The notes: a model not told the origin generated them from the sequence alone. Positions 1 to 64,000 are shown, counted from the stretch's first letter. The stretch: DNA of 64,000 nt from Sedimenticola sp. (GCA_027068795.1 JAMOMB010000189.1:4712-68711), one strand, 5' to 3'. A program made the numbers and translations.

Positions 1-593
1 CAGGCAAATATCACCATCTAGTCAAGAGATGCGAAGAGGAATCGACTGTTTCTTCATTGCCCACGGGAAATGGGGAATCACGATTTCCAAGGTTTTCTGC
101 AGCCCAGGATCAAAGACCAGGTAGGGAAGAGCCCCATATCGTGGTTCAGCCTGGTTCAATGCAGGGAATTGCTCGCACGAACCACCGATCATTGCAGTTC
201 TCTCGCCAAATTCAGTTCGTATCAGATCTCTTCAATATCGACCCCTTGTTGCTCCATGCCATCGCTCATGTAGAGTCCCGGTACAATCCGCAAGCGGTTT
301 CACCCGCTGGCGCAATTGGCCTGATGCAGGTCATGCCTGCAACGGCGCTTCGGTTTGGTCTGGAGAACCCTGAAACCCGGCTGTTCGATCCCATGGACAA
401 TTTGCTGGTCAGCTCGCTGTATCTGCGCGTACTTTATCGTCACTTTGGCAATGATCTGACGCTGATCCTGGCGGCCTACAATGCTGGGGAGAATGCTGTC
501 ATCCGGCACGGACGCAAGATGCCTCCCTATCGGGAAACGAGGGAATATGTACGCAAGGTTATGGACTACTATCTGCAATTGAGAAGCGCTTGA
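1..593 (+). CDS. T3SS-associated lytic transglycosylase (SLT domain), probably 5'-truncated by the window
   Basis: SLT motifs AIAHVES (catalytic Glu), GAIGLMQVMP, AAYNAGE, ETREYV; frame stays open upstream of the TTG at 57 to the window edge. Confidence 0.88.
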   Translation, partial: GKYHHLVKRCEEESTVSSLPTGNGESRFPRFSAAQDQRPGREEPHIVVQPGSMQGIARTNHRSLQFSRQIQFVSDLFNIDPLLLHAIAHVESRYNPQAVSPAGAIGLMQVMPATALRFGLENPETRLFDPMDNLLVSSLYLRVLYRHFGNDLTLILAAYNAGENAVIRHGRKMPPYRETREYVRKVMDYYLQLRSA

Positions 594-600
594 TCAAGCA

Positions 601-2568
601 ATGAATACGTCAGCCTACTCAGCTGTGGCCAACCCCCCCGCCGGGTTACTGGCGCGCTCCAGCGATTTAATACTTGCCCTTGGAGTGGTTGCTATCATTG
701 CTTTGATGGTGCTGCCACTGCCGCTGTTGATGCTGGATGCGCTGGTGGCCATAAGCATTGTCTTTGGCTTGGTGTTGGTGCTGATGTCCGTTTATGTCTC
801 TACGCCACTCCAGTTCTCGGTTTTTCCCAGCGTATTGTTACTGAGCACCCTCTATCGACTGGCGTTGTCGGTTGCCACTACGCGCATGATTTTGCTGCAT
901 GGGGATGCTGGCAATATCATCGACACCTTCGGCAATATGGTGGCGGGGGGTAATCTGGTGGTGGGTTTGGTGGTGTTTCTCATCATTACCCTGGTGCAGT
1001 TCATCGTAATTGCCAAAGGGGCAGAGCGGGTTGCAGAAGTGGCAGCGCGCTTTTCCCTGGATGCCATGCCCGGAAAGCAGCTTTCCATTGATTCGGATCT
1101 GCGTAGCGGCCTCATTGATAAGAATGAGGCAAAGCGCAAACGCCGGGAGATCGAGCTGGAAAGCAAGTTCAATGGCAGCATGGATGGCGCCATGAAGTTT
1201 GTCAAGGGAGATGCTATCGCAGGCATCGTCATCATTCTTATCAACTTGCTGGGTGGTCTTGCCATTGGGGTAATGCAGCTTGATATGGATATGAGCGATG
1301 CCATGGCGAAATATTCTATTCTCACCGTAGGGGATGGCATGGTGGCCCAGATTCCGGCATTGCTGGCAGCGATGTCTGCAGGCCTGATTGTCACCCGTGC
1401 AACAGATGAACAAAGCGACCGGCATCTCGGGGATTCTATACACAAGCAGCTGACTTCGATTCCCAGGGTGATCCTTATCACTGGTGGGATTTCCCTGTTG
1501 CTGGCTCTTGTGCCCGGGTTTCCCAGTGATGTGTTTGTTGTTCTGGGCATACTGTTTTTGATTTCCGGGGCTTTGCTGATACCTGCCTGGAAGAATCGGG
1601 TGCAGCGGGTTTCGCAGCCTGCTTTTGAGGTCGTGATGCGAAAAAAGGAGTTGGGCCAGCCCCGGCTGCAGGCAAGCCAGGTCCCAGAGGTATCGCCGGC
1701 AGCTCCCTTGCAGCTCGAATTGCCGCGCAATTGGGCTGGTGGTGGCCGGGAGGAAGAGCTGGCTCGGGAGTTGGAAGATGTGCTGCGTGATTTCAAGGTG
1801 GATCTTGGTGTGCAGCTGCCGAGAATCGACATCCGGTGGTATCGCGGTAGCCGTGATGGTTGGCAACTGCTTGCTTATGAGGTTCCCATTGTCAAAGGCC
1901 CGCCCGTGCAGGCGGAAATCGCAGAGCTGGCTGCCCAGATACATATTGCATTGCAACGTCACATCAATCTGTTCATGGGGCTGCAGGAGGCCAGTTTTCT
2001 GCTTTCCCAGGCTTCCACGGATAATCCCGATGTAGTCAAGGAGGTGCTGCGTGTGGTGCCGATGCAGCATATCGCGGCAATCCTGAGGAATCTTGTTGAG
2101 GAGCAGGTTCCAATTCGCAACTTGCGCCTGATTCTTGAGGCGCTGATTGAGGCCGGGCAACAGGAAAAGGATGTTCACAATCTGACTGAGTATGCGCGTA
2201 TTGCCTTGCGGCGCCAGATCAGCTATCGCGTTGCCCCAGATGGGTTGCTGCGAGCAGTGATTTTGGTGCCGGAGCTTGAAGACAAGCTATTGCAGGCGAT
2301 TCGGGTTGGTGGCGGCATGGCCCAGCTATCCCTTGATCCACAGGATGCAGAAAAGGTTATGGAAATGCTGGTGAATGCTGTCAGGGAGCATCAGCCGCAG
2401 GCTGTGGTGGTCTCGGTACAACTGCGGCGGCATATTCGTCGACTCATAGAGCGTGATTGTTTCTCTACGCCGGTGCTGTCACACAATGAACTTACCCCTG
2501 AAACGAAGCTGGAGGTGGTTTCCCGCGTGGGGCTGCCCGGCACCTATCAATTGACTGCAGCGGGGTAA
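601..2568 (+). CDS. sctV: T3SS major export gate protein SctV (FlhA/LcrD/HrcV family)
   Basis: FHIPEP signature RVAEVAARFSLDAMPGKQLSIDSDL; GSMDGAMKFVKGDAIAG; multi-TM N-terminal half. Confidence 0.96.
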   Translation: MNTSAYSAVANPPAGLLARSSDLILALGVVAIIALMVLPLPLLMLDALVAISIVFGLVLVLMSVYVSTPLQFSVFPSVLLLSTLYRLALSVATTRMILLHGDAGNIIDTFGNMVAGGNLVVGLVVFLIITLVQFIVIAKGAERVAEVAARFSLDAMPGKQLSIDSDLRSGLIDKNEAKRKRREIELESKFNGSMDGAMKFVKGDAIAGIVIILINLLGGLAIGVMQLDMDMSDAMAKYSILTVGDGMVAQIPALLAAMSAGLIVTRATDEQSDRHLGDSIHKQLTSIPRVILITGGISLLLALVPGFPSDVFVVLGILFLISGALLIPAWKNRVQRVSQPAFEVVMRKKELGQPRLQASQVPEVSPAAPLQLELPRNWAGGGREEELARELEDVLRDFKVDLGVQLPRIDIRWYRGSRDGWQLLAYEVPIVKGPPVQAEIAELAAQIHIALQRHINLFMGLQEASFLLSQASTDNPDVVKEVLRVVPMQHIAAILRNLVEEQVPIRNLRLILEALIEAGQQEKDVHNLTEYARIALRRQISYRVAPDGLLRAVILVPELEDKLLQAIRVGGGMAQLSLDPQDAEKVMEMLVNAVREHQPQAVVVSVQLRRHIRRLIERDCFSTPVLSHNELTPETKLEVVSRVGLPGTYQLTAAG

Positions 2569-2636
2569 GGCGGTGCACAGCAGGCCGAAGGCATACAGGA
2601 GTATATGGGCGCCACTGAATTGATTACAAAAAACTG

Positions 2637-4589
2637 ATGCGAGTCATGCATAAGGATATGAAAAAAAACAAGAACTCATTTTTTGCTATTGCCAAGCTGG
2701 CAGCAGGTTTGCTGCTGCTTGTTTCGCTGTCTGTACAAGCCGGGGATCCACCCAACTTTGATAAAAGCGTTAACCTGGTGGCGCGAGAACAGCCGCTTGC
2801 TTCCTTCCTGGGAGATCTTTTTGGGCAGATCGGGATGCCAACCATTGTGGATGCGCAGGTAGAAGGAAAGGTCAACGGTAATTTTACCGGCGTTGCAGTT
2901 CGCCAAGTCTTCAACGATATCGCCCGTTCCTTCGGATTGGTGATGTTCTATGATGGAGCAGTTGTCTTCATCTATACAGGCAAGGATGTGTCACGCCGTA
3001 TACTCGCGGTTCCCGACCACATCACCCGGCGGGTAATGAAGAATGCCACTGACCTGCGCCTCATCGATGAGCAGAATCGTTTGCGCGCCTCGCGTGATGG
3101 TGGTTTGGTGGTGACTGGCACCAAGCGTTTCCTGGAGCTGATAGAGGAAATGGTGTATGCCGCACAAAGTAACCTGCAGAGTTATGAACCCCCCTTCAGC
3201 TTTCGTGTATTTTACCTAAAGTATGCCTGGGCTCAGGATGTGGTGCTGCGCTTTGGCGGCCGCCAGGTGGTTGTGCCCGGTGTAGCCAGCACTCTGCGCC
3301 GACTGGTTAGCGATACATCGAGTGCGGCTGCCCACTCTGTTTACCGGGAAACCCTCATTTCACCGTCATTGCCTGGTATGCGGGGGCAGGGGCTGGCATC
3401 AATTGGCAAAGAAGGGCGGCTGGGTTTGCCTGATTCAAATGCGGAAGCAAGAAATGATGCGCGATCTTCTCCAGATACCCCCCATTCTGGAACGCCGGAC
3501 AGTTTTGGGCAGATCTATTACTCACAAAGCACCAAAAGCCAGGTGCGTATAGAAGCTGATCCACGCCTGAATGCGATTATTGTGCGCGATGCGCCCAACC
3601 GGATTTCCCGGTACAAGGAATTGATCAAGGCGCTGGATGTAGAGCCACAGATGCTGGAGATTGAAGCGACTATCATCGATATATATCAGGATCGGATGCT
3701 GGAGCTGGGGATAAACTGGCGCTGGATGAATGGTGATGATGAGGTGTTGTTTGGCACCGGTGACGGCTCAGATTTGTTGCTGCGCCCTGGTCGTCCCGTC
3801 ACGCCCATGGGGCGAGGGGGATTTGTCTCTTTTGTGCTGGGCGATAAAGCAAAATTCATAGGCCGAATCAATGCCCTTGAGGCGAAGGGTGCGGCGCGTA
3901 TCGTCACCAGTCCCCATGTGCTTACGTTGTCCAATGTGGAAGCGATCTTCGATACCAGTTCTACCTTCTTTGTGCGTGTGGAAGGCAACTATGAGGTGGA
4001 TCTGTACAACATTTCGGTAGGCACCTCGTTGCGGGTTACACCGCATGTATTCAAGGACGATGGTGAGACCAGAATCAAGTTGCTGATTACCGTCGAGGAC
4101 GGGAAACAACGAGACCAGACGGTGGATCGCATACCGGTAATTGAAACCTCCAGTATCAACACCCAGGCGTTGATTGGTTCGAAAGACAGCATTCTGATCG
4201 GGGGACTGGTAAGGGAGGTTAGCAGTGACTCCGAGGACAAAGTGCCGTTTGTGGGTGACTTGCCGTTGCTGGGTAATCTGTTCAAGACCAATAAACGCAG
4301 CGGAGAACGGGTTGAGCGCCTGTTCCTTATTTCCCCGAGATTGGTGCCAAGAAACCAACACTTGGCCAGCTATCCATCGGCGACGGATGCTGCCTTGGGT
4401 CGCTTCCGTTCCGGCGGCATGGAGAGGGAGGGGAAAACGCTGATAGACCGGCTTGAACAAAAGCAGATACGGGAATGGAGTAAAGCGCCGGTACCGCTGC
4501 CGGCAAAACAGCCCGAGGAAACGTACATGGAGGGGCGAGGAGCGGGAAAGAGTTTCCAGCATTGGGAACGGGAAAACATTGAACTGTAA
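2637..4589 (+). CDS. sctC: T3SS outer-membrane secretin SctC (start may be ATG 2658)
   Basis: Signal peptide; FYLKYAWAQD...VPGVASTL and IEADPRLNAIIVRD motifs; secretin C-terminal motif KVPFVGDLPLLGNLFK...ERLFLISPR. Confidence 0.95.
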   Translation: MRVMHKDMKKNKNSFFAIAKLAAGLLLLVSLSVQAGDPPNFDKSVNLVAREQPLASFLGDLFGQIGMPTIVDAQVEGKVNGNFTGVAVRQVFNDIARSFGLVMFYDGAVVFIYTGKDVSRRILAVPDHITRRVMKNATDLRLIDEQNRLRASRDGGLVVTGTKRFLELIEEMVYAAQSNLQSYEPPFSFRVFYLKYAWAQDVVLRFGGRQVVVPGVASTLRRLVSDTSSAAAHSVYRETLISPSLPGMRGQGLASIGKEGRLGLPDSNAEARNDARSSPDTPHSGTPDSFGQIYYSQSTKSQVRIEADPRLNAIIVRDAPNRISRYKELIKALDVEPQMLEIEATIIDIYQDRMLELGINWRWMNGDDEVLFGTGDGSDLLLRPGRPVTPMGRGGFVSFVLGDKAKFIGRINALEAKGAARIVTSPHVLTLSNVEAIFDTSSTFFVRVEGNYEVDLYNISVGTSLRVTPHVFKDDGETRIKLLITVEDGKQRDQTVDRIPVIETSSINTQALIGSKDSILIGGLVREVSSDSEDKVPFVGDLPLLGNLFKTNKRSGERVERLFLISPRLVPRNQHLASYPSATDAALGRFRSGGMEREGKTLIDRLEQKQIREWSKAPVPLPAKQPEETYMEGRGAGKSFQHWERENIEL

Positions 4590-4592
4590 ACA

Positions 4593-4657
4593 GCCTTTTT
4601 CTTTTGCGTGTACTTTTCTTGGTACGGAAAAAGCGCTGCTGCAAGGGCCGGAAAGGC
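4593..4657 (+). other. Intercistronic stem-loop between sctC and sctD
   Basis: GCCTTTTTCTTTTGC pairs with GCAAGGG(CC)GGAAAGGC; inner GTGT/GCGC and TTTTCT/GGAAAA stems; several G-U pairs. Confidence 0.6.
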
Positions 4658-4672
4658 GAACGGGAGCAAGCG

Positions 4673-5779
4673 ATGAATGATGCAAGATCACTGGAACTGG
4701 TCGTTGTCGAAGGAGAACAAGCTGGAGCAAGCACGGTGATCAGATCAGGTTGCAGGTTGACCGTGGGGGCCACCTTGGACAACGATGTCGTCTTGCGGGA
4801 TTCTGGTTTATCTGATACTCAAATTTTACTTGAGCTAAACCAGGATGTGCTAATTCTGTCCATTGCATCGGGAGAAGCTGATCTGGCTGGTGAAAGACTG
4901 GTTGCCGGTGATGTAACTCGAATGCCGCTCTATACCACGTTACATATTGGCAACAGCGTGATTGCCTGCGGTGAATCGGGCAGTGCTCATTGGGGGGAGC
5001 TCCTCGCCAAACTTCAATCTACAGATGAAAAACTGCCGGAAGTCGCTAGCGCCACTACGACTCCTGTTTCCCGGCAGCAGCCTGTTATGCAGCGTCACGG
5101 TGGCTTGTTCCTGTGGCTGTTCATTGGCTCTGCCCTATTGCTGGCTTTATTTGGTGGTGGTCGGGAAAAGGCCCCACGGATCGATATGGCGCAACAAGTC
5201 CAAATCTTGCGGGAACAGATTCAGCAATTGGGGTTTGCAGAGCTGAAGGTTCAAGTTGAAGAGGAGGCGGTGCTAGTGATTCGTGGTTACCTGAAAGAAA
5301 CAAGGCATTATGCCATGTTGGAAGCATTGCTGGAGAAGCATGAGGTGGCTGCTTCACTCGAGGTTCGGGTTGGTGAAAAACTGGCAGCTGAGGTAAAGGA
5401 TATCTATCGTGTACAGGGGATCAGCGCTGAAGTTGAAGCCTTGGGTTCAAAGCAAGTAAAGGTTATGACGCGGGAAGAGGATGTCGGGCATTTGCAGGAG
5501 GTCAGGGCGATTGCCATCAGGGATGCTGGACTTGAGGACATCGTGGCTTACAACGAACCGCCGGAAGCGCCGCCCGAAGCAGTAGTGGTGAAGAGGAAGC
5601 TGGATCCGGGAGAGGCGGTGACCATGGTCGTAGCTGGTGATCCCGCCTATGTAGTAACCACGGATCAGGCGCGGTATTTTATTGGTTCATTGCTGCCCAC
5701 CGGGCACAGGATAGCCGCCATTACGGGTGCTGCCGTTCTGCTGGAAAAAGAGGGTGCCTGGATCACTTTAAATTTTTGA
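4673..5779 (+). CDS. sctD: T3SS inner-membrane ring protein SctD
   Basis: N-terminal FHA-like region (LVVVEGEQAGA...VGATLDNDVVL), one TM, C-terminal AYVVTTDQARYFIGSLLPTGH as in YscD/HrcD; follows sctC. Confidence 0.88.
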   Translation: MNDARSLELVVVEGEQAGASTVIRSGCRLTVGATLDNDVVLRDSGLSDTQILLELNQDVLILSIASGEADLAGERLVAGDVTRMPLYTTLHIGNSVIACGESGSAHWGELLAKLQSTDEKLPEVASATTTPVSRQQPVMQRHGGLFLWLFIGSALLLALFGGGREKAPRIDMAQQVQILREQIQQLGFAELKVQVEEEAVLVIRGYLKETRHYAMLEALLEKHEVAASLEVRVGEKLAAEVKDIYRVQGISAEVEALGSKQVKVMTREEDVGHLQEVRAIAIRDAGLEDIVAYNEPPEAPPEAVVVKRKLDPGEAVTMVVAGDPAYVVTTDQARYFIGSLLPTGHRIAAITGAAVLLEKEGAWITLNF

Positions 5780-5894
5780 AACCGTAACGGTGAAAAACAC
5801 CTGGGACATGCCCAGGCAACAAGCAACCCCGGGTTTGCAAAACCCAAGCAGGTGTAATGCATTATTTCACTTCATATTGATAGAGGTAAGAACA

Positions 5895-6191
5895 ATGACG
5901 ACAACGAACATGAATGCCATTCTGGGTGCCAATGCTTCTGTTTCCGGTAGCGGAAAATCTTCTGATGCGAGTTGGTTTGAAGCCATGGCGGAAGCCTGGG
6001 GAAAGGCGCTGGACAAGCAGGCTGCGCGTATCGAGGAGATGTCCAATGCCATTGGAGATGGAGCGAGCTCCCCGGCTGATATAACCAAGCTGACTGCAGA
6101 ATCCCTGACCATGTCCTTTATGTCCAATAGTTCGCACACGGCCCTGACCAGTGCCGGGTCGGCGCTGGAAACCATGGCCAGAAAGCAATAG
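5895..6191 (+). CDS. Probable T3SS needle/pilus subunit (SctF-like), 98 aa
   Basis: RBS GAGGT; small Ala/Ser-rich helical hairpin with SSPAD turn; lies between sctD and sctI/sctJ. Confidence 0.6.
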   Translation: MTTTNMNAILGANASVSGSGKSSDASWFEAMAEAWGKALDKQAARIEEMSNAIGDGASSPADITKLTAESLTMSFMSNSSHTALTSAGSALETMARKQ

Positions 6192-6207
6192 GAGAGGGGA
6201 GTTTCTC

Positions 6208-6600
6208 ATGATAAACGATATGCTGCCCATGCAGGTGGCGTCGGTTGCCGCTACCCAGATGCAGCCCGCCCAGCAGGTAAACATGGGGTATGGTGCATCG
6301 CTTTCGGATATTTCTTCGTTTCAGCAAAGCCTGGATCGTGCCAGTCAAGCGAGCAAGGTACAGGCTTCAAATGAAGCCGTAACGGCTGTATTGAAACCAC
6401 TGGGTTTTATCAATACCGAGGCCGCAGAGTTGCTTGACTATGCCAAATCAGCGGTTGCGAGTGGAAAAGAACTTACCCCCAGTGAGATTGTGCTGCTGAC
6501 AGCACGCAGTCATGAGTTCATGTTCCACGCCCAGTTGACAGCAAATGTGGCCAATCGTACCGCTGAAGGGTTGCAGCAATTGTTCCGGCAGCAGAATTAG
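6208..6600 (+). CDS. sctI: T3SS inner rod protein SctI (YscI/HrpB-like)
   Basis: C-terminal TPSEIVLL...QLTANVANRTAEGLQQLFRQQ resembles the inner-rod motif; immediately upstream of sctJ. Confidence 0.72.
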   Translation: MINDMLPMQVASVAATQMQPAQQVNMGYGASLSDISSFQQSLDRASQASKVQASNEAVTAVLKPLGFINTEAAELLDYAKSAVASGKELTPSEIVLLTARSHEFMFHAQLTANVANRTAEGLQQLFRQQN

Positions 6601-6609
6601 GATACGCCG

Positions 6610-7359
6610 ATGAAACAGGCAATCTGTATGGTGCTGGTGCTGTTGTTGCTGACAGGCTGCAATAGCGAAACCCTCTATTCCCAGCTTTCGGAGCAGGAAG
6701 CCAACGAGATGGTGGCGCTACTGTACAACGCGGGTATTGAAGCCCGAAAAATCTCTTCAAAAGACGATACTTTTGCAGTATCCACGGTGCGGGATCATTT
6801 TTCCCGTGCTGTGGAGCTGTTACGGAGTAACGGTTATCCACGCAACCGCTTTGTCAGTTTGGGTGAGGTATTCAAGAAGGAAGGCTTTGTTTCCTCACCT
6901 CTCGAGGAACGGGCGAGGCTCAACTATGCGCAGTCGCAGGAGTTGACCAAAACCATTGAAAGCATCGACGGGGTGATTCTGGCGCGAGTGCATTTGGCTG
7001 TGCCCGAGGCGGATCCACTCAGCGAGAAGGTTCAGCCATCCTCGGCGTCTGTATTTATCAAGTACAGACGTGGAATGGACTTTTCCAAACATGTGGGGCA
7101 AATCAAGGCAATGGTGGTCAATAGTGTTGAAGGTTTGCCCTATGACAATGTCACTGTAGCGCTGTTTCCTGCTGCGCCCATGCCGGCGAGAAAGCCAGTT
7201 GCTTCCCCGCCGGTCAAGCCATTGGATCTGGAAGCTGTACCTATCCCGGCTGTTGCCTTGGGGGGCGTTACAGCCATGCTGGGTGGGCTGGGGACCTGGC
7301 TGTTCCTGCGCCGACGCAAAGATGCCGGCAGCCTGCCGATGGAGCATAGAGGGGAGTGA
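6610..7359 (+). CDS. sctJ: T3SS inner-membrane ring lipoprotein SctJ
   Basis: Lipobox LTGC; LYSQLSEQEANEM, SSPLEERAR, IDGVILARVHL, SSASVFIKY; C-terminal TM followed by RRRK. Confidence 0.96.
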   Translation: MKQAICMVLVLLLLTGCNSETLYSQLSEQEANEMVALLYNAGIEARKISSKDDTFAVSTVRDHFSRAVELLRSNGYPRNRFVSLGEVFKKEGFVSSPLEERARLNYAQSQELTKTIESIDGVILARVHLAVPEADPLSEKVQPSSASVFIKYRRGMDFSKHVGQIKAMVVNSVEGLPYDNVTVALFPAAPMPARKPVASPPVKPLDLEAVPIPAVALGGVTAMLGGLGTWLFLRRRKDAGSLPMEHRGE

Positions 7360-7919
7360 TGGAGGTATCTGTCCCGGTAGAAACTGTTGAAGAGATTCGA
7401 CGGGCCAGGCTAGCCCGCGCCCGGGCAGCCGCCTTGCTGTTGGAATTGCATCCTGAAGAAGATGAGATACCACTGTCTTGGCCACAATTGTTGATGGTGC
7501 CTGAGTGGTGTTTTTGGGAAGAACCCCGACGAAAACACTTGGTTCTTGTTGCCGGGGCGTTGTTTGTCTCTCCAGCCATGCGTTTGTGGATTGATGCCGA
7601 CCGGATCAGGCAAGCCAGAATACTCCTTGGAGAGGCGGCTTTTGAAGCGATATTGGCAAGTGAAGTGGCGCCAAAAGATCTGCTCCGGGTGCCGAAAGAA
7701 GAGTGTCTGGAGAGCATATTTTCTTCTGCTGGTGAGTCTGTGTTGTTATCCAGCCTGGAGCCCTCATTGCAACACCATTGTAGGTTTATTTTGGGAAAGA
7801 ATGCCGACATGATACCGCAGCCTGTTGCAACGCTGCTTGCCAATGAAGCGATGGCTGTACAGCAAAAAGTGCAGCAAGACAAAGATGTTGATGATGGCGC
7901 ACCGGGGCGCAAAGAATGA
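7356..7919 (+). CDS. Hypothetical protein, positional SctK equivalent
   Basis: Overlaps sctJ and sctL by 4 nt each; size and slot of SctK; no motif recognised. Confidence 0.55.
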   Translation: MMEVSVPVETVEEIRRARLARARAAALLLELHPEEDEIPLSWPQLLMVPEWCFWEEPRRKHLVLVAGALFVSPAMRLWIDADRIRQARILLGEAAFEAILASEVAPKDLLRVPKEECLESIFSSAGESVLLSSLEPSLQHHCRFILGKNADMIPQPVATLLANEAMAVQQKVQQDKDVDDGAPGRKE

Positions 7920-8584
7920 CTTATGTGACGTTGATCCAAGATCCAATGCTCAGTCTTGCCAGTGACAAGCTGGTGATTCCCGCAACGGAACTCCCAGCAG
8001 TGCTGGATGCGGTAGACCTGGCAAGTAATTTGGCGCGTCTTTTGAATGAGGAAAAACACCGTATTGAGGCCGCAGAACGGGATGGTTTTGAAAATGGCTA
8101 CGAGCGAGGCAGGGAAGAAGGATTACGGCAGGCGCTGGACGACCTCTCTACGGGATTGAAAGCCCTTTCCGAGAAAATGGATCGGCGAGAAGATGAATTG
8201 CAACGCTCTGTAGCCAGGCTTGCGATAGAGATTGTACGGAAAATTGCAGTAGAAGTGGGCGCCAGAGAGATGGTTGTCTCCTTGGCGCAAACTGCAGCCA
8301 GGGAGTTGGTTTCCACGGAAAGAATTGTTGTGGCAGTACACCCCAAGATGCTGGAAACAGTTGTTGAGCAGTTACGGATGCCGACGGGCAAGGCGGGGTA
8401 CCAGCGTCTAGAGGTGCAGGCAGATGATGCTCTGGATCCGTTTGATTGTGTTTTGCATACGAAAAGCGGTAGCGTCGTTGCCGGGTTGGATGCCCAGCTG
8501 GAGAACCTACAGAGAGTGCTGGAAGAGGCAGGTGAAAAATCTGCCGTCGAACCGGTTCTATGCAGAACGTGGCGCCATCAATGA
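7916..8584 (+). CDS. sctL: T3SS stator SctL (FliH family)
   Basis: AERDGFENGYERGREEG GxxxG repeats; VAVHP; C-terminal SGSVVAGLDAQLE. Confidence 0.9.
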   Translation: MTYVTLIQDPMLSLASDKLVIPATELPAVLDAVDLASNLARLLNEEKHRIEAAERDGFENGYERGREEGLRQALDDLSTGLKALSEKMDRREDELQRSVARLAIEIVRKIAVEVGAREMVVSLAQTAARELVSTERIVVAVHPKMLETVVEQLRMPTGKAGYQRLEVQADDALDPFDCVLHTKSGSVVAGLDAQLENLQRVLEEAGEKSAVEPVLCRTWRHQ

Positions 8585-9894
8585 CAGTCCAAGGGGATAT
8601 TTTTTCGGCACTCCGTCATGCGCAACCCCTGGTGCGCAAAGGGCGCGTGGTACAGGCATACGGTACCACGGTCAGAGTGAGTGGGTTACATGCCCGCATT
8701 GGCCAGCAATGCCTGATTACGGATCGCCAGAGTGGATATCGTGTAGTGGCGGATGTGGTGGGATTGGAAGACGGGCAGGCGATCCTGTTGCCTTTGGGCA
8801 ATCTACAGGGAATCGCGGCGCATGCGGATGTGGAGCTGTTGCAAGAGCAGTCTCAGGTGGTTTTTGGTGATGCCTTGCTGGGTCGAATTCTAGATGGGTT
8901 GGGGCAGCCTTTGGATGGGCGCCCCTTGCCCGAGGGCCTGAGTATGCGCCCACTACATGCAGAAGCGCCCGCGCCATTGCAACGGCAACCCATACGGGAG
9001 CAATTTTCGACCGGTGTGCGCGCCATCGATGCCATGCTTACCACGGGTGTTGGTCAACGCTTGGGGGTATTCGCCATGGCGGGAGGGGGGAAGTCCACCT
9101 TGCTGGCGATGTTGGCGAAGCAGGCCAGCACAGATGTGATCGTAATTGGGCTGATCGGTGAGCGAGGCCGGGAAGTGCATGAATTTATTGAACAGAACCT
9201 GGGGAAATCCGGGTTGTGTCGATCTGTGGTGGTGGTCTCGACTTCTGATCGGCCGGCAATGGAAAGGGTGCGGGCGGCGCATGCGGCCATGGCCATTGCA
9301 GAGGGTTTCAGGGAACAGGGCAAGCAGGTGTTGTTGCTAATGGATTCGGTAACCCGTTTTGCCCGGGCGCTACGAGAGATTGGACTGTCGGTGGGGGAGC
9401 CAGCTGTTCGCCGCGGCTATCCGCCATCTGTGTTTGCTGAACTTCCACGGTTATTTGAACGCAGTGGGAATGATCATCGTGGTTCCATCACTGCTTTCTT
9501 TACTGTCCTTACCGAGGATGAACATGGAGAAGACCCCATTGCTGAAGAGGTTCGTTCCATTCTTGATGGGCATATCGTGCTCACTCGCGAGCTGGCTCGC
9601 AGAGGCCATTATCCCCCCATTGATGTATTGGCAAGCGCCAGCCGGCTGTTCTCCACGGTAGCGTCCAGAGAACAGCAGGAAGCTGCACATAAATTACGGT
9701 CCCTGTTGGCGAAGTACGATGAAATCGAATTGCTCCTCCAGGTGGGTGAATATCGGGAAGGTGCGGATATGCTGGCAGATGAAGCCATTGCCAAACGGCC
9801 CGCCATAGAGCAATTGTGCCGCCAGCATCCCGAGGAATCATCAGATCTGGAGCAGGCGGTTTCCTTGCTTCTGGAGGTGGCTGGAAGTGCCTAG
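8581..9894 (+). CDS. sctN: T3SS ATPase SctN (FliI/YscN family)
   Basis: Walker A AMAGGGKST, GERGREV, Walker B LLLMDS, GYPPSVF, RSILDGHIVL; ATGA overlap with sctL. Confidence 0.97.
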   Translation: MTVQGDIFSALRHAQPLVRKGRVVQAYGTTVRVSGLHARIGQQCLITDRQSGYRVVADVVGLEDGQAILLPLGNLQGIAAHADVELLQEQSQVVFGDALLGRILDGLGQPLDGRPLPEGLSMRPLHAEAPAPLQRQPIREQFSTGVRAIDAMLTTGVGQRLGVFAMAGGGKSTLLAMLAKQASTDVIVIGLIGERGREVHEFIEQNLGKSGLCRSVVVVSTSDRPAMERVRAAHAAMAIAEGFREQGKQVLLLMDSVTRFARALREIGLSVGEPAVRRGYPPSVFAELPRLFERSGNDHRGSITAFFTVLTEDEHGEDPIAEEVRSILDGHIVLTRELARRGHYPPIDVLASASRLFSTVASREQQEAAHKLRSLLAKYDEIELLLQVGEYREGADMLADEAIAKRPAIEQLCRQHPEESSDLEQAVSLLLEVAGSA

Positions 9895-10339
9895 CATGAG
9901 AAATCGATTGGCCAGGCTTGATGGCCTGCGGGAATTGCATCGTGTGCGTATTCTGGTGTGCAAGATGCGCTATCTGGAAACAAAGCGGAAAAGAGATGAA
10001 GCTGCCCGCAGCCTGAATGAAAGAGAGGCCACCATTTGTCAATGCAAGGCGGAGCGAAGCAGCCTGTTTCAATACCTGCACCGGCAGGAAGTGATGGAAA
10101 CACCGCTTCGTGTGGAACGGGTGCATGATCGTCGTTTCTGGCTGGAATATGATTTGGAGAAAGAGGAATACTATCTGGAGATGGATCGCCAGGATCTCAA
10201 TGAGGCAGAGTCTCAGCTTTCGCAAGCGCGACAAGAGTGGTTACGGGCGCAGAAGCATCAGGATCTTGTAAAGCAGCAATGGATTGCCTTACAGCGGGAT
10301 GTGTCCCGTGATATCGAAGGCAGGGAAACAGGGGATTGA
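9887..10339 (+). CDS. sctO: T3SS stalk SctO (FliJ-like coiled coil)
   Basis: About 150 aa, highly charged helical protein directly after the ATPase. Confidence 0.65.
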   Translation: MPSMRNRLARLDGLRELHRVRILVCKMRYLETKRKRDEAARSLNEREATICQCKAERSSLFQYLHRQEVMETPLRVERVHDRRFWLEYDLEKEEYYLEMDRQDLNEAESQLSQARQEWLRAQKHQDLVKQQWIALQRDVSRDIEGRETGD

Positions 10340-11094
10340 ATCATGTGGATCGAATTGTGGAAGCTACCATCATGACCAAGACAGAGTTGATGACAAGAAT
10401 GCCGGCAACTGGAAGAGAATTGCCATATCGCTCTGTTGATCCCTTGGAGGCTACTGACCTCTTTGATCGAAGTCTTCGTCGATTGATGGAAGAGAAAGCG
10501 TTTCCACTAGAAGCAGAGCAGGGTGAAGCACCGCTGGCATTCAACCAAAGCGAAACAGCCACTAGGCCACCGCAACAGCTTGTACCCGGTGGAACTGCTG
10601 GGAAATCACCGGCCGGGAGTAGAGAAATGCCTGCATCATGCATGAATGCTTGCGGTTTCGACCAGCAATCTATACTGCCAAATGCTGGCGCCCCTGGAAG
10701 CAGGGAAAGAGAGGAGGCTGCTCCTTCTTCTTTGTCTGGCGCTTCTGCTGCGGGCGCCATGGCCGGAATGAATGCAGGTAGCCATATGCCAGCGGTTAGC
10801 AGTACGGTGGCGGCTTCCGGCTATCAGGATTTTTCCCATGTGCTGCGACAACAGGCAGGGGATGCAGAAACCGGCGGCACCAAAGAATGGCACTTCTCGT
10901 TTTTGGATTCCCGTATGCCTTTGAGTCAGCTCAACTTGACAGGTCTGCAGGGTGGTGGCTGGGCGTTGTCCCTAGCCTCCGGAAATCTTGATCGGGAAGC
11001 GCTGGTCCGGCGTCTAGATGAATTACAAGTCAAGCTGGCCAGACTCAACAAGAATATTGAAGGCGTGGAAATTGTTAGGGAGCGTTCCCGGTGA
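10336..11094 (+). CDS. Putative needle-length ruler (SctP/FliK-like)
   Basis: Low-complexity Pro/Ala/Ser middle region and compact C-terminal beta-beta-beta-alpha segment ending RRLDELQVKL; follows sctO. Confidence 0.5.
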   Translation: MNHVDRIVEATIMTKTELMTRMPATGRELPYRSVDPLEATDLFDRSLRRLMEEKAFPLEAEQGEAPLAFNQSETATRPPQQLVPGGTAGKSPAGSREMPASCMNACGFDQQSILPNAGAPGSREREEAAPSSLSGASAAGAMAGMNAGSHMPAVSSTVAASGYQDFSHVLRQQAGDAETGGTKEWHFSFLDSRMPLSQLNLTGLQGGGWALSLASGNLDREALVRRLDELQVKLARLNKNIEGVEIVRERSR

Positions 11095-11831
11095 CCGATG
11101 GTAGCCCCTATCCGGAGCCCTGGCTGCATTCCCGCAGGCTGCGGCTGCGCGAGTTTGTCTGGAACGACAGTTACAACTTGGTGCAGATGCACCGGGAACC
11201 CAGGGTGCGGGAGCTGCTGGTGGATGATGAGCCGCTGGACAGGATTGAAACAGCACTTGCCTTTATCCGTTTTGTACAGAATGTTTACGAAAAACACCCG
11301 GGTTTGGGCATCTGGGTGGCCGAGCAAATGCGAGCAGCTTTGAGCGACAAAGACCTGCAGCGCCCTGATGTACGTGAGGCGCTGTCTGACGAAGCCCTGA
11401 GAAGAGCGGCGGTTTTGCGCCCCAGATTTTCCGGCTGGTTCAATCTGATGCCCATGAGCAATCAGCCACGGGAGGTGGAACTTGGCAGCCGCCTCAAGCC
11501 TGAAGTATGGGGCTCGGGGATTGCCATGGAAGGCGGTGAAATGCTGCTAAATCATGCTTTCGAGACGCTGGAGCGGGAACGGGTCTATGCAGTGAGCCAT
11601 GTTGATCACCGTTCGGCTCGTTTTGTGGTTGCCGCCCTGGGTTTTTCTGAACTGGGCATCCGGGACTATTGTGGCATGCCGGCACTCCACTATTGTCTGG
11701 AGAAAGAGCACTGGTTTTCCTGGCGCAGTTTGTCTCGCAGGGAACGTATGCGGCATGCTTTCACCAGGTATAAATCCGCAGATTCAACTCGATTAACGAA
11801 AAGGCTGCATGCACGGGGGGGCAAGCTGTGA
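11091..11831 (+). CDS. GNAT N-acetyltransferase, RimJ/RimL type
   Basis: SRRLRLREF N-terminus; VELGSRLKPEVWGSGIAMEG acetyl-CoA motif; HAFETL...SARFVVAALGF. Confidence 0.85.
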   Translation: MTDGSPYPEPWLHSRRLRLREFVWNDSYNLVQMHREPRVRELLVDDEPLDRIETALAFIRFVQNVYEKHPGLGIWVAEQMRAALSDKDLQRPDVREALSDEALRRAAVLRPRFSGWFNLMPMSNQPREVELGSRLKPEVWGSGIAMEGGEMLLNHAFETLERERVYAVSHVDHRSARFVVAALGFSELGIRDYCGMPALHYCLEKEHWFSWRSLSRRERMRHAFTRYKSADSTRLTKRLHARGGKL

Positions 11832-12676
11832 CTGCCGTGGCTGGCATACCTATGTTGGTGATGACGCATCTGTCTCATGGGCATGATGAGCGAATGAGTC
11901 AGTTATTGCAAAGCAATCAACTTGCCGGTATGGATGGACGGCGGGTACAGGGTGAAAGTGTGCAGCCTGTTTCCACCTTGGGAGCCAGTGCATTACATGC
12001 AACCCAGATTGCTGGAAGTAGCCTGGCAGGCGTGACCCCTGGCTTGCATAGGCTGCCAATGGAGCAGGGGTCTTTGCAGGCGGCTTCTGTGCGTTCTGGA
12101 ACCGGATTATTCGATGAAACTTCCAGACGCCTGTCAGAACGGCGGCGACAAGACAAGGAAGCGGGCGCTGATACAGGTTCTGGCCAGGAACAGAAAATGA
12201 TATCCCGGATGGAGTTTGAGGCCTGCCGAACCATCATCCAGGTGGCGCTGATGATTCAGCGGCAAGGGATGTTCAGTAACTTTCTGATCGTCAATCTTTA
12301 CCAGGACAAGCAGCATACTTGTGCATCTGCGAGTGAAGATCTTCGGCAAATGGTTGTGGTGGCTGGTCTGGATGAACCGGGGCGACAGGTTCCGGTGCAT
12401 GCGACCTTGGTTTGGCTGGATGTATCTGGCAAGCCACTTGCGCGCAGGCTGCCCGGCCAGTTGGTGTGGGGACGGTGCAATTTTGCTGCGGACTGGGTGG
12501 CTATGCATCTGGAGCAGGAAGCAGAAACAGGCATCTGGCGACTGCATGGCCAAGGGTTTCGGGATCGGCTGGCTGGTGTTGCGCTGGCAACGGGTGATAT
12601 CCCTGCTTTTGCTGGAAGCTGGGCCGATGTGAGCCTGCATATGCCTGGCGCAGCCCGCTACTGGGTGGGTTTGTGA
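11828..12676 (+). CDS. Hypothetical protein within the T3SS operon
   Basis: 282-aa ORF with GTGA overlaps on both sides; disordered-looking N-half, Trp-rich C-half. Confidence 0.65.
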   Translation: MTAVAGIPMLVMTHLSHGHDERMSQLLQSNQLAGMDGRRVQGESVQPVSTLGASALHATQIAGSSLAGVTPGLHRLPMEQGSLQAASVRSGTGLFDETSRRLSERRRQDKEAGADTGSGQEQKMISRMEFEACRTIIQVALMIQRQGMFSNFLIVNLYQDKQHTCASASEDLRQMVVVAGLDEPGRQVPVHATLVWLDVSGKPLARRLPGQLVWGRCNFAADWVAMHLEQEAETGIWRLHGQGFRDRLAGVALATGDIPAFAGSWADVSLHMPGAARYWVGL

Positions 12677-13785
12677 TGCCATTGGTTTCCTTGCCATCTT
12701 CCGGGAGTGGTGAAAACGTCTCGTTACAACAGATCGGAGCTGCATTGGCAGCTTTCGGTGAGCACCTGGTTATCCTGGACGCTGCCAGTGAAGAAATGAT
12801 CTGGTGCTCCCAGGGGTTTATAGAGAGTTTTCCGGCTTTGGGGAGGCAATCGACTCTGGCGGATTTTATTGCTGTCTTTGATGGATTGCAGCAGTGCCGT
12901 GTTTGTATTGAAACAGGGCAGAAGCAGATGCACACCGTCAGTGTTCGCCAGCAACAGGGTGGCGAAGGTCGTTTTGAGGCCACTATGGTTCTCCTGGAAA
13001 AAGAATTTCTTGCACTGAAGCTGGAAGATATATCCAGGCGTACTAGTGCAATACAGCGATATCTGGAGGATCGTGAACAACTTTTTTCTACTTCCAGAAC
13101 CATATCGGTCAGCGAAATGGCCACTACTCTGGCCCATGAGATCAATCAGCCCATAGGTACGGTTACCAGTTTGCTATGTGGTATTCGCTTGCGGCTTGAA
13201 AATGGAGAAAATGCCCAGCCGGAAATCGTCGCAGCCATTGACCAGGCAGTTGACCAAACACGCTTCGCTGCCAATATCATCGCCAGGATACGGGACTATA
13301 CGCACTCCCGCAAACCCGTCAATCAGACTCTGGAATTGGTGGAACTCGTTTGTTCCTGCGCTTCGTTGCTGGACTGGGAACTCGTTAGGGAAAATATCGA
13401 TTTGCAACTGGATCTGGGGAATGATTTGCTGATGGTTTCGGCCGATGAAACCATGTTGCAGCAAGTGTTCGTCAATCTCTTGCGCAATGCAATTGAGGCA
13501 ATGCGTGGGACTGACCCTGCCTCCCGTCAGCTTCGTATTGTCTTGCGCAAGAATGATGCAGAGGAGGAAGTAGAAATCGCCATTGCAGATAACGGTGTCG
13601 GCCTGACAGCTGATGCAAAAAACCAACTTTTTGTCCCCTTCGTCTCAAGTAAGCCTACAGGCATGGGAGTGGGTTTGAATATCTGCCGATCATTCGTTGA
13701 GCTCCATCAGGGAAGACTCTGGCTCTCTTCAAATGAGGCGGGGGGCTGTACCTCACATGTGTTGCTGCCCCTGCTTGGAAATTAG
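12673..13785 (+). CDS. Soluble sensor histidine kinase (FixL-like transmitter; possible degenerate PAS)
   Basis: H-box EMATTLAHEINQP, N-box QVFVNLLRNAIEAM, DNGVG, FVPFVSSK, GMGVGL; no TM segment. Confidence 0.93.
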   Translation: MMPLVSLPSSGSGENVSLQQIGAALAAFGEHLVILDAASEEMIWCSQGFIESFPALGRQSTLADFIAVFDGLQQCRVCIETGQKQMHTVSVRQQQGGEGRFEATMVLLEKEFLALKLEDISRRTSAIQRYLEDREQLFSTSRTISVSEMATTLAHEINQPIGTVTSLLCGIRLRLENGENAQPEIVAAIDQAVDQTRFAANIIARIRDYTHSRKPVNQTLELVELVCSCASLLDWELVRENIDLQLDLGNDLLMVSADETMLQQVFVNLLRNAIEAMRGTDPASRQLRIVLRKNDAEEEVEIAIADNGVGLTADAKNQLFVPFVSSKPTGMGVGLNICRSFVELHQGRLWLSSNEAGGCTSHVLLPLLGN

Positions 13786-13796
13786 GAGGAAGCATA

Positions 13797-14414
13797 ATGC
13801 AGAGAACTGTTTATCTGATCGATGACAATGCGGATTTCCGGCAATCTACCGCTTGGTGGCTGGAAGGTGCCGGCTATGTGGTGCAAAGCTTTGGGAAACC
13901 CTCTCAGGCAATGCGATATCTCACCAGCAATGCAGTAGCAGAGCATAGTTGCCTGTTGTTAGATGTGCGTATGCCGGAGATGTCGGGGCTGGATCTGCAT
14001 GATCAACTGAATCGCTCCGGATTGCGTCTTCCGGTGATCTACATGACCGGGCATGGAGATGTACCCCTCGCAGTGGAGGCGATGAGCAAAGGAGCCTTGA
14101 CTTTTCTGGAAAAACCTCTGGAAGATGAGGCGCTTATGTCAGCTCTGGAGGCGGCTTTTGTGGTGGATGCAAACCAGCATGCCGAGGACAGGGAAGGTGA
14201 GGCTTGTTATCTGGAGCGATTTGCGCTTCTGACGCCCAGAGAACGTGAGGTGTTGCAGGGCATTGTGGACGGGAAACTCAATAAGATCATTGCTTATGAT
14301 CTTGGCATCAGTGTAAAGACTGTGGAATTACACCGTTCCCGGGTAATGAAAAAAATGCAGGCGGGATGCCCCGCAGCGTTGGTGAGAATGGTGCTTACCC
14401 GGCGAGTAGCCTGA
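13797..14414 (+). CDS. FixJ/TtrR-type response regulator (REC + LuxR HTH)
   Basis: IDDN, LLLDVRMPEMSG, TGHGD, FLEKP; LTPREREVL...NKIIAYDLGISVKTVELHR; RBS AGGAG. Confidence 0.94.
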   Translation: MQRTVYLIDDNADFRQSTAWWLEGAGYVVQSFGKPSQAMRYLTSNAVAEHSCLLLDVRMPEMSGLDLHDQLNRSGLRLPVIYMTGHGDVPLAVEAMSKGALTFLEKPLEDEALMSALEAAFVVDANQHAEDREGEACYLERFALLTPREREVLQGIVDGKLNKIIAYDLGISVKTVELHRSRVMKKMQAGCPAALVRMVLTRRVA

Positions 14415-14438
14415 CATGCATTTTTATGGAAATAGCTT

Positions 14439-15362
14439 ATGACAACAGATGCCTTACGCCAGGTAATGGATAGCTCGTCTGAGGCAAGAGGTAAATGGCA
14501 GGCGAATGCCGCGGCCTTGGGAATATCAGCCACTGTAGAAGATGCCGGCTTTCTGCATTGGTATCGAGCCAAGACGCCGCTGGGGAAGATTTTTGTCGCC
14601 CTTTATCCATCGAAACGACTTTCTTCCGCAGTACGAACATTGGCTAGGAACGAGCATTTACTGGATGCGGCTGTTTCCCTTGGGCGAGAAGAGGAACTGC
14701 TGGAAATGATTGAGGAATGGATAAATTGTCCTCTAGATTTGGAGCCTGTCACAACACCTTCCAAGATCCCCGCCCATGTCGTTATTGCACCGCAGGATAG
14801 TAATGTTGATGGTGGAGAACGTGGTGTGTTGTTGGTGCTTTCTCCTGCTCTGTTGCATTGTTTGTCTCCCCCATCTGCAGCGTTGGAGGCATCCTGTACA
14901 TTGTTTTGGGGAACATTGGAATGCATGTTGATACTGGATCATTTTTCTGTCCCCAAGCAGCAGTTGCTTGCATTGGAAGCCGGTAGCATTGTGCTGATGC
15001 CAGCTTCTTTCGAAGCCCGCTGGCGCTGTACCGCCAAGCCTTGCATGGAATCCGCACCGGAATGGCCTCTATTTTTGGATATGGGCGAAACCTGTCTCAA
15101 GTTTTTTTCCGCAACAGAAGAAGCTAGGGTGGTAGATAAAACCAATATGCTGGAAATACGTTGCCTGGAACCCTGCGCTATTCCTGTAAACCAGCTGTTG
15201 GGCTGGTCGGATATGCCACGTTTTATGCTGTCGCAATCAATTTCCAGCAGTGTTATTGAGGTGAAGGGGGAAGGCAGAATTGCCCAGGGCAGTTTGTTGC
15301 CAGTTGCCCGTGGGTATGGTGTCTACATTGAAAAAATTGAAGGCACAGCGCAATGGACCTGA
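14439..15362 (+). CDS. sctQ: Divergent T3SS sorting platform protein SctQ
   Basis: Precedes sctR; SpoA-like segments LLALEAGSIVL and RIAQGSLLPVARGYGVYIEKI. Confidence 0.6.
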   Translation: MTTDALRQVMDSSSEARGKWQANAAALGISATVEDAGFLHWYRAKTPLGKIFVALYPSKRLSSAVRTLARNEHLLDAAVSLGREEELLEMIEEWINCPLDLEPVTTPSKIPAHVVIAPQDSNVDGGERGVLLVLSPALLHCLSPPSAALEASCTLFWGTLECMLILDHFSVPKQQLLALEAGSIVLMPASFEARWRCTAKPCMESAPEWPLFLDMGETCLKFFSATEEARVVDKTNMLEIRCLEPCAIPVNQLLGWSDMPRFMLSQSISSSVIEVKGEGRIAQGSLLPVARGYGVYIEKIEGTAQWT

Positions 15363-16006
15363 CCCAGTTTTCCCCATCTTCAGCTCTAATAACCGTCATA
15401 CTGTTGGCATTGGCTCCATTTGTGGCGGTAATGGTCACCTCCTTTACCAAGATTGTGGTGGTGCTCAGTCTGTTGCGAAATGCGCTGGGCCTGCAGCAGG
15501 TTCCTCCAAACTTGGTGATCAACGGGCTGGCGCTGGTGCTTTCCATATATGTTATGTACCCAGTGGGGCAGGAAATGCTTGACCGTACTGCCGGGATGGA
15601 AGACATTGGCAAGGATGCCAATACCATGCTGGAAGCAGCAAACAATGCCAAAGAGCCGTTGAGAGAGTTCCTAGTGGATCATGTATCGCCACGGGAACAG
15701 GGCTTTTTCCTCAAAACCATACGCAAGATGCTGCCAGAGGACAAATCGGCGGAAGTGGGGTCCGAAGACTTTGTGGTGCTTGTGCCCGCTTTTACCATCA
15801 GCGAGCTGACGGCAGCTTTCGAAATAGGGTTTCTGATTTTTTTGCCATTTATTGTTATTGATTTGGTGATTGCCAATATTCTTATGGCCATGGGTATGAT
15901 GATGTTGTCCCCAACCGTCATTTCGTTGCCGTTCAAGCTACTGTTATTTGTACTTGTCGATGGTTGGGTAAAATTGACCCATGGGTTGGTACTTTCCTAT
16001 TTGTGA
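15353..16006 (+). CDS. sctR: T3SS export apparatus SctR
   Basis: VMVTSFTKIVVVLSLLRNALGLQQVPPN; MGMMMLSP M-gasket; PFKLLLFVLVDGW. Confidence 0.97.
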   Translation: MDLTQFSPSSALITVILLALAPFVAVMVTSFTKIVVVLSLLRNALGLQQVPPNLVINGLALVLSIYVMYPVGQEMLDRTAGMEDIGKDANTMLEAANNAKEPLREFLVDHVSPREQGFFLKTIRKMLPEDKSAEVGSEDFVVLVPAFTISELTAAFEIGFLIFLPFIVIDLVIANILMAMGMMMLSPTVISLPFKLLLFVLVDGWVKLTHGLVLSYL

Positions 16007-16016
16007 GAGATTGCGC

Positions 16017-16289
16017 ATGTATGATTCTGAAGTTATTCAGCTTACCCAGCAGGCATTGTGGCTAATACTGGTTCTCGCCGGACCGCCAGTGGTGGCCGCA
16101 GCCCTGGTGGGCTTGCTCATTGCATTCATCCAGGCAGCAACACAGCTTCAAGAGCAAACCTTTCAGTATGCGGCAAAATTCTTTGCTATCGTGTTTACCA
16201 TCTTTATTACCTCCTCACTATTGGGCAGTTCGATCTACAATTTCGCAAATCGCCTATTGAGTGATTTTCCGACCTTGGTGCATCATTAG
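16017..16289 (+). CDS. sctS: T3SS export apparatus SctS
   Basis: VGLLIAFIQAATQLQEQTF FliQ/YscS motif; 90 aa. Confidence 0.95.
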   Translation: MYDSEVIQLTQQALWLILVLAGPPVVAAALVGLLIAFIQAATQLQEQTFQYAAKFFAIVFTIFITSSLLGSSIYNFANRLLSDFPTLVHH

Positions 16290-16316
16290 GCCTATTTTAC
16301 CGTGATGTTTAAAAAA

Positions 16317-16379
16317 CAAGATGTTTTTGTTACGTTGTATGTATTTTGCATCAAGTGCAATGTAACGGCAGGCATCTTG
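16317..16379 (+). other. Long intercistronic RNA hairpin between sctS and sctT
   Basis: 16317-16339 pairs with 16356-16379: 23 bp (17 Watson-Crick, 6 G-U) with a single-nucleotide bulge. Confidence 0.7.
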
Positions 16380-16407
16380 CTGGGGGCGGTTCTTGTCTGT
16401 TGTTAGC

Positions 16408-17211
16408 ATGGGATCGCTCCAGGCGGGCGATATTTTTTCCCTGTTTTCCAACCAAGCCGTAACAGTAGCATTGGCCACTACACGTATCGCCGTTGCCTTT
16501 CAGATTTTGCCTATTTTTTCCAATGAATTGGTGCCCGCGTTGGTACGAAATGCAATCTTTGTGGCTTTGGCGTTGGTCACGATGATAGTACACCCTGTGT
16601 TGACAATTGATAGCCTGGGCGCGCAGGGCTGGCTACTGCTTTTTGCCAAGGAAATATTGATCGGCATTGCCATTGGTGTGTATTTTGGTATTTTTCTTTG
16701 GGCATTTGAAGCGGCAGGAATGGTGGCTGACACACAAATTGGTACTTCCGTAGCACAAGTGCTAGATCCCCTTTCCGGACACCAGACATCCTTGCTTGGA
16801 CTCTTTCTCGGGCGGCTAGCCAATTACATATTCATGATTGCAGGTGGATTGATGTTGCTTACCGGGGTGACCATGGAAACCTATCAGATTTGGCCAATAC
16901 ACCAAGTGTTGCCGGATTTTTCCCGGGCGGGTGTGGTCTTGTTCGAGTCTGAGTTTTCCTACTTTTTTCAACTATTGGTGCTGATTGCTTCACCGATTGT
17001 GGTGGTGGTGTTCTTGATTGATGTGGTGATGGGATTGGTCAATCGCTATGCGCAGCAATTCAATGTGTTTTTTATTTCCATGTCATTGAAAATGCTGGCT
17101 GCGATTGCAGTATTGATGCTTACCATGGGGTCACTCATTGATTTGCTGATCTCAGAGCTGCACGGGCACTCCGGCGCCTTACTGGATAGATTGCGCAGTT
17201 TGCTGGGCTGA
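16408..17211 (+). CDS. sctT: T3SS export apparatus SctT
   Basis: LFAKEILIGIAIG, AGMVADTQIG, GLVNRYAQQFNVFFISMSLK. Confidence 0.95.
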   Translation: MGSLQAGDIFSLFSNQAVTVALATTRIAVAFQILPIFSNELVPALVRNAIFVALALVTMIVHPVLTIDSLGAQGWLLLFAKEILIGIAIGVYFGIFLWAFEAAGMVADTQIGTSVAQVLDPLSGHQTSLLGLFLGRLANYIFMIAGGLMLLTGVTMETYQIWPIHQVLPDFSRAGVVLFESEFSYFFQLLVLIASPIVVVVFLIDVVMGLVNRYAQQFNVFFISMSLKMLAAIAVLMLTMGSLIDLLISELHGHSGALLDRLRSLLG

Positions 17212-17236
17212 GGTACAGCAGGGAAAGCACGAACTT

Positions 17237-17893
17237 TCAGCGTCGGGAAAATGAAGGTTGCAGGTTGGCTAGGCGAGATAGGCCATCATCCTGCAGGGCA
17301 TTGAGGTAGCTGTTGATAACTGTTTCGGTAGATGCATTTTTTTCCCATGTTGTCACCAGCGCTTCCATCGCCAGCCGGGTGCGTCTGGAAAGAGAGCCGC
17401 TCAGGGGGTCCTGAATATCAGCAAGCAATTTAATGCAGTAAAGGGATCTGGCTTCTTCATTGGTGGCGATCAGGTTCAGGATGCAGGAAGCCGCCTTTTG
17501 GAAGGAGGATTGGGTCAACGGGCTTCTTCCCGTGGGCTGAGCATACCAGGAGCAGAGGTATTCAAGTGGCCCAAGGCTCCGAGTCTGGCCAAAAGCACTG
17601 TTGCTACTGAGGGTGCCTGCGCCCCAGGCTGAAAGTTTTCCTGACGGTAGTCTGCCAGATACCAGGGCATGAACAAGTGTTCCGGTTATGAGTTGTTTGG
17701 CACGTTCATCGCCATTGTCGCCAATTTGACAGAGAATCTGTAAAAAAGCCGGGTACAGATTATCTCCAAGGTGTTTGCAAACCCGCTCCATCAAACGGAT
17801 CCTTTCTTCTGAAGAGGGCAGTGCAGAGCAGCCGCTCACCAGCGTTTGGGCGGCAGCATGCCAATCGGGCTGTTGCTTCAGCATCAGAGCCAT
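17237..17893 (-). CDS. Hypothetical helical protein, T3SS-linked
   Basis: 218-aa ORF converging on sctT; protein-like composition; no family recognised. Confidence 0.7.
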   Translation of the reverse strand: MALMLKQQPDWHAAAQTLVSGCSALPSSEERIRLMERVCKHLGDNLYPAFLQILCQIGDNGDERAKQLITGTLVHALVSGRLPSGKLSAWGAGTLSSNSAFGQTRSLGPLEYLCSWYAQPTGRSPLTQSSFQKAASCILNLIATNEEARSLYCIKLLADIQDPLSGSLSRRTRLAMEALVTTWEKNASTETVINSYLNALQDDGLSRLANLQPSFSRR

Positions 17894-17922
17894 GAATTCT
17901 CTTTGTCAGCATGTAAAGCTGT

Positions 17923-18147
17923 TCAGTTTCCCGGTAAATCGCAAATATGGGATACAACTTGCTGGGCGATTTGATCCACTGGGGTGCCAGCATCAAAACC
18001 AGGCGTCGCGGTTACCATATGGCTGCCGCCGGCGAGTACAGGAGAAAACCATTCCGCAGCATCAAATTCTGTGGGTTGCTCCGCGCTTGCATTATTCAGT
18101 GCGGAGTTGTTCAGTGACGAAGATCCAATACCGTTAATGGGATTCAT
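17923..18147 (-). CDS. Small hypothetical protein, candidate T3SS substrate
   Basis: RBS GGAGA; Ser/Asn-rich N-terminus MNPINGIGSSSLNNSALNNAS. Confidence 0.65.
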   Translation of the reverse strand: MNPINGIGSSSLNNSALNNASAEQPTEFDAAEWFSPVLAGGSHMVTATPGFDAGTPVDQIAQQVVSHICDLPGN

Positions 18148-18175
18148 GCAGATTTCTCCAGTTTGGTTTGCATGA

Positions 18176-18226
18176 ATTATAGGATGGGTGTAGCCGGTTT
18201 TCTATAAGGGATACTATGTACATAGT
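18176..18226 (-). promoter_or_regulatory. Sigma70-type promoter with upstream perfect palindrome
   Basis: Minus strand TAGAAA (18204-18199), 17 nt, TATAAT (18181-18176); palindrome ACTATGTACATAGT at 18213-18226. Confidence 0.55.
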
Positions 18227-18308
18227 GTGGAACCGATTTGGCTGCCACAATGCGTATGTTGGTAGAACCGCTTGTTGGGACGGGGTTGTCAGTTTCCGTG
18301 ATCAGGAA

Positions 18309-18337
18309 TGAAGGGATGGCATGATGCCACCCCTTCA
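18309..18337 (-). terminator. Hairpin downstream of prk, probable terminator
   Basis: TGAAGGG-A-TGGCA-TGA-TGCCA-C-CCCTTCA; the mismatch becomes G-U on the minus strand; U-tract is weak. Confidence 0.5.
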
Positions 18338-18359
18338 GAATCCGCCAGAAATGAGAAAA

Positions 18360-19235
18360 TCAGCCGTCCTTGCGGGCGTCCATCATCTTGTCGATGATGG
18401 GGCCGAGGATGATTTCCATGGCGAAACCCATTTTTCCGCCAGGCACCACCATGGTGTTGCGGCGGGACATGAAAGAGTCCGGGATCATGTTCAGCAGGTC
18501 CGGGAATTTTACGTCGCATTTTTCCGGATTGGCGAAGCGGATGACCACAAAGCTTTCGTCCGGCGTGGGAATGTCCCGGGCGATGAAAGGGTTGGAGGTG
18601 TCCACTGTTGCAACGCGCTGGAAGTTGATGTCCGTGCGGGAGAACTGCGGGGTGATGTGATTGATGTAGTCCGGCATGCGGCGCATGATGGTCTCGACGG
18701 TTGCTTCCGCCGAATAGCCGCGTTCTTTCGCGTCGCGGTGGATTTTCTGGATCCACTCCAGGTTGACCACTGGCACCACGCCAATGCCCAGATCCACCCG
18801 GCTGGCGACATCGACTTCATCGGTAACCACCATGCCGTGCAGGCCCTCGTAGAACAGCAGATCGGTGCCACTGGGGATGTCTTCCCAGGGAGTGAATTCC
18901 CCCGGTTTCTTGTCGCAGCCCAGGCGCGCATTGTGCTCTTCGGCTTCCTCGGCGCTGTGCAGGTAGTAGCGCTTTTTGCCGCCACCGGTCTCGCCATAGA
19001 CACGAAACAACTCTTCAATCTTGTCGAAGAGGTTGGCCTCCGGGCCGAAATGGCTCATGCCTTCCGCGATTTTGTCCCGCATGGCAGCACGGTCGTAACG
19101 GTGAAAGCTGTCGCCTTCGACGATGGCGGCATTGATGCCTTCGCGGGTGAAGATGTGCTCGAATGCGCGTTTTACGGTAGTGGTCCCGGCACCGGATGAA
19201 CCGGTAACAACGACTACGGGGTGTTTCTTGGACAT
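18360..19235 (-). CDS. prk: Phosphoribulokinase, proteobacterial class
   Basis: MSKKHPVVVVTGSSGAGTTT, EGDSFHRYDR, LLFYEGLHG, INFQRVATVDTSNPF. Confidence 0.96.
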   Translation of the reverse strand: MSKKHPVVVVTGSSGAGTTTVKRAFEHIFTREGINAAIVEGDSFHRYDRAAMRDKIAEGMSHFGPEANLFDKIEELFRVYGETGGGKKRYYLHSAEEAEEHNARLGCDKKPGEFTPWEDIPSGTDLLFYEGLHGMVVTDEVDVASRVDLGIGVVPVVNLEWIQKIHRDAKERGYSAEATVETIMRRMPDYINHITPQFSRTDINFQRVATVDTSNPFIARDIPTPDESFVVIRFANPEKCDVKFPDLLNMIPDSFMSRRNTMVVPGGKMGFAMEIILGPIIDKMMDARKDG

Positions 19236-19403
19236 GTCAGCCTCCGGAAAAGATAGTCAAATGGGATAGTTCAAGAGTAAAACCACCTGCCGGAATCTAT
19301 GCTGGTGGCTTGACTCTAAAGCCATGCGAGGCATGAACTATATCATATTGACCCGAATTGCGGCGGCGCAAGGAGGGTGCCTGCCGGGGGTTGGCTTATT
19401 GTT

Positions 19404-20828
19404 TCACGGAGCGAACAGGTGCTGGTTCAGCCACATATGCACAAAAATGCTGGCTGCGTAGCCCAGGGCGATGACCGGCGTCCATTTCAGGTGGCCGAAA
19501 AAGGTGTATTTCCCCCTTGCCTGTCCCATGAGGGCAACGCCGGCGGCGGATCCGATGGACAACAGGGAGCCGCCTACCCCGGCAGTGAGGGTGACCAGCA
19601 GCCATTGTCCTGAGGACATGTCCGGCATCATGGTGAGAACGGCGAACATTACGGGAATATTGTCCACGATGGCGGACATTACCCCGACGGCGATGTTGGC
19701 ATAGGTGGCGCCCCATTGGCTGTACATGACCTCGGATGCCATGGAAAGGTAGCCAATGAAGCCCAGCCCCCCCACGCACAACACCACGCCGTAGAAGAAA
19801 AACAGGGTGTCCCACTCCGCCCGGGCCACGCTGCTGAAAATATCGAATGCCACGGGATCGCCGATTTGTCCGGCTTCCTCGGCGGACTGGCGGCTTTCGT
19901 CGCGGGTGCGGGATTTCTTCAGGTAGTAGCCGAAAAACTGCAAATAGGCCAGTCCTGTGAGCATGCCGATGACCGGCGGCAGTTGCAGGTAGTTGTGGAA
20001 CAGTACGGCGGTGGCAATGGTCAGCAGGAACAGAAATACGATGCGTTTGGCGCCGCGTTTGGCGGTGGTGGATTCTTCTACGGGATCCGGGTGGGCGTTG
20101 GGTACGGACAGGCTCATGATCGCCGCCGGTATCAGCCAGTTCACCAGGGAGGGAACAAACAATGCAAAGAAAGACCAGAAATCGACCCCGCCCTGGGCGG
20201 TCTGTATGCCTTTTTGCCAGACCATCAGGGTGGTGATGTCGCCGAAGGGGCTGAAAGCGCCGCCCGCATTTGCCGCGATTACGATATTGATGCAGGCGAG
20301 GAGAATGAATTTCGTGTTGCTGCCCCCCACGGCCATGACCACGGCGCACATCAGCAGTGCGGTGGTGAGGTTGTCTGCGATGGGGGAGATGAAGAACGCC
20401 AGCAGGCCCGTGGCCCAGAACAGGGAGCGGAAACTCAGTCCCTTGCGCACCAGCCACACCCGCAGGCTCTCGAACACCAGGCGTTCGTCCATGGCGTTTA
20501 TGTAGGTCATGGCCACCAGCAGAAACAGCATCAGCTCCGCATATTCTTCCAGATTGTGGCGGACAGCGTTTTCGACTTCATGGTCCAGACCCTGGAACTG
20601 GTACACCAGGGCGATCATCGCCCAGATGATTCCCGCCGCCAGCATCACCGGCTTGGATTTGCGCAAATGGGTGAATTCTTCCGCCATTACCAGCAGATAG
20701 GCAATGAAGAAAACTCCCAGGGAAGCGAATCCCACCCAGTGGGTGGTGAGGTTGACGAGAATCTCTTCCGCCGCCAGCACCTGTCCCGGTGCAAACAGCA
20801 GCAAACTGGCGGCAAGTATTTTCAGCAT
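19404..20828 (-). CDS. nhaD: Na+/H+ antiporter NhaD
   Basis: HLRKSKP, ISPIADNLTT, ANAGGAFSPFGDITT, SAIVDNIP, GGSLLSIGSAAG. Confidence 0.92.
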   Translation of the reverse strand: MLKILAASLLLFAPGQVLAAEEILVNLTTHWVGFASLGVFFIAYLLVMAEEFTHLRKSKPVMLAAGIIWAMIALVYQFQGLDHEVENAVRHNLEEYAELMLFLLVAMTYINAMDERLVFESLRVWLVRKGLSFRSLFWATGLLAFFISPIADNLTTALLMCAVVMAVGGSNTKFILLACINIVIAANAGGAFSPFGDITTLMVWQKGIQTAQGGVDFWSFFALFVPSLVNWLIPAAIMSLSVPNAHPDPVEESTTAKRGAKRIVFLFLLTIATAVLFHNYLQLPPVIGMLTGLAYLQFFGYYLKKSRTRDESRQSAEEAGQIGDPVAFDIFSSVARAEWDTLFFFYGVVLCVGGLGFIGYLSMASEVMYSQWGATYANIAVGVMSAIVDNIPVMFAVLTMMPDMSSGQWLLVTLTAGVGGSLLSIGSAAGVALMGQARGKYTFFGHLKWTPVIALGYAASIFVHMWLNQHLFAP

Positions 20829-20940
20829 CTAATGTAACCTTTTGAATTTGTTGTTGAGTCCATTTTTCGGGGCGCTCCATTGAGGAATTTCCGCTCCAGC
20901 CGGGGTCAAGATACAAGCCCATGGCCTTGTCAGGGGAGCT

Positions 20941-22377
20941 TCAATAGCGCACCAGCACTTTATACTCCAGAACCGTGGTGCTTTCCGCCGGTATCTCGAT
21001 CCGCCATTCGGCCAATCCGGCCGCAACCTTGTTGTGCTGTGCGGATTCGCGGATCATCTTCCAGTCTCCCGGGATGGGCTCCTCTACCTTGACCTCTATC
21101 GGCACAGCCTTGGCATTCTTTAATTCGATGCGGTACGTGCTTTCCGCGGCATAGCGGTAGGGATGGCCAAAATTCACCTTTACATAATCGAGTTGGGTTT
21201 TTCGGGCGGTGACGTCGAAGGCTTCTCCCAGTTTCAGGCGGATGGTTGCATTTTTCGGGGTATGGTCGATGCGGTCTTCGCCGACGAACTGGGTGTTGCC
21301 GCTGCTGTCGCGCTTATACACCCGCACGATGCCCTTGGGCAAGGGCATTCCCATGCCGTGGCTGGCCTGGTTCTCAAACCGGATATAGACGGCGGCTTTG
21401 AGGGGGCGGCCAAGAGATTGGTAGGCGCCATGGTAATAGTAGTCCTGCCCCTTGAAAACCAGTTCCTTGGCCACGGGCACCTTGCCGACGTTGAACAAGG
21501 AAACCTGCTTGGTTTGTTTGTCGGCAATGGTGGTGGGATGCTCCAGGGTATACAAATGGTATTCAAACAGCGCTTCTTCCCGCATGGGGGCGGGGGCTTC
21601 TGCGATAGCCATTTCCAGCGCCTTGGCCCTTCTGGGGCGCTTTTGCTCTTCTACCTGATTGACGTCCCCGGCGACCAGTTGCAGCCTGGTTCTCGGATAG
21701 GTGGTGCCGCTGTGGTTGGTGAGAGTGACCCAGCCGGCCAGATCCAGGGCGTCATCTGCGCTGTTCAGTTCCGCTACATAATCCGCTTTCCAGCTCAACC
21801 CCCGGGACAGATAGGACAGCTCCAGTTCCTGTACGCCTGCTGCGGTGTTGCTGATTCTTGTCACCAGGGTGGGCTTGTCCCGCAGGTTTTCCGGGATGTT
21901 GGGAAAGATGTAATGGCCTTCGGGGTTGGTTTCAATGCGTCCGGCGATTTTCGCCACCACGCCATGGTTGGTGCTGAGAATGGTGGCAGGCTGCTCGGTT
22001 TCCTTGCCGGTGGCGGGGTTCATGCGCACGATTTCCACGGTCTGGCCGACATATTTTTCCAGCATCTTTGCCGGGGTCAGCAAATCGAAGTTGAAATTCT
22101 GTTCCAGCACCAGCAGCGTATCGGGGTGGTTGATGTTGCGCAGCAGGGCGGTTTCCGGGTGCATTTGGGCGCTGACGCCGCGAATCGCCAGATCGATGCT
22201 GCCGGCGGGCAGCTTGGTCTTGCGCCTGTCCTTGATCAACGCCAGATCATTGTTGTAGATGGTGATAAAGAGTCCGGTCTGGTCTTCGATCCCGGATACC
22301 AGTTCTGCTGCGTCAAGCGATGCCGGGAGGATTGAGCAGGCCAGAAGAAAAGAGGTGAACGCGCGCAATGAAACCAT
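20941..22377 (-). CDS. Exported DUF4139-family protein
   Basis: Signal peptide; ITIYNNDLALIKDRR, SYLSRGLSWKADY, IDHTPKN...LGEAFDV. Confidence 0.8.
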   Translation of the reverse strand: MVSLRAFTSFLLACSILPASLDAAELVSGIEDQTGLFITIYNNDLALIKDRRKTKLPAGSIDLAIRGVSAQMHPETALLRNINHPDTLLVLEQNFNFDLLTPAKMLEKYVGQTVEIVRMNPATGKETEQPATILSTNHGVVAKIAGRIETNPEGHYIFPNIPENLRDKPTLVTRISNTAAGVQELELSYLSRGLSWKADYVAELNSADDALDLAGWVTLTNHSGTTYPRTRLQLVAGDVNQVEEQKRPRRAKALEMAIAEAPAPMREEALFEYHLYTLEHPTTIADKQTKQVSLFNVGKVPVAKELVFKGQDYYYHGAYQSLGRPLKAAVYIRFENQASHGMGMPLPKGIVRVYKRDSSGNTQFVGEDRIDHTPKNATIRLKLGEAFDVTARKTQLDYVKVNFGHPYRYAAESTYRIELKNAKAVPIEVKVEEPIPGDWKMIRESAQHNKVAAGLAEWRIEIPAESTTVLEYKVLVRY

Positions 22378-22435
22378 GAGCTTTCCTGCTATTGTCGGCC
22401 AAAGGTTTCTTAATATTAACCGAAATAAGGCCGGT

Positions 22436-23809
22436 TCAGGGCAGGGTTTTTCCCGGATTCAGGATGCCATTGGGGTCAAACAGGTTTTTCAGCTGGTGCA
22501 TGAGCGCCAAGCTGGGATCGTCGATCTCCCGGCGCACAAACTCGCGCTTGACCAGGCCGACGCCATGCTCGCCGGAAAGAGTTCCGCCCAGCCCGAGAAC
22601 CAGGCGGAACACCTCATCCAGACAAATCCCGGCCTGCGCGAGCTGCTGGGGGTCGTCAGGGTCGATCAACAGATTGACGTGGATGTTGCCGTTGCCTGCG
22701 TGGCCGAAGTTGACGATGGTGATGGCGTGTTTTTTCGCCAGTTCGGTCAATCCGTGAATGAGGTCGGGAATCCGGGAGACCGGCACCACCACGTCTTCAT
22801 TGATTTTTTTTGGCGCGATATTGCGCAGGGCCGGCGACAGGGCCTTGCGGGTGCGCCAGAGTTTTTGCACCTGTTCCCGGCTGCTGGCGATTTCCACCGA
22901 TAGGCAGCCCGGGATCTTGGCTGTTGCTGCGATTCGCTCGCTGGCGGCGTCGATGGCGGCGGCGCTTTCCTCGAGTTCAATCATCAGCAGGGCGCCTGCG
23001 CCATCTGCAAGTCCGGGGTCGGAATAATTTCTCACCATGTGCAGCGCCTGGCCATCCATGAACTCCAGTGCTGAAGGGATGACGGGCTGGGCCATGATGG
23101 CGGATACGGCGGTTGCGGCGGTCGCCACGTCCGGGTAGACGGCCTGCAGGGTGCGCCGGGCTTCGGGCAGGGGGGTGAGCTTGAGCGTAGCCTCGGTGAT
23201 GACCGCCAGGGTGCCTTCCGAGCCGATGAGCAGGCGGGTCAAGTCATAGCCCACCACGCCCTTGGTGGTGCGTACGCCGGTGTGAACAAGGCTGCCGCTA
23301 GCGGTGACGGCGCTCAATCCCAGGGTGTTTTCCCGGCAGGTTCCGTATTTTACCGCCCTGGGGCCGGCCGCGTTGCAGGCCAGATTGCCGCCAATGGTGC
23401 ATACGGCGGCGCTGGTGGGGTCGGGGGGCCAGAAAAAGCCGTGTTCGGCGGCGGCCTGCTGCAACTGTTGGTTGGTTACGCCAGGCTGCACCCTGGCCAG
23501 GCGGTTGTCCGGGTCGATGTCCAGAATGCGGTTCATGCGTTCCAGGGACAGGGCGATGCCCCCGGCCGGAGGGATGGAGGCGCCGGTGGTGCCCGTGCCC
23601 TTGCCGCGGCAGGCGAGAGGCAGTCGCCACTGGTTGCAATGGCGCAGCAGCGCCATGATTTGTTCTTCGTTGCGGGGAAAGACCACGGCGGCGGGAATGG
23701 ATTGCTGTTGGCTGTTGTCGTAGCTGTAGGCAAGGGTGTCTGCCGGGCGGATCAGCAGATCCGGTTGCGGAAAGAGTGCCTCGAGAATTTCCAGTTGCTG
23801 CCTTTTCAA
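22436..23809 (-). CDS. FAD-linked oxidase, GlcD/D-2-hydroxyacid dehydrogenase family
   Basis: PPDPTS...TIGGN, GYDLTRLLIGSEGTL, GHAGNGNIH, SGEHGVG, DPNGILNPGK. Confidence 0.9.
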   Translation of the reverse strand: MKRQQLEILEALFPQPDLLIRPADTLAYSYDNSQQQSIPAAVVFPRNEEQIMALLRHCNQWRLPLACRGKGTGTTGASIPPAGGIALSLERMNRILDIDPDNRLARVQPGVTNQQLQQAAAEHGFFWPPDPTSAAVCTIGGNLACNAAGPRAVKYGTCRENTLGLSAVTASGSLVHTGVRTTKGVVGYDLTRLLIGSEGTLAVITEATLKLTPLPEARRTLQAVYPDVATAATAVSAIMAQPVIPSALEFMDGQALHMVRNYSDPGLADGAGALLMIELEESAAAIDAASERIAATAKIPGCLSVEIASSREQVQKLWRTRKALSPALRNIAPKKINEDVVVPVSRIPDLIHGLTELAKKHAITIVNFGHAGNGNIHVNLLIDPDDPQQLAQAGICLDEVFRLVLGLGGTLSGEHGVGLVKREFVRREIDDPSLALMHQLKNLFDPNGILNPGKTLP

Positions 23810-23851
23810 TGGTGAAAAACTGTGTTTTTTGCGCTGCGCAACAGCAGCAAT

Positions 23852-24466
<615 letters not shown>

Positions 24467-24484
24467 TCAATGTCCGGGTTCCGG

Positions 24485-24835
24485 CTACTGAATGGCGTTC
24501 CTGATCCATTGAACCCGGTGTTCCCGGTCAATGCCGATTATATCGAATCTGCAGGCCGGCGTATGCCGGAAACGTTGCAGATAATGCTGTGCCGCATGTA
24601 ACAGCTTTTGTTGCTTGGCGGGAGTGATGGAGTCGATTGCAGAGCCGAATTCCCGGCGGCTGCGGTAACGAACCTCGACGAATACCAGGGTTTCCCCGTC
24701 CTGCATCACGAGGTCGATCTCTCCGGATTTGCAGCGGTAGTTCTGCTCGTTGAAGGTGAGCCCCTGCGCCTGCAGCCAGCGGCGGGCAAGGGCCTCGGCG
24801 GCCTCACCTTTGCGCAGGTGTGGCGCTTTCATCAA
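24485..24835 (-). CDS. yraN: YraN family putative endonuclease
   Basis: GEIDLVM...LVFVEVRYR...CRFDII. Confidence 0.93.
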   Translation of the reverse strand: MMKAPHLRKGEAAEALARRWLQAQGLTFNEQNYRCKSGEIDLVMQDGETLVFVEVRYRSRREFGSAIDSITPAKQQKLLHAAQHYLQRFRHTPACRFDIIGIDREHRVQWIRNAIQ

Positions 24836-26732
24836 TGTTCAGGGGTGCCGCGGGAAGTACGCTTACGGCGCTGGCGGGCGGCGTGATCCCCAGTATCCGG
24901 GGTTGCGCCTGCAGGGAGATCCAGGTCATGCGGCGCAGCAGTTGGCGTTTGTCATCCAGGTACAGCAGGCCGGTATTGCCCTTGAAGGGAGGCAGGCCGG
25001 CGGTTTCCAGTTTGCCAAGGTGAGGCAATACCTGGTAGGCGTCGATTCCCATGGGCAGCAGGCGCAGATATTTTCTTTCGCCTCGGGCCAGATATTCTTC
25101 CAGGTTTTTCCGGGAAAGAGGGTTGTCGGCATTGGTATCCAGCATCCAGGGCATTTCGGGCAGGATGATGCCGGTCAGATCGAAGCTTTCGTCATTTCTC
25201 AGCCGGCCGTCCCAGGCCCTGGAGGTGCTCAGCACCGGCAGGTCTTCCGCAAAATGGAATTGCAGCATGGGCCGTATCTGACGCATTTGCTGTTTGTTGC
25301 CAATGGCGAAGATGAAATCCATGCCCCTGGGGGGCAGGGTATATTCCATGTTTTCTTCCCTGGCTTTCTTCTGTTCTTCCAGCTGCGCCTTGCGTTGGGC
25401 GGACATCACCAGTCGGGCGACGGGGGTGGAGAAGTCCTTGCTGGCCGGGTCATAGGCCTGGGAGCGCATGCTGCCGCCGCCCAGTTCCCGCCAGGTTTCC
25501 ATGAAAGCCGTTGCCATGCGCTGGCCCAGGGAGGAAGAGGGGTAGAGCAGGGCGGGTTCGCGGTATCCCTGGTATGCGGCCCAGACCGCCACCTGGCGTG
25601 CTTCGTCCTCGGGGGAAAGGGAATACTGGTACAGATTCTGTGGCGGGACGCTGTCCGTACTGACCTGGTTCAGCGCCAGCACCGGCAGCGGCAGGCCCCC
25701 GGCCCGGGCAAGCTGCACCACGGCTTGCTTGGAAAGAGGGCCGATCACAATGTCCGCGCCCTCGTCTGCGACCTGGTTCAGCAGCGGCCAGATCTGTTCG
25801 CTGTTGCTGGAGTCATAGAATTTTATCCGGGGCCGGTGTTCATCGGGATCGTTGTACCAGGCGCTCATCAGGCCGTCGCGGATGGCGCGGGCAGGGGCGG
25901 CGTACCGCCCCTCCAGGGGCAGGAGCACGGCGATCTGGTTCACTTCCACCGGGGCTTGCTGCTGCTGGCGGCTGTAGTAGCTGGTGAGCAAATCAGGTAC
26001 GGCGGGGTGGTCGGGATACAGATCCCGCCATTCCCGGTACGGCGCGATGATTTCCCCCGGCGCATTGGGAAAATCCCGCAACAATCCAGCCAGTTCCAGC
26101 CAGCCCCGGGTGGTGGCATCCGGAGAGGGGAATAGCGTCTTCAGCGCCTGGGGGCTGTGGCGGGTCAGCACCGAGAGGATTTCCGTTTGCACCTGCAGCC
26201 GCTCTTCATCGGTGGGAAGCAGTTGATCCAGGGTGATGAGTTCGGTGATGTACCGGGTTGCGTCCTGGCGCTCCCGGAATGCGGCGGCGCGGGTGGTGTG
26301 GAAGCGGATGATTTCATCATTGCTTGCGGAAGGGGGAATGGCCGCCAGCAGATCGAGCGCCTCTTCCGGCTGGCGGCGTCCAAGGGCGAGGTCGGCCCGG
26401 ATCAAGCGGTACCGAAACTGTTGATCCCGGGGCAGGGTTGTGGCATCCAGCTGCTGGAGAATGCTCCCGGCCTTGTCAAGCTGCCCGTCATGGATCAGAC
26501 TGTCGGCTGCAAACAGCAGATACAGGTTGCGGGCGTTGTTCGCGGCGCGCTGCGCCAGATCCAGATAGAGATCAGCGGCCGCTTCGTAGCGCTGTTGCTC
26601 GAACATGCGCGCCGCATGAACCGCCTGGGGATCAACGGGGGCTGCCGGCCTGACCGGGATGGCGTTGCAGCCAGCCAGCAGGAACAGAAACATGACCGGA
26701 AACAGGAGCTGTGAGATAGTTCTGTTGCGCAT
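24804..26732 (-). CDS. lpoA: Penicillin-binding protein activator lipoprotein LpoA
   Basis: Lipobox LAGC; TPR-like N-half; IAVLLPLEG, IVIGPLSK, LSPEDEA; divergent from rsmI. Confidence 0.9.
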   Translation of the reverse strand: MRNRTISQLLFPVMFLFLLAGCNAIPVRPAAPVDPQAVHAARMFEQQRYEAAADLYLDLAQRAANNARNLYLLFAADSLIHDGQLDKAGSILQQLDATTLPRDQQFRYRLIRADLALGRRQPEEALDLLAAIPPSASNDEIIRFHTTRAAAFRERQDATRYITELITLDQLLPTDEERLQVQTEILSVLTRHSPQALKTLFPSPDATTRGWLELAGLLRDFPNAPGEIIAPYREWRDLYPDHPAVPDLLTSYYSRQQQQAPVEVNQIAVLLPLEGRYAAPARAIRDGLMSAWYNDPDEHRPRIKFYDSSNSEQIWPLLNQVADEGADIVIGPLSKQAVVQLARAGGLPLPVLALNQVSTDSVPPQNLYQYSLSPEDEARQVAVWAAYQGYREPALLYPSSSLGQRMATAFMETWRELGGGSMRSQAYDPASKDFSTPVARLVMSAQRKAQLEEQKKAREENMEYTLPPRGMDFIFAIGNKQQMRQIRPMLQFHFAEDLPVLSTSRAWDGRLRNDESFDLTGIILPEMPWMLDTNADNPLSRKNLEEYLARGERKYLRLLPMGIDAYQVLPHLGKLETAGLPPFKGNTGLLYLDDKRQLLRRMTWISLQAQPRILGITPPASAVSVLPAAPLNIDESATPAQR

Positions 26733-26771
26733 CGTCCATTTGCCCAAATTAAGGAAGCAGCAGAGTATCAT

Positions 26772-27644
26772 ATGAGCAAGGCTGAAGTGTCAAATCCCGG
26801 TGCTGTTTTGTATGTGGTGGCCACCCCCATCGGGAATCTCGATGATATCAGCCTGCGGGCCATTGAGGTATTGCGGCGGGTGGAGCGCATTGCCGCCGAA
26901 GACACCCGCCACAGCCGCCGCTTGCTGCGGCATCATGGCATAGACACCCCCATGCTGGCCCTCCATGAGCACAATGAACGGCAGGTGATGGGGGGGATCC
27001 TGGAGATGCTCAGGGAAGGGAAGTCCCTGGCGCTGATTTCCGATGCCGGCACGCCCTTGATCAGCGATCCCGGCTTTCCCCTGATTCGGGCTTGCCGCGA
27101 ACAGGGCATTCCGGTTTCTCCGCTGCCAGGCCCCAGCGCCTTGATTGCCGCATTGAGTATATCCGGCCTGCCGGTGGACGCCTTCTGCTTTCATGGCTTT
27201 TTGCCCCGCACATCCGCGGCGCGCAAGGCGAAGCTTGCGGAATTGCAGGCGGCGGCAAGTACGCTGGTGTTTTATGAATCCTCCCACCGGATATTGTATG
27301 CGCTGCAGGATATGCTCGAAGTGCTGGGCGGTGAAAGGGAAGTCTGTGTCGCCAGGGAGCTGACCAAGCAGTATGAAGACGTAATGCAGGGAAAGCTGGA
27401 GGAGGTTGTCGCCAGCGTGGCTGCCGACCCCATGCGCCAGCGCGGGGAGTTTGTGATCGTCGTGGCTGCCAGGGATGCGCTGCCTGAAGAGGACTTGCCA
27501 ATGGAGTCCCGGCGGATACTGGAGTTGCTTCTGGAGGAACTGCCAGTCAAGCAGGCGGCGGCTTTGACGGCAAAGATTACCGGGGAGAAGAAAAACCGGC
27601 TTTACCGGCTTGCTCTTGGCAAGGCCAACTCGCCGAAAGCCTGA
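26772..27644 (+). CDS. rsmI: 16S rRNA C1402 2'-O-methyltransferase
   Basis: LYVVATPIGNL, AAEDTR, SDAGTPLISDPG, ARELTK. Confidence 0.96.
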   Translation: MSKAEVSNPGAVLYVVATPIGNLDDISLRAIEVLRRVERIAAEDTRHSRRLLRHHGIDTPMLALHEHNERQVMGGILEMLREGKSLALISDAGTPLISDPGFPLIRACREQGIPVSPLPGPSALIAALSISGLPVDAFCFHGFLPRTSAARKAKLAELQAAASTLVFYESSHRILYALQDMLEVLGGEREVCVARELTKQYEDVMQGKLEEVVASVAADPMRQRGEFVIVVAARDALPEEDLPMESRRILELLLEELPVKQAAALTAKITGEKKNRLYRLALGKANSPKA

Positions 27645-27683
27645 GGCTTCTTGGCGCTGATTGAGGTTCGGCTTGTACCAGAC

Positions 27684-28325
27684 TTATGGGTTGCCGGATA
27701 TCTGGCCGGTCTTGGCAATGAAGACATGCTGGTTTGCAACGCTGAACGGAGGAAGTATCCGGATCGTCCCCTGGGTTCTAAATTCCACTTCAACCGGGTT
27801 GGGGCCGGACACTGCCACATTGCCTGCCGTAATCGAAGCGGGCAGCGTTTCGTCACAAACATTGTTGCTGTCATAGGATGGGATGTTCAATACAAAGGCA
27901 TCGTTGTTTTCGTCGATAAAACAGTTGTAATCGATGTCCGCCACATTGTAGACGCCTTCCGTAGAAATGCACTGCCCTTCTGTCTTGATGAGAAGCTGGC
28001 CATCGCTGGTCAGTTCTGTTTTGCTAAATGTGCATCCGGCTTGAAGCGTACCATTATAACCATTGGAAACAAACTTCAACGAATCGGCCAAGGTGCCTTC
28101 ATTGAGGTAATTTGCGCAATTCGCACTGGGATCCAACACGAGTTGAACCGTTCCGTCGTCACCTTGGATCAATTCAGAAATATTGCAGGTGATGTAATTG
28201 CCGTCATCCTTGATGACCGCATTGAACCCGGCAACAGCGCCAGTAACGCCAAAGATTGCGGCTCCCGCTACCAATGCAGGAGCGATGTGCTTGCAACGCT
28301 GGTTTTTCTGGTCATTTTGCTTCAT
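27684..28325 (-). CDS. Hypothetical exported Cys-containing beta-rich protein
   Basis: Signal peptide-like N-terminus (…ALVAGAAIFGVTGAVAG); Asn/Asp/Thr-rich; lower GC than neighbours. Confidence 0.65.
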   Translation of the reverse strand: MKQNDQKNQRCKHIAPALVAGAAIFGVTGAVAGFNAVIKDDGNYITCNISELIQGDDGTVQLVLDPSANCANYLNEGTLADSLKFVSNGYNGTLQAGCTFSKTELTSDGQLLIKTEGQCISTEGVYNVADIDYNCFIDENNDAFVLNIPSYDSNNVCDETLPASITAGNVAVSGPNPVEVEFRTQGTIRILPPFSVANQHVFIAKTGQISGNP

Positions 28326-28510
28326 GGTAAATCGTCGCCTCATGCTGGGATATGTTGTTTCGGTCTCCTGGAACAGAGACAAACTTCCTTTGGTTCAGAA
28401 CCTCATCATAACGTGTTTGGGGAAGTGAAGGAATAGTGGCGGCAATTCACGCCCGGGGTTCCTGTGATCAATATCACAAATATTTGGTATGGAATATTAT
28501 TCTGTAGCGC

Positions 28511-28539
28511 TTGCAATTTTCCCGTCTCGTCATTATGTT
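28511..28539 (+). promoter_or_regulatory. Sigma70 promoter of rnpB
   Basis: TTGCAA, 17 nt, TATGTT, ending 7 nt before the RNA 5' end. Confidence 0.7.
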
Positions 28540-28546
28540 GGTCACA

Positions 28547-28963
28547 GGAAGACGGTCGGATAGTCGCTGTCGCGTTTGCGAGGGAGGAAAGTCCGGGCTC
28601 CACAGGGCAGGTCGCCAGGTAACGCCTGGGAGGCGCAAGCCTACGGAAAGTGCCACAGAAAATATACCGCCTTGTAGGGCGCTTCTACATAGTTCTGTTT
28701 GCGCGAAGCTGCCGAACGCGAATGATTAGAGGCGCCCTATATGGGTAAGGGTGAAAAGGTGCGGTAAGAGCGCACCGCGCCGCCGGTAACGGTGGTGGCA
28801 GGGTAAACCCCGGCTGGAGCAAGACCAAATAGGGAAGCATAGGCTGCGGCCCGCAGTTGCTTCCGGGTAGGTCGCTTGAGGCGTCCGGTGACGGGCGACC
28901 CAGATGAATGACTATCACAGCAGCTCAGTTTGCTGACAGAACCCGGCTTACAGACCGTCTTCC
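28547..28963 (+). ncRNA. rnpB: RNase P RNA, type A
   Basis: GAGGAAAGTCCGGGCTCC, GGAAAGTGCCACAGAAA, GGTAAGAGCGCACC, ACAGAACCCGGCTTA; P1 helix GGAAGACGGTC/GACCGTCTTCC. Confidence 0.97.
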
Positions 28964-29117
28964 TTCCCTACTTCTCATTTTTTGCAATTCTTCTTGCGCC
29001 GCATTCCTCATAAATCACTTTAAGTGCGCCATGCACTCCCTTGTTTATGCAATTTTTTCCAGCTTTGTGCGCCTCTCGTAAGCTATTGAGAATAAAGACT
29101 TTTTCCTCCTTTCCTTC

Positions 29118-29182
29118 TTGACCCTGTGGGGACTAGGGCCTATTATTCAATGCAACGTGGGGAATAGTGGGGAAAAAGGGGT
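29118..29182 (+). promoter_or_regulatory. dcw (mra) promoter and MraZ operator repeats
   Basis: TTGACC, 17 nt, TATTAT; GTGGGG at 29157 and 29167 and AAGGGG at 29176, about 10 nt apart, like known MraZ TGGGN boxes. Confidence 0.75.
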
Positions 29183-29186
29183 AATT

Positions 29187-29645
29187 GTGTTTCTTGGTGT
29201 CAGCACACTGAATCTGGATGTAAAAGGCCGCCTGGCGATTCCGGTCAAGTACCGGAAAGAGCTGGGCGCGTCCGATGGTTCCAGTGTGGTGGTGACCATT
29301 AACCCCTATGAGCGCTGCCTGTGGCTGTATCCCGAGAGCGAATGGCAGGAGGTGGCGCAAAAAGTCATGCGCCTGCCGGCATTGAAGAAACACAACAAGA
29401 ACTTGCAGCGGTTGCTTCTGGGGCATGCGTCGGAACTGGAGCTCGATGGCCAGGGGCGGATTCTGTTGAGCAGCAGTCTGCGTGAATATGCAGGCATGGG
29501 CAAGCAGGTCGCCCTGGTGGGCCAGGGCCGCAAGTTCGAGATCTGGAATGAACAACAGTGGTTTGCAAACAGGGAAGAGTGGCTGGAGGATATTGACCAG
29601 CCGGAATCCGAAATGTCGGAAGAACTGGCGAGTCTGGCGCTGTAG
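29187..29645 (+). CDS. mraZ: Division/cell wall cluster repressor MraZ
   Basis: LDVKGRLAIP and LDGQGRIL repeats; GTG start. Confidence 0.95.
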   Translation: MFLGVSTLNLDVKGRLAIPVKYRKELGASDGSSVVVTINPYERCLWLYPESEWQEVAQKVMRLPALKKHNKNLQRLLLGHASELELDGQGRILLSSSLREYAGMGKQVALVGQGRKFEIWNEQQWFANREEWLEDIDQPESEMSEELASLAL

Positions 29646-30584
29646 GTGACTGCCGCGGTGTTGCACAAGCCGGTTTTGTTTGAGGAAGCGATAGAGGCGA
29701 TGAATATCCAGCAAAACAGCTGCTGTGTGGATGGCACCTTTGGCCGGGGTGGGCACAGTGCTGCGATTCTCGACCGTCTGGGAGAGCAGGGCCGCCTCAT
29801 CGCCCTGGACAAGGATGCCCAGGCTATCGCCTATGGCAAGGCGCATTTTTCCTCAGAGCCGCGTCTGTATTTGCATCATTGCAGCTTTTCCAGGCTGCGG
29901 GAAGTGGTGGAACGACATGGCCTGGCCGGCAGGATTGACGCCGTGTTGCTGGATCTTGGCGTGTCATCGCCCCAACTGGACGATGCCGGGCGGGGATTCA
30001 GCTTTCAGCAGGATGGTCCCCTGGACATGCGCATGGATCAGAGCAGTGGCATGAGCGCCGCCCAGTGGCTGGCCACGGCAGAAGAATCAGAAATCGCCGC
30101 TGTGCTGTGGGAATACGGCGAAGAGCGTTTTTCACGGCGCATCGCTCGGGCCATCGTCGAGCAGCGTGGCGCCGAACCCTTGCAGACCACCACGCAACTG
30201 GCGCAATTGATTTTCCGCGCCAGCCCGGTGAAAGAGCGGCACAAGCATCCGGCAACGCGCAGTTTCCAGGCCATTCGCATCTATATCAACAGGGAGCTGG
30301 ACGACCTCCGGGAAGGGCTCGGGCAGGCGGTGGACGTGCTGGCCCCAGGCGGCAGACTGGTGGTGATCAGCTTTCATTCCCTGGAAGACCGGATCGTGAA
30401 GCGCTTTATTCGGGACAGGTCGCGGGGAGATTTGTTGCCCAAGGGGGTGCCGGTGATGGAAAAACACCGCAAGCCGGGAATATTGAGGGCCGTGGGAAAG
30501 CCGGTGCGGGCCGCTGAGGAGGAGCTTCAGCAAAACCCCAGAGCCCGCAGCGCCATCATGCGCATTGCTGAAAAACGGGCATGA
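29646..30584 (+). CDS. rsmH: 16S rRNA C1402 N4-methyltransferase
   Basis: DGTFGRGGHS, DLGVSSPQLD, PLDMRM, ISFHSLEDR. Confidence 0.97.
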   Translation: MTAAVLHKPVLFEEAIEAMNIQQNSCCVDGTFGRGGHSAAILDRLGEQGRLIALDKDAQAIAYGKAHFSSEPRLYLHHCSFSRLREVVERHGLAGRIDAVLLDLGVSSPQLDDAGRGFSFQQDGPLDMRMDQSSGMSAAQWLATAEESEIAAVLWEYGEERFSRRIARAIVEQRGAEPLQTTTQLAQLIFRASPVKERHKHPATRSFQAIRIYINRELDDLREGLGQAVDVLAPGGRLVVISFHSLEDRIVKRFIRDRSRGDLLPKGVPVMEKHRKPGILRAVGKPVRAAEEELQQNPRARSAIMRIAEKRA

Positions 30585-30865
30585 GGCGTCCGCAACTATG
30601 GATGCTCATGGTGCTGGGGATTGTTGTGCTGGCCTCTGCGGTGGCGGTCGTGCATGCGAAATACCGCTCAAGGGTGCTGTTTGGCGAACTCCAGCGCCTG
30701 GAGGCGCAGGCGGATGCAGTGGATATCGAATGGGAGCGGCTGCTGATCGAGCACGGCGCCTGGGGAACGCCGGCGCATATTGAAGCAAGCGCAAGGAAAA
30801 AGCTGAAAATGCGCATGCCCAGGGCAGAGGAAGTAATCATTATCAAAGGACATTATGGCGGCTAG
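30581..30865 (+). CDS. ftsL: Cell division protein FtsL
   Basis: Single TM plus coiled coil (EWERLLIE…IEASARKKLKM); between rsmH and ftsI. Confidence 0.92.
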   Translation: MRRPQLWMLMVLGIVVLASAVAVVHAKYRSRVLFGELQRLEAQADAVDIEWERLLIEHGAWGTPAHIEASARKKLKMRMPRAEEVIIIKGHYGG

Positions 30866-32618
30866 ACGGGAAAAACGGGCGAAGATGCACAAGCGGGCGG
30901 AAGCGCTGCCCAAGGCCTATGTGGGCCGGCGCCGGGTTGTGCTCACGGTTTTCATGATCGCCGTAAGCGGCCTGATCTGGCGGGCCGTGGATCAGCAGAT
31001 ATTCGAGAGGGATTTCCTGCAATCGGAAGGCGATCACCGGTATCTGGACAAGGTCGAGGTGCCCGCCCATCGCGGCGCCATCACGGATCGCAATGGCGCG
31101 GTGCTGGCCATGAGTACGCCGGTGGATTCCATTGCGGCGAACCCGCGCCTGCTGCGCCCCGACGCCCAGACGCTGCAGCCTTTGGCAAGGGCGCTGGACG
31201 TGGGGCTGGATGATCTGCGCCGCCGGCTGGCGCGCTACAGCCACAAGCATTTCGTGTACCTGAAGCGGCGCTTGCCTCCCGAGACCGCACAGGAAATCAT
31301 GGACGTGGCGAAGAAGCATCATATCGTCGGCTTGCAGACCACGCGGGAATACCGGCGTTATTATCCGGACGGCGAGATTTTCGCCCATGTGATCGGCTTT
31401 ACCAATCTCGATGATGTCGGTCAGGAGGGCCTGGAATATGCGTTCAATGAACAACTGGCGGGCAAGCCTGGCCTGAAGCGCGTACTGCGTGACGGGCGCC
31501 GCCAGGTGGTGGCGGATGTGGAAAGCCTGCGCATGCCCCAGCCGGGCAAGAACCTGGCCCTCAGCCTGGATCAGCGCCTGCAATACATCGCCTATCGTGA
31601 GCTCAAGGCGGCCATCGCCAAGCACAATGCGGTTTCCGGCTCCATTGTGATGCTGGATGTGAAAACCGGCGAAGTGCTGGTGATGGTCAATCAGCCGGGC
31701 TACAACCCCAATGGTGATCGCAGCATGCACGGCGGGCGCTTGCGCAATCGCGCCGTCACGGATGTATTCGAGCCTGGCTCCACCATGAAGCCCCTGACGG
31801 TGGCCGTAGGTCTGGATCTGGGCGTGATCCGGGCGAACACCCGCATCGATACCAGCCCGGGATACTTCAAGCTCGGGAAATTCAGCGTCAAGGATCATGA
31901 CAATCTGGGTGTGGTGGATATCGAAACCATCATCAAGAAATCCAGTAACGTGGGCGCGGGCAAGATCGCCCTGTCCCTGCCCCGGGAAAAATTCCGGGAT
32001 TATCTTGTTGCCCTGGGATTCGGCAGAAGCAGTGGTTCCGGCTATCCCGGAGAGGCGGGCGGCCAGTTGCGACCGGCCGCCAACTGGGCGCGGATCGACC
32101 AGGCGACGCTTTCCTACGGGTATGGCATTTCCGTATCCGTGCTGCAACTGGCCCAGGCCTATGCAGTGCTGGCGGCGGACGGCGTCTACCGCCCTGTCAG
32201 TCTGCTGCGCAGGGATGAAGCGCCCCGGGGAATACGGGTTTTCAGCAAGAAAACCGCCCTGCAGGTGCGCCACATGATGGAATCCGTGGTGGCTCCCGGC
32301 GGTACGGCTACTCGCGCCGCTGTTCCCGGGTACCGCATCGCCGGCAAGACAGGGACGGTGAAGAAGGCAGGGGTGGGCGGCTATTCCCAGCGCAAATATC
32401 TTTCCCTGTTCGCCGGCATGGCGCCCGCCAGCAACCCGCGGCTGGTGGCTGTGGTGATGATCAACGAGCCCAGAGGCAAACAATACTATGGCGGGCTGGT
32501 GGCCGCGCCAGTGTTTGCGGCGGTCATGGATGACGCCCTGCGTTTGCTCAATGTGGCGCCGGATGCCCTGGATCGAAACCAGGCCGTGCGCCTTGCCCAG
32601 GCCGGGGTGCGCCCTTGA
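30855..32618 (+). CDS. ftsI: Peptidoglycan transpeptidase PBP3
   Basis: RGAITDRNG, EPGSTMK (SxxK), SSN, GKTGT. Confidence 0.96.
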   Translation: MAARREKRAKMHKRAEALPKAYVGRRRVVLTVFMIAVSGLIWRAVDQQIFERDFLQSEGDHRYLDKVEVPAHRGAITDRNGAVLAMSTPVDSIAANPRLLRPDAQTLQPLARALDVGLDDLRRRLARYSHKHFVYLKRRLPPETAQEIMDVAKKHHIVGLQTTREYRRYYPDGEIFAHVIGFTNLDDVGQEGLEYAFNEQLAGKPGLKRVLRDGRRQVVADVESLRMPQPGKNLALSLDQRLQYIAYRELKAAIAKHNAVSGSIVMLDVKTGEVLVMVNQPGYNPNGDRSMHGGRLRNRAVTDVFEPGSTMKPLTVAVGLDLGVIRANTRIDTSPGYFKLGKFSVKDHDNLGVVDIETIIKKSSNVGAGKIALSLPREKFRDYLVALGFGRSSGSGYPGEAGGQLRPAANWARIDQATLSYGYGISVSVLQLAQAYAVLAADGVYRPVSLLRRDEAPRGIRVFSKKTALQVRHMMESVVAPGGTATRAAVPGYRIAGKTGTVKKAGVGGYSQRKYLSLFAGMAPASNPRLVAVVMINEPRGKQYYGGLVAAPVFAAVMDDALRLLNVAPDALDRNQAVRLAQAGVRP

Positions 32619-34138
32619 TGGCCGGCGCCCAGCAACAGCACGCCGGCTGGCTGGCCGGTGATTTGCTTGCAGGTCTTGGTTTGCCGGCCGGCGCCTGGGA
32701 GCATCTGCCGATTTCCGCGCTGGCCCTGGACAGCCGCAAGGCCGAACCCGGCGCTTTGTTTCTGGCCCTGTCCGGAAGCCAGGGGCATGGGCTGGAGCAT
32801 TTGCAGCAAGCCCTGGATGAAGGCGCGTCCCTGGTGCTTGCGGAGACGTCCAGGGATTGGCCTGAACACCGAATACGCCGCCTGGCGCGGTCTGCGCCCC
32901 TGTTGGTCATGGACGACTTGCGTGCTGCCGTCAGCGGTATCGCCGCCCGTTTCCATGCCTTTCCCGCCCAAGACATGCGTATTGCCGGAGTCACCGGCAC
33001 CAACGGCAAAACCAGCGTCAGCCTGTTTCTGGCCCAGGCGCTGCCCCGGGCATGGCGTTGCGCCGTGACCGGCACCACGGGCAATGGCTTTCCCGGTCGT
33101 CTGCAGCCGGCAAGCCACACCACGCCCGATGCCGTGGAAGCGCAACAAATTTTGTTTGATCTGAAGCAGGCCGGCGCCAAGGCCGTCGCCATGGAGGTGT
33201 CCTCCCATGCCCTGGATCAGCAGCGCCTGGCGGCGGTGCCCTTCCACACGGCGGTATTCACCAATCTCAGCAGGGATCATCTGGACTATCACGGCTCCAT
33301 GCGCGCCTATGCCGCTGCAAAGCGGCGTTTGTTTGAAACCCCGGGGCTGGAAATGGCCGTTATCAATACCGATGACGCCGTCGGGGCGGAACTTTTGTCC
33401 GGCCTGAAAGGGAAGATATTGACGATTGCCTGTCATCAGGGTGCGCATGCCCAGGGCGCCGATGAATTTATTCATATCGACAGCATCGAGCCGCGCCCCC
33501 AGGGATTGCGTCTGCGCTTTTCATCATCCTGGGGGAAGGGCGAAATCAACAGCCGTCTCCTCGGTGATTTCAACGCAGGCAATTTGACCCTGGTGCTGGC
33601 CGTGTTGCTCGGCTGGGGCGTACCCCTGGAAGAGGCGATCTGCGGCCTGGAAAAACTGGAGACGGTGCCCGGACGCATGCAGAAATTCGGTGGTGGCGAC
33701 CAACCCCTGGTGGTGGTGGACTATGCGCACACGCCGGATGCCCTGGCGAAAGCGCTGTCCAGCCTGCGCCCCCATGGAACCGGGCGTCTGTTCTGCGTGT
33801 TTGGTTGCGGCGGTGATCGCGACCGGGGCAAGCGCGCGCAAATGGGCACCCTGGCCGAAGCCTTGGCGGATGTGGCGATTCTTACGGATGACAATCCCAG
33901 AAACGAATCATCGGCGGCCATACTCGCCGATATTCTGGAAGGCATGGAGGCGCCGCGTAAGGCGCAGGTGATTCCGGACCGGGCCGAAGCCATTGCCGCC
34001 GCGATTCACCAGGCCCAGGCGGGCGATATTGTTCTGGTTGCGGGGAAGGGACATGAGACTTACCAGTTGGTCGGCAATCAGCGTCACCTGTTCAGCGATA
34101 TCGAACAGGTGCGGCGCTGTCTGGGAGGGCGCTCATGA
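32618..34138 (+). CDS. murE: UDP-MurNAc-dipeptide:DAP ligase
   Basis: GVTGTNGKTS, MEVSSH, DYAHTPD, DNPR, AGKGHE. Confidence 0.96.
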   Translation: MAGAQQQHAGWLAGDLLAGLGLPAGAWEHLPISALALDSRKAEPGALFLALSGSQGHGLEHLQQALDEGASLVLAETSRDWPEHRIRRLARSAPLLVMDDLRAAVSGIAARFHAFPAQDMRIAGVTGTNGKTSVSLFLAQALPRAWRCAVTGTTGNGFPGRLQPASHTTPDAVEAQQILFDLKQAGAKAVAMEVSSHALDQQRLAAVPFHTAVFTNLSRDHLDYHGSMRAYAAAKRRLFETPGLEMAVINTDDAVGAELLSGLKGKILTIACHQGAHAQGADEFIHIDSIEPRPQGLRLRFSSSWGKGEINSRLLGDFNAGNLTLVLAVLLGWGVPLEEAICGLEKLETVPGRMQKFGGGDQPLVVVDYAHTPDALAKALSSLRPHGTGRLFCVFGCGGDRDRGKRAQMGTLAEALADVAILTDDNPRNESSAAILADILEGMEAPRKAQVIPDRAEAIAAAIHQAQAGDIVLVAGKGHETYQLVGNQRHLFSDIEQVRRCLGGRS

Positions 34139-35499
34139 TTGCTTTTCGCTTGTCGGAGATTGCAGAAAGGCTGCATGGCGAATTGAAGGGCGAAGATGCG
34201 GTAATCCGCTCCGTGAGCACAGACAGCCGCAAGCTGCGTCCGGGGGATCTGTATGTGGCGCTGCCCGGCCCGAGGTTCGACGGGCATGATTTTCTCCAGG
34301 ACGCTGCCCGGAAGGGGGCAGCCGCCGCATTGGTCAGCGCCGCCGCTGAAGCGCCCCTGCCTTGTGTGCGGGTGGCGGATACGCGCCGGGGCCTGGGACA
34401 GCTGGCGGCGGCCTGGCGTGAGCGCGCCAGGGCCAAAGTCGTGGCCATTACCGGCAGCAACGGCAAGACCACGGTCAAGGAAATGCTCGCGGCCATCCTC
34501 TCCCGCAGGGGAAAAACCCTGGCTACCAGAGGCAATCTCAACAACGAAATCGGCCTGCCCCTGACGCTGTGCAGGCTGCAGGATGAAGCCTATGCAGTGG
34601 TGGAAATGGGAGCCAATCACCCTGGTGAGATCGATTACCTGAGCCACATGGCAAGCCCCGATGTCGCTGTGCTGAACAATGCCGGCCGCGCCCACCTCCA
34701 GGGCTTCGGCAGTCTTCGTGGAGTGGCCGTGTCCAAGGCGGAAATCATCAATGGACTCGCCGCGGATGGCGTGTTCGTGTTCAATGCGGATGACGCCTAT
34801 GCGGATTTGTGGCGGCAGTTGGCGCAATCCCGCCAGAAGCTGAGTTTTGGCGTTTCCCGGGCTGCTGACGTCAGCAGTCCTGCGGATTCCCTGCAACTGG
34901 TTTGGGATGCAGAAGGCTTTCACAGTGAATTTACGGTGCAAATCCCGGCCGGCGAGTTGCGAATCCGCTTGCGCCTCGCCGGCGAGCACAACCGCATGAA
35001 CGCCCTGGCGGCGATTGCCGCGGCCCTGGTGCTGGATGCCGGCCGGGAGGAAATAGAAGCCGGCCTGGCGTCTCTGCAGCCGGTTCCCGGCCGCCTGTGC
35101 CCGCGAAAGGGCGCGGTGGCGGAGTGGGTCATCGATGACAGCTACAACGCCAACCCGGAATCGGTGAATAGGGCCATGGATGTACTCTGCCAGTTTCCCG
35201 GCCGCAAGCTGCTGGTGCTGGGGGATTTGGGCGAGCTGGGCAATGATGCGGCCGCATTGCATGGGGAGCTGGGAGAGCGGGCGGCGGGCAAGGGGATCGA
35301 CCTGCTGTTCACCTGTGGCCGGCTGAGTGAAAATGCCAGCCTGGCCTTTGGTGCGGGGGCGAAGCACTTCCCGCATCAGGAGGCCCTTCTCGCCTGCCTG
35401 CAAGATGAATTGAAAGCGGGGGATGCGGTGCTGGTGAAAGGCTCCCGCTCGGCCGCCATGGAGCAGACGGTGGCGGCGCTTTGCGGGGGGGAGGACTGA
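34135..35499 (+). CDS. murF: UDP-MurNAc-tripeptide:D-Ala-D-Ala ligase
   Basis: [35 protein letters not shown]. Confidence 0.96.
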
Positions 35500-36581
35500 T
35501 GCTGATCTGGCTCACAGACTATCTGGCCCAGTTCGATCCGGCCTTCAACGTGTTTCGCTACATTACCCTGCGGGCGATTTTGGGGGTGCTCACCGCCCTG
35601 GTGATCTCCTTCGTCGTGGGGCCGGTGATGATTCGCCGCCTGAGCCAGTACAAGATCGGCCAGATGGTGCGTAACGACGGCCCGGAAAGTCATTTTTCCA
35701 AGGCCGGCACCCCCACCATGGGAGGCGCGCTGATTCTTGTGGCGGTGTCCATCGCCGTATTGCTGTGGGCGGATCTGAGTAACCGATACATATGGATCGT
35801 ACTGTTCACCACCCTGAGTTTTGGCGTGGTCGGCCTTGTCGATGATTACCGCAAGCTGGTGCTCAAGGATTCCCGGGGGCTGCCCGCCCGCTGGAAATAT
35901 CTGTGGCAGTCGCTATTCGGCCTGGCGGCGGCGGTGGCGCTGTATGTTACCGCCGCCGTTCCCGCGGAAACCCAGCTCATCGTTCCTTTCTTCAAGGATG
36001 TGGTGCTGGATCTGGGGCCGGCTTTCATCCTGCTGGCCTATCTGGTGATCGTGGGTTCCTCGAATGCGGTGAATCTCACCGATGGTCTCGATGGCCTGGC
36101 GATTCTGCCGACCGTACTGGTGGCGGGGGCGCTGGGCGTGTTCGCCTATGTGTCCGGGCATTTGTATTTGTCGAAGTATCTGTTGATTCCCTATGTCCCC
36201 GGGGCGGGGGAGCTGGCGATATTTTGTGGCGCCCTGGTGGGCGCCGGCCTGGGTTTTCTCTGGTTCAACGCCTATCCCGCCCAGGTATTCATGGGAGACG
36301 TGGGCGCCCTGGCTCTGGGCGCCGCCCTGGGCGTGGTGGCGGTGGCGGTGCGGCAGGAACTGGTGCTGTTCATCATGGGCGGCGTGTTCGTGGTGGAGAC
36401 CGTATCGGTGATTTTGCAGGTGGTTTCCTACAAGCTCACCGGCCGCAGAATATTCCGCATGGCGCCCCTGCATCATCATTTTGAACTGAAGGGCTGGCCG
36501 GAGCCGCGGGTGATCGTGCGTTTCTGGATCGTAACCGTCATTCTGGTGCTGGTGGGGCTGGCGAGCCTGAAGATCCGGTGA
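35499..36581 (+). CDS. mraY: Phospho-MurNAc-pentapeptide transferase
   Basis: [36 protein letters not shown]. Confidence 0.97.
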
Positions 36582-37948
36582 TGAAGAATATGGCCGCAGC
36601 ATTGCACATTGATGATTTGCCACAGCGGGTGCTGATCGTGGGCCTGGGGGTGACCGGTTTGTCCTGCGCGCGCTATCTGCATGGCCTGGGCGTGCCGCAA
36701 TTGCTGGTTGCCGACAGCCGGGAACAACCTCCGGGGCTGGATGCGCTGCGCCGCCAACTGCCGGATGTGGAACTGTTTCTGGGGAATTTCGACCGCAGCC
36801 TCTTTGCCGGGGCGGAAATGCTGGTCGTCAGCCCCGGCGTCGCCCTGGCCACAGCGGAAATCCAGCATGCCCTGCAGCAGGGCGTGCCCGTGGTAGGGGA
36901 TGTGGAGCTGTTTGCCAGGCAGGTGCAGGGAAAGGTGGCGGCAATCACCGGCTCCAACGGCAAAAGCACGGTCACTACCTTGCTCGGCCTCATGGCGGCG
37001 GGCAAGGGCGCTGTGACCGGCGGCAACCTGGGCAAGCCGGTGCTGGACTTGCTGGAAGACGAGGCTGCGCTGTATGTGCTGGAGTTGTCCAGCTTTCAGC
37101 TGGAAACCACTGCGAGTCTGGCGCCGGAAGTGGCGGTGGTGCTGAATGTTTCCGCGGATCATATGGATCGTTACGCCAGCCTGGAAGCGTATGCGCAGGT
37201 CAAGTCCCGGGTCTATGAACAGGCGGCGACAGGCGTCTACAACCTGGATGATCCCCGGGTGATGCGCATGCCGCGCACCCCCAGGAGGCTGTTCTTCACC
37301 CTGGGCGAGCCCCGGGGCGCAGATTGTTTTGGCATCCGCACCAGCGATGGGCGGGCCTGGCTGTGCCGGGGTGACAAGCCCTTGCTGCCAGCAACGGAAT
37401 TGCCGCTGCCGGGGCGACACAACCTGGCCAATGCCCTGGCGGCCCTGGCCATGGGAACTGCGCTGGCGTTGCCCATGCAGGACATGCTCCAGGTATTGCG
37501 GACGTTTCCCGGCCTGGCGCACCGCACTGAATATGTCCGCACCTGCGCGGGCGTAAAGTGGTACAACGATTCCAAGGGCACCAACCCGGGCGCAACCGTG
37601 GCAGCCCTGCAGGGATTGCATATGGGGGATGACAGCCGCACGGTACTGATTGCCGGAGGCGACTGCAAGCAGGCGGATTTTTCCGCCCTGGCCCGGATGA
37701 TCGGGAAAACCGCCCGGGCGGTGGTGCTCATTGGCCGGGATCGCCGGCAGATACGCCAAGCGCTGGAGGTCGGAATCCCCATTGTCGATGCCGTGGACAT
37801 GGAAGAAGCCGTCGCCAGGGCGGCGGAACTGGCGTTGCCGGGGGATCGGGTGCTGCTTTCTCCGGCCTGCGCCAGTTTTGACATGTTCCATGGGTTCGAG
37901 CACCGCGGCGCTGTTTTCAAGGACTGCGTGGGGAGGCTGCGCCCATGA
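36581..37948 (+). CDS. murD: UDP-MurNAc-L-Ala:D-Glu ligase
   Basis: GLGVTG, ITGSNGKST, LELSSFQLE, NDSKGTN, SPACASFD. Confidence 0.96.
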   Translation: MKNMAAALHIDDLPQRVLIVGLGVTGLSCARYLHGLGVPQLLVADSREQPPGLDALRRQLPDVELFLGNFDRSLFAGAEMLVVSPGVALATAEIQHALQQGVPVVGDVELFARQVQGKVAAITGSNGKSTVTTLLGLMAAGKGAVTGGNLGKPVLDLLEDEAALYVLELSSFQLETTASLAPEVAVVLNVSADHMDRYASLEAYAQVKSRVYEQAATGVYNLDDPRVMRMPRTPRRLFFTLGEPRGADCFGIRTSDGRAWLCRGDKPLLPATELPLPGRHNLANALAALAMGTALALPMQDMLQVLRTFPGLAHRTEYVRTCAGVKWYNDSKGTNPGATVAALQGLHMGDDSRTVLIAGGDCKQADFSALARMIGKTARAVVLIGRDRRQIRQALEVGIPIVDAVDMEEAVARAAELALPGDRVLLSPACASFDMFHGFEHRGAVFKDCVGRLRP

Positions 37949-39114
37949 GCGCAATCGCCCGCCCCCGCGCCATGGCGCCCGCATCCAGCCAGTCTCTGGA
38001 CTGGATGCTGCTGCTGGCTGTGCTCTCCCTCATCGGTCTGGGCATTGTAATGGTGAGTTCGGCGTCCTTGCATCTCGCCGGCAGCGGCAACTCCTTTCAC
38101 TATCTGAGCAAGCATTTGCTTGCCCTGGGCCTGGGGGCGGCCGCGGCTTTGCTGGTGTTGCAGATACCCAGCAACTGGTGGGAGCGGGGCAGTACCTGGC
38201 TGTATTTTCTGGGGCTGGCCTTGCTGGTGGTGGTGCTGGTTCCCGGTCTGGGAAAAACCGTAAATGGCTCGACCCGCTGGGTGGAGCTGGGAGGGATCAA
38301 CCTGCAGACCTCCGAGTTCATGAAGCTGTTCCTGATTTTCTACATGGCCGGGTATCTGGTGCGGCGGCAGGTGGAGGTTGCGCATTCGACGTGGGGGGTG
38401 GTGAAACCGTTGCTGCTGCTGTTCCTGGCGGCGGTACTGCTCATGGCGCAACCGGATTTTGGCACCACGGTGGTGCTCCTGGCCACGGCGCTGGGCTTGC
38501 TGTTCCTCGGCGGTGCGTCCTTGTGGCAGTTTGGCCTGCTGTTGGTGCTGGCCATCCTGGGCGGCGCGGCGCTGGTGATGACTTCATCCTATCGTCAGGA
38601 GCGCGTGACCTCTTTCCTCGATCCCTGGGCGGATCCCCTGGATTCCGGTTACCAGCTTTCCCAGGCGCTCATCGCCTTCGGGCGGGGAGAATGGACGGGC
38701 GTGGGACTGGGCAACGGCATTCAGAAGCAATTCTATCTGCCGGAAGCGCATACGGATTTCATCATGGCGGTGATTGGCGAGGAATTCGGCCTGGTGGGCA
38801 CTCTTGCCGTCATCGCCCTGTTCAGCGTTCTGGTGTGGCGGGCATTCAGTATCGGCGCCGCCGCGGAATCCCTGCAACGCCGCTTCGCCGCCTATGTCGC
38901 CTATGGCATAGGTTTGTGGCTGGGATTGCAGGCATTCATCAACATCGGCGTGAATGTGGGTTTGCTGCCCACCAAGGGGCTGACCCTGCCCTTTGTCAGT
39001 TATGGCAGCAACAGCATGATCATCAGCTGCGTGGCGGTTGCCGTGCTGCTGCGCATCCATTGGGAAAACCGCACCGGAGATGAACGTGCGGGAGGTATGC
39101 CGTGGCGCGCATAA
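37945..39114 (+). CDS. ftsW: SEDS peptidoglycan polymerase FtsW
   Basis: VNGSTRW, QPDFGT, LPEAHTDFI, PTKGLTLPFVSYG. Confidence 0.96.
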   Translation: MSAIARPRAMAPASSQSLDWMLLLAVLSLIGLGIVMVSSASLHLAGSGNSFHYLSKHLLALGLGAAAALLVLQIPSNWWERGSTWLYFLGLALLVVVLVPGLGKTVNGSTRWVELGGINLQTSEFMKLFLIFYMAGYLVRRQVEVAHSTWGVVKPLLLLFLAAVLLMAQPDFGTTVVLLATALGLLFLGGASLWQFGLLLVLAILGGAALVMTSSYRQERVTSFLDPWADPLDSGYQLSQALIAFGRGEWTGVGLGNGIQKQFYLPEAHTDFIMAVIGEEFGLVGTLAVIALFSVLVWRAFSIGAAAESLQRRFAAYVAYGIGLWLGLQAFINIGVNVGLLPTKGLTLPFVSYGSNSMIISCVAVAVLLRIHWENRTGDERAGGMPWRA

Positions 39115-40169
39115 TTATTCTGGCGGGCGGTACTGGCGGACATGTTTTTCCGGCCCTGGCCGTGGCCAGGGAAATGCGCGCCCGCGGCTGGGAGGTCAGC
39201 TGGATGGGGACGCCGGACAGTTTCGAATCACGCATCGTGCCCGGCCATGGCTTTCCCCTGGAAACCATTGCCGCCTACAGGTTGCGTGGCCAGGGTATGG
39301 CCGGGCTGTTGCTGGCGCCGTTCCGCCTGCTCAAGGCCATGGGCCAGGCGGGGAAGATTTTGCGCCGAGCCAGGCCGCAGCTGGTGCTGGGCATGGGCGG
39401 TTTCGTTACCGCGCCAGGCGGACTGGTGAGCAAGCTGCTGGGCATTCCCCTGGTGATTCACGAACAGAACACCATTCCCGGACTGACCAATCGCTGGCTG
39501 GCGCGGATCGCCGCCCAGGTGTTGCAGGCTTTTCCGCACAGCTTCCCGGAGACCACTGGCGCCGTGGTTACCGGCAATCCCCTGCGGGCGGAGATCACTG
39601 CTGTTACCGAACCTGCCGAACGTATGCGCGACCGTGACGCGACTGTCAGGGTGCTGATCCTCGGCGGCTCTCTGGGTGCGCTGGCCCTGAATCAGCAATT
39701 GCCGCCGGCGCTGAAGCAATTGCGCCAGCCCCTGGCCGTTCGCCATCAGGCCGGGCGCGGCAAGGTGGAGGCCACGCAAGCCCTGTACGCGCAGCAGCCC
39801 TGGGTGGAAGTCACGGAATTTATCGAAGATATGGCCGAAGCCCTTGCCTGGGCGGATCTGGTGATCTGCCGCGCCGGCGCCTTGACCGTCTCCGAACTGG
39901 CCGCCGTAGGCGTGGCCTCCGTACTGGTGCCCTATCCCCATGCCGTGGATGATCACCAGACCCGCAATGCCCGCTATCTGGTGGATGCCGGCGCGGCCTG
40001 GTTGCTGCCCCAAGCGGAATTGCATGCAGAGGTGCTGGTGCGACAGTTGCAGACATTGTTGGCAGACAGGAAAAAACTGCTGGACATGGCGCAGGCGGCC
40101 AGGGCGTTGGCCAGGCCGGACGCCACCCGCGTGGTGGCGGACTGCTGCGAGGCGCAGGTGAAATCATGA
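39102..40169 (+). CDS. murG: Lipid II GlcNAc transferase
   Basis: [29 protein letters not shown]. Confidence 0.97.
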
Positions 40170-41605
40170 CAGGGAGCCAGGACATGAACGCCACCCCCAG
40201 GGTGCATGCCGCTGAAGCCATGGGACGCATGCGCCGCCTGCATTTCGTGGGCATTGGCGGTTCCGGCATGAACGGTATCGCCCAGGTGATGCTCAATCTC
40301 GGCTATCAGGTCAGTGGTTCGGATCTGGCGGAAAACGCCGCGACCAGGCGCCTGCAGGAGCAGGGTGCGGTGATTTACCAGGGACATGCCCGGGAACATG
40401 TCCAGGGAGCGGATGCGGTCATCATCTCCAGCGCGGTAACAGAAGACAATCCCGAAGTGCTTGCCGCCAGGGCAGCGCGTATTCCCGTGGTGCCCAGGGC
40501 GGAAATGCTGGCGGAAATCATGCGCTTTCGCTACGGCATCGCCATTGCAGGCACCCATGGCAAAACCACCACCACCAGCCTTGTTGCGACCCTGCTTATC
40601 GAAGCGGATATGGATCCGACCTTCGTTATCGGCGGACAACTCAATGCCGCGGGCAGTTACGCCCGGCTGGGTACGGGAGAGATCCTGGTCGCCGAGGCGG
40701 ACGAGAGCGATGCCTCTTTCCTCTACCTGCTGCCCATGATGGCGGTGGTGACCAATGTGGACAGGGATCATATGGGCACCTATGGCGGGGACTTCAGCCG
40801 TTTGCGGGACGCCTTCGTCGAGTTTCTCCATCACCTGCCTTTCTACGGCCTGGCCATTTTGTGCATCGACGATGCCGAGGTGCGGAAACTGTTGCCCAGC
40901 GTGACCCGCCAGGTGCTTAGCTACGGCACCCGGGAAGAAGCGGACTTGCGCGCGGTCAATATTCGCTACCAAGGCCAGACCAGCCATTTCCAGGTGCAGA
41001 TGAAAGGCCGGGAAATGTTCGATATCAGCCTGAACCTGCCGGGCGAACACAATGTCATGAATGCTTTGGCCGCCATCGCCGTGGCGCTGGAAATGGGAGT
41101 GGATACCAAGGCCATTCACCAGGCGCTGGCGGGATTCGCCGGCATTGGCCGCCGCTTTCAGGTGCATGAGCATTGTGATTTTGGCGCCGGCGGCTTCATG
41201 CTGGTGGATGATTATGGCCACCATCCCCGGGAGATCGCGGCGACCATCCGCGCCGTGCGGGAAGGCTGGCGGTCGCGGCGCCTGGTGCTGGTGTTTCAGC
41301 CGCATCGCTATACGCGCACCCATGATGCGTTTGAGGATTTCGTGCAGGTCTTGTCCGGAGCGGATGTGCTGGTACTGACCGAGGTGTACGCCGCGGGTGA
41401 GAAACCATTGCCGGATGCGGATGGCCGGGCCTTGAGTCGGGCCATTCGGACCCGGGGACAGACTGACCCGGTGTTTGTCGATGACTTGACGGATCTGCCG
41501 GAAGTGCTCAGGGGCGTGGTGCATGCCGGTGACATTCTGCTCATGATGGGAGCGGGAGATATTGGACAAATGGCAGCCAGGCTGTCGGAGGAATGGTGCA
41601 AATGA
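40166..41605 (+). CDS. murC: UDP-MurNAc:L-Ala ligase (start may be ATG 40184)
   Basis: [40 protein letters not shown]. Confidence 0.97.
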
Positions 41606-41772
41606 AACAGCAGAGCATGATCAGGTATTTGCACATGGGATGTGGTGAATCGCTGGCTGCCCGCCAGCTGGGAGATTTGGCTTTGAAAGAGATTGCGGCG
41701 GCCAGGCAGTTGCAGCCCGTGCCGTCTGCCGATGCAAAGAAAAGGAGGAAACCCCATGAGGAGCAGCGCTGA
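41602..41772 (+). CDS. Small 56-aa hypothetical protein between murC and murB (not in ORF track)
   Basis: ATGA overlap with the murC stop; RBS GGAGGA; [56 protein letters not shown]; stop overlaps the murB start. Confidence 0.6.
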
Positions 41773-42655
41773 AGCAACGCGCCATCATACGATGTTGCTT
41801 TTTGATGAATCCATGGCGAAGCACACCACCTGGCGGGTAGGTGGTCTGGCGCGCTATTACTTTCAGCCCGCGGATGTGGGGGATCTGTCGGACTTTCTGC
41901 GTTCGCTGCCGGCTGCGGAACAGATTCTATGGCTGGGGCTGGGCAGCAATCTGCTGGTGCGTGATGGTGGATTTGCCGGAACCGTAATCGCCGTTTGCGG
42001 GCGGCTGAACGAAATCGAAACCATTGCCGGAAATCGTCTGCGCATCGGCGCCGGCGCGCCCAGCGCCCTGGTGGCCAGGCATGCAGCCCGCGCCGGCCTG
42101 TGCGGGGCGGCGTTTCTTGCGGGCATCCCCGGAACCATGGGTGGCGCCCTGGCAATGAACGCCGGCGCCTTTGGCGGCGAGACCTGGCAGCGGGTGATCA
42201 ATGTGCAGACCATCGACCGGCGGGGCGTGGTGCACAGGCGTACACCCCTGGAGTACCGCGTGGCCTACCGGGAAGTGGAAATGCCCGGAGAAGAATGGTT
42301 CATCGGCTGCGAACTGCAACTGGAACCTGGCGATGCGGAGGCGGAGCGCAGGGAGGTGCAGCGTCTGCTGGCCCGGCGCAACGCCACCCAGCCCGTAGGC
42401 CAGCCCAGCGCGGGATCGACCTTTCGCAACCCGCCGGGGGATCATGCGGCGCGTTTGATCGAGGCGGCGGGGCTGAAAGGATGCCAGCTCGGCGGCGCCA
42501 GGGTATCGGAAAAGCACGCCAATTTCATCGTCAATACGGGAAGCGCCACAGCGGCGGATATCGAAGCGCTGATCCGGCATGTGCAGCGAGTGGTGGAACA
42601 GGACGCGGGGATCCGCCTGCAAACCGAAGTGCATATCGTGGGGGAGCCTGGGTGA
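41756..42655 (+). CDS. murB: UDP-GlcNAc-enolpyruvate reductase
   Basis: HTTWRVGG, GLGSNLL, GIPGTMGGALAMNAGA, SAGSTFRNP, KHANFIVN; RBS AGGAGG. Confidence 0.96.
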   Translation: MRSSAEATRHHTMLLFDESMAKHTTWRVGGLARYYFQPADVGDLSDFLRSLPAAEQILWLGLGSNLLVRDGGFAGTVIAVCGRLNEIETIAGNRLRIGAGAPSALVARHAARAGLCGAAFLAGIPGTMGGALAMNAGAFGGETWQRVINVQTIDRRGVVHRRTPLEYRVAYREVEMPGEEWFIGCELQLEPGDAEAERREVQRLLARRNATQPVGQPSAGSTFRNPPGDHAARLIEAAGLKGCQLGGARVSEKHANFIVNTGSATAADIEALIRHVQRVVEQDAGIRLQTEVHIVGEPG

Positions 42656-43581
42656 GCATTCAGGCGGCGGATTTCGGCAAGGTGGCGGTGCTCATGGGTG
42701 GCTGGTCTGCGGAAAGGGCGGTGTCCCTCAAGAGCGGCGCCGCGGTGCTCGCCGGTTTGCGTGAAAAGGGCGTGGATGCCCATGGCGTCGATACTGGCCG
42801 GGATATTTGCGAAGTGCTGAGGAAAGGCGGCTTCGACCGGGTGTTCGTCATGCTCCATGGCCGTGGCGGGGAGGACGGCGTGATTCAGGGCCTGCTGGAA
42901 ACCCTGGGGCTGCCCTATACGGGCAGCGGCGTACTGGGCTCGGCTCTGGCCATGGACAAGATGCGCAGCAAGCAGCTGTGGTCAGCCCTGGGACTGCCCA
43001 CGCCAGCCTACAGGCAAATTCGCGGAGAAGAGGATTTTGATGATGTTGTCGAGGCGCTGGGGTTTCCGCTGATGGTCAAGCCGGTGCATGAAGGCTCCAG
43101 TATCGGCATCAGCAAGGTGGAGGATGCCGCCGCCTTGCAACCGGCCTGGGCGCTGGCGCGCGGGTTCGATTCCGTGGTGCTGGCGGAGCGCTGGATCGCG
43201 GGCAAGGAATACACGGTCGCTGTTTTGGATGCCAAGGCGTTGCCCGTGATCCGCCTGGAAACACCCCATGAAATCTATGATTACGCCGCCAAGTACGAAA
43301 CGGATACCACGGGGTATTTCATTCCCAGCGGCCTGCCGGCGGCGGCGGAAAGCCGCATGCAGGAGCTGGCGCTACAAGCGTTTCATGCTGTTGGCGCCAG
43401 TGGCTGGGGGCGCGTGGACTTCATGGTGGATGCCCAGGGGCAACCCTGGCTGGTGGAGGTCAATACCGTGCCGGGAATGACGGACCACAGCCTGGTTCCC
43501 ATGGCGGCGGCGGCAGCGGGAATGGATTTCCCCGAATTGGTATGGCGGATTTTGTGCGGCTCGCTGGAGAACGGGCAATGA
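42652..43581 (+). CDS. ddl: D-alanine-D-alanine ligase
   Basis: GGWSAERAVSL, LHGRGGEDG, EGSSIG, EVNTVPGMT; true start GTG 42652. Confidence 0.96.
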   Translation: MSIQAADFGKVAVLMGGWSAERAVSLKSGAAVLAGLREKGVDAHGVDTGRDICEVLRKGGFDRVFVMLHGRGGEDGVIQGLLETLGLPYTGSGVLGSALAMDKMRSKQLWSALGLPTPAYRQIRGEEDFDDVVEALGFPLMVKPVHEGSSIGISKVEDAAALQPAWALARGFDSVVLAERWIAGKEYTVAVLDAKALPVIRLETPHEIYDYAAKYETDTTGYFIPSGLPAAAESRMQELALQAFHAVGASGWGRVDFMVDAQGQPWLVEVNTVPGMTDHSLVPMAAAAAGMDFPELVWRILCGSLENGQ

Positions 43582-44306
43582 AGGGGAGAAAGATGAATTC
43601 CCTGTTTCGGCGCTGGCGCTTGTGGGCGCTGGGCGGCTTTGCGCTGGCGGGCGCGGCGGGCCTTTATGCCCTGGCCGGATACCTGATGAATCCCCAGGTA
43701 TTGCCCATACGCAGCATACAAATCAAGAATGAATTTCGTAATCTGGACAAGGTCAGCCTGCAGCAGGCTTTGCTCAAGGCGATTGACGGCGGTTTTTTCA
43801 GCGTGGATTTGCACAAGCTGCGTGAAGCCGCCCTGAGCGCCGCCTGGGTGGCGGAAGCGCGGGTCACGAGAGTCTGGCCGGACAAACTGGTGGTGGAAGT
43901 GGTGGAGCAGAGGCCCATTGCCAACTGGGGCGAGGACGCCTTGCTGAACGCCAGCGGCGAAGTGTTCCGTCCGCAACGAAAACCGGACAAGCCGCTGTCC
44001 CTGCGTTTCAACGGCGATGAGGACAAGGCGGCGCTGATGCTGGACTTTTTTATCACGGAACAAAAGGTGTTCCGGGAGCATGGCATGTCCATCCGTGAAG
44101 TGGATCTGGACAAGCGCGGTGAATGGCGGCTGAAACTGACGGATGGCACGACTATTGTGGTGGGCAAGGAACAGATGGACAAGCGAATACGACGTTTGCT
44201 GGGCGTGTATGCAGTGCTGGAACAGGCGGAAAAAAAGCCCCTGCGCGTGGATTTGCGCTATGAGCAGGGTTTCGCCGTGAGTTGGCGGGCAGAGGAAAAA
44301 GGCTGA
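43578..44306 (+). CDS. ftsQ: Cell division protein FtsQ
   Basis: TM plus POTRA (WVAEARVTRVWPDKL), VDLRYEQGFAVSW. Confidence 0.93.
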   Translation: MKGRKMNSLFRRWRLWALGGFALAGAAGLYALAGYLMNPQVLPIRSIQIKNEFRNLDKVSLQQALLKAIDGGFFSVDLHKLREAALSAAWVAEARVTRVWPDKLVVEVVEQRPIANWGEDALLNASGEVFRPQRKPDKPLSLRFNGDEDKAALMLDFFITEQKVFREHGMSIREVDLDKRGEWRLKLTDGTTIVVGKEQMDKRIRRLLGVYAVLEQAEKKPLRVDLRYEQGFAVSWRAEEKG

Positions 44307-45535
44307 TGAGAAAAGCTGGCAAAAGAATCATCGTGGGTCTGGATATCGGCACTTCCAAGGTGGTGGCCATTGTCGGGGAAGTGACGGAAGACGATGAAAT
44401 CGAAATCATCGGTATCGGCAGCAACCCTTCCCATGGTTTGAAAAAAGGCGTGGTGGTCAATATCGAATCCACGGTGCAGTCCATACAACGGGCGGTGGAA
44501 GAGGCGGAGCTGATGTCCGGCGTGGAGATCGAATCCGTCTATGCGGGCATTGCCGGCAGTCATGTATCCAGCCTCAACTCCCATGGCATTGTGGGCATCA
44601 ATGATGGGGAAGTTAGCGCCAGCGACGTGGAGCGTGTCATCGATGCGGCGCGGGCGGTGCCCATTCCGGCGGATCAGCGCATTCTGCACATTCTTCCCCA
44701 GGAATTCATCATCGACAACCAGGAGGGCATCCACGAACCCGTGGGCATGTGTGGCGTGCGCCTGGAGGCCCAGGTGCATATGGTCACCGGCGCGGTCAGC
44801 GCGGCGCAGAATATCATCAAATGCGTACGCCGCTGCGGGCTGGATGTGCAGGATCTGATCCTGGAGCAGATCGCCTCCAGCCATTCCGTGCTGGATGAGG
44901 AAGAAAAAGACCTGGGGGTGTGCCTGGTGGACATTGGTGGCGGCACCACGGATATTGCCGTGTTTACCGGCGGCTCCATTCGCCACACCGCGGTGATTCC
45001 CATCGCCGGCGACCAGGTGACCAACGATATTGCAGTGGCCCTGCGCACGCCCACCCATTTTGCGGAGGAGATCAAGCTGAAGTACGCCTGCGCCCTGAGC
45101 AAGCTTCCCTCGGCGGATGAAACCATCGAGGTGCCGAGCATCGGCGACCGCGCGCCGCGGCGCATGTCCCGCCAGACCCTGGCGGAAGTGGTCGAACCCC
45201 GTTACGAAGAGCTGCTCACCCTGGTGCATGAAGAGCTGCGCCGCTCCGGGTTCGAGCATCTGGTCGCCGGCGGCATCGTGCTCACCGGCGGCAGTTCGAA
45301 AATGGAAGGGCTGGTGGATCTGGCCGAAGAAGTATTCCACATGCCGGTGCGCCTCGGGGTGCCCCAGTATGTGACCGGTCTGGTGGATGTGGTGCGTAAC
45401 CCCATCCATGCGACGGGCGTTGGCTTGCTGTTGTTCGGACAGCAAAACAGTTCAATCAACGTGCCTCATGAGAACAAGGGTGCGTTGCGGGCAACCTGGG
45501 AGCGGATGAAAAGCTGGTTCCAGGGAAATTTCTAG
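44306..45535 (+). CDS. ftsA: Cell division protein FtsA
   Basis: VGLDIGTSKV, VDIGGGTTD, VLTGGSS, C-terminal amphipathic WFQGNF. Confidence 0.97.
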   Translation: MRKAGKRIIVGLDIGTSKVVAIVGEVTEDDEIEIIGIGSNPSHGLKKGVVVNIESTVQSIQRAVEEAELMSGVEIESVYAGIAGSHVSSLNSHGIVGINDGEVSASDVERVIDAARAVPIPADQRILHILPQEFIIDNQEGIHEPVGMCGVRLEAQVHMVTGAVSAAQNIIKCVRRCGLDVQDLILEQIASSHSVLDEEEKDLGVCLVDIGGGTTDIAVFTGGSIRHTAVIPIAGDQVTNDIAVALRTPTHFAEEIKLKYACALSKLPSADETIEVPSIGDRAPRRMSRQTLAEVVEPRYEELLTLVHEELRRSGFEHLVAGGIVLTGGSSKMEGLVDLAEEVFHMPVRLGVPQYVTGLVDVVRNPIHATGVGLLLFGQQNSSINVPHENKGALRATWERMKSWFQGNF

Positions 45536-45606
45536 ATTTAGGTAAAACGTGTATAAGCAGCTCCCTGGCAGGAGCATACAGGCAGATTGTTTAGGAGATT
45601 GGTGAA

Positions 45607-46815
45607 ATGTTTGAATTAGTGGATGTAGACAGCCAGAACGCGGTCATCAAGGTCATCGGCATTGGCGGCGGTGGTGGAAACGCCGTGACGCATATGCTGC
45701 GTGGCAATATCGAAGGTGTGGATTTTATCTGCGCCAACACAGATGCCCAGGCCCTCAACAACTCGGAGGTGAATACCACCTTGCAGATCGGGTCGGGTCT
45801 GACCAAGGGGCTGGGCGCGGGCGCCAACCCCCAGATCGGCCATCAGGCGGCCATGGAGGACAAGGATCGCATTGCCGAGGCCATCAAGGGTTCGGACATG
45901 ATCTTCATTACCGCCGGCATGGGTGGCGGCACCGGCACCGGCGCCGCCCCCGTGGTTGCCGAGGTGGCGAAGGAGCAGGGTATCCTGACCGTTGCCGTGG
46001 TCACCAAGCCCTTTCCTTTCGAGGGCGAAAAACGCATGAAAGTTGCGGAAATGGGTATCGAGGAACTCGGCAAGCATGTGGATTCCCTGATTACCATTCC
46101 CAATGAAAAGCTGCTGGCGGTGCTGGGCAAGAGCACCAGTCTGCTGGATGCGTTCAAGGCGGCCAATGATGTATTGCTGAATGCGGTGCAGGGCATTGCC
46201 GAACTGATCACCCGTCCCGGCCTGATCAACGTGGATTTTGCCGATGTGCGCACGGTGATGGGGGAAATGGGCATGGCGATGATGGGTTCTGGCAGTGCTT
46301 CGGGTGAAGAGCGGGCGCGCAAGGCGGCGGAAGCCGCGGTCAACTGTCCCCTGCTGGATGATTTCCATCTTACCGGGGCCAAGGGCGTACTGGTGAATAT
46401 TACCGCCGGCCTGGATCTGGGAATTGGTGAGTTTGACGAAGTGGGCACTACCGTCAAGGAGTTTGCCCGGGAAGACGCCACGGTCGTGGTCGGTACGGTC
46501 ATCGATCCGGAAATGCATGACGAATTGCGGGTGACCGTGGTCGCCACAGGTCTTGGCGAGGAAGAGGAAGTAGAGATCGCCCGGCCGGAAATGGAGGTGG
46601 TCCCCGCGCCCAAGGCGGTGATTCCCGAGACGGACGGCGCCAGTCAGTACGAAGAACCGCAGGTGCAGAGAAATGCCGCCCGCTCCTACGAGAACCTGGA
46701 GGTTCCCACGGCCATTCGCCGTCGCCAGGAGCAAAAGGCCGCCGCCCAGCCTCTGGACAAGCAGGATATGGACTACCTGGATATCCCTGCTTTTCTGCGC
46801 CGCCAGGCGGATTGA
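45607..46815 (+). CDS. ftsZ: Cell division GTPase FtsZ
   Basis: [35 protein letters not shown]. Confidence 0.98.
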
Positions 46816-46831
46816 GCCGGATGCCGGGCGT

Positions 46832-46902
46832 TTGCATTCGGGGTTGAAAAAGGGTACATTAGGGAAATCCCTGATTTGCCCCTATGATATTCCTAGGGGC
46901 AA
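46832..46902 (+). promoter_or_regulatory. Putative lpxC promoter and leader hairpin
   Basis: TTGCAT, 17 nt, TACATT; perfect 9-bp inverted repeat TTGCCCCTA/TAGGGGCAA at 46876-46902. Confidence 0.5.
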
Positions 46903-46947
46903 TTCTGTATTTTTCGGCATTTGGCCGCAGGCGGAGAGAAAACGCTG

Positions 46948-47862
46948 ATGATAAGGCAACGTACACTGAAGAATGTCATAAGAGCCACGGGAGTTGGCCT
47001 GCATACTGGCGAAAAGGTTTTTCTTACCCTGCGTCCCGCCGCTGTGGATACGGGCATCGTTTTCCGCCGGGTCGATCTTCCCCGGCCCATGGATATTCCG
47101 GCCACGGCAGAAAATGTCGGCAGCACCCAGCTTTCCACCACCCTGGAAAAAGACGGGGTGGAGATTTCCACCGTGGAGCATTTGCTGTCCGCCTTTGCCG
47201 GCCTGGGCATAGACAATGCCTATGTGGATGTGAGCGCGCCGGAGGTTCCCATCATGGATGGCAGCGCCGGTCCTTTTGTCTTCCTCATTCAATCTGCCGG
47301 TGTGGAAGAGCAGAACGCCCTGAAAAAGTTTATACGCATCAAGGATGTGGTCGAAGTCAAGGATGGCGACAAGTTTGCCCGCTTCGAGCCCTTCGAAGGC
47401 TTCAAGGTCAGTTTTGGCATTGATTTCGATCATCCGGTGTTTACCGATGACACCCAGTTTTCCAGCATCGATTTCTCCTCCACCTCTTTCGTAAAAGAAG
47501 TCAGCCGCGCGCGCACCTTTGGTTTTCTGCGGGAAATCGAAATGTTGCGGGAAAAGAATCTGGCCCTGGGCGGCAGTATGGACAACGCCATCGTGGTGGA
47601 TGATTACCGCGTGCTGAATAGCGATGGCTTGCGTTATGACGACGAGTTCGTCAAACACAAGATCCTGGACGCCATTGGCGATCTGTATCTTCTGGGGCAC
47701 AGCCTGATCGGTTCTTTCCGTGGCTACAAGTCCGGCCATGCCTTGAACAACAAATTGCTGAACAAGCTGATTGCCACCCCGGAAGCCTGGGAAGAAGTGA
47801 CTTTCGATGAGGGAGACGGCCTGGCGCCAATCTCCTATATCGCGCCGGTTCACGCTTCCTGA
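46948..47862 (+). CDS. lpxC: UDP-3-O-acyl-GlcNAc deacetylase
   Basis: [33 protein letters not shown]. Confidence 0.97.
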
Positions 47863-47880
47863 AGAAAAATTCTGGTAGAT

Positions 47881-48315
47881 TCAACGATTGGAAGTCCCGC
47901 TCAGTCGCTTCAAGGCTGCGCGGATGGCCTCATCGTCGATGGAATCCGCCAGTTGACTGACCAGTGTAGCGGTTTTCTCCGGCAGGGAACCCAATGGCTT
48001 TCTTGCGGGTCTAATGTTGCTGGATAAATGGATGCGGACATCCAGTTTGCTCAGGTTTGGCGCCTGATCCCTGGCGGCCTGAAGAATCTGCGGCGCATGG
48101 AAGCGCAGGCGCGTTCCCCAAACCGGGGAGTCGGTATGCAGGATGAGCCGCGCGCCGCTGATGCGGGCATGGATGCAATGTTGTCCCAGGGGCGCAGGCA
48201 GCAGCCGGCGGATTTGCTCCAGCAGCGATTGTTGCTGTTGCAGCATGCGGGCCAGGTGCCCCAGCTGTTCACTATTGGTGACTACGTTCGATACTGTGCG
48301 TGGTTTTTTTGTCAT
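47881..48315 (-). CDS. dciA: DUF721/DciA family protein
   Basis: DSPVWGTRLRF motif; conserved antisense slot between lpxC and M23/secA. Confidence 0.8.
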   Translation of the reverse strand: MTKKPRTVSNVVTNSEQLGHLARMLQQQQSLLEQIRRLLPAPLGQHCIHARISGARLILHTDSPVWGTRLRFHAPQILQAARDQAPNLSKLDVRIHLSSNIRPARKPLGSLPEKTATLVSQLADSIDDEAIRAALKRLSGTSNR

Positions 48316-48332
48316 AGCGGATTGATTATACG

Positions 48333-49229
48333 ATGTCTTCCAGTCATGGAATCAGGAATGATGCTTCCGGTCGGTCAGGCAAATACTTGCTGCTGACGGT
48401 TTTGCTCACTGGCGCCGCGCTATTGGGGGGATATCAGTATGGCAAGCTGCAGGCCGTGCAGATTGCCGAAGATGAGGCCATGCAGGCCACCCTGCAGGCC
48501 ATGGCGGAAGAACGACGCGAGCTGGATGCCATGCGAAACAGCATGGAAGCGGAGCTGGACGCCCTGGCCCTGCGCATTGGCAGCCTGCGCGCCCATTTGT
48601 TGCGCTTGAATGCCCTGGGGGAGCGCCTGGTCAGCGTCGGCAATCTGGATTCCCAGGAATTTGATTTCGCGGCCGAACCCGCGCAGGGCGGCATGGATCA
48701 GGCGGATGCCGAATCCGTAGGCATGATGGAGCTGGAAAGCGAGCTGCAACGCCTTTCGGCGGCGTTCGCCGACCGGGAGCACAAGCTGATCCTGCTGGAA
48801 GAGATGCTGTCCAAGCGTGACGTGCGGGAACAGGTGATTCCTTCCGGGCGGCCCCTCAAGCATGGTTTTATCAGCTCGACTTTTGGCCGCCGCACCGATC
48901 CTTTCACCGGCAAGAAGAAATACCACAAAGGCGTTGATTTCGTCGGCAAGCGCGGCAGTGAAGTGCTGGCGGTGGCCGCCGGTGTCGTCACCAAGTCCGA
49001 ACGCACCGGCGGTTATGGCAATGTAGTGGAAATTCGCCACGCGGATGGCTATGTCACCCGCTACGCGCACAACCAGGAAAACCTGGTGAAAGAAGGAGAT
49101 CGCGTGGAAAAAGGCGAGCCCATCGCCATGCTGGGTTCCACGGGACGTTCCAGCGGCCCCCATGTGCATTTCGAAGTGCGCCGAAATGGAAAGATCATCA
49201 ATCCCGCCCGTTTCATCAAAGGTGGTTGA
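48333..49229 (+). CDS. M23 family metallopeptidase
   Basis: TM, coiled coil, HKGVD, YAHN, STGRSSGPHVHFEV. Confidence 0.93.
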   Translation: MSSSHGIRNDASGRSGKYLLLTVLLTGAALLGGYQYGKLQAVQIAEDEAMQATLQAMAEERRELDAMRNSMEAELDALALRIGSLRAHLLRLNALGERLVSVGNLDSQEFDFAAEPAQGGMDQADAESVGMMELESELQRLSAAFADREHKLILLEEMLSKRDVREQVIPSGRPLKHGFISSTFGRRTDPFTGKKKYHKGVDFVGKRGSEVLAVAAGVVTKSERTGGYGNVVEIRHADGYVTRYAHNQENLVKEGDRVEKGEPIAMLGSTGRSSGPHVHFEVRRNGKIINPARFIKGG

Positions 49230-49371
49230 GCTTCCTTCCATCTCTTCATATTCCTTCAGTAAACACACCGCTTTTGCGGTATCATTTCCCCTTCGTTCCT
49301 GGCTGAAAAAACCTTGTGATTGCATGGTTTGCAGCCGTTATTGTTTCAGACCCTGAAAGGTCCCGCGCTAC

Positions 49372-52167
49372 ATGTTCAATAAAATCGCAAAAAAAGTATT
49401 TGGCAGCCGCAATGAGCGGGTGGTCAAACGCATGTTCAAGGAAGTAGAAAAGATCAATGCCCTGGAAGACTCGGTAAAACGCCTGTCCGATGAGGAATTG
49501 CGGGGCAAGACTGCCGAGTTTCGCCAGCGCCTGGAAGATGGGGAATCCCTGGACAAGCTCCTGCCGGAGGCGTTTGCCGTGGTGCGGGAGGCGAGCATGC
49601 GAACCCTGGGCATGCGCCATTTCGATGTGCAGTTGATTGGCGGCATGGTCTTGCACCAGGGAAAAATCGCGGAAATGCGCACGGGGGAAGGCAAGACCCT
49701 GGTGGCCACCCTGGCGGTGTACCTGAACGCCCTGGAAGGCAAAGGGGTGCATGTGGTGACGGTGAACGACTATCTGGCGCGCCGGGATGCCGCCTGGATG
49801 GGCAAGCTCTATCATTTTCTCGGCATGAGCACCGGCATCATCAATTCCTCCGGCGGTGCCGGGCCGGATTCCAGCTCCTATCTTTTCGATCCGGAATACG
49901 ATGGCGCCGGGAGCGGCCACCGGTTTTTGCGCAATGTCAGCCGCAAGGAAGCCTATGACTGCGATATCACCTACGGCACCAACAACGAATACGGTTTCGA
50001 CTATCTGCGCGACAACATGGCTTTCGAAGCCGCCCAGCGGGTGCAGCGTCTTCATTACGCGGTGGTGGACGAAGTGGATTCCATTCTCATTGATGAGGCC
50101 AGAACACCCCTGATCATTTCCGGGCCGGCGGAAGACAGCTCCGAGTTGTATCGCAAGATCAACAAAATCATACCTCATCTGACGCGCCAGGATCCCATCA
50201 CCAATGAGGAAGGCAAGCCGGATTTCGGTCCGGGCGACTATTCCGTGGACGAGAAGAGCAAGCAGGTCTTTCTCAGCGATGAAGGGCATGAGCATGTAGA
50301 GAACATGCTTATCGAGGCCGGACTCCTGGATGAGGACGCCAGTTTGTACGATACCGGCAATATCACCCTCATGCATCATGTGATGGCCGCCTTGCGGGCG
50401 CATGTGATCTTTCAGCGCAATGTGGATTATATCGTGCGCGATGGCCAGATCATCATCGTTGATGAATTTACCGGGCGCACCATGCCGGGCCGGCGTTGGT
50501 CCGAAGGTCTGCACCAGGCCGTGGAAGCCAAGGAGGGAGTGGAGATCCAGCAGGAAAACCAGACCCTGGCCTCCATCACTTTCCAGAATTTCTTCCGTCT
50601 GTACGACAAGCTCTCCGGCATGACCGGCACGGCGGATACGGAAGCCTTCGAGTTTCAGCAGATCTATGGCCTGGAGGTGGTGGTCATACCCACCAACAAA
50701 CCCATGCAGCGTGATGACCAGACGGACCTGGTGTACCTCACGCCACAGGAAAAATTCGATGCAATCGTCGAGGATATCCGTGATTGCGTGGAACGCGGCC
50801 AGCCCGTGCTGGTGGGCACTGCTTCCATCGAGGTTTCCGAGCTGGTGTCGGGGCTGCTGGACAAGGCGAACATCAAGCATGAAGTGCTCAACGCCAAACA
50901 GCATGAACGCGAAGCCCGCATCGTTGCGGAAGCCGGGCTGCCTGGTGCGGTGACCATCGCCACCAATATGGCGGGTCGCGGCACCGATATCGTGCTGGGC
51001 GGCAATGTCGATGTGGAAATCGAAAACCTGGGGCCGGAAGCCACCGAGGAGCAACGGAAGGCGTTGCAGGAAGCATGGGAGCAGCGGCACCAGCAGGTGC
51101 TGGACGCAGGCGGCCTGCGGGTGATCGGCACGGAACGTCATGAGTCCCGTCGTATCGACAATCAGTTGCGCGGCCGCTCCGGCCGTCAGGGCGATCCCGG
51201 TTCCAGCCGTTTCTATCTTTCCCTGGAAGACAGCCTGATGCGCATCTTCGCTTCCGAGCGTGTCGGCAAGCTGATGCAGAAGCTGGGCATGCAGGAAGGC
51301 GAGGCCATCGAGCATCCCTGGGTGAACAAGGCCATCGAGAACGCCCAGCGCAAGGTGGAAGGCCGCAATTTCGACATCCGCAAACAGTTGCTGGAATACG
51401 ATGACGTCGCCAACGATCAGCGCAAGGTGGTCTATGAGCAGCGCAATGAACTCATGGATGTGGATGATATCTCCGACACCATCGCCAGTCTGCGCGCGGA
51501 TGTGCTCAATGATGTCATCGATGCCTATATTCCGCCGCAAAGCATTGAAGAGCAGTGGGATATTCCCGGTCTCACCGCTGCGCTGAAGGAGCGTTTCGAT
51601 CTGGATCTGCCCCTGCAACAGTGGCTGGACGAAGACGATTCCCTGCATGAGGAAACCCTGCGCCAGCGCCTGCTGGAATCCCTGGAGCAGGCCTATGCGG
51701 ACAAGGTGGCGGTTGCGGGTGAAGAGCAGATGCGCTATATCGAAAAAGCCGTGATGCTGCAAACCCTGGATACCCACTGGAAGGAGCATCTGGCGGCGAT
51801 GGACTATCTGCGCCAGGGCATACATTTACGCGGCTATGCGGCCAAGAATCCCAAGCAGGAATTCAAACGCGAGGCTTTCGAGCTGTTTTCCAGTATGCTG
51901 GATGCGATCAAGGTCGAAGTGGTGGAGATCCTCAGCAAGATGCAGCTGGCGGATGCGCCCACCCTGGAAGCCGAACCCCAGATCAGCGAGTTTGAATTCA
52001 AGCATGAAGCCTTCGGCGGCCTGCCGGAAGAAGAGCAGGCGCAAGCTGCGGCGGCGGAAGCGCCCCAGCAACCCTATGTGCGCCCCGACCGCAAGATCGG
52101 CCGCAACGAACCCTGTCCCTGTGGTTCCGGGAAAAAATACAAACAGTGCCATGGCAAGCTGCAGTAG
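49372..52167 (+). CDS. secA: Preprotein translocase ATPase SecA
   Basis: [53 protein letters not shown]. Confidence 0.98.
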
Positions 52168-52169
52168 CC

Positions 52170-53369
52170 GTGCGTACTGAGGTATTCCCGGTCGCCGGCG
52201 TTCGTCTGGCGGCGGTGGCTGCAGGGATTCGCTACCAGGGCCGGGACGACCTGGCGCTCATGGAACTGGCGGACGGCAGTGCCGCCGCCGCCGTGTTCAC
52301 CCGCAATGCATTTTGCGCGGCCCCGGTGATCCTGGCCCGCCGCCACCTTGACCAGGCGGATCCGCGTTATCTGCTGATCAACTCCGGCAACGCCAACGCA
52401 GGCACGGGAGAAGCGGGAATGGCGGCCAGCAGGGAAAGCTGCCGTCTGCTGGCCGCTGCCGCTGGCGTCGCCCCGAATCAGGTGCTGCCATTTTCTACCG
52501 GCGTCATTGGCGAGGATTTGCCTACAGATCCCTTTGCCCGCGCAGCGCCCGACCTGCTTTCCTCTCTGGGGGAAGACAACTGGTTGCCCGCTGCCCGCGC
52601 CATTATGACCACGGATACGGTGCCCAAGCTGGCCAGCCGCCGCTTTCAGGTTGAAGGGAAAACCGTAACAGTTACCGGCATGAGCAAGGGTTCCGGCATG
52701 ATCCGCCCCGATATGGCGACCATGCTGGCGTTTGTCGCTACGGATGCGCTGATCTCTTCCTCCAGGCTGCAACCGGTGCTGGAAGCGGCAGTCGGTCCCT
52801 CTTTCAATTCCATTACCGTAGACGGGGACACTTCCACCAACGATGCTTGTGTGCTGGTTGCCAGCGGCGCAGCCGGCGTGGAGGTGGATGCTGAAGCCAC
52901 TGCTTCCGGGCGGGCATTCCGCCAGGCGGTGAATGAAGTCTGCATGGAGCTGGCCCGTGCCATCGTGCTGGATGGGGAAGGGGCAACCAAACTGGTGGAA
53001 ATCGTCGTGGAAGAAGCCGGCTCGGAAGCCGAGGCAAGGGGCGTGGCCTATACCGTTGCTCATTCGCCGCTGGTAAAAACCGCATTGTTTGCCGCCGACC
53101 CCAACTGGGGGCGCATCCTCGCCGCTGTGGGCAGGGCCGGAGTCAGCAACCTCGACATCAGCAAAGTCCGTATCTGGCTGGATGATGTCTGCATCGTCAG
53201 CCAGGGAAAAAGAGATGCCGGGTATACGGAAGAAGCCGGTCAATCGGTCATGAATCAACCGGGCTTTGCCATTCGCGTTGCCTTGGGAAAAGGGCAGGCC
53301 CGCACCCGTATCCTCACCTGTGACCTGTCTTACGACTATGTAAAAATCAATGCCGAATACCGCAGCTGA
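52170..53369 (+). CDS. argJ: Ornithine acetyltransferase/N-acetylglutamate synthase
   Basis: NSGNANA, KGSGMIRPDMATML, DGDTSTND, DGEGATK, YVKINAEYRS. Confidence 0.96.
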   Translation: MRTEVFPVAGVRLAAVAAGIRYQGRDDLALMELADGSAAAAVFTRNAFCAAPVILARRHLDQADPRYLLINSGNANAGTGEAGMAASRESCRLLAAAAGVAPNQVLPFSTGVIGEDLPTDPFARAAPDLLSSLGEDNWLPAARAIMTTDTVPKLASRRFQVEGKTVTVTGMSKGSGMIRPDMATMLAFVATDALISSSRLQPVLEAAVGPSFNSITVDGDTSTNDACVLVASGAAGVEVDAEATASGRAFRQAVNEVCMELARAIVLDGEGATKLVEIVVEEAGSEAEARGVAYTVAHSPLVKTALFAADPNWGRILAAVGRAGVSNLDISKVRIWLDDVCIVSQGKRDAGYTEEAGQSVMNQPGFAIRVALGKGQARTRILTCDLSYDYVKINAEYRS

Positions 53370-54315
53370 AGTGGCGGAGATTCATGTGGCGGCGGGTGTA
53401 CTGAAGAACCCGAAAGGGGAAATCTTGCTGGCCCGGCGTTCCCCGGACAGCCATCAGGGCGGTTTGTGGGAGTTCCCCGGCGGCAAGATCGAGCCGGGCG
53501 AGACAGCGCGGCAGGCGCTGCTGCGGGAGCTGGAGGAAGAGCTGGGCGTGGGGGTGGAGGAGTGCCGGCCCTTGATTCGCGTCTCCCATTGCTATGCAGA
53601 TCGCAAGGTGGTGCTGAATACCTGGCTGGTCAGCCGATGGCGGGGTGAACCCCAGGGAAAGGAAGGCCAGCCCCTGTCCTGGGTGCCGTCTCATGAGCTG
53701 TATCGCTGGCCCATGCCGGCTGCGGACAAGCCCATCCTGAATGCCCTGCGCCTGCCCGATACTTATCTGATCACCCCGCCAGGGATCGAGAACCAGGAGC
53801 GCTTCCTGGGGCAGTTGGAAGAAGCGTTGAAATCCGGCATATCCCTGCTGCAGTTTCGCGTGTTCGGCCTGGAGGCTGGTCGGTTGGAACAGCTGGCCCG
53901 GGAAGCTTGCCTGTTGTGCAGTGAGCACGGCGCGCGCATGATGTTGAACGGTTCCTTGGCCCTGGCGCGGAAAATCGGCGCGCATGGTCTGCACCTGGAT
54001 CGGCGCCGCCTGCTGTCGTTACGCAGCCGGGAGGAGTATGCGGATTTGCTTTTGTCGGCATCTTGCCACAATGCCCGGGAGCTGAGGTGGGTGGAGCATT
54101 TGGGAGTGGATTTTGCAGTGCTGTCCCCCGTGTTGCCCACAATGAGCCACCCGGACGCCGAGGTGCTGGGTTGGGAGAGGTTCCGGGAGTTGTGTGCGGA
54201 GATTTCCGTTCCCGTCTATGCCCTGGGTGGCATGTCGGCGGATTTGTTGGAGCAGAGCTGGGCGCAGGGGGCGCAGGGGATTGCCGGCATTCGCGGATTG
54301 TGGCCGGTTTTGTAG
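53350..54315 (+). CDS. MutT-like Nudix hydrolase fused to a thiamine-phosphate-synthase-like domain
   Basis: Nudix box GGKIEPGETARQALLRELEEELG; C-terminal GLHL, ASCHN, VYALGG. Confidence 0.92.
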   Translation: MPNTAAEVAEIHVAAGVLKNPKGEILLARRSPDSHQGGLWEFPGGKIEPGETARQALLRELEEELGVGVEECRPLIRVSHCYADRKVVLNTWLVSRWRGEPQGKEGQPLSWVPSHELYRWPMPAADKPILNALRLPDTYLITPPGIENQERFLGQLEEALKSGISLLQFRVFGLEAGRLEQLAREACLLCSEHGARMMLNGSLALARKIGAHGLHLDRRRLLSLRSREEYADLLLSASCHNARELRWVEHLGVDFAVLSPVLPTMSHPDAEVLGWERFRELCAEISVPVYALGGMSADLLEQSWAQGAQGIAGIRGLWPVL

Positions 54316-54320
54316 CCTGA

Positions 54321-54503
54321 TCAATCTGGGTTCTGTGGCTCTTCTTCCTCATCGCTGAGCCATTCATTCAAATCGATGAGTTGGCAGCGCCTGCTGCAAA
54401 ATGGCCGCCAGATGGAGGTCTTCTCCCATTTCACCGGCTGGCCGCAGCTGGGGCAGGAGACGGTTGCCGGCGCTTTTTCTGGTGCGTGTGGTTCAGATCG
54501 CAC
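54321..54503 (-). CDS. yacG: DNA gyrase inhibitor YacG (start uncertain)
   Basis: CPSCG…[13 protein letters not shown] zinc finger; follows zapD. Confidence 0.88.
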
Positions 54504-55269
54504 AGGTCTTGAGCGCAAAAGGGACATCTTGTTCGGTTTGCTGTGGGTGCTCCCACTGGCTGCTCTCCAGAAAGCGGATGCAGAACCGGTGCTTGCTGCC
54601 GCTGATTTCCGCATAGAGCAGGGATGCCGCTTCCACCTTTACCTGGATCAGCTGGATGCCCCGTTTGGAATTCAGGTTTTGCTGGTAAATGCCCCCAACC
54701 GCTGTTTGTTCCTGGTAGACATTGCTGCTGCGCAGTAATCCCAGCAGCAATTCCGCCGTTTCCTGCACTGTGCTGATTTCATGCCGCCAGCCATCGAGTT
54801 GCATGACTCTTTCCGTATGCGGCAGGTTGAGCCAGTAGTGGAATTGGGGCAAATCGAATTCATAACTGCCGCCAGGTATGGGCGCACGCTGGGAGATGCT
54901 GTTGAGAAAGTCGTTTTTTCGCAAGGAGCCGCCAAGCTGCCGGTTGCAGGCGTACAGGCGCTCGGTCATGTGTGTGATGTCGTCCAGCACCTGTTGCAGG
55001 CGCACCTGGTCTACTTTTGGGTTGGCGCCGATGGATGCCAGGGATTTTTGTTGCTGATCCAGTTGTTTGATCAGGTCTTTCTTGATGTCCGTGCGGGCGA
55101 GTATGCTGCTGATGTCCAGCAATGCCTGTAGCGCAGCCCGGCTCTGCCATTGGCTGCTGCCGGCAAGATGGTATTCGAACTGCTCGAATAAATGGGCGAT
55201 CCGCAACAGGGTGCGCGTCCGTTCGTTTAATGGGTGTTCGAAAAGAATCGGGTTTTGCAAAGCAGGCAT
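54493..55269 (-). CDS. zapD: Cell division protein ZapD
   Basis: [18 protein letters not shown]…[15 protein letters not shown]. Confidence 0.93.
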
Positions 55270-55318
55270 CCGGCCAGTGGCAATGATGTTGGTATTGTCC
55301 TCCAGATGGAGGAGAGGT

Positions 55319-55924
55319 TCAATCTGAACGGCTTCCCAGGGACAGGTAGTGTTCGTGCAGTTTTTCCACCTGCCTGTGCAAATCCTGCAAAGTGCCGGTA
55401 TTCAGAATAATGTCGTCGGCAATATTCCTGCGGGCTTCCCTGGGAGCCTGGGCGGCGAGAATCCTTTTTGCCTGTTCCTTGCTACCGCCGTCTCTTTGGC
55501 ATACCCGCTGAATTTGCAAACTTTCCGGGACGTCCAGTAAAAGAACCCGGTCTACCATGGCGTTCAGATTGTTCTCCACCAGTAAAGGGACAACCAATAT
55601 GGCGTAGGGTTCATTCTTGATTCGGGATAAGCGGCGTTTGGTCTCTGTGCGGATGGCGGGATGGAGAATGGCTTCGAGAGCAGCTTTTGCCGCGGCATCG
55701 GTAAAGATATGTTCCCGGAGCAATCTTCGATTGAGGCTGCCATCCGCCAAGAGGAAGCGGGCGCCGAATTGATTCTGAATATCTGCAAGTGCGGGCTTTC
55801 CCGGCTCGACCAGCTCCCGGCTGATTTGATCCGTATCGATAACCGGCGCGCCCAGGTGCGCAAAATGATTGCTGACCATGGTTTTGCCGCTGGCGATGCC
55901 GCCTGTAAGACCAATCTTGAGCAT
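55319..55924 (-). CDS. coaE: Dephospho-CoA kinase
   Basis: IGLTGGIASGKT, LEAILHPAI, VPLLVE. Confidence 0.95.
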   Translation of the reverse strand: MLKIGLTGGIASGKTMVSNHFAHLGAPVIDTDQISRELVEPGKPALADIQNQFGARFLLADGSLNRRLLREHIFTDAAAKAALEAILHPAIRTETKRRLSRIKNEPYAILVVPLLVENNLNAMVDRVLLLDVPESLQIQRVCQRDGGSKEQAKRILAAQAPREARRNIADDIILNTGTLQDLHRQVEKLHEHYLSLGSRSD

Positions 55925-55940
55925 GGTTGTGGCGGGGCGC

Positions 55941-56816
55941 CTAGCCGATACCGGCAAATTGCAGGTAGCTTTGGTTGATTTCATCGCCCCAGAGCATGGC
56001 GATCCACCCTGCGGCTGCCAGATAGGGGCCAAAAGGAATGGGTATGGCCTTGTCTCTTCCCTGGAACAGGATCATGCCCAGGCCGCTTATCGCGCCAACC
56101 GCGGCGGACAACAACAGAATCTGGGGCAGTAACTGCCAGCCCAGCCAGGCGCCGAACAGGGCGAAGAGTTTGAAATCCCCGTAACCCATGCCTTCCTTGC
56201 CGGTGATCAGCAAAAACAGGTGAAAGAGAAACCAAAGCGACAAATAGCCCGCCACAGCGCCGTAAATGGCGGATTCGATGTCCGTGAACCAGCCATTGAG
56301 GTTCAGCACCAGCCCCAACCAGATCAGGGGCAGTATGAGTACATCCGGCAGCAGTTGCAGCTTGATGTCGATGACGCTCATGGTGATGAGTGACCAGGTC
56401 AAAACCAGGGCCGCCAGGGTCTGCCAGGTGAAGCCAAAATGCCAGGCCACGGCTACGGAAAGGATTGCCGAGAGCAGTTCAACCGCAGGGTACTGGATGG
56501 AGAGGCGAACGCCACAGGAAGCGCATTTCCCTTTTTGCAGCAACCAGCTGATGACGGGAATGTTTTCCCAAGCCTTTATGCGGTGCCCACAGGAAAGGCA
56601 TGTGGACGGGGGCGTCATCAGATAGGCCAGGCCAAACCATTTGTTTGGTTGGTAGTTTGTTTCTATCCCCGCCAGCGCATCACAGGCCTCTTTTAATTCT
56701 CCCTCCATGCGCTTGGGGAGGCGATAGATGATTACGTTCAGGAAACTTCCTACGGTCAGGCCGAGGAGGAAGGTCAAAGGGTAGAAAATGATTGGTTGAG
56801 AAAATACCTCTTCCAT
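55941..56816 (-). CDS. pilD: Prepilin peptidase/N-methyltransferase
   Basis: GSFLNVIIYRLP, two CxxC, GMGYGDFKL, IPFGPYL. Confidence 0.96.
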   Translation of the reverse strand: MEEVFSQPIIFYPLTFLLGLTVGSFLNVIIYRLPKRMEGELKEACDALAGIETNYQPNKWFGLAYLMTPPSTCLSCGHRIKAWENIPVISWLLQKGKCASCGVRLSIQYPAVELLSAILSVAVAWHFGFTWQTLAALVLTWSLITMSVIDIKLQLLPDVLILPLIWLGLVLNLNGWFTDIESAIYGAVAGYLSLWFLFHLFLLITGKEGMGYGDFKLFALFGAWLGWQLLPQILLLSAAVGAISGLGMILFQGRDKAIPIPFGPYLAAAGWIAMLWGDEINQSYLQFAGIG

Positions 56817-58048
56817 CAGATGGCTGCGCCAAGTTTGAAGATAGGTAGGTACATAGCCACCACCAAGCCACCTACCAGGGTACCCAGGACGACCATAATC
56901 AGTGGTTCCATCAAACTGCTAAGTGCGTCTACAGCGTTATCTACCTCTTCTTCATAAAAATCAGCCACTTTTCCCAGCATGTCATCCAATGCGCCAGATT
57001 CCTCGCCAATGGCTACCATTTGTCTAACCATGTGTGGAAATAGCGGTTGTTGCTCCATTGCCAGACGAAGGGACTGGCCGGTAGCAATATCTTCCCGCAT
57101 TTCCTTTACGGCGTTGCCATAGACGATACTGCCAGTTGCGCCAGAAACAGATTCCAGGGCTTCAACCATGGGTACGCCTGCAGCGAACATGGTGGATGTG
57201 GTGCGTGCGAAGCGCGCTAGTGCAGATTTGTGCATGATTGAGCCAAAAACTGGCATTTTGAGCATGGCTCTATCGACGAGTTCCCGGAACTTCGGTGAAC
57301 GCTTCCACAAATTCGAGACTAAGATAACTGTTGCTGCGATTCCCAGCAATATTGCCCACCAGTAGTCCTGTATGAAATAGGATAGATCGAGAACAAGTTG
57401 GGTAAAAGCAGGTAACTCAGCTCCAAAACTTTCAAATAGTTCAGCAAATATCGGAACGACAAAAATCAGCAAAATCGCTGTAACGACAATGCCTACAACA
57501 ATTACAGAAGCAGGATAGACCAATGCCTTCTTGATCTTTTTCTTCATTGATTCTGTTTTTTCTTTGTAGGTTGCAATCCGATCCAACAATGTTTCTAATA
57601 CGCCAGCTTGTTCGCCGGCCTCAACCAGATTGCAGAACAAATCGTCAAAATACAGAGGATGCTTACGCAGGGCATTGGTCAGGGAGGTGCCGCCTTCGAT
57701 TTCGGCCTTGATGGCCAGTATTAATTCTTGCACTGATGGATTGTTATGCCCTTTTCCCACGATATCCAGCGCCTGCACCAGGGGCACCCCTGCTTTCATC
57801 ATGGTGGCCAATTGTCGGGAGAACACGGCAATATCGCCCGTTGTGATTTTGGGTTTGCCAAACGAAAGGGTGATCTGTTTCTGCACCTTGATCGGGGTTA
57901 CGCCTTGCTTGCGCAAATCCGCCCGAACAATTGCATCGTTGGCGGCCCGAAGCTTTCCCTTGATCTTTTTTCCACGCCTGTCGGTTCCCGTCCAGGCGTA
58001 TTCGTAGGACTTTTCCGCCTTTGGTTTTTTCGCCGCTTTGGTTGCCAT
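56816..58048 (-). CDS. pilC: Type IV pilus platform protein PilC
   Basis: FSRQLATMMKAGVPL, AGEQAG, IGEESG, AMYLPIFKLG. Confidence 0.95.
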   Translation of the reverse strand: MATKAAKKPKAEKSYEYAWTGTDRRGKKIKGKLRAANDAIVRADLRKQGVTPIKVQKQITLSFGKPKITTGDIAVFSRQLATMMKAGVPLVQALDIVGKGHNNPSVQELILAIKAEIEGGTSLTNALRKHPLYFDDLFCNLVEAGEQAGVLETLLDRIATYKEKTESMKKKIKKALVYPASVIVVGIVVTAILLIFVVPIFAELFESFGAELPAFTQLVLDLSYFIQDYWWAILLGIAATVILVSNLWKRSPKFRELVDRAMLKMPVFGSIMHKSALARFARTTSTMFAAGVPMVEALESVSGATGSIVYGNAVKEMREDIATGQSLRLAMEQQPLFPHMVRQMVAIGEESGALDDMLGKVADFYEEEVDNAVDALSSLMEPLIMVVLGTLVGGLVVAMYLPIFKLGAAI

Positions 58049-58054
58049 GCTCAA

Positions 58055-59770
58055 TTAGTCCTTGGTAATTCGATTAATTTCTTCCAGGCTGGTCAGGCCG
58101 TTTTTCACTTTCAACAGGCCCGCCGTCCTCAAATCATAATAATAGCCTTCTTTCAATGCCTGTTCCTTGAGCTGCATAGCATTTCCTTCCTCCAGAATGA
58201 TTTGGGTAATGCCTTCCGAAATGGGCATGATTTCAAAAATGCCCACGCGTCCCTTGTAACCGTTGTTGCATTTATCACAGCCCACGGCTTTATAGATGGT
58301 AAGGCCGGAAGCGACATCTGCTTCTGTGAAGCCTTCCTCGAGCAATGCCTTGCGGGGGAGTTCTTCCGGTTCCTTGCAGTGTTCGCAAAGGCGCCGGCCA
58401 AGGCGCTGGGCCATGATGAGGTTCACTGATGAGGCGATGTTGTACGGCGGGATGCCCATATTGGCCAAGCGAGTCAGGGTCTGGGGTGCATCGTTGGTAT
58501 GCAGGGTGGAGAGCACCATATGACCGGTTTGTGCGGCTTTGACGGCGATTTCGCCCGTCTCCAGATCCCGTATCTCCCCCACCATGATAATGTCCGGGTC
58601 CTGACGCAGGAAGGCGCGCAAGGCGTCCGCGAAATGCAGGCCGCTGGCTGTATTGATATTGACCTGGTTGATGCCTTCCACCTGAATTTCCACGGGATCT
58701 TCTGCGGTGGAAATATTGATCTCCGGATCATTCAGGATATTCAGGGCCGTGTACAGGGATACGGTTTTACCACTGCCCGTAGGGCCGGTGACCAGAATCA
58801 TCCCGTAGGGCTTTTTGATCGCTTCCATGAAGAGCTGCTTTTGGTCTTCTTCAAAGCCCAGGGCATCGACGCCGATGGTTGCTGCGGATGCGTCCAGTAT
58901 GCGTAGAACGACTTTTTCCCCGTACAATGTGGGACAGGTGTTTACGCGGAAATCAATGGATCGATGCTTGGATACCTTAAGCTTGATGCGCCCATCCTGT
59001 GGAACCCGCCGCTCGGCGATATTCAACCGGGCCATTACTTTCAGGCGGGAAGAAAGACGCTGGGCAATATTGACCGGCGGAGATGCCTTTTCAAACAGCA
59101 AGCCATCCTGGCGGTAGCGTATGCGGAAGCTTTTTTCATAGGGTTCGAAGTGAATGTCCGAGACGCCGCTGTTGATGGCGTCGAGGAGGATCTTGTTTAC
59201 AAAGCGTACGACCGGAGCCTCATCAATTTCGGTTTGGTCATTGTCATTGGCGTCAGCATCGTCAAAATTGTCGAACTCGATGTTCTCAAGGTTCTCCTCC
59301 AGCAGTGCGCCAATTGTTTCTTCCTCGGATTTGGAGGCTTCTTCGAGAGCTACGGCAAGCTTGTCCTCTTCAACCAGGATGATTTCGATGGCGAGACCAG
59401 TATTGAACTGGATTTCCTTGATAGCCTCCTGGTTGGTCGGATCGGATGTAGCCAAGAATAGCCGGTTACCCCGTTTGGCCAGAGGAAGCACATGGTGTTT
59501 GTTTATCAGGCCTGGTTCTACTTCCCGTAAAGAGAGCGTATCCTTGCTAATGACTTCCAGATCAAGCAATGGCAGACCAAATTCCTGAGAGGCAAGAATG
59601 GCGATTTTGCGAGGCCCAACCAACCCGCTGGTGACAACATGGGATATTAGAGGCACGTTTTCTTCCAAGGCCTGTTTTGTAGCGCTAATGGCATCGTCCT
59701 TGTCCAGCAAGCCTGCGTTTACCAGGTAGCGAGAAAACCCCTTGAGATTGTCTTGTGTGCCGTCGTTCAT
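58055..59770 (-). CDS. pilB: Type IV pilus assembly ATPase PilB
   Basis: SDIHFEP, GPTGSGKT, LRQDPDIIMVGEIRD, STLHTND, four zinc-binding Cys. Confidence 0.96.
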   Translation of the reverse strand: MNDGTQDNLKGFSRYLVNAGLLDKDDAISATKQALEENVPLISHVVTSGLVGPRKIAILASQEFGLPLLDLEVISKDTLSLREVEPGLINKHHVLPLAKRGNRLFLATSDPTNQEAIKEIQFNTGLAIEIILVEEDKLAVALEEASKSEEETIGALLEENLENIEFDNFDDADANDNDQTEIDEAPVVRFVNKILLDAINSGVSDIHFEPYEKSFRIRYRQDGLLFEKASPPVNIAQRLSSRLKVMARLNIAERRVPQDGRIKLKVSKHRSIDFRVNTCPTLYGEKVVLRILDASAATIGVDALGFEEDQKQLFMEAIKKPYGMILVTGPTGSGKTVSLYTALNILNDPEINISTAEDPVEIQVEGINQVNINTASGLHFADALRAFLRQDPDIIMVGEIRDLETGEIAVKAAQTGHMVLSTLHTNDAPQTLTRLANMGIPPYNIASSVNLIMAQRLGRRLCEHCKEPEELPRKALLEEGFTEADVASGLTIYKAVGCDKCNNGYKGRVGIFEIMPISEGITQIILEEGNAMQLKEQALKEGYYYDLRTAGLLKVKNGLTSLEEINRITKD

Positions 59771-60114
59771 ATAAACTTGATCATCGCATTGATTGCATGG
59801 TGCCTATTTGCCCGGCACCCTGTCGTTACATACCAAATGGTTAGGAGCTTCAGACATGCACCGCTGCGTCGCAGTGCTTGCCAAGGAAGGAATCCTTGCG
59901 TGCACATGGCGTCTGGTTCCACTGCATGCCTGAGGCCCTGAATACGACATATATTGTTGCCGGGATAATAATATGTTGGTTCGAGGCTGTATAGCAAATC
60001 GCCAATCGAATTTTATGGATGGTTACAAGGGCTTAGAATACAGTTGTTTCCTTTTAAAATCGAGAGCAGATTGTTTTGAAAATGGCAATTTATTGCGTTT
60101 GTGAAGTTGCCGGG

Positions 60115-60492
60115 CTATCCTTTGCTCAATGCGATAATGATGCCACTAATGATAAGAAGGATGCCCACAGCCTGAGCTCCGTTCAAACTTTCCTGAAACA
60201 GCCAGGCAGCAGTTGCCGGTACGAGAATAAATGGCAGAGCCACATAAGGATATGCGTAGCTCAGGTCCAGGCGGGTCATTGCCAGGATCCATGCAATGCC
60301 ACTGAAGAATGTGGTGGCCATTGCGATAATGACCCATGGGCGTAGCAGAAGCTCGAGTATATAGCTGAACTTTTCTGGTAGGCTTTCTGGCATGGGGCCA
60401 GCCAGATTGACCTGCCACTTGATGATCAGCTGGCTGACTGCGGCCATCAGTGGTGATGCAAGAGCGAAAAAATGTGCATACAGGAGTTTCAT
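60115..60492 (-). CDS. Small 4-TM DMT/SMR-family transporter (ArnE/ArnF flippase-like)
   Basis: SQLIIK, W…LDLSYAYP, FQESL…GILLIISGI; 125 aa. Confidence 0.8.
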   Translation of the reverse strand: MKLLYAHFFALASPLMAAVSQLIIKWQVNLAGPMPESLPEKFSYILELLLRPWVIIAMATTFFSGIAWILAMTRLDLSYAYPYVALPFILVPATAAWLFQESLNGAQAVGILLIISGIIIALSKG

Positions 60493-61682
60493 GATGATTT
60501 CCTAGCGTATTGAATGCGTACCAAATTTGGTAGGCGCCGGGTGATGTCGTCCATCACCTTCTCCGAGGGATACTGCAGGAACAATATGCCGACTTTTTGG
60601 TTCATGGGATCGTCGATGCGGCATCCCTGTTGCCACCAGTACAGTTTATCGATGAGATAAGGGTGCAACTCGGGGTCGATGGTCACACCAGCCACTTCAC
60701 CAGTCCGCTCCCCCATCACACAATACCGACCGTGGTAGCCTGTCTGCCGGGCTTCGGGAAAGTCATGGCAGTTGTGACCGGCTTCGGCCTTGACAATCCA
60801 TTCTGCCCAGTCGATTCCTGTGGCGCGGCTGACTGGCGCAGAGTACATGTCGCCGGAACAGCGGCGCGTAATGTCTATGATGACAGCCATATTGGATTGT
60901 GCCAGGTACTGTACATGGAAGACACCATCGACCAAATGCAGGGCTTTTGCGATTCGCTCGATGTTGTTGAGCAATCCCGGAAGGTGCGTATTGATCTGAT
61001 GTGCAGGAGAGGAGGATGCATTTACATAGTACGGGTTGAAATGGGAGAACTCATTGTCGCTGTAGTGAAACACCACTTTTCCATTTACCAGAAAGGTGCT
61101 CAGGCTATGTTGTTTTCCTTCAATGTATTTTTCCACCACGATACATTTTTTGCGTGACAGCTGGAAGGCTTGCTCCACGCAATGACGGTATCGTGAAATC
61201 TCCGTGACCTTGGCAACTCCTTTGCCACCGGTGAGATCCACGGGTTTGACGATGACTGGGAAATGCAGCCTGTCTATGATCGACAAGGCTTCGTCAAGGG
61301 ACTGAAGCGGCCACGCCTCCGGCGTGTCTAGTTTGTGTTTCCGGGCGAAATTCTTGAAGGTGTCCTTGGTGTGCAATAGGCGGGTGGTGTTGGCGCTGTC
61401 GTGCCCCGGGAAATCGAGTCGTTCACATACCTCTGCCGCTGTAATGATGCCAAAATCGTTGGCGCATGAGCAGATCCGGTCGGCACCCACCTGAAGGGCT
61501 ACTTCGGTGATGGCATCTGGGTCGGAATAGTCGGCGGATATGTAGCGGTCGGCAAAACGATGGCCGATCAGCTCGGGGGCATTGCCTGTGGTGATCACTT
61601 CGTATCCCAAGGATTTTCCGGCCCGTATGAGGGGGATTTCCGAATGGCTGCCATTCAGAATGAGCAGGCGTTTCCGCGTCAT
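60489..61682 (-). CDS. ATP-grasp ligase
   Basis: FPVIVKPVDLTGGKGV, VVEKYIEG, GVFHVQY…IIDITRR. Confidence 0.85.
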   Translation of the reverse strand: MTRKRLLILNGSHSEIPLIRAGKSLGYEVITTGNAPELIGHRFADRYISADYSDPDAITEVALQVGADRICSCANDFGIITAAEVCERLDFPGHDSANTTRLLHTKDTFKNFARKHKLDTPEAWPLQSLDEALSIIDRLHFPVIVKPVDLTGGKGVAKVTEISRYRHCVEQAFQLSRKKCIVVEKYIEGKQHSLSTFLVNGKVVFHYSDNEFSHFNPYYVNASSSPAHQINTHLPGLLNNIERIAKALHLVDGVFHVQYLAQSNMAVIIDITRRCSGDMYSAPVSRATGIDWAEWIVKAEAGHNCHDFPEARQTGYHGRYCVMGERTGEVAGVTIDPELHPYLIDKLYWWQQGCRIDDPMNQKVGILFLQYPSEKVMDDITRRLPNLVRIQYARKSS

Positions 61683-63205
61683 GCTTTCTCGTCCGGTCGG
61701 CGGTGGCGGGTCCAGATTGTCTTCAGATAGCTATATTCGTCAAAGGCCAGAATGGATTTGTCCTTCCCAATACCGGATTCCTTGATTCCTCCAAAAGGAG
61801 CGCTGTTGTCGTCTTCACCGTAGCTGTTGACATGAATGATGCCGGCCTCCAACCGGCGAGATGCATGATAGGCTTCATCCAAGTCGTCAGTCCAGATGGC
61901 AGCAGCCAGCCCGAAGCTGGAATCATTGGCGATTTCTATGGATTTTTCCAGAGATGATGAGCTCATCACTGTCAGTACGGGGCCGAATATTTCTTCGCGC
62001 CATATTTCGCACTGGGGGTCATCCACCAGAAACACGATTGGTGTAATGAAGATTGCTTGGCGGGGCATTCCATGGGGAGAGGATGCGCTCCATTGGCGCA
62101 GGGAACACTGCTGACCACGACGGATATAGGCGACAACCTTTTGCTGTTGGTCATGGCTCACCATGCAACCGACGCGGGTATCCGGCTCCAGGGGATGGCC
62201 AGGGGAGAATCTGTCCAGCTCTTGTTGTAGCTGTTCCAGAAAAATGTCCAGTATCCCAGCATCAACTATGGCACGCGATGGTGCCGAGCATATCTGTCCC
62301 TGATTGTAGAACATATTGTGTGCTAGGGTGGAAGCCGCCTCTCGAACATGCCTGCAGCGGCTGGTTACAATAAAAGCGCTCTTACCTCCACATTCTAGGG
62401 AGACGCGTTTCATATTGGATTGTCCTGCATACTCGAGTATCTTTTTTCCTGTAGCGGATGAACCTGTAAAATAAATGGCCGCTACTTCATCGTGCAGGGC
62501 GAGCGCTCTGCCTGCCTCTTCTCCCTTTCCCGTTACAACATTGAATACCCCACGGGGAATGCCGGCCTGCAGAGTAAGTTCTGCCACTCGCAATAATGAA
62601 TAACTGGATTGTTCGGCTGGTTTTGCCACGATAGTGTTGCCCATGGCAAGTGCTGGCGCTATCTTCCACATTGCTACCACCAGCGGGTCGTTCCATGGGG
62701 TAATCAAACCGGTTACCCCAAGGGGCTGTCGCTGGATAATGCCGTTGTGGCCTTCTCGATCTGGAATGGCGTGATCGTAGAGCTTGTCGATGCTTTCAGC
62801 GAAGTAACGGGTGGCGGCAATGGCCTTTGGGATCGAATCCTCGAGATAGTTCTGCAGGCAGCGTCCTGTTTCAATGGTATCCATCAGCGCTAGATCCTGG
62901 CGGTGTTCTTCCATCAGATCGGCCAGTTTCAGTAGCCTGAGCTTGCGTTCGTGCGGATGCAGATCTGGCCATTCGCGCTTGCAAAAGGCGGCTCGAGCCG
63001 TGGCAACTGCATGATTGATGTCGGTGGTGGTGCAGACGGCAAGTGGTGGTAGCTCCCGCCCATCCACAGGGCTGGACTTGCTCATCCAGTGGTCCTCGAC
63101 GGGATCAATGAAAGTACCATTGATGAATGGTCTGTTGTTGAATTCCAGGGTTTCAAGCAGGGCTTCAGCTGTCTTCCTGTCCATCAATTGATTCCTCTGG
63201 GGCAA
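61679..63205 (-). CDS. Aldehyde dehydrogenase (PuuC-like; start may be ATG 63184)
   Basis: ITPWN, KPAE, FTGS, LECGGKS, NQGQICSA, EEIFGP, PFGGIKESG. Confidence 0.93.
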   Translation of the reverse strand: MPQRNQLMDRKTAEALLETLEFNNRPFINGTFIDPVEDHWMSKSSPVDGRELPPLAVCTTTDINHAVATARAAFCKREWPDLHPHERKLRLLKLADLMEEHRQDLALMDTIETGRCLQNYLEDSIPKAIAATRYFAESIDKLYDHAIPDREGHNGIIQRQPLGVTGLITPWNDPLVVAMWKIAPALAMGNTIVAKPAEQSSYSLLRVAELTLQAGIPRGVFNVVTGKGEEAGRALALHDEVAAIYFTGSSATGKKILEYAGQSNMKRVSLECGGKSAFIVTSRCRHVREAASTLAHNMFYNQGQICSAPSRAIVDAGILDIFLEQLQQELDRFSPGHPLEPDTRVGCMVSHDQQQKVVAYIRRGQQCSLRQWSASSPHGMPRQAIFITPIVFLVDDPQCEIWREEIFGPVLTVMSSSSLEKSIEIANDSSFGLAAAIWTDDLDEAYHASRRLEAGIIHVNSYGEDDNSAPFGGIKESGIGKDKSILAFDEYSYLKTIWTRHRRPDEKA

Positions 63206-63208
63206 GAT

Positions 63209-64000
63209 TTAGATGAATCGATCAAACTCTTCCATGCTTTCCGGTTTGTTGCCTTTTTTGATAGAGTCTATCAGTTGGATCACCTGTTCATTGGATTCGT
63301 GTCGCAAGCAATGGAATGTACAGTCCCGGGAAGGGTCGAGTCTTTGCATGATGGTTTTGCGAAGCTGGCCATGCCAGAGCTCGTCAAAAGAAAGCAGGCT
63401 GGGTTCTCCAATCTTCATGTTAGGCTTGCCACGCCAATATGGGCAGACATAGGCGCCGGAAGGACAGATCAAGGTTCGCAATTCGGCAGCTGGGCACCAA
63501 TGATAGTTCTTTGGCTGTTCACTTTGCCTGCCAGCCAGTGAAATGTCGAGATTGATGGCTTTCATGATCTTGAAGTTTGGGGTTTCCAGCTCGCCCAGGC
63601 GATTGATTTGCTGTCGGGCCTCTTCCATGAGCTTTCTTTCATGGACCACTAGCGCATGATCTACGCCAGCCCTGTACTGGTAGCTGGGTTTTACCTCGAA
63701 ATAGTCGCAGCCAATTTCCCTGGCCAGCATGGCGGCATCGTAGATCTCGTGAATATTTGAGATCACTCCAGGGCCGTCCATGGGTGTCTGCAGGAGGTAA
63801 GAATATCCCATCTTGCCCTTCTTGATTGCGGACAGCCTTCGCATGTTGTCGATGATTTTGTCAAACTTGGAATGTCTTCCCTTGGATGGTCGTAGAACCT
63901 GAAAGGTTTCATCGGTAGCTGCATCCATGGATACCCTGGTCCAGCTGGCGTATTCGCCTATGATGGAAAGGTGGCGATGGATCATGGTGCCGTTGGTAGT
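63209..64000 (-). CDS. Radical SAM protein with SPASM/twitch-like C-terminus, 5' end outside the window
   Basis: TTNGT and WTRVSMDA barrel motifs; C-terminal C…GAYVC…IG…FDELWHG…CTFHC; CxxxCxxC motif not visible (upstream of window end). Confidence 0.78.
   Translation of the reverse strand, partial: TTNGTMIHRHLSIIGEYASWTRVSMDAATDETFQVLRPSKGRHSKFDKIIDNMRRLSAIKKGKMGYSYLLQTPMDGPGVISNIHEIYDAAMLAREIGCDYFEVKPSYQYRAGVDHALVVHERKLMEEARQQINRLGELETPNFKIMKAINLDISLAGRQSEQPKNYHWCPAAELRTLICPSGAYVCPYWRGKPNMKIGEPSLLSFDELWHGQLRKTIMQRLDPSRDCTFHCLRHESNEQVIQLIDSIKKGNKPESMEEFDRFI

Follow-up and report, generated by a model that had tools for sequence, protein, structure and literature searches.

The window analysed here, a stretch of 64,000 nucleotides from a Sedimenticola sp. 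assembly (GCA_027068795.1, JAMOMB010000189.1:4712-68711, contig C189 below), opens within a T3SS (type III secretion system) gene cluster of about 20 kb. On the plus strand the genes follow the order slt-V-C-D-F-I-J-K-L-N-O-P-GNAT-hyp-HK-RR-Q-R-S-T, with every named gene intact and Q-R-S-T contiguous with the rest of the operon. The features are listed below in window coordinates, except for two genes to the left of the window, given in contig coordinates.

C189:881-2386: lipase gene (PF01764, GHSLGG), directly after the fliO-like gene
C189:2766-3926, minus: sctU (over the NCBIfam cut-off), divergent; the window begins at C189:4712, 786 bp to its right
1..593, plus: lytic transglycosylase, SLT (PF01464, E 1e-27); ORF start at C189:4591, 121 bp left of the window
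601..2568, plus: SctV export gate, 655 aa (TIGR01399, 692.9 bits against a cut-off of 692.25, a narrow pass; FlhA model 540)
2637..4589, plus: SctC secretin (TIGR02516, 385.9 against 238.45; PF21304 N0 domain)
4604..5779, plus: SctD inner-membrane ring (TIGR02500, 93.8 against 86; PF23893, PF16697)
5895..6191, plus: predicted needle subunit (SctF-like), 98 aa, ending in ARKQ; after sctD, hairpin fold
6208..6600, plus: predicted inner rod (SctI-like), 130 aa; before sctJ, needle-family profile E 1e-5
6610..7359, plus: SctJ lipoprotein ring (TIGR02544, 227.9 against 161.95)
7356..7919, plus: SctK-like, by position only; no library match
7916..8584, plus: SctL stator (PF06635, T3SS_SCTL, 45.1 against 23.3; below the TIGR02499 cut-off)
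8560..9894, plus: SctN ATPase (TIGR02546, 568, below 605 yet the best model, above the TIGR01026 cut-off; PF18269)
9887..10339, plus: SctO-like stalk, by position only; no library match; homologue in 27 of 41 loci
10336..11094, plus: SctP-like ruler, by position only; no library match; weak matches in loci L180 and L223
11091..11831, plus: GNAT acetyltransferase (PF13302, E 3e-16); homologue in 13 of 41 loci, place varying
11828..12676, plus: 282-aa hypothetical protein, no Pfam match; homologue in 7 of 41 loci
12673..13785, plus: FixL-like histidine kinase (NF041777 best, E 1e-48, below the equivalog cut-off); 29 of 41 loci
13797..14414, plus: FixJ/LuxR-type response regulator (NF006900, E 9e-64, below the equivalog cut-off; PF00072 and PF00196); 30 of 41 loci
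14439..15362, plus: divergent SctQ-like protein, by position before sctR; no Pfam or NCBIfam match
15353..16006, plus: SctR (TIGR01102, 262.5 against 208.6)
15981..16289, plus: SctS (TIGR01403, 86.1 against 76.5)
16393..17211, plus: SctT (TIGR01401, 187.8 against 163.05)
17237..17893, minus: conserved 218-aa protein; homologues 37-58% identical in 14 of 41 loci
17923..18147, minus: small ORF; 28-39% matches in the Thiodiazotropha-genus loci of genomes G942, G961 and G962
18360..19235, minus: phosphoribulokinase (prk), the first host gene and right edge of the island (NF011997/PRK15453, 473 against 362)

NCBIfam cut-offs were exceeded by SctV, SctC, SctD, SctJ, SctR, SctS, SctT and SctU, so that the export apparatus SctRSTUV passes the Sct models in all five components, with the flagellar models scoring lower, while the secretin and the SctD and SctJ rings are all present according to NCBIfam and Pfam models. 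A flagellar remnant is ruled out by the secretin, by the winning Sct models and by the separate flagellar export cluster of the same genome on contig C25. As to the less conserved components, a profile of 14 orthologues of the SctQ-like protein matches only the SPOA domain of SpaO (4tt9), and weakly (E 0.018); relatives hold ORFs 26-48% identical at the SctK-like position, and a homologue of the SLT occurs in 23 of 41 loci. The 218-aa protein has neither a Pfam nor a PDB match, and its candidacy as a gatekeeper is thus unsupported. An earlier note on this DNA had described an intact sct set with a secretin, ending beside prk in an apparent Calvin-cycle autotroph. The gene set was confirmed at the positions listed, and the autotrophy agrees with the score of prk above the PRK15453 cut-off and with two RuBisCO large-subunit matches in the genome (contigs C170 and C94).

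The 98-aa ORF after sctD is predicted, from weak and generic matches, to be a needle-like hairpin. Its AF2 model is a helix-turn-helix (pLDDT 82); 25% of the members of its top Atlas cluster (0.96) carry PF09392, and members of the needle family match PF09392 below the cut-off (E 0.0009-0.05). In the fold search T3SS rod and needle chains ranked second and fourth (Z 9.1 and 8.9) amid generic hairpins, which does not discriminate, and the needle profile gave only chance matches to PDB sequences. The SctI-like ORF is a paralogue of the needle-like ORF and has no library match. A longer paralogue (203 aa, C72:415-1026) carries a needle-like C-terminal hairpin behind a glycine-rich hydrophobic N-terminus; such long paralogues occur in 20 of 40 related loci, with a variable N-terminal domain made of glycine-rich helices, RTX or DUF1521. 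Fold searches with the needle and the long paralogue returned generic helical hairpins, with no tip or translocon structure among the matches listed, an outcome that carries no weight against either.

The 4.7 kb to the left of the window contain sctU, the FliO-like ORF that comes after it, the lipase gene and an ankyrin gene. Of the components that the earlier note had missed in the window, sctU was found just outside it and a regulator within the cluster (the FixL/FixJ-like pair), while the absence of a standard translocon held for these 4.7 kb as well. Neither SctE (PF04888) nor SctW (PF07201) was matched in the carrier genomes G000 (that of the window), G924, G749, G841 and G042; the Ysc control G970 was positive for both, and only these two profiles had a positive control. 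As for chaperones, TIGR02552 gave only generic TPR matches below the cut-off, and PF05932 matched nowhere, controls included. The G000 assembly, in which no T6SS sheath gene was found, is 84% complete, so that a T6SS, a T4SS or a divergent translocon may be unassembled, and divergent forms of SctE and SctW may exist in the carriers. What the genes predict is a secretin-capped needle without a standard translocon or gatekeeper.

The cluster is likely to be a horizontally acquired island: none of 19 same-genus genomes gave anything better than a match at the level of FlhA (43-51%, spanning half the protein), and in all three same-genus relatives checked prk lies next, or nearly next, to dxs. Relatives carry variable inserts between prk and dxs. 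The GC content is 53% and 49% in the island against 59-60% in the flanks, and changes from 53% left of prk to 60% right of it. The family is patchy, since the needle profile matched in none of 399 class-wide genomes besides that of the window (one genome being unscored) and the rod profile in none of the 301 genomes of the family of G041. PLSDB holds no intact member (no needle match, one isolated Cupriavidus fragment for the rod, and best SctV matches of 41-42%), and no family member was found on viral contigs. No overlap was found joining C189 to C72. Contig C150, with further ankyrin genes, joins C27 (PspF-like) and not C72, which leaves the position of the ankyrin array and the continuity of C189 with C72 unfixed.

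The same layout was found again in Candidatus Thiodiazotropha, in Granulosicoccaceae, in Comamonadaceae-type genomes and in metagenomes. In a FastTree phylogeny of 1,894 columns of V, N, R, T and U the carriers form a clade (SH 1.0; with 17 taxa, recovered in 87 of 87 bootstraps), separate from the Ysc, SPI-1, SPI-2, Hrp1, Hrp2, Rhc, Myxococcales, Desulfovibrio and BCI representatives, with one to five references per type and the Chlamydia and Bordetella types left out. SctV is 48-68% identical within the clade and 35-42% identical to the references over the full length, and the loci nearest to the window are those of the Thiodiazotropha genus. The earlier suspicion of a little-studied environmental lineage fits this separate clade, since none of the characterised families compared encloses its core proteins. 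Judged by sequence, this is a widespread T3SS lineage apart from the named families compared. The Ysc, SPI-1, SPI-2, Hrp1, Hrp2, Rhc-I/II and Desulfovibrio types share with it the export apparatus, the ATPase complex, the rings and the secretin, but the present family differs from them in gene order, in lacking a SctE or SctW match and in having FliO and an in-cluster FixLJ-like pair.

The BCI type resembles the cluster in its backbone (V..C-D-two small ORFs-J..N), its SLT and its lack of annotated translocators (PMC8565462; PMC12580581). However, membership is ruled out: BCI grouped alone with the present family in none of 87 bootstraps and with Hrp2 in 86, its SctV and SctC are 37 and 29% identical to those of the family, its sctS follows V and its T-U follow N, its sctQ-sctR are split off by a LysM gene of more than 10 kb (a giant ORF in L260) where Q-R-S-T are contiguous here, and the needle and rod profiles do not match in it. 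The Myxococcus T3SS* is FliO-bearing and tied to the killing of bacterial prey (PMC12248157; PMC12075869), but in these accounts it is needleless and works with a Tad pilus, in contrast to the secretin, rod and needle-like genes found here; the Archangium representative L032 branches away from the clade.

It is quite possible, without being probable, that the cluster belongs to a type already published, such as Paraburkholderia PSI or 'Mad', the Lysobacter cluster, the 'sct-type' of Xanthomonas sp. 60/Stenotrophomonas or a category of the global T3SS survey of 2017 cited in PMC8565462. Such an identity is favoured by the needle family being present in Dyella, Rhodanobacter, Dokdonella, Luteimonas and Pseudoxanthomonas, and by the kinase-regulator pair among Lysobacter sct genes, a cluster with no known effectors (PMC13163355; PMC4657364, as excerpted). 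FliO-bearing non-flagellar T3SS operons were likewise already noted in Chromatiales, Granulosicoccales, Burkholderiales and Xanthomonadales (PMC12248157), orders that match the carriers found here and among whose operons the present lineage is very likely included; the mention there is a passing one in a flagellar study, whose passages covered here are silent on gene order and phylogeny as well as on needle, cargo and function. Against a published identity, Lysobacter clusters reportedly lack the secretin (PMC4657364; compared by description only), which is present here as SctC, and Lysobacter, Xanthomonas and Stenotrophomonas are absent from the named matches among the 120 listed. PSI is described as 12-14 kb long, without sctO and with no close relative outside Burkholderia sensu lato (PMC8565462, in part), while the present cluster of about 20 kb has an SctO-like ORF. 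No definition of this layout as a family was found in the passages of these papers that the search covered. The lineage thus appears to have been glimpsed in print (in the FliO survey and in Thiodiazotropha) without a description as a family in the portions of the literature covered.

Turning to possible cargo, the lipase has no hydrophobic N-terminus, and 70% of its first 30 residues are S, T, G, A or P; its N-terminal domain is found in 7 proteins only, with no Atlas and no family match. The adjacent ORF combines ankyrin repeats with an N-terminal hydrophobic segment, and two more ankyrin paralogues (83-85%), arranged in tandem and bearing a lipobox-like signal, lie on C150. The pattern of a toxin gene followed by an exported immunity-type gene with tandem paralogues is therefore present, the place of the C150 paralogues not being fixed, and the lipase and the ankyrin protein are a predicted toxin-antidote pair. 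There are precedents both for ankyrin immunity proteins and for PF01764/PF11187 lipases as antibacterial effectors (PMC8285248; PMC6536674, as excerpted). As here, the lipase pairs of T6SS and of the Xanthomonadales T4SS consist of a PF01764/PF11187 lipase and a following exported protein with tandem paralogues, but the present pair lies inside a T3SS island in a genome where no T6SS sheath was found.

Related loci carry other toxin-type genes: a nuclease (PF13930) with YezG-like immunity in L172, lysozyme, LysM and CHAP followed by a signal-peptide ORF in L166, LysM-CHAP between fliO and sctU in L246, LysM-SLT in L171, and, in L168, a lipoprotein-like ORF after a protein that shares the N-terminal domain of the lipase. 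LysM, lysozyme, CHAP, nuclease-YezG or lipase-type cargo was counted in 5 of 36 family loci against 1 of 65 other T3SS loci, a comparison in which the queries were drawn from the family, the five loci are likely kin and locus lengths differ. Low-complexity N-termini rich in S, T, G, A and P (67-70%) occur in 3 of 6 candidate cargo proteins. No such cargo was found in 31 of the 36 loci, including all those of the Thiodiazotropha genus, which carry an RTX-repeat protein instead. The second part of the island encodes an RTX-M91 (NleD-family) metallopeptidase; the lipase catalytic domain, the ankyrin repeats and M91 were found in no other family locus, and the first two may for this reason be passengers.

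Considering all this, we tentatively favour, with confidence somewhat short of even, a translocon-less injectisome aimed at bacteria. Flagellar FliO aids the assembly of FliP, and the FliO-like protein could by analogy aid that of SctR. The FixL/FixJ-like pair would switch on the divergent sctU and slt-sctV operons, the SLT would clear peptidoglycan, and the 98-aa hairpin would polymerise as a needle on the 130-aa rod. The long paralogue might dock on the needle via its C-terminal hairpin, display its variable N-terminal domain and replace both tip and translocon. Signal-less cargo (the lipase here; lysozyme, CHAP, LysM and nuclease in relatives) would be released at the envelope of a bacterium in contact, or delivered into it, the exported ankyrin proteins being the predicted self-immunity against the lipase. 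The broader proposition, that the whole family gave up the eukaryote-directed tip, translocon and gatekeeper in favour of a modular long paralogue of the needle, through which polymorphic toxins (lipases, peptidoglycan hydrolases and nucleases, each having an immunity gene to match) reach rival bacteria, is a doubtful one. The antibacterial reading has no explanation for how the needle crosses a bacterial envelope. Of the roles suggested earlier, translocon-free secretion fits, whereas symbiosis and anti-grazer defence fare worse, since the toxin-immunity-type cargo, which the earlier note had missed, points more to bacterial targets, yet both may still apply.

It is unlikely, to a similar degree as that broader proposition, that the same family is directed at eukaryotes, be they animal or algal hosts, grazing protists or fungi, with the long paralogue as a non-standard pore and the RTX-M91 peptidase or the lipase acting on host cells. 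In favour of this view, eukaryotes are the targets of nearly all needle-bearing T3SS characterised so far, and M91 is known from eukaryote-directed effectors, although an RTX-M91 protein could also leave by a type I route. The M91 gene of the island and the glycine-rich hydrophobic N-terminus of the long paralogue would fit it, as would the nearest systems being in lucinid symbionts (Ca. Thiodiazotropha), where EscV and SctS were reported in some MAGs and a role in symbiosis was suggested (PMC12278820, in part); BCI, too, has no annotated translocators and aids rice colonisation (PMC8565462, in part). However, bacteria are the only targets for which immunity paralogues that are exported or lipoproteins, YezG, and the lysozyme and CHAP domains would make sense, M91 was found in no other family locus, and the needle gene is present in only 5 of 41 Thiodiazotropha-genus genomes, so that this symbiosis can do without it.

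A system that only secretes proteins into the medium, or forms an adhesive surface filament whose long subunits display RTX or other domains, with the toxin-immunity genes as unrelated passengers at an insertion hot spot, is improbable: the fusion of long paralogues to RTX or DUF1521, the translocon, gatekeeper and chaperone not found, cargo that most loci lack and no two share, and the variable prk-dxs inserts would agree with it, but several lineages have signal-less enzymes inside the cluster or at its edge (between fliO and sctU in L246), and half of the six candidates have the S/T/G/A/P-rich N-termini.

Needle-bearing T3SS are understood as devices that inject eukaryotic cells. If the broader antibacterial proposition is true, one such system would also serve as an interbacterial weapon, its carriers ranging from Comamonadaceae of soil and freshwater to chemoautotrophs of the sea. 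A large, conserved lineage with a secretin and a needle, its own two-component regulator and a flagellar-type FliO, and no recognisable translocon or gatekeeper would in any case be a missing branch in the classification and evolution of the T3SS, and the T3SS genes reported from lucinid symbionts gain an identity. Cultured carriers include Piscinibacter gummiphilus, Granulosicoccus antarcticus and Dyella and Luteimonas species, which make bacterial killing by an injectisome and the replacement of the translocon directly testable. At 90% clustering the lineage comprises 1,819 needle-like proteins.

In the window (C189:4712-68711 of genome G000), a single plus-strand run of genes (1-17211), every one intact, contains all the sct genes that the earlier note had named and ends, as it had said, next to prk. 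SctV, C, D, J, R, S and T exceed the NCBIfam cut-offs (SctV by a tiny margin), and SctN and SctL those of broader models; the K-, O- and P-like genes are assigned by position alone, and the Q-like gene by position and a weak SpaO match in the profile search. The four extra genes before Q proved to encode a GNAT protein, an unknown protein and a FixL-like/FixJ-like kinase-regulator pair, a regulator inside the cluster where the earlier note had seen none of the AraC/HrpL kind. The upstream DNA, where sctU, sctW and sctB/E were to be sought, yielded sctU; no translocon, tip or gatekeeper gene was found in the part of contig C189 left of the window, whose minus-strand genes lie at C189:3-3926 (locus L001). 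The flagellar export genes of this Sedimenticola genome (G000) are separate, on C25.

C189:2766-3926, minus strand: sctU (TIGR01404, 376 vs 358)
Left of the window, minus strand: FliO-like ORF, 97 aa (PF04347 above cut-off)
Left of the window, minus strand: signal-less lipase, 501 aa (GHSLGG; N-terminus without hydrophobic stretch)
Left of the window, cut by the contig end, minus strand: exported ankyrin-repeat ORF (hydrophobic segment at N-terminus)
Window 1-17211, plus strand: slt, sctV, C, D, 98-aa ORF, 130-aa ORF, J, K-like, L, N, O-like, P-like, GNAT, unknown, kinase, regulator, Q-like, R, S, T
Window 17237-17893, minus strand: conserved 218-aa protein (hyp218)
Window 18360-19235: prk, following the T3SS cluster

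Hyp218 is 37-58% identical across the family to which this cluster belongs and has no match in Pfam or PDB; it is a candidate family-specific component.

The cluster is real and represents an injectisome family that is either not yet described or no more than glimpsed in print. Among the matches listed (80 loci kept), the closest SctV proteins are those of Ca. Thiodiazotropha (65%) and Granulosicoccaceae (57-60%), whose clusters have the same gene order as the window. The family marker, the 98-aa needle-like ORF, is represented by 1,819 proteins at 90% clustering (237 at 50%), occurs on 113 metagenome stretches and in 7/201 genomes of the family of genome G044, and gives strong matches in 5/41 genomes of the genus of G042; carriers by source name include Dyella, Rhodanobacter, Dokdonella, Luteimonas, Pseudoxanthomonas, Acidovorax, Piscinibacter and Ottowia. 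A census of 41 loci, many incomplete and most located via the needle-like gene itself, gave needle-like 41, sctD 41, sctU 34, fliO-like 31, regulator 30, kinase 29, SLT 23, hyp218 14 and GNAT 13. The D-F-I-J..N order is invariant, and R-S-T and U shift in some loci. One Granulosicoccaceae genome (G043) carries three system copies (L004, L008, L100), with sctC displaced in L008 and not seen within the DNA fetched for L100. The kinase-regulator pair is absent within the fetched 20 kb of the Acidovorax-type loci L221, L222, L227-L229 and L231; in G749, of the same clade, it lies ~10 kb past sctN. No second T3SS gene occurs within 20 kb of a lone rod-gene fragment on a Cupriavidus megaplasmid (L093:20001-20111), which is likely a remnant.

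The system very probably belongs to a coherent lineage distinct from the references compared, in keeping with the little-studied lineage proposed earlier. In the concatenated V+N+R+T+U tree of 57 units, all 27 family units group (SH 1.0) apart from all reference types, the window system being sister to those of the Thiodiazotropha genus, and the clade is kept in 87/87 bootstraps (17 taxa). Its sister group varies among these bootstraps: the family joins Rhizobacter L013 in 41, and a larger group of L013, BCI and Hrp2 in 58. The L013 system (order J-N-R-S-T-U-V) stands near the family with weak support and fits none of the types we could name. No defining paper was found in the portions of the literature available to us, which list seven standard classes (PMC13436205), define BCI and PSI (PMC8565462, PMC12580581), record that part of the Thiodiazotropha MAGs have EscV and SctS (PMC12278820) and describe secretin-less Lysobacter clusters that contain a kinase-regulator pair (PMC13163355, PMC4657364) and a 'sct-type' cluster in Xanthomonas sp. 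60 (PMC11032200). Among these types, direct sequence comparison covered BCI, which differs; that the family is the same as one of the PSI, Mad, Lysobacter or sct-type systems is less likely but plausible.

The 98-aa protein is modeled as a two-helix hairpin after a disordered N-terminus; Atlas leads to PF09392, and the second and fourth places of the fold search, amid many generic hairpins, go to a Shigella rod and a T3SS needle. The 130-aa ORF is its paralogue. A third, longer paralogue (200-450 aa) occurs near 20/40 related clusters (two flagged rows, needle ORFs with early starts, having been removed); it shares the C-terminal hairpin, has an N-terminus that varies and is fused to RTX repeats in one case. 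None was seen next to the clusters of the Thiodiazotropha genus. The structure model of this long paralogue is confident and its fold search gives nothing specific. We infer that it may cap the needle. The SctE and SctW profiles (PF04888, PF07201) match none of five carrier genomes (G000, G924, G749, G841, G042), the Ysc control being positive. DUF6683 genes recurrently follow the long paralogue in Comamonadaceae-type L163, L167, L168, L170 and L172, with TolB-like proteins in some; by BLAST, DUF6683 occurs in 5/36 family loci vs 0/65 others.

We tentatively favor a machine that would be controlled by its own FixL-like/FixJ-like pair, form a needle with the assistance of the FliO-like protein and deliver antibacterial enzymes upon contact; such bacterial targeting by an injectisome would be unusual, and it is testable. 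The window-adjacent lipase and ankyrin ORF are a predicted toxin-immunity pair. In related loci, a nuclease is accompanied by a YezG-like immunity gene, and a protein combining lysozyme, LysM and CHAP domains precedes an ORF with a signal peptide. Another locus encodes a LysM-CHAP protein between fliO and sctU, a further one a LysM-SLT protein, and yet another a protein that has the N-terminal domain of the lipase and precedes a lipoprotein-like ORF. Such cargo occurs in 5/36 family loci (probably kin) vs 1/65 other T3SS loci, a comparison biased towards the family, from which the queries were taken; the same queries found none in 31 family loci. RTX proteins are carried by five loci. Ankyrin immunity and such lipases are known from T6SS and T4SS (PMC8285248, PMC6536674); a search of the G000 assembly (2.29 Mb, 84% complete) gave no T6SS sheath gene. 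In G924 (L165:7827-11411) the GNAT gene and the long paralogue are separated from the T3SS by an IcmF/TssM gene of T6SS type. Injection into eukaryotes via a non-standard pore is a less probable reading, to which two observations lend weight: the closest relatives are symbionts of bivalves, and a peptidase domain of the NleD family is present. That the system serves secretion or adhesion alone, with toxins as passengers, we consider improbable.

The T3SS cluster is likely an acquired island, with a putative C189-C72 arrangement suggested by gene neighborhoods. In 19 same-genus genomes SctV found nothing above an FlhA-level match (17 at 43-51% over about half of the protein, two without match). 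In each of the three relatives fetched, prk and dxs point towards each other across 0.1-1.7 kb; in G000 dxs sits on C72, preceded by 6 kb of 49% GC. Family genes thus stand on both sides of the former prk-dxs junction. The start of C189 resembles C150, which joins a PspF-like contig, not C72.

C72:415-5966 (L135), beside dxs, low GC: 203-aa needle-ORF paralogue, TolB-like propeller protein, 211-aa exported protein, RTX + M91 peptidase (NleD-family)
C150:2-1559: tandem pair of ankyrin genes bearing a lipobox-like signal, paralogous to the C189 ankyrin ORF (83-85% identity)

The end of C150 overlaps C27, which presumably encodes the PspF-like activator. At window 56000-64000, where pilus assembly genes and an ATP-grasp/aldehyde dehydrogenase/EamA group lie, GC drops to 51-52%; this is possibly a further acquired stretch.

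As to the host, prk and two RuBisCO large-subunit genes away from the window (C170, C94) make carbon fixation via the Calvin cycle likely, as the earlier note had held. The active-site motifs of the two RuBisCO genes differ (KDDE and KNDE), and we take them to be form I and II. A second prk-like gene, 50% identical, lies at C187:808-1767.
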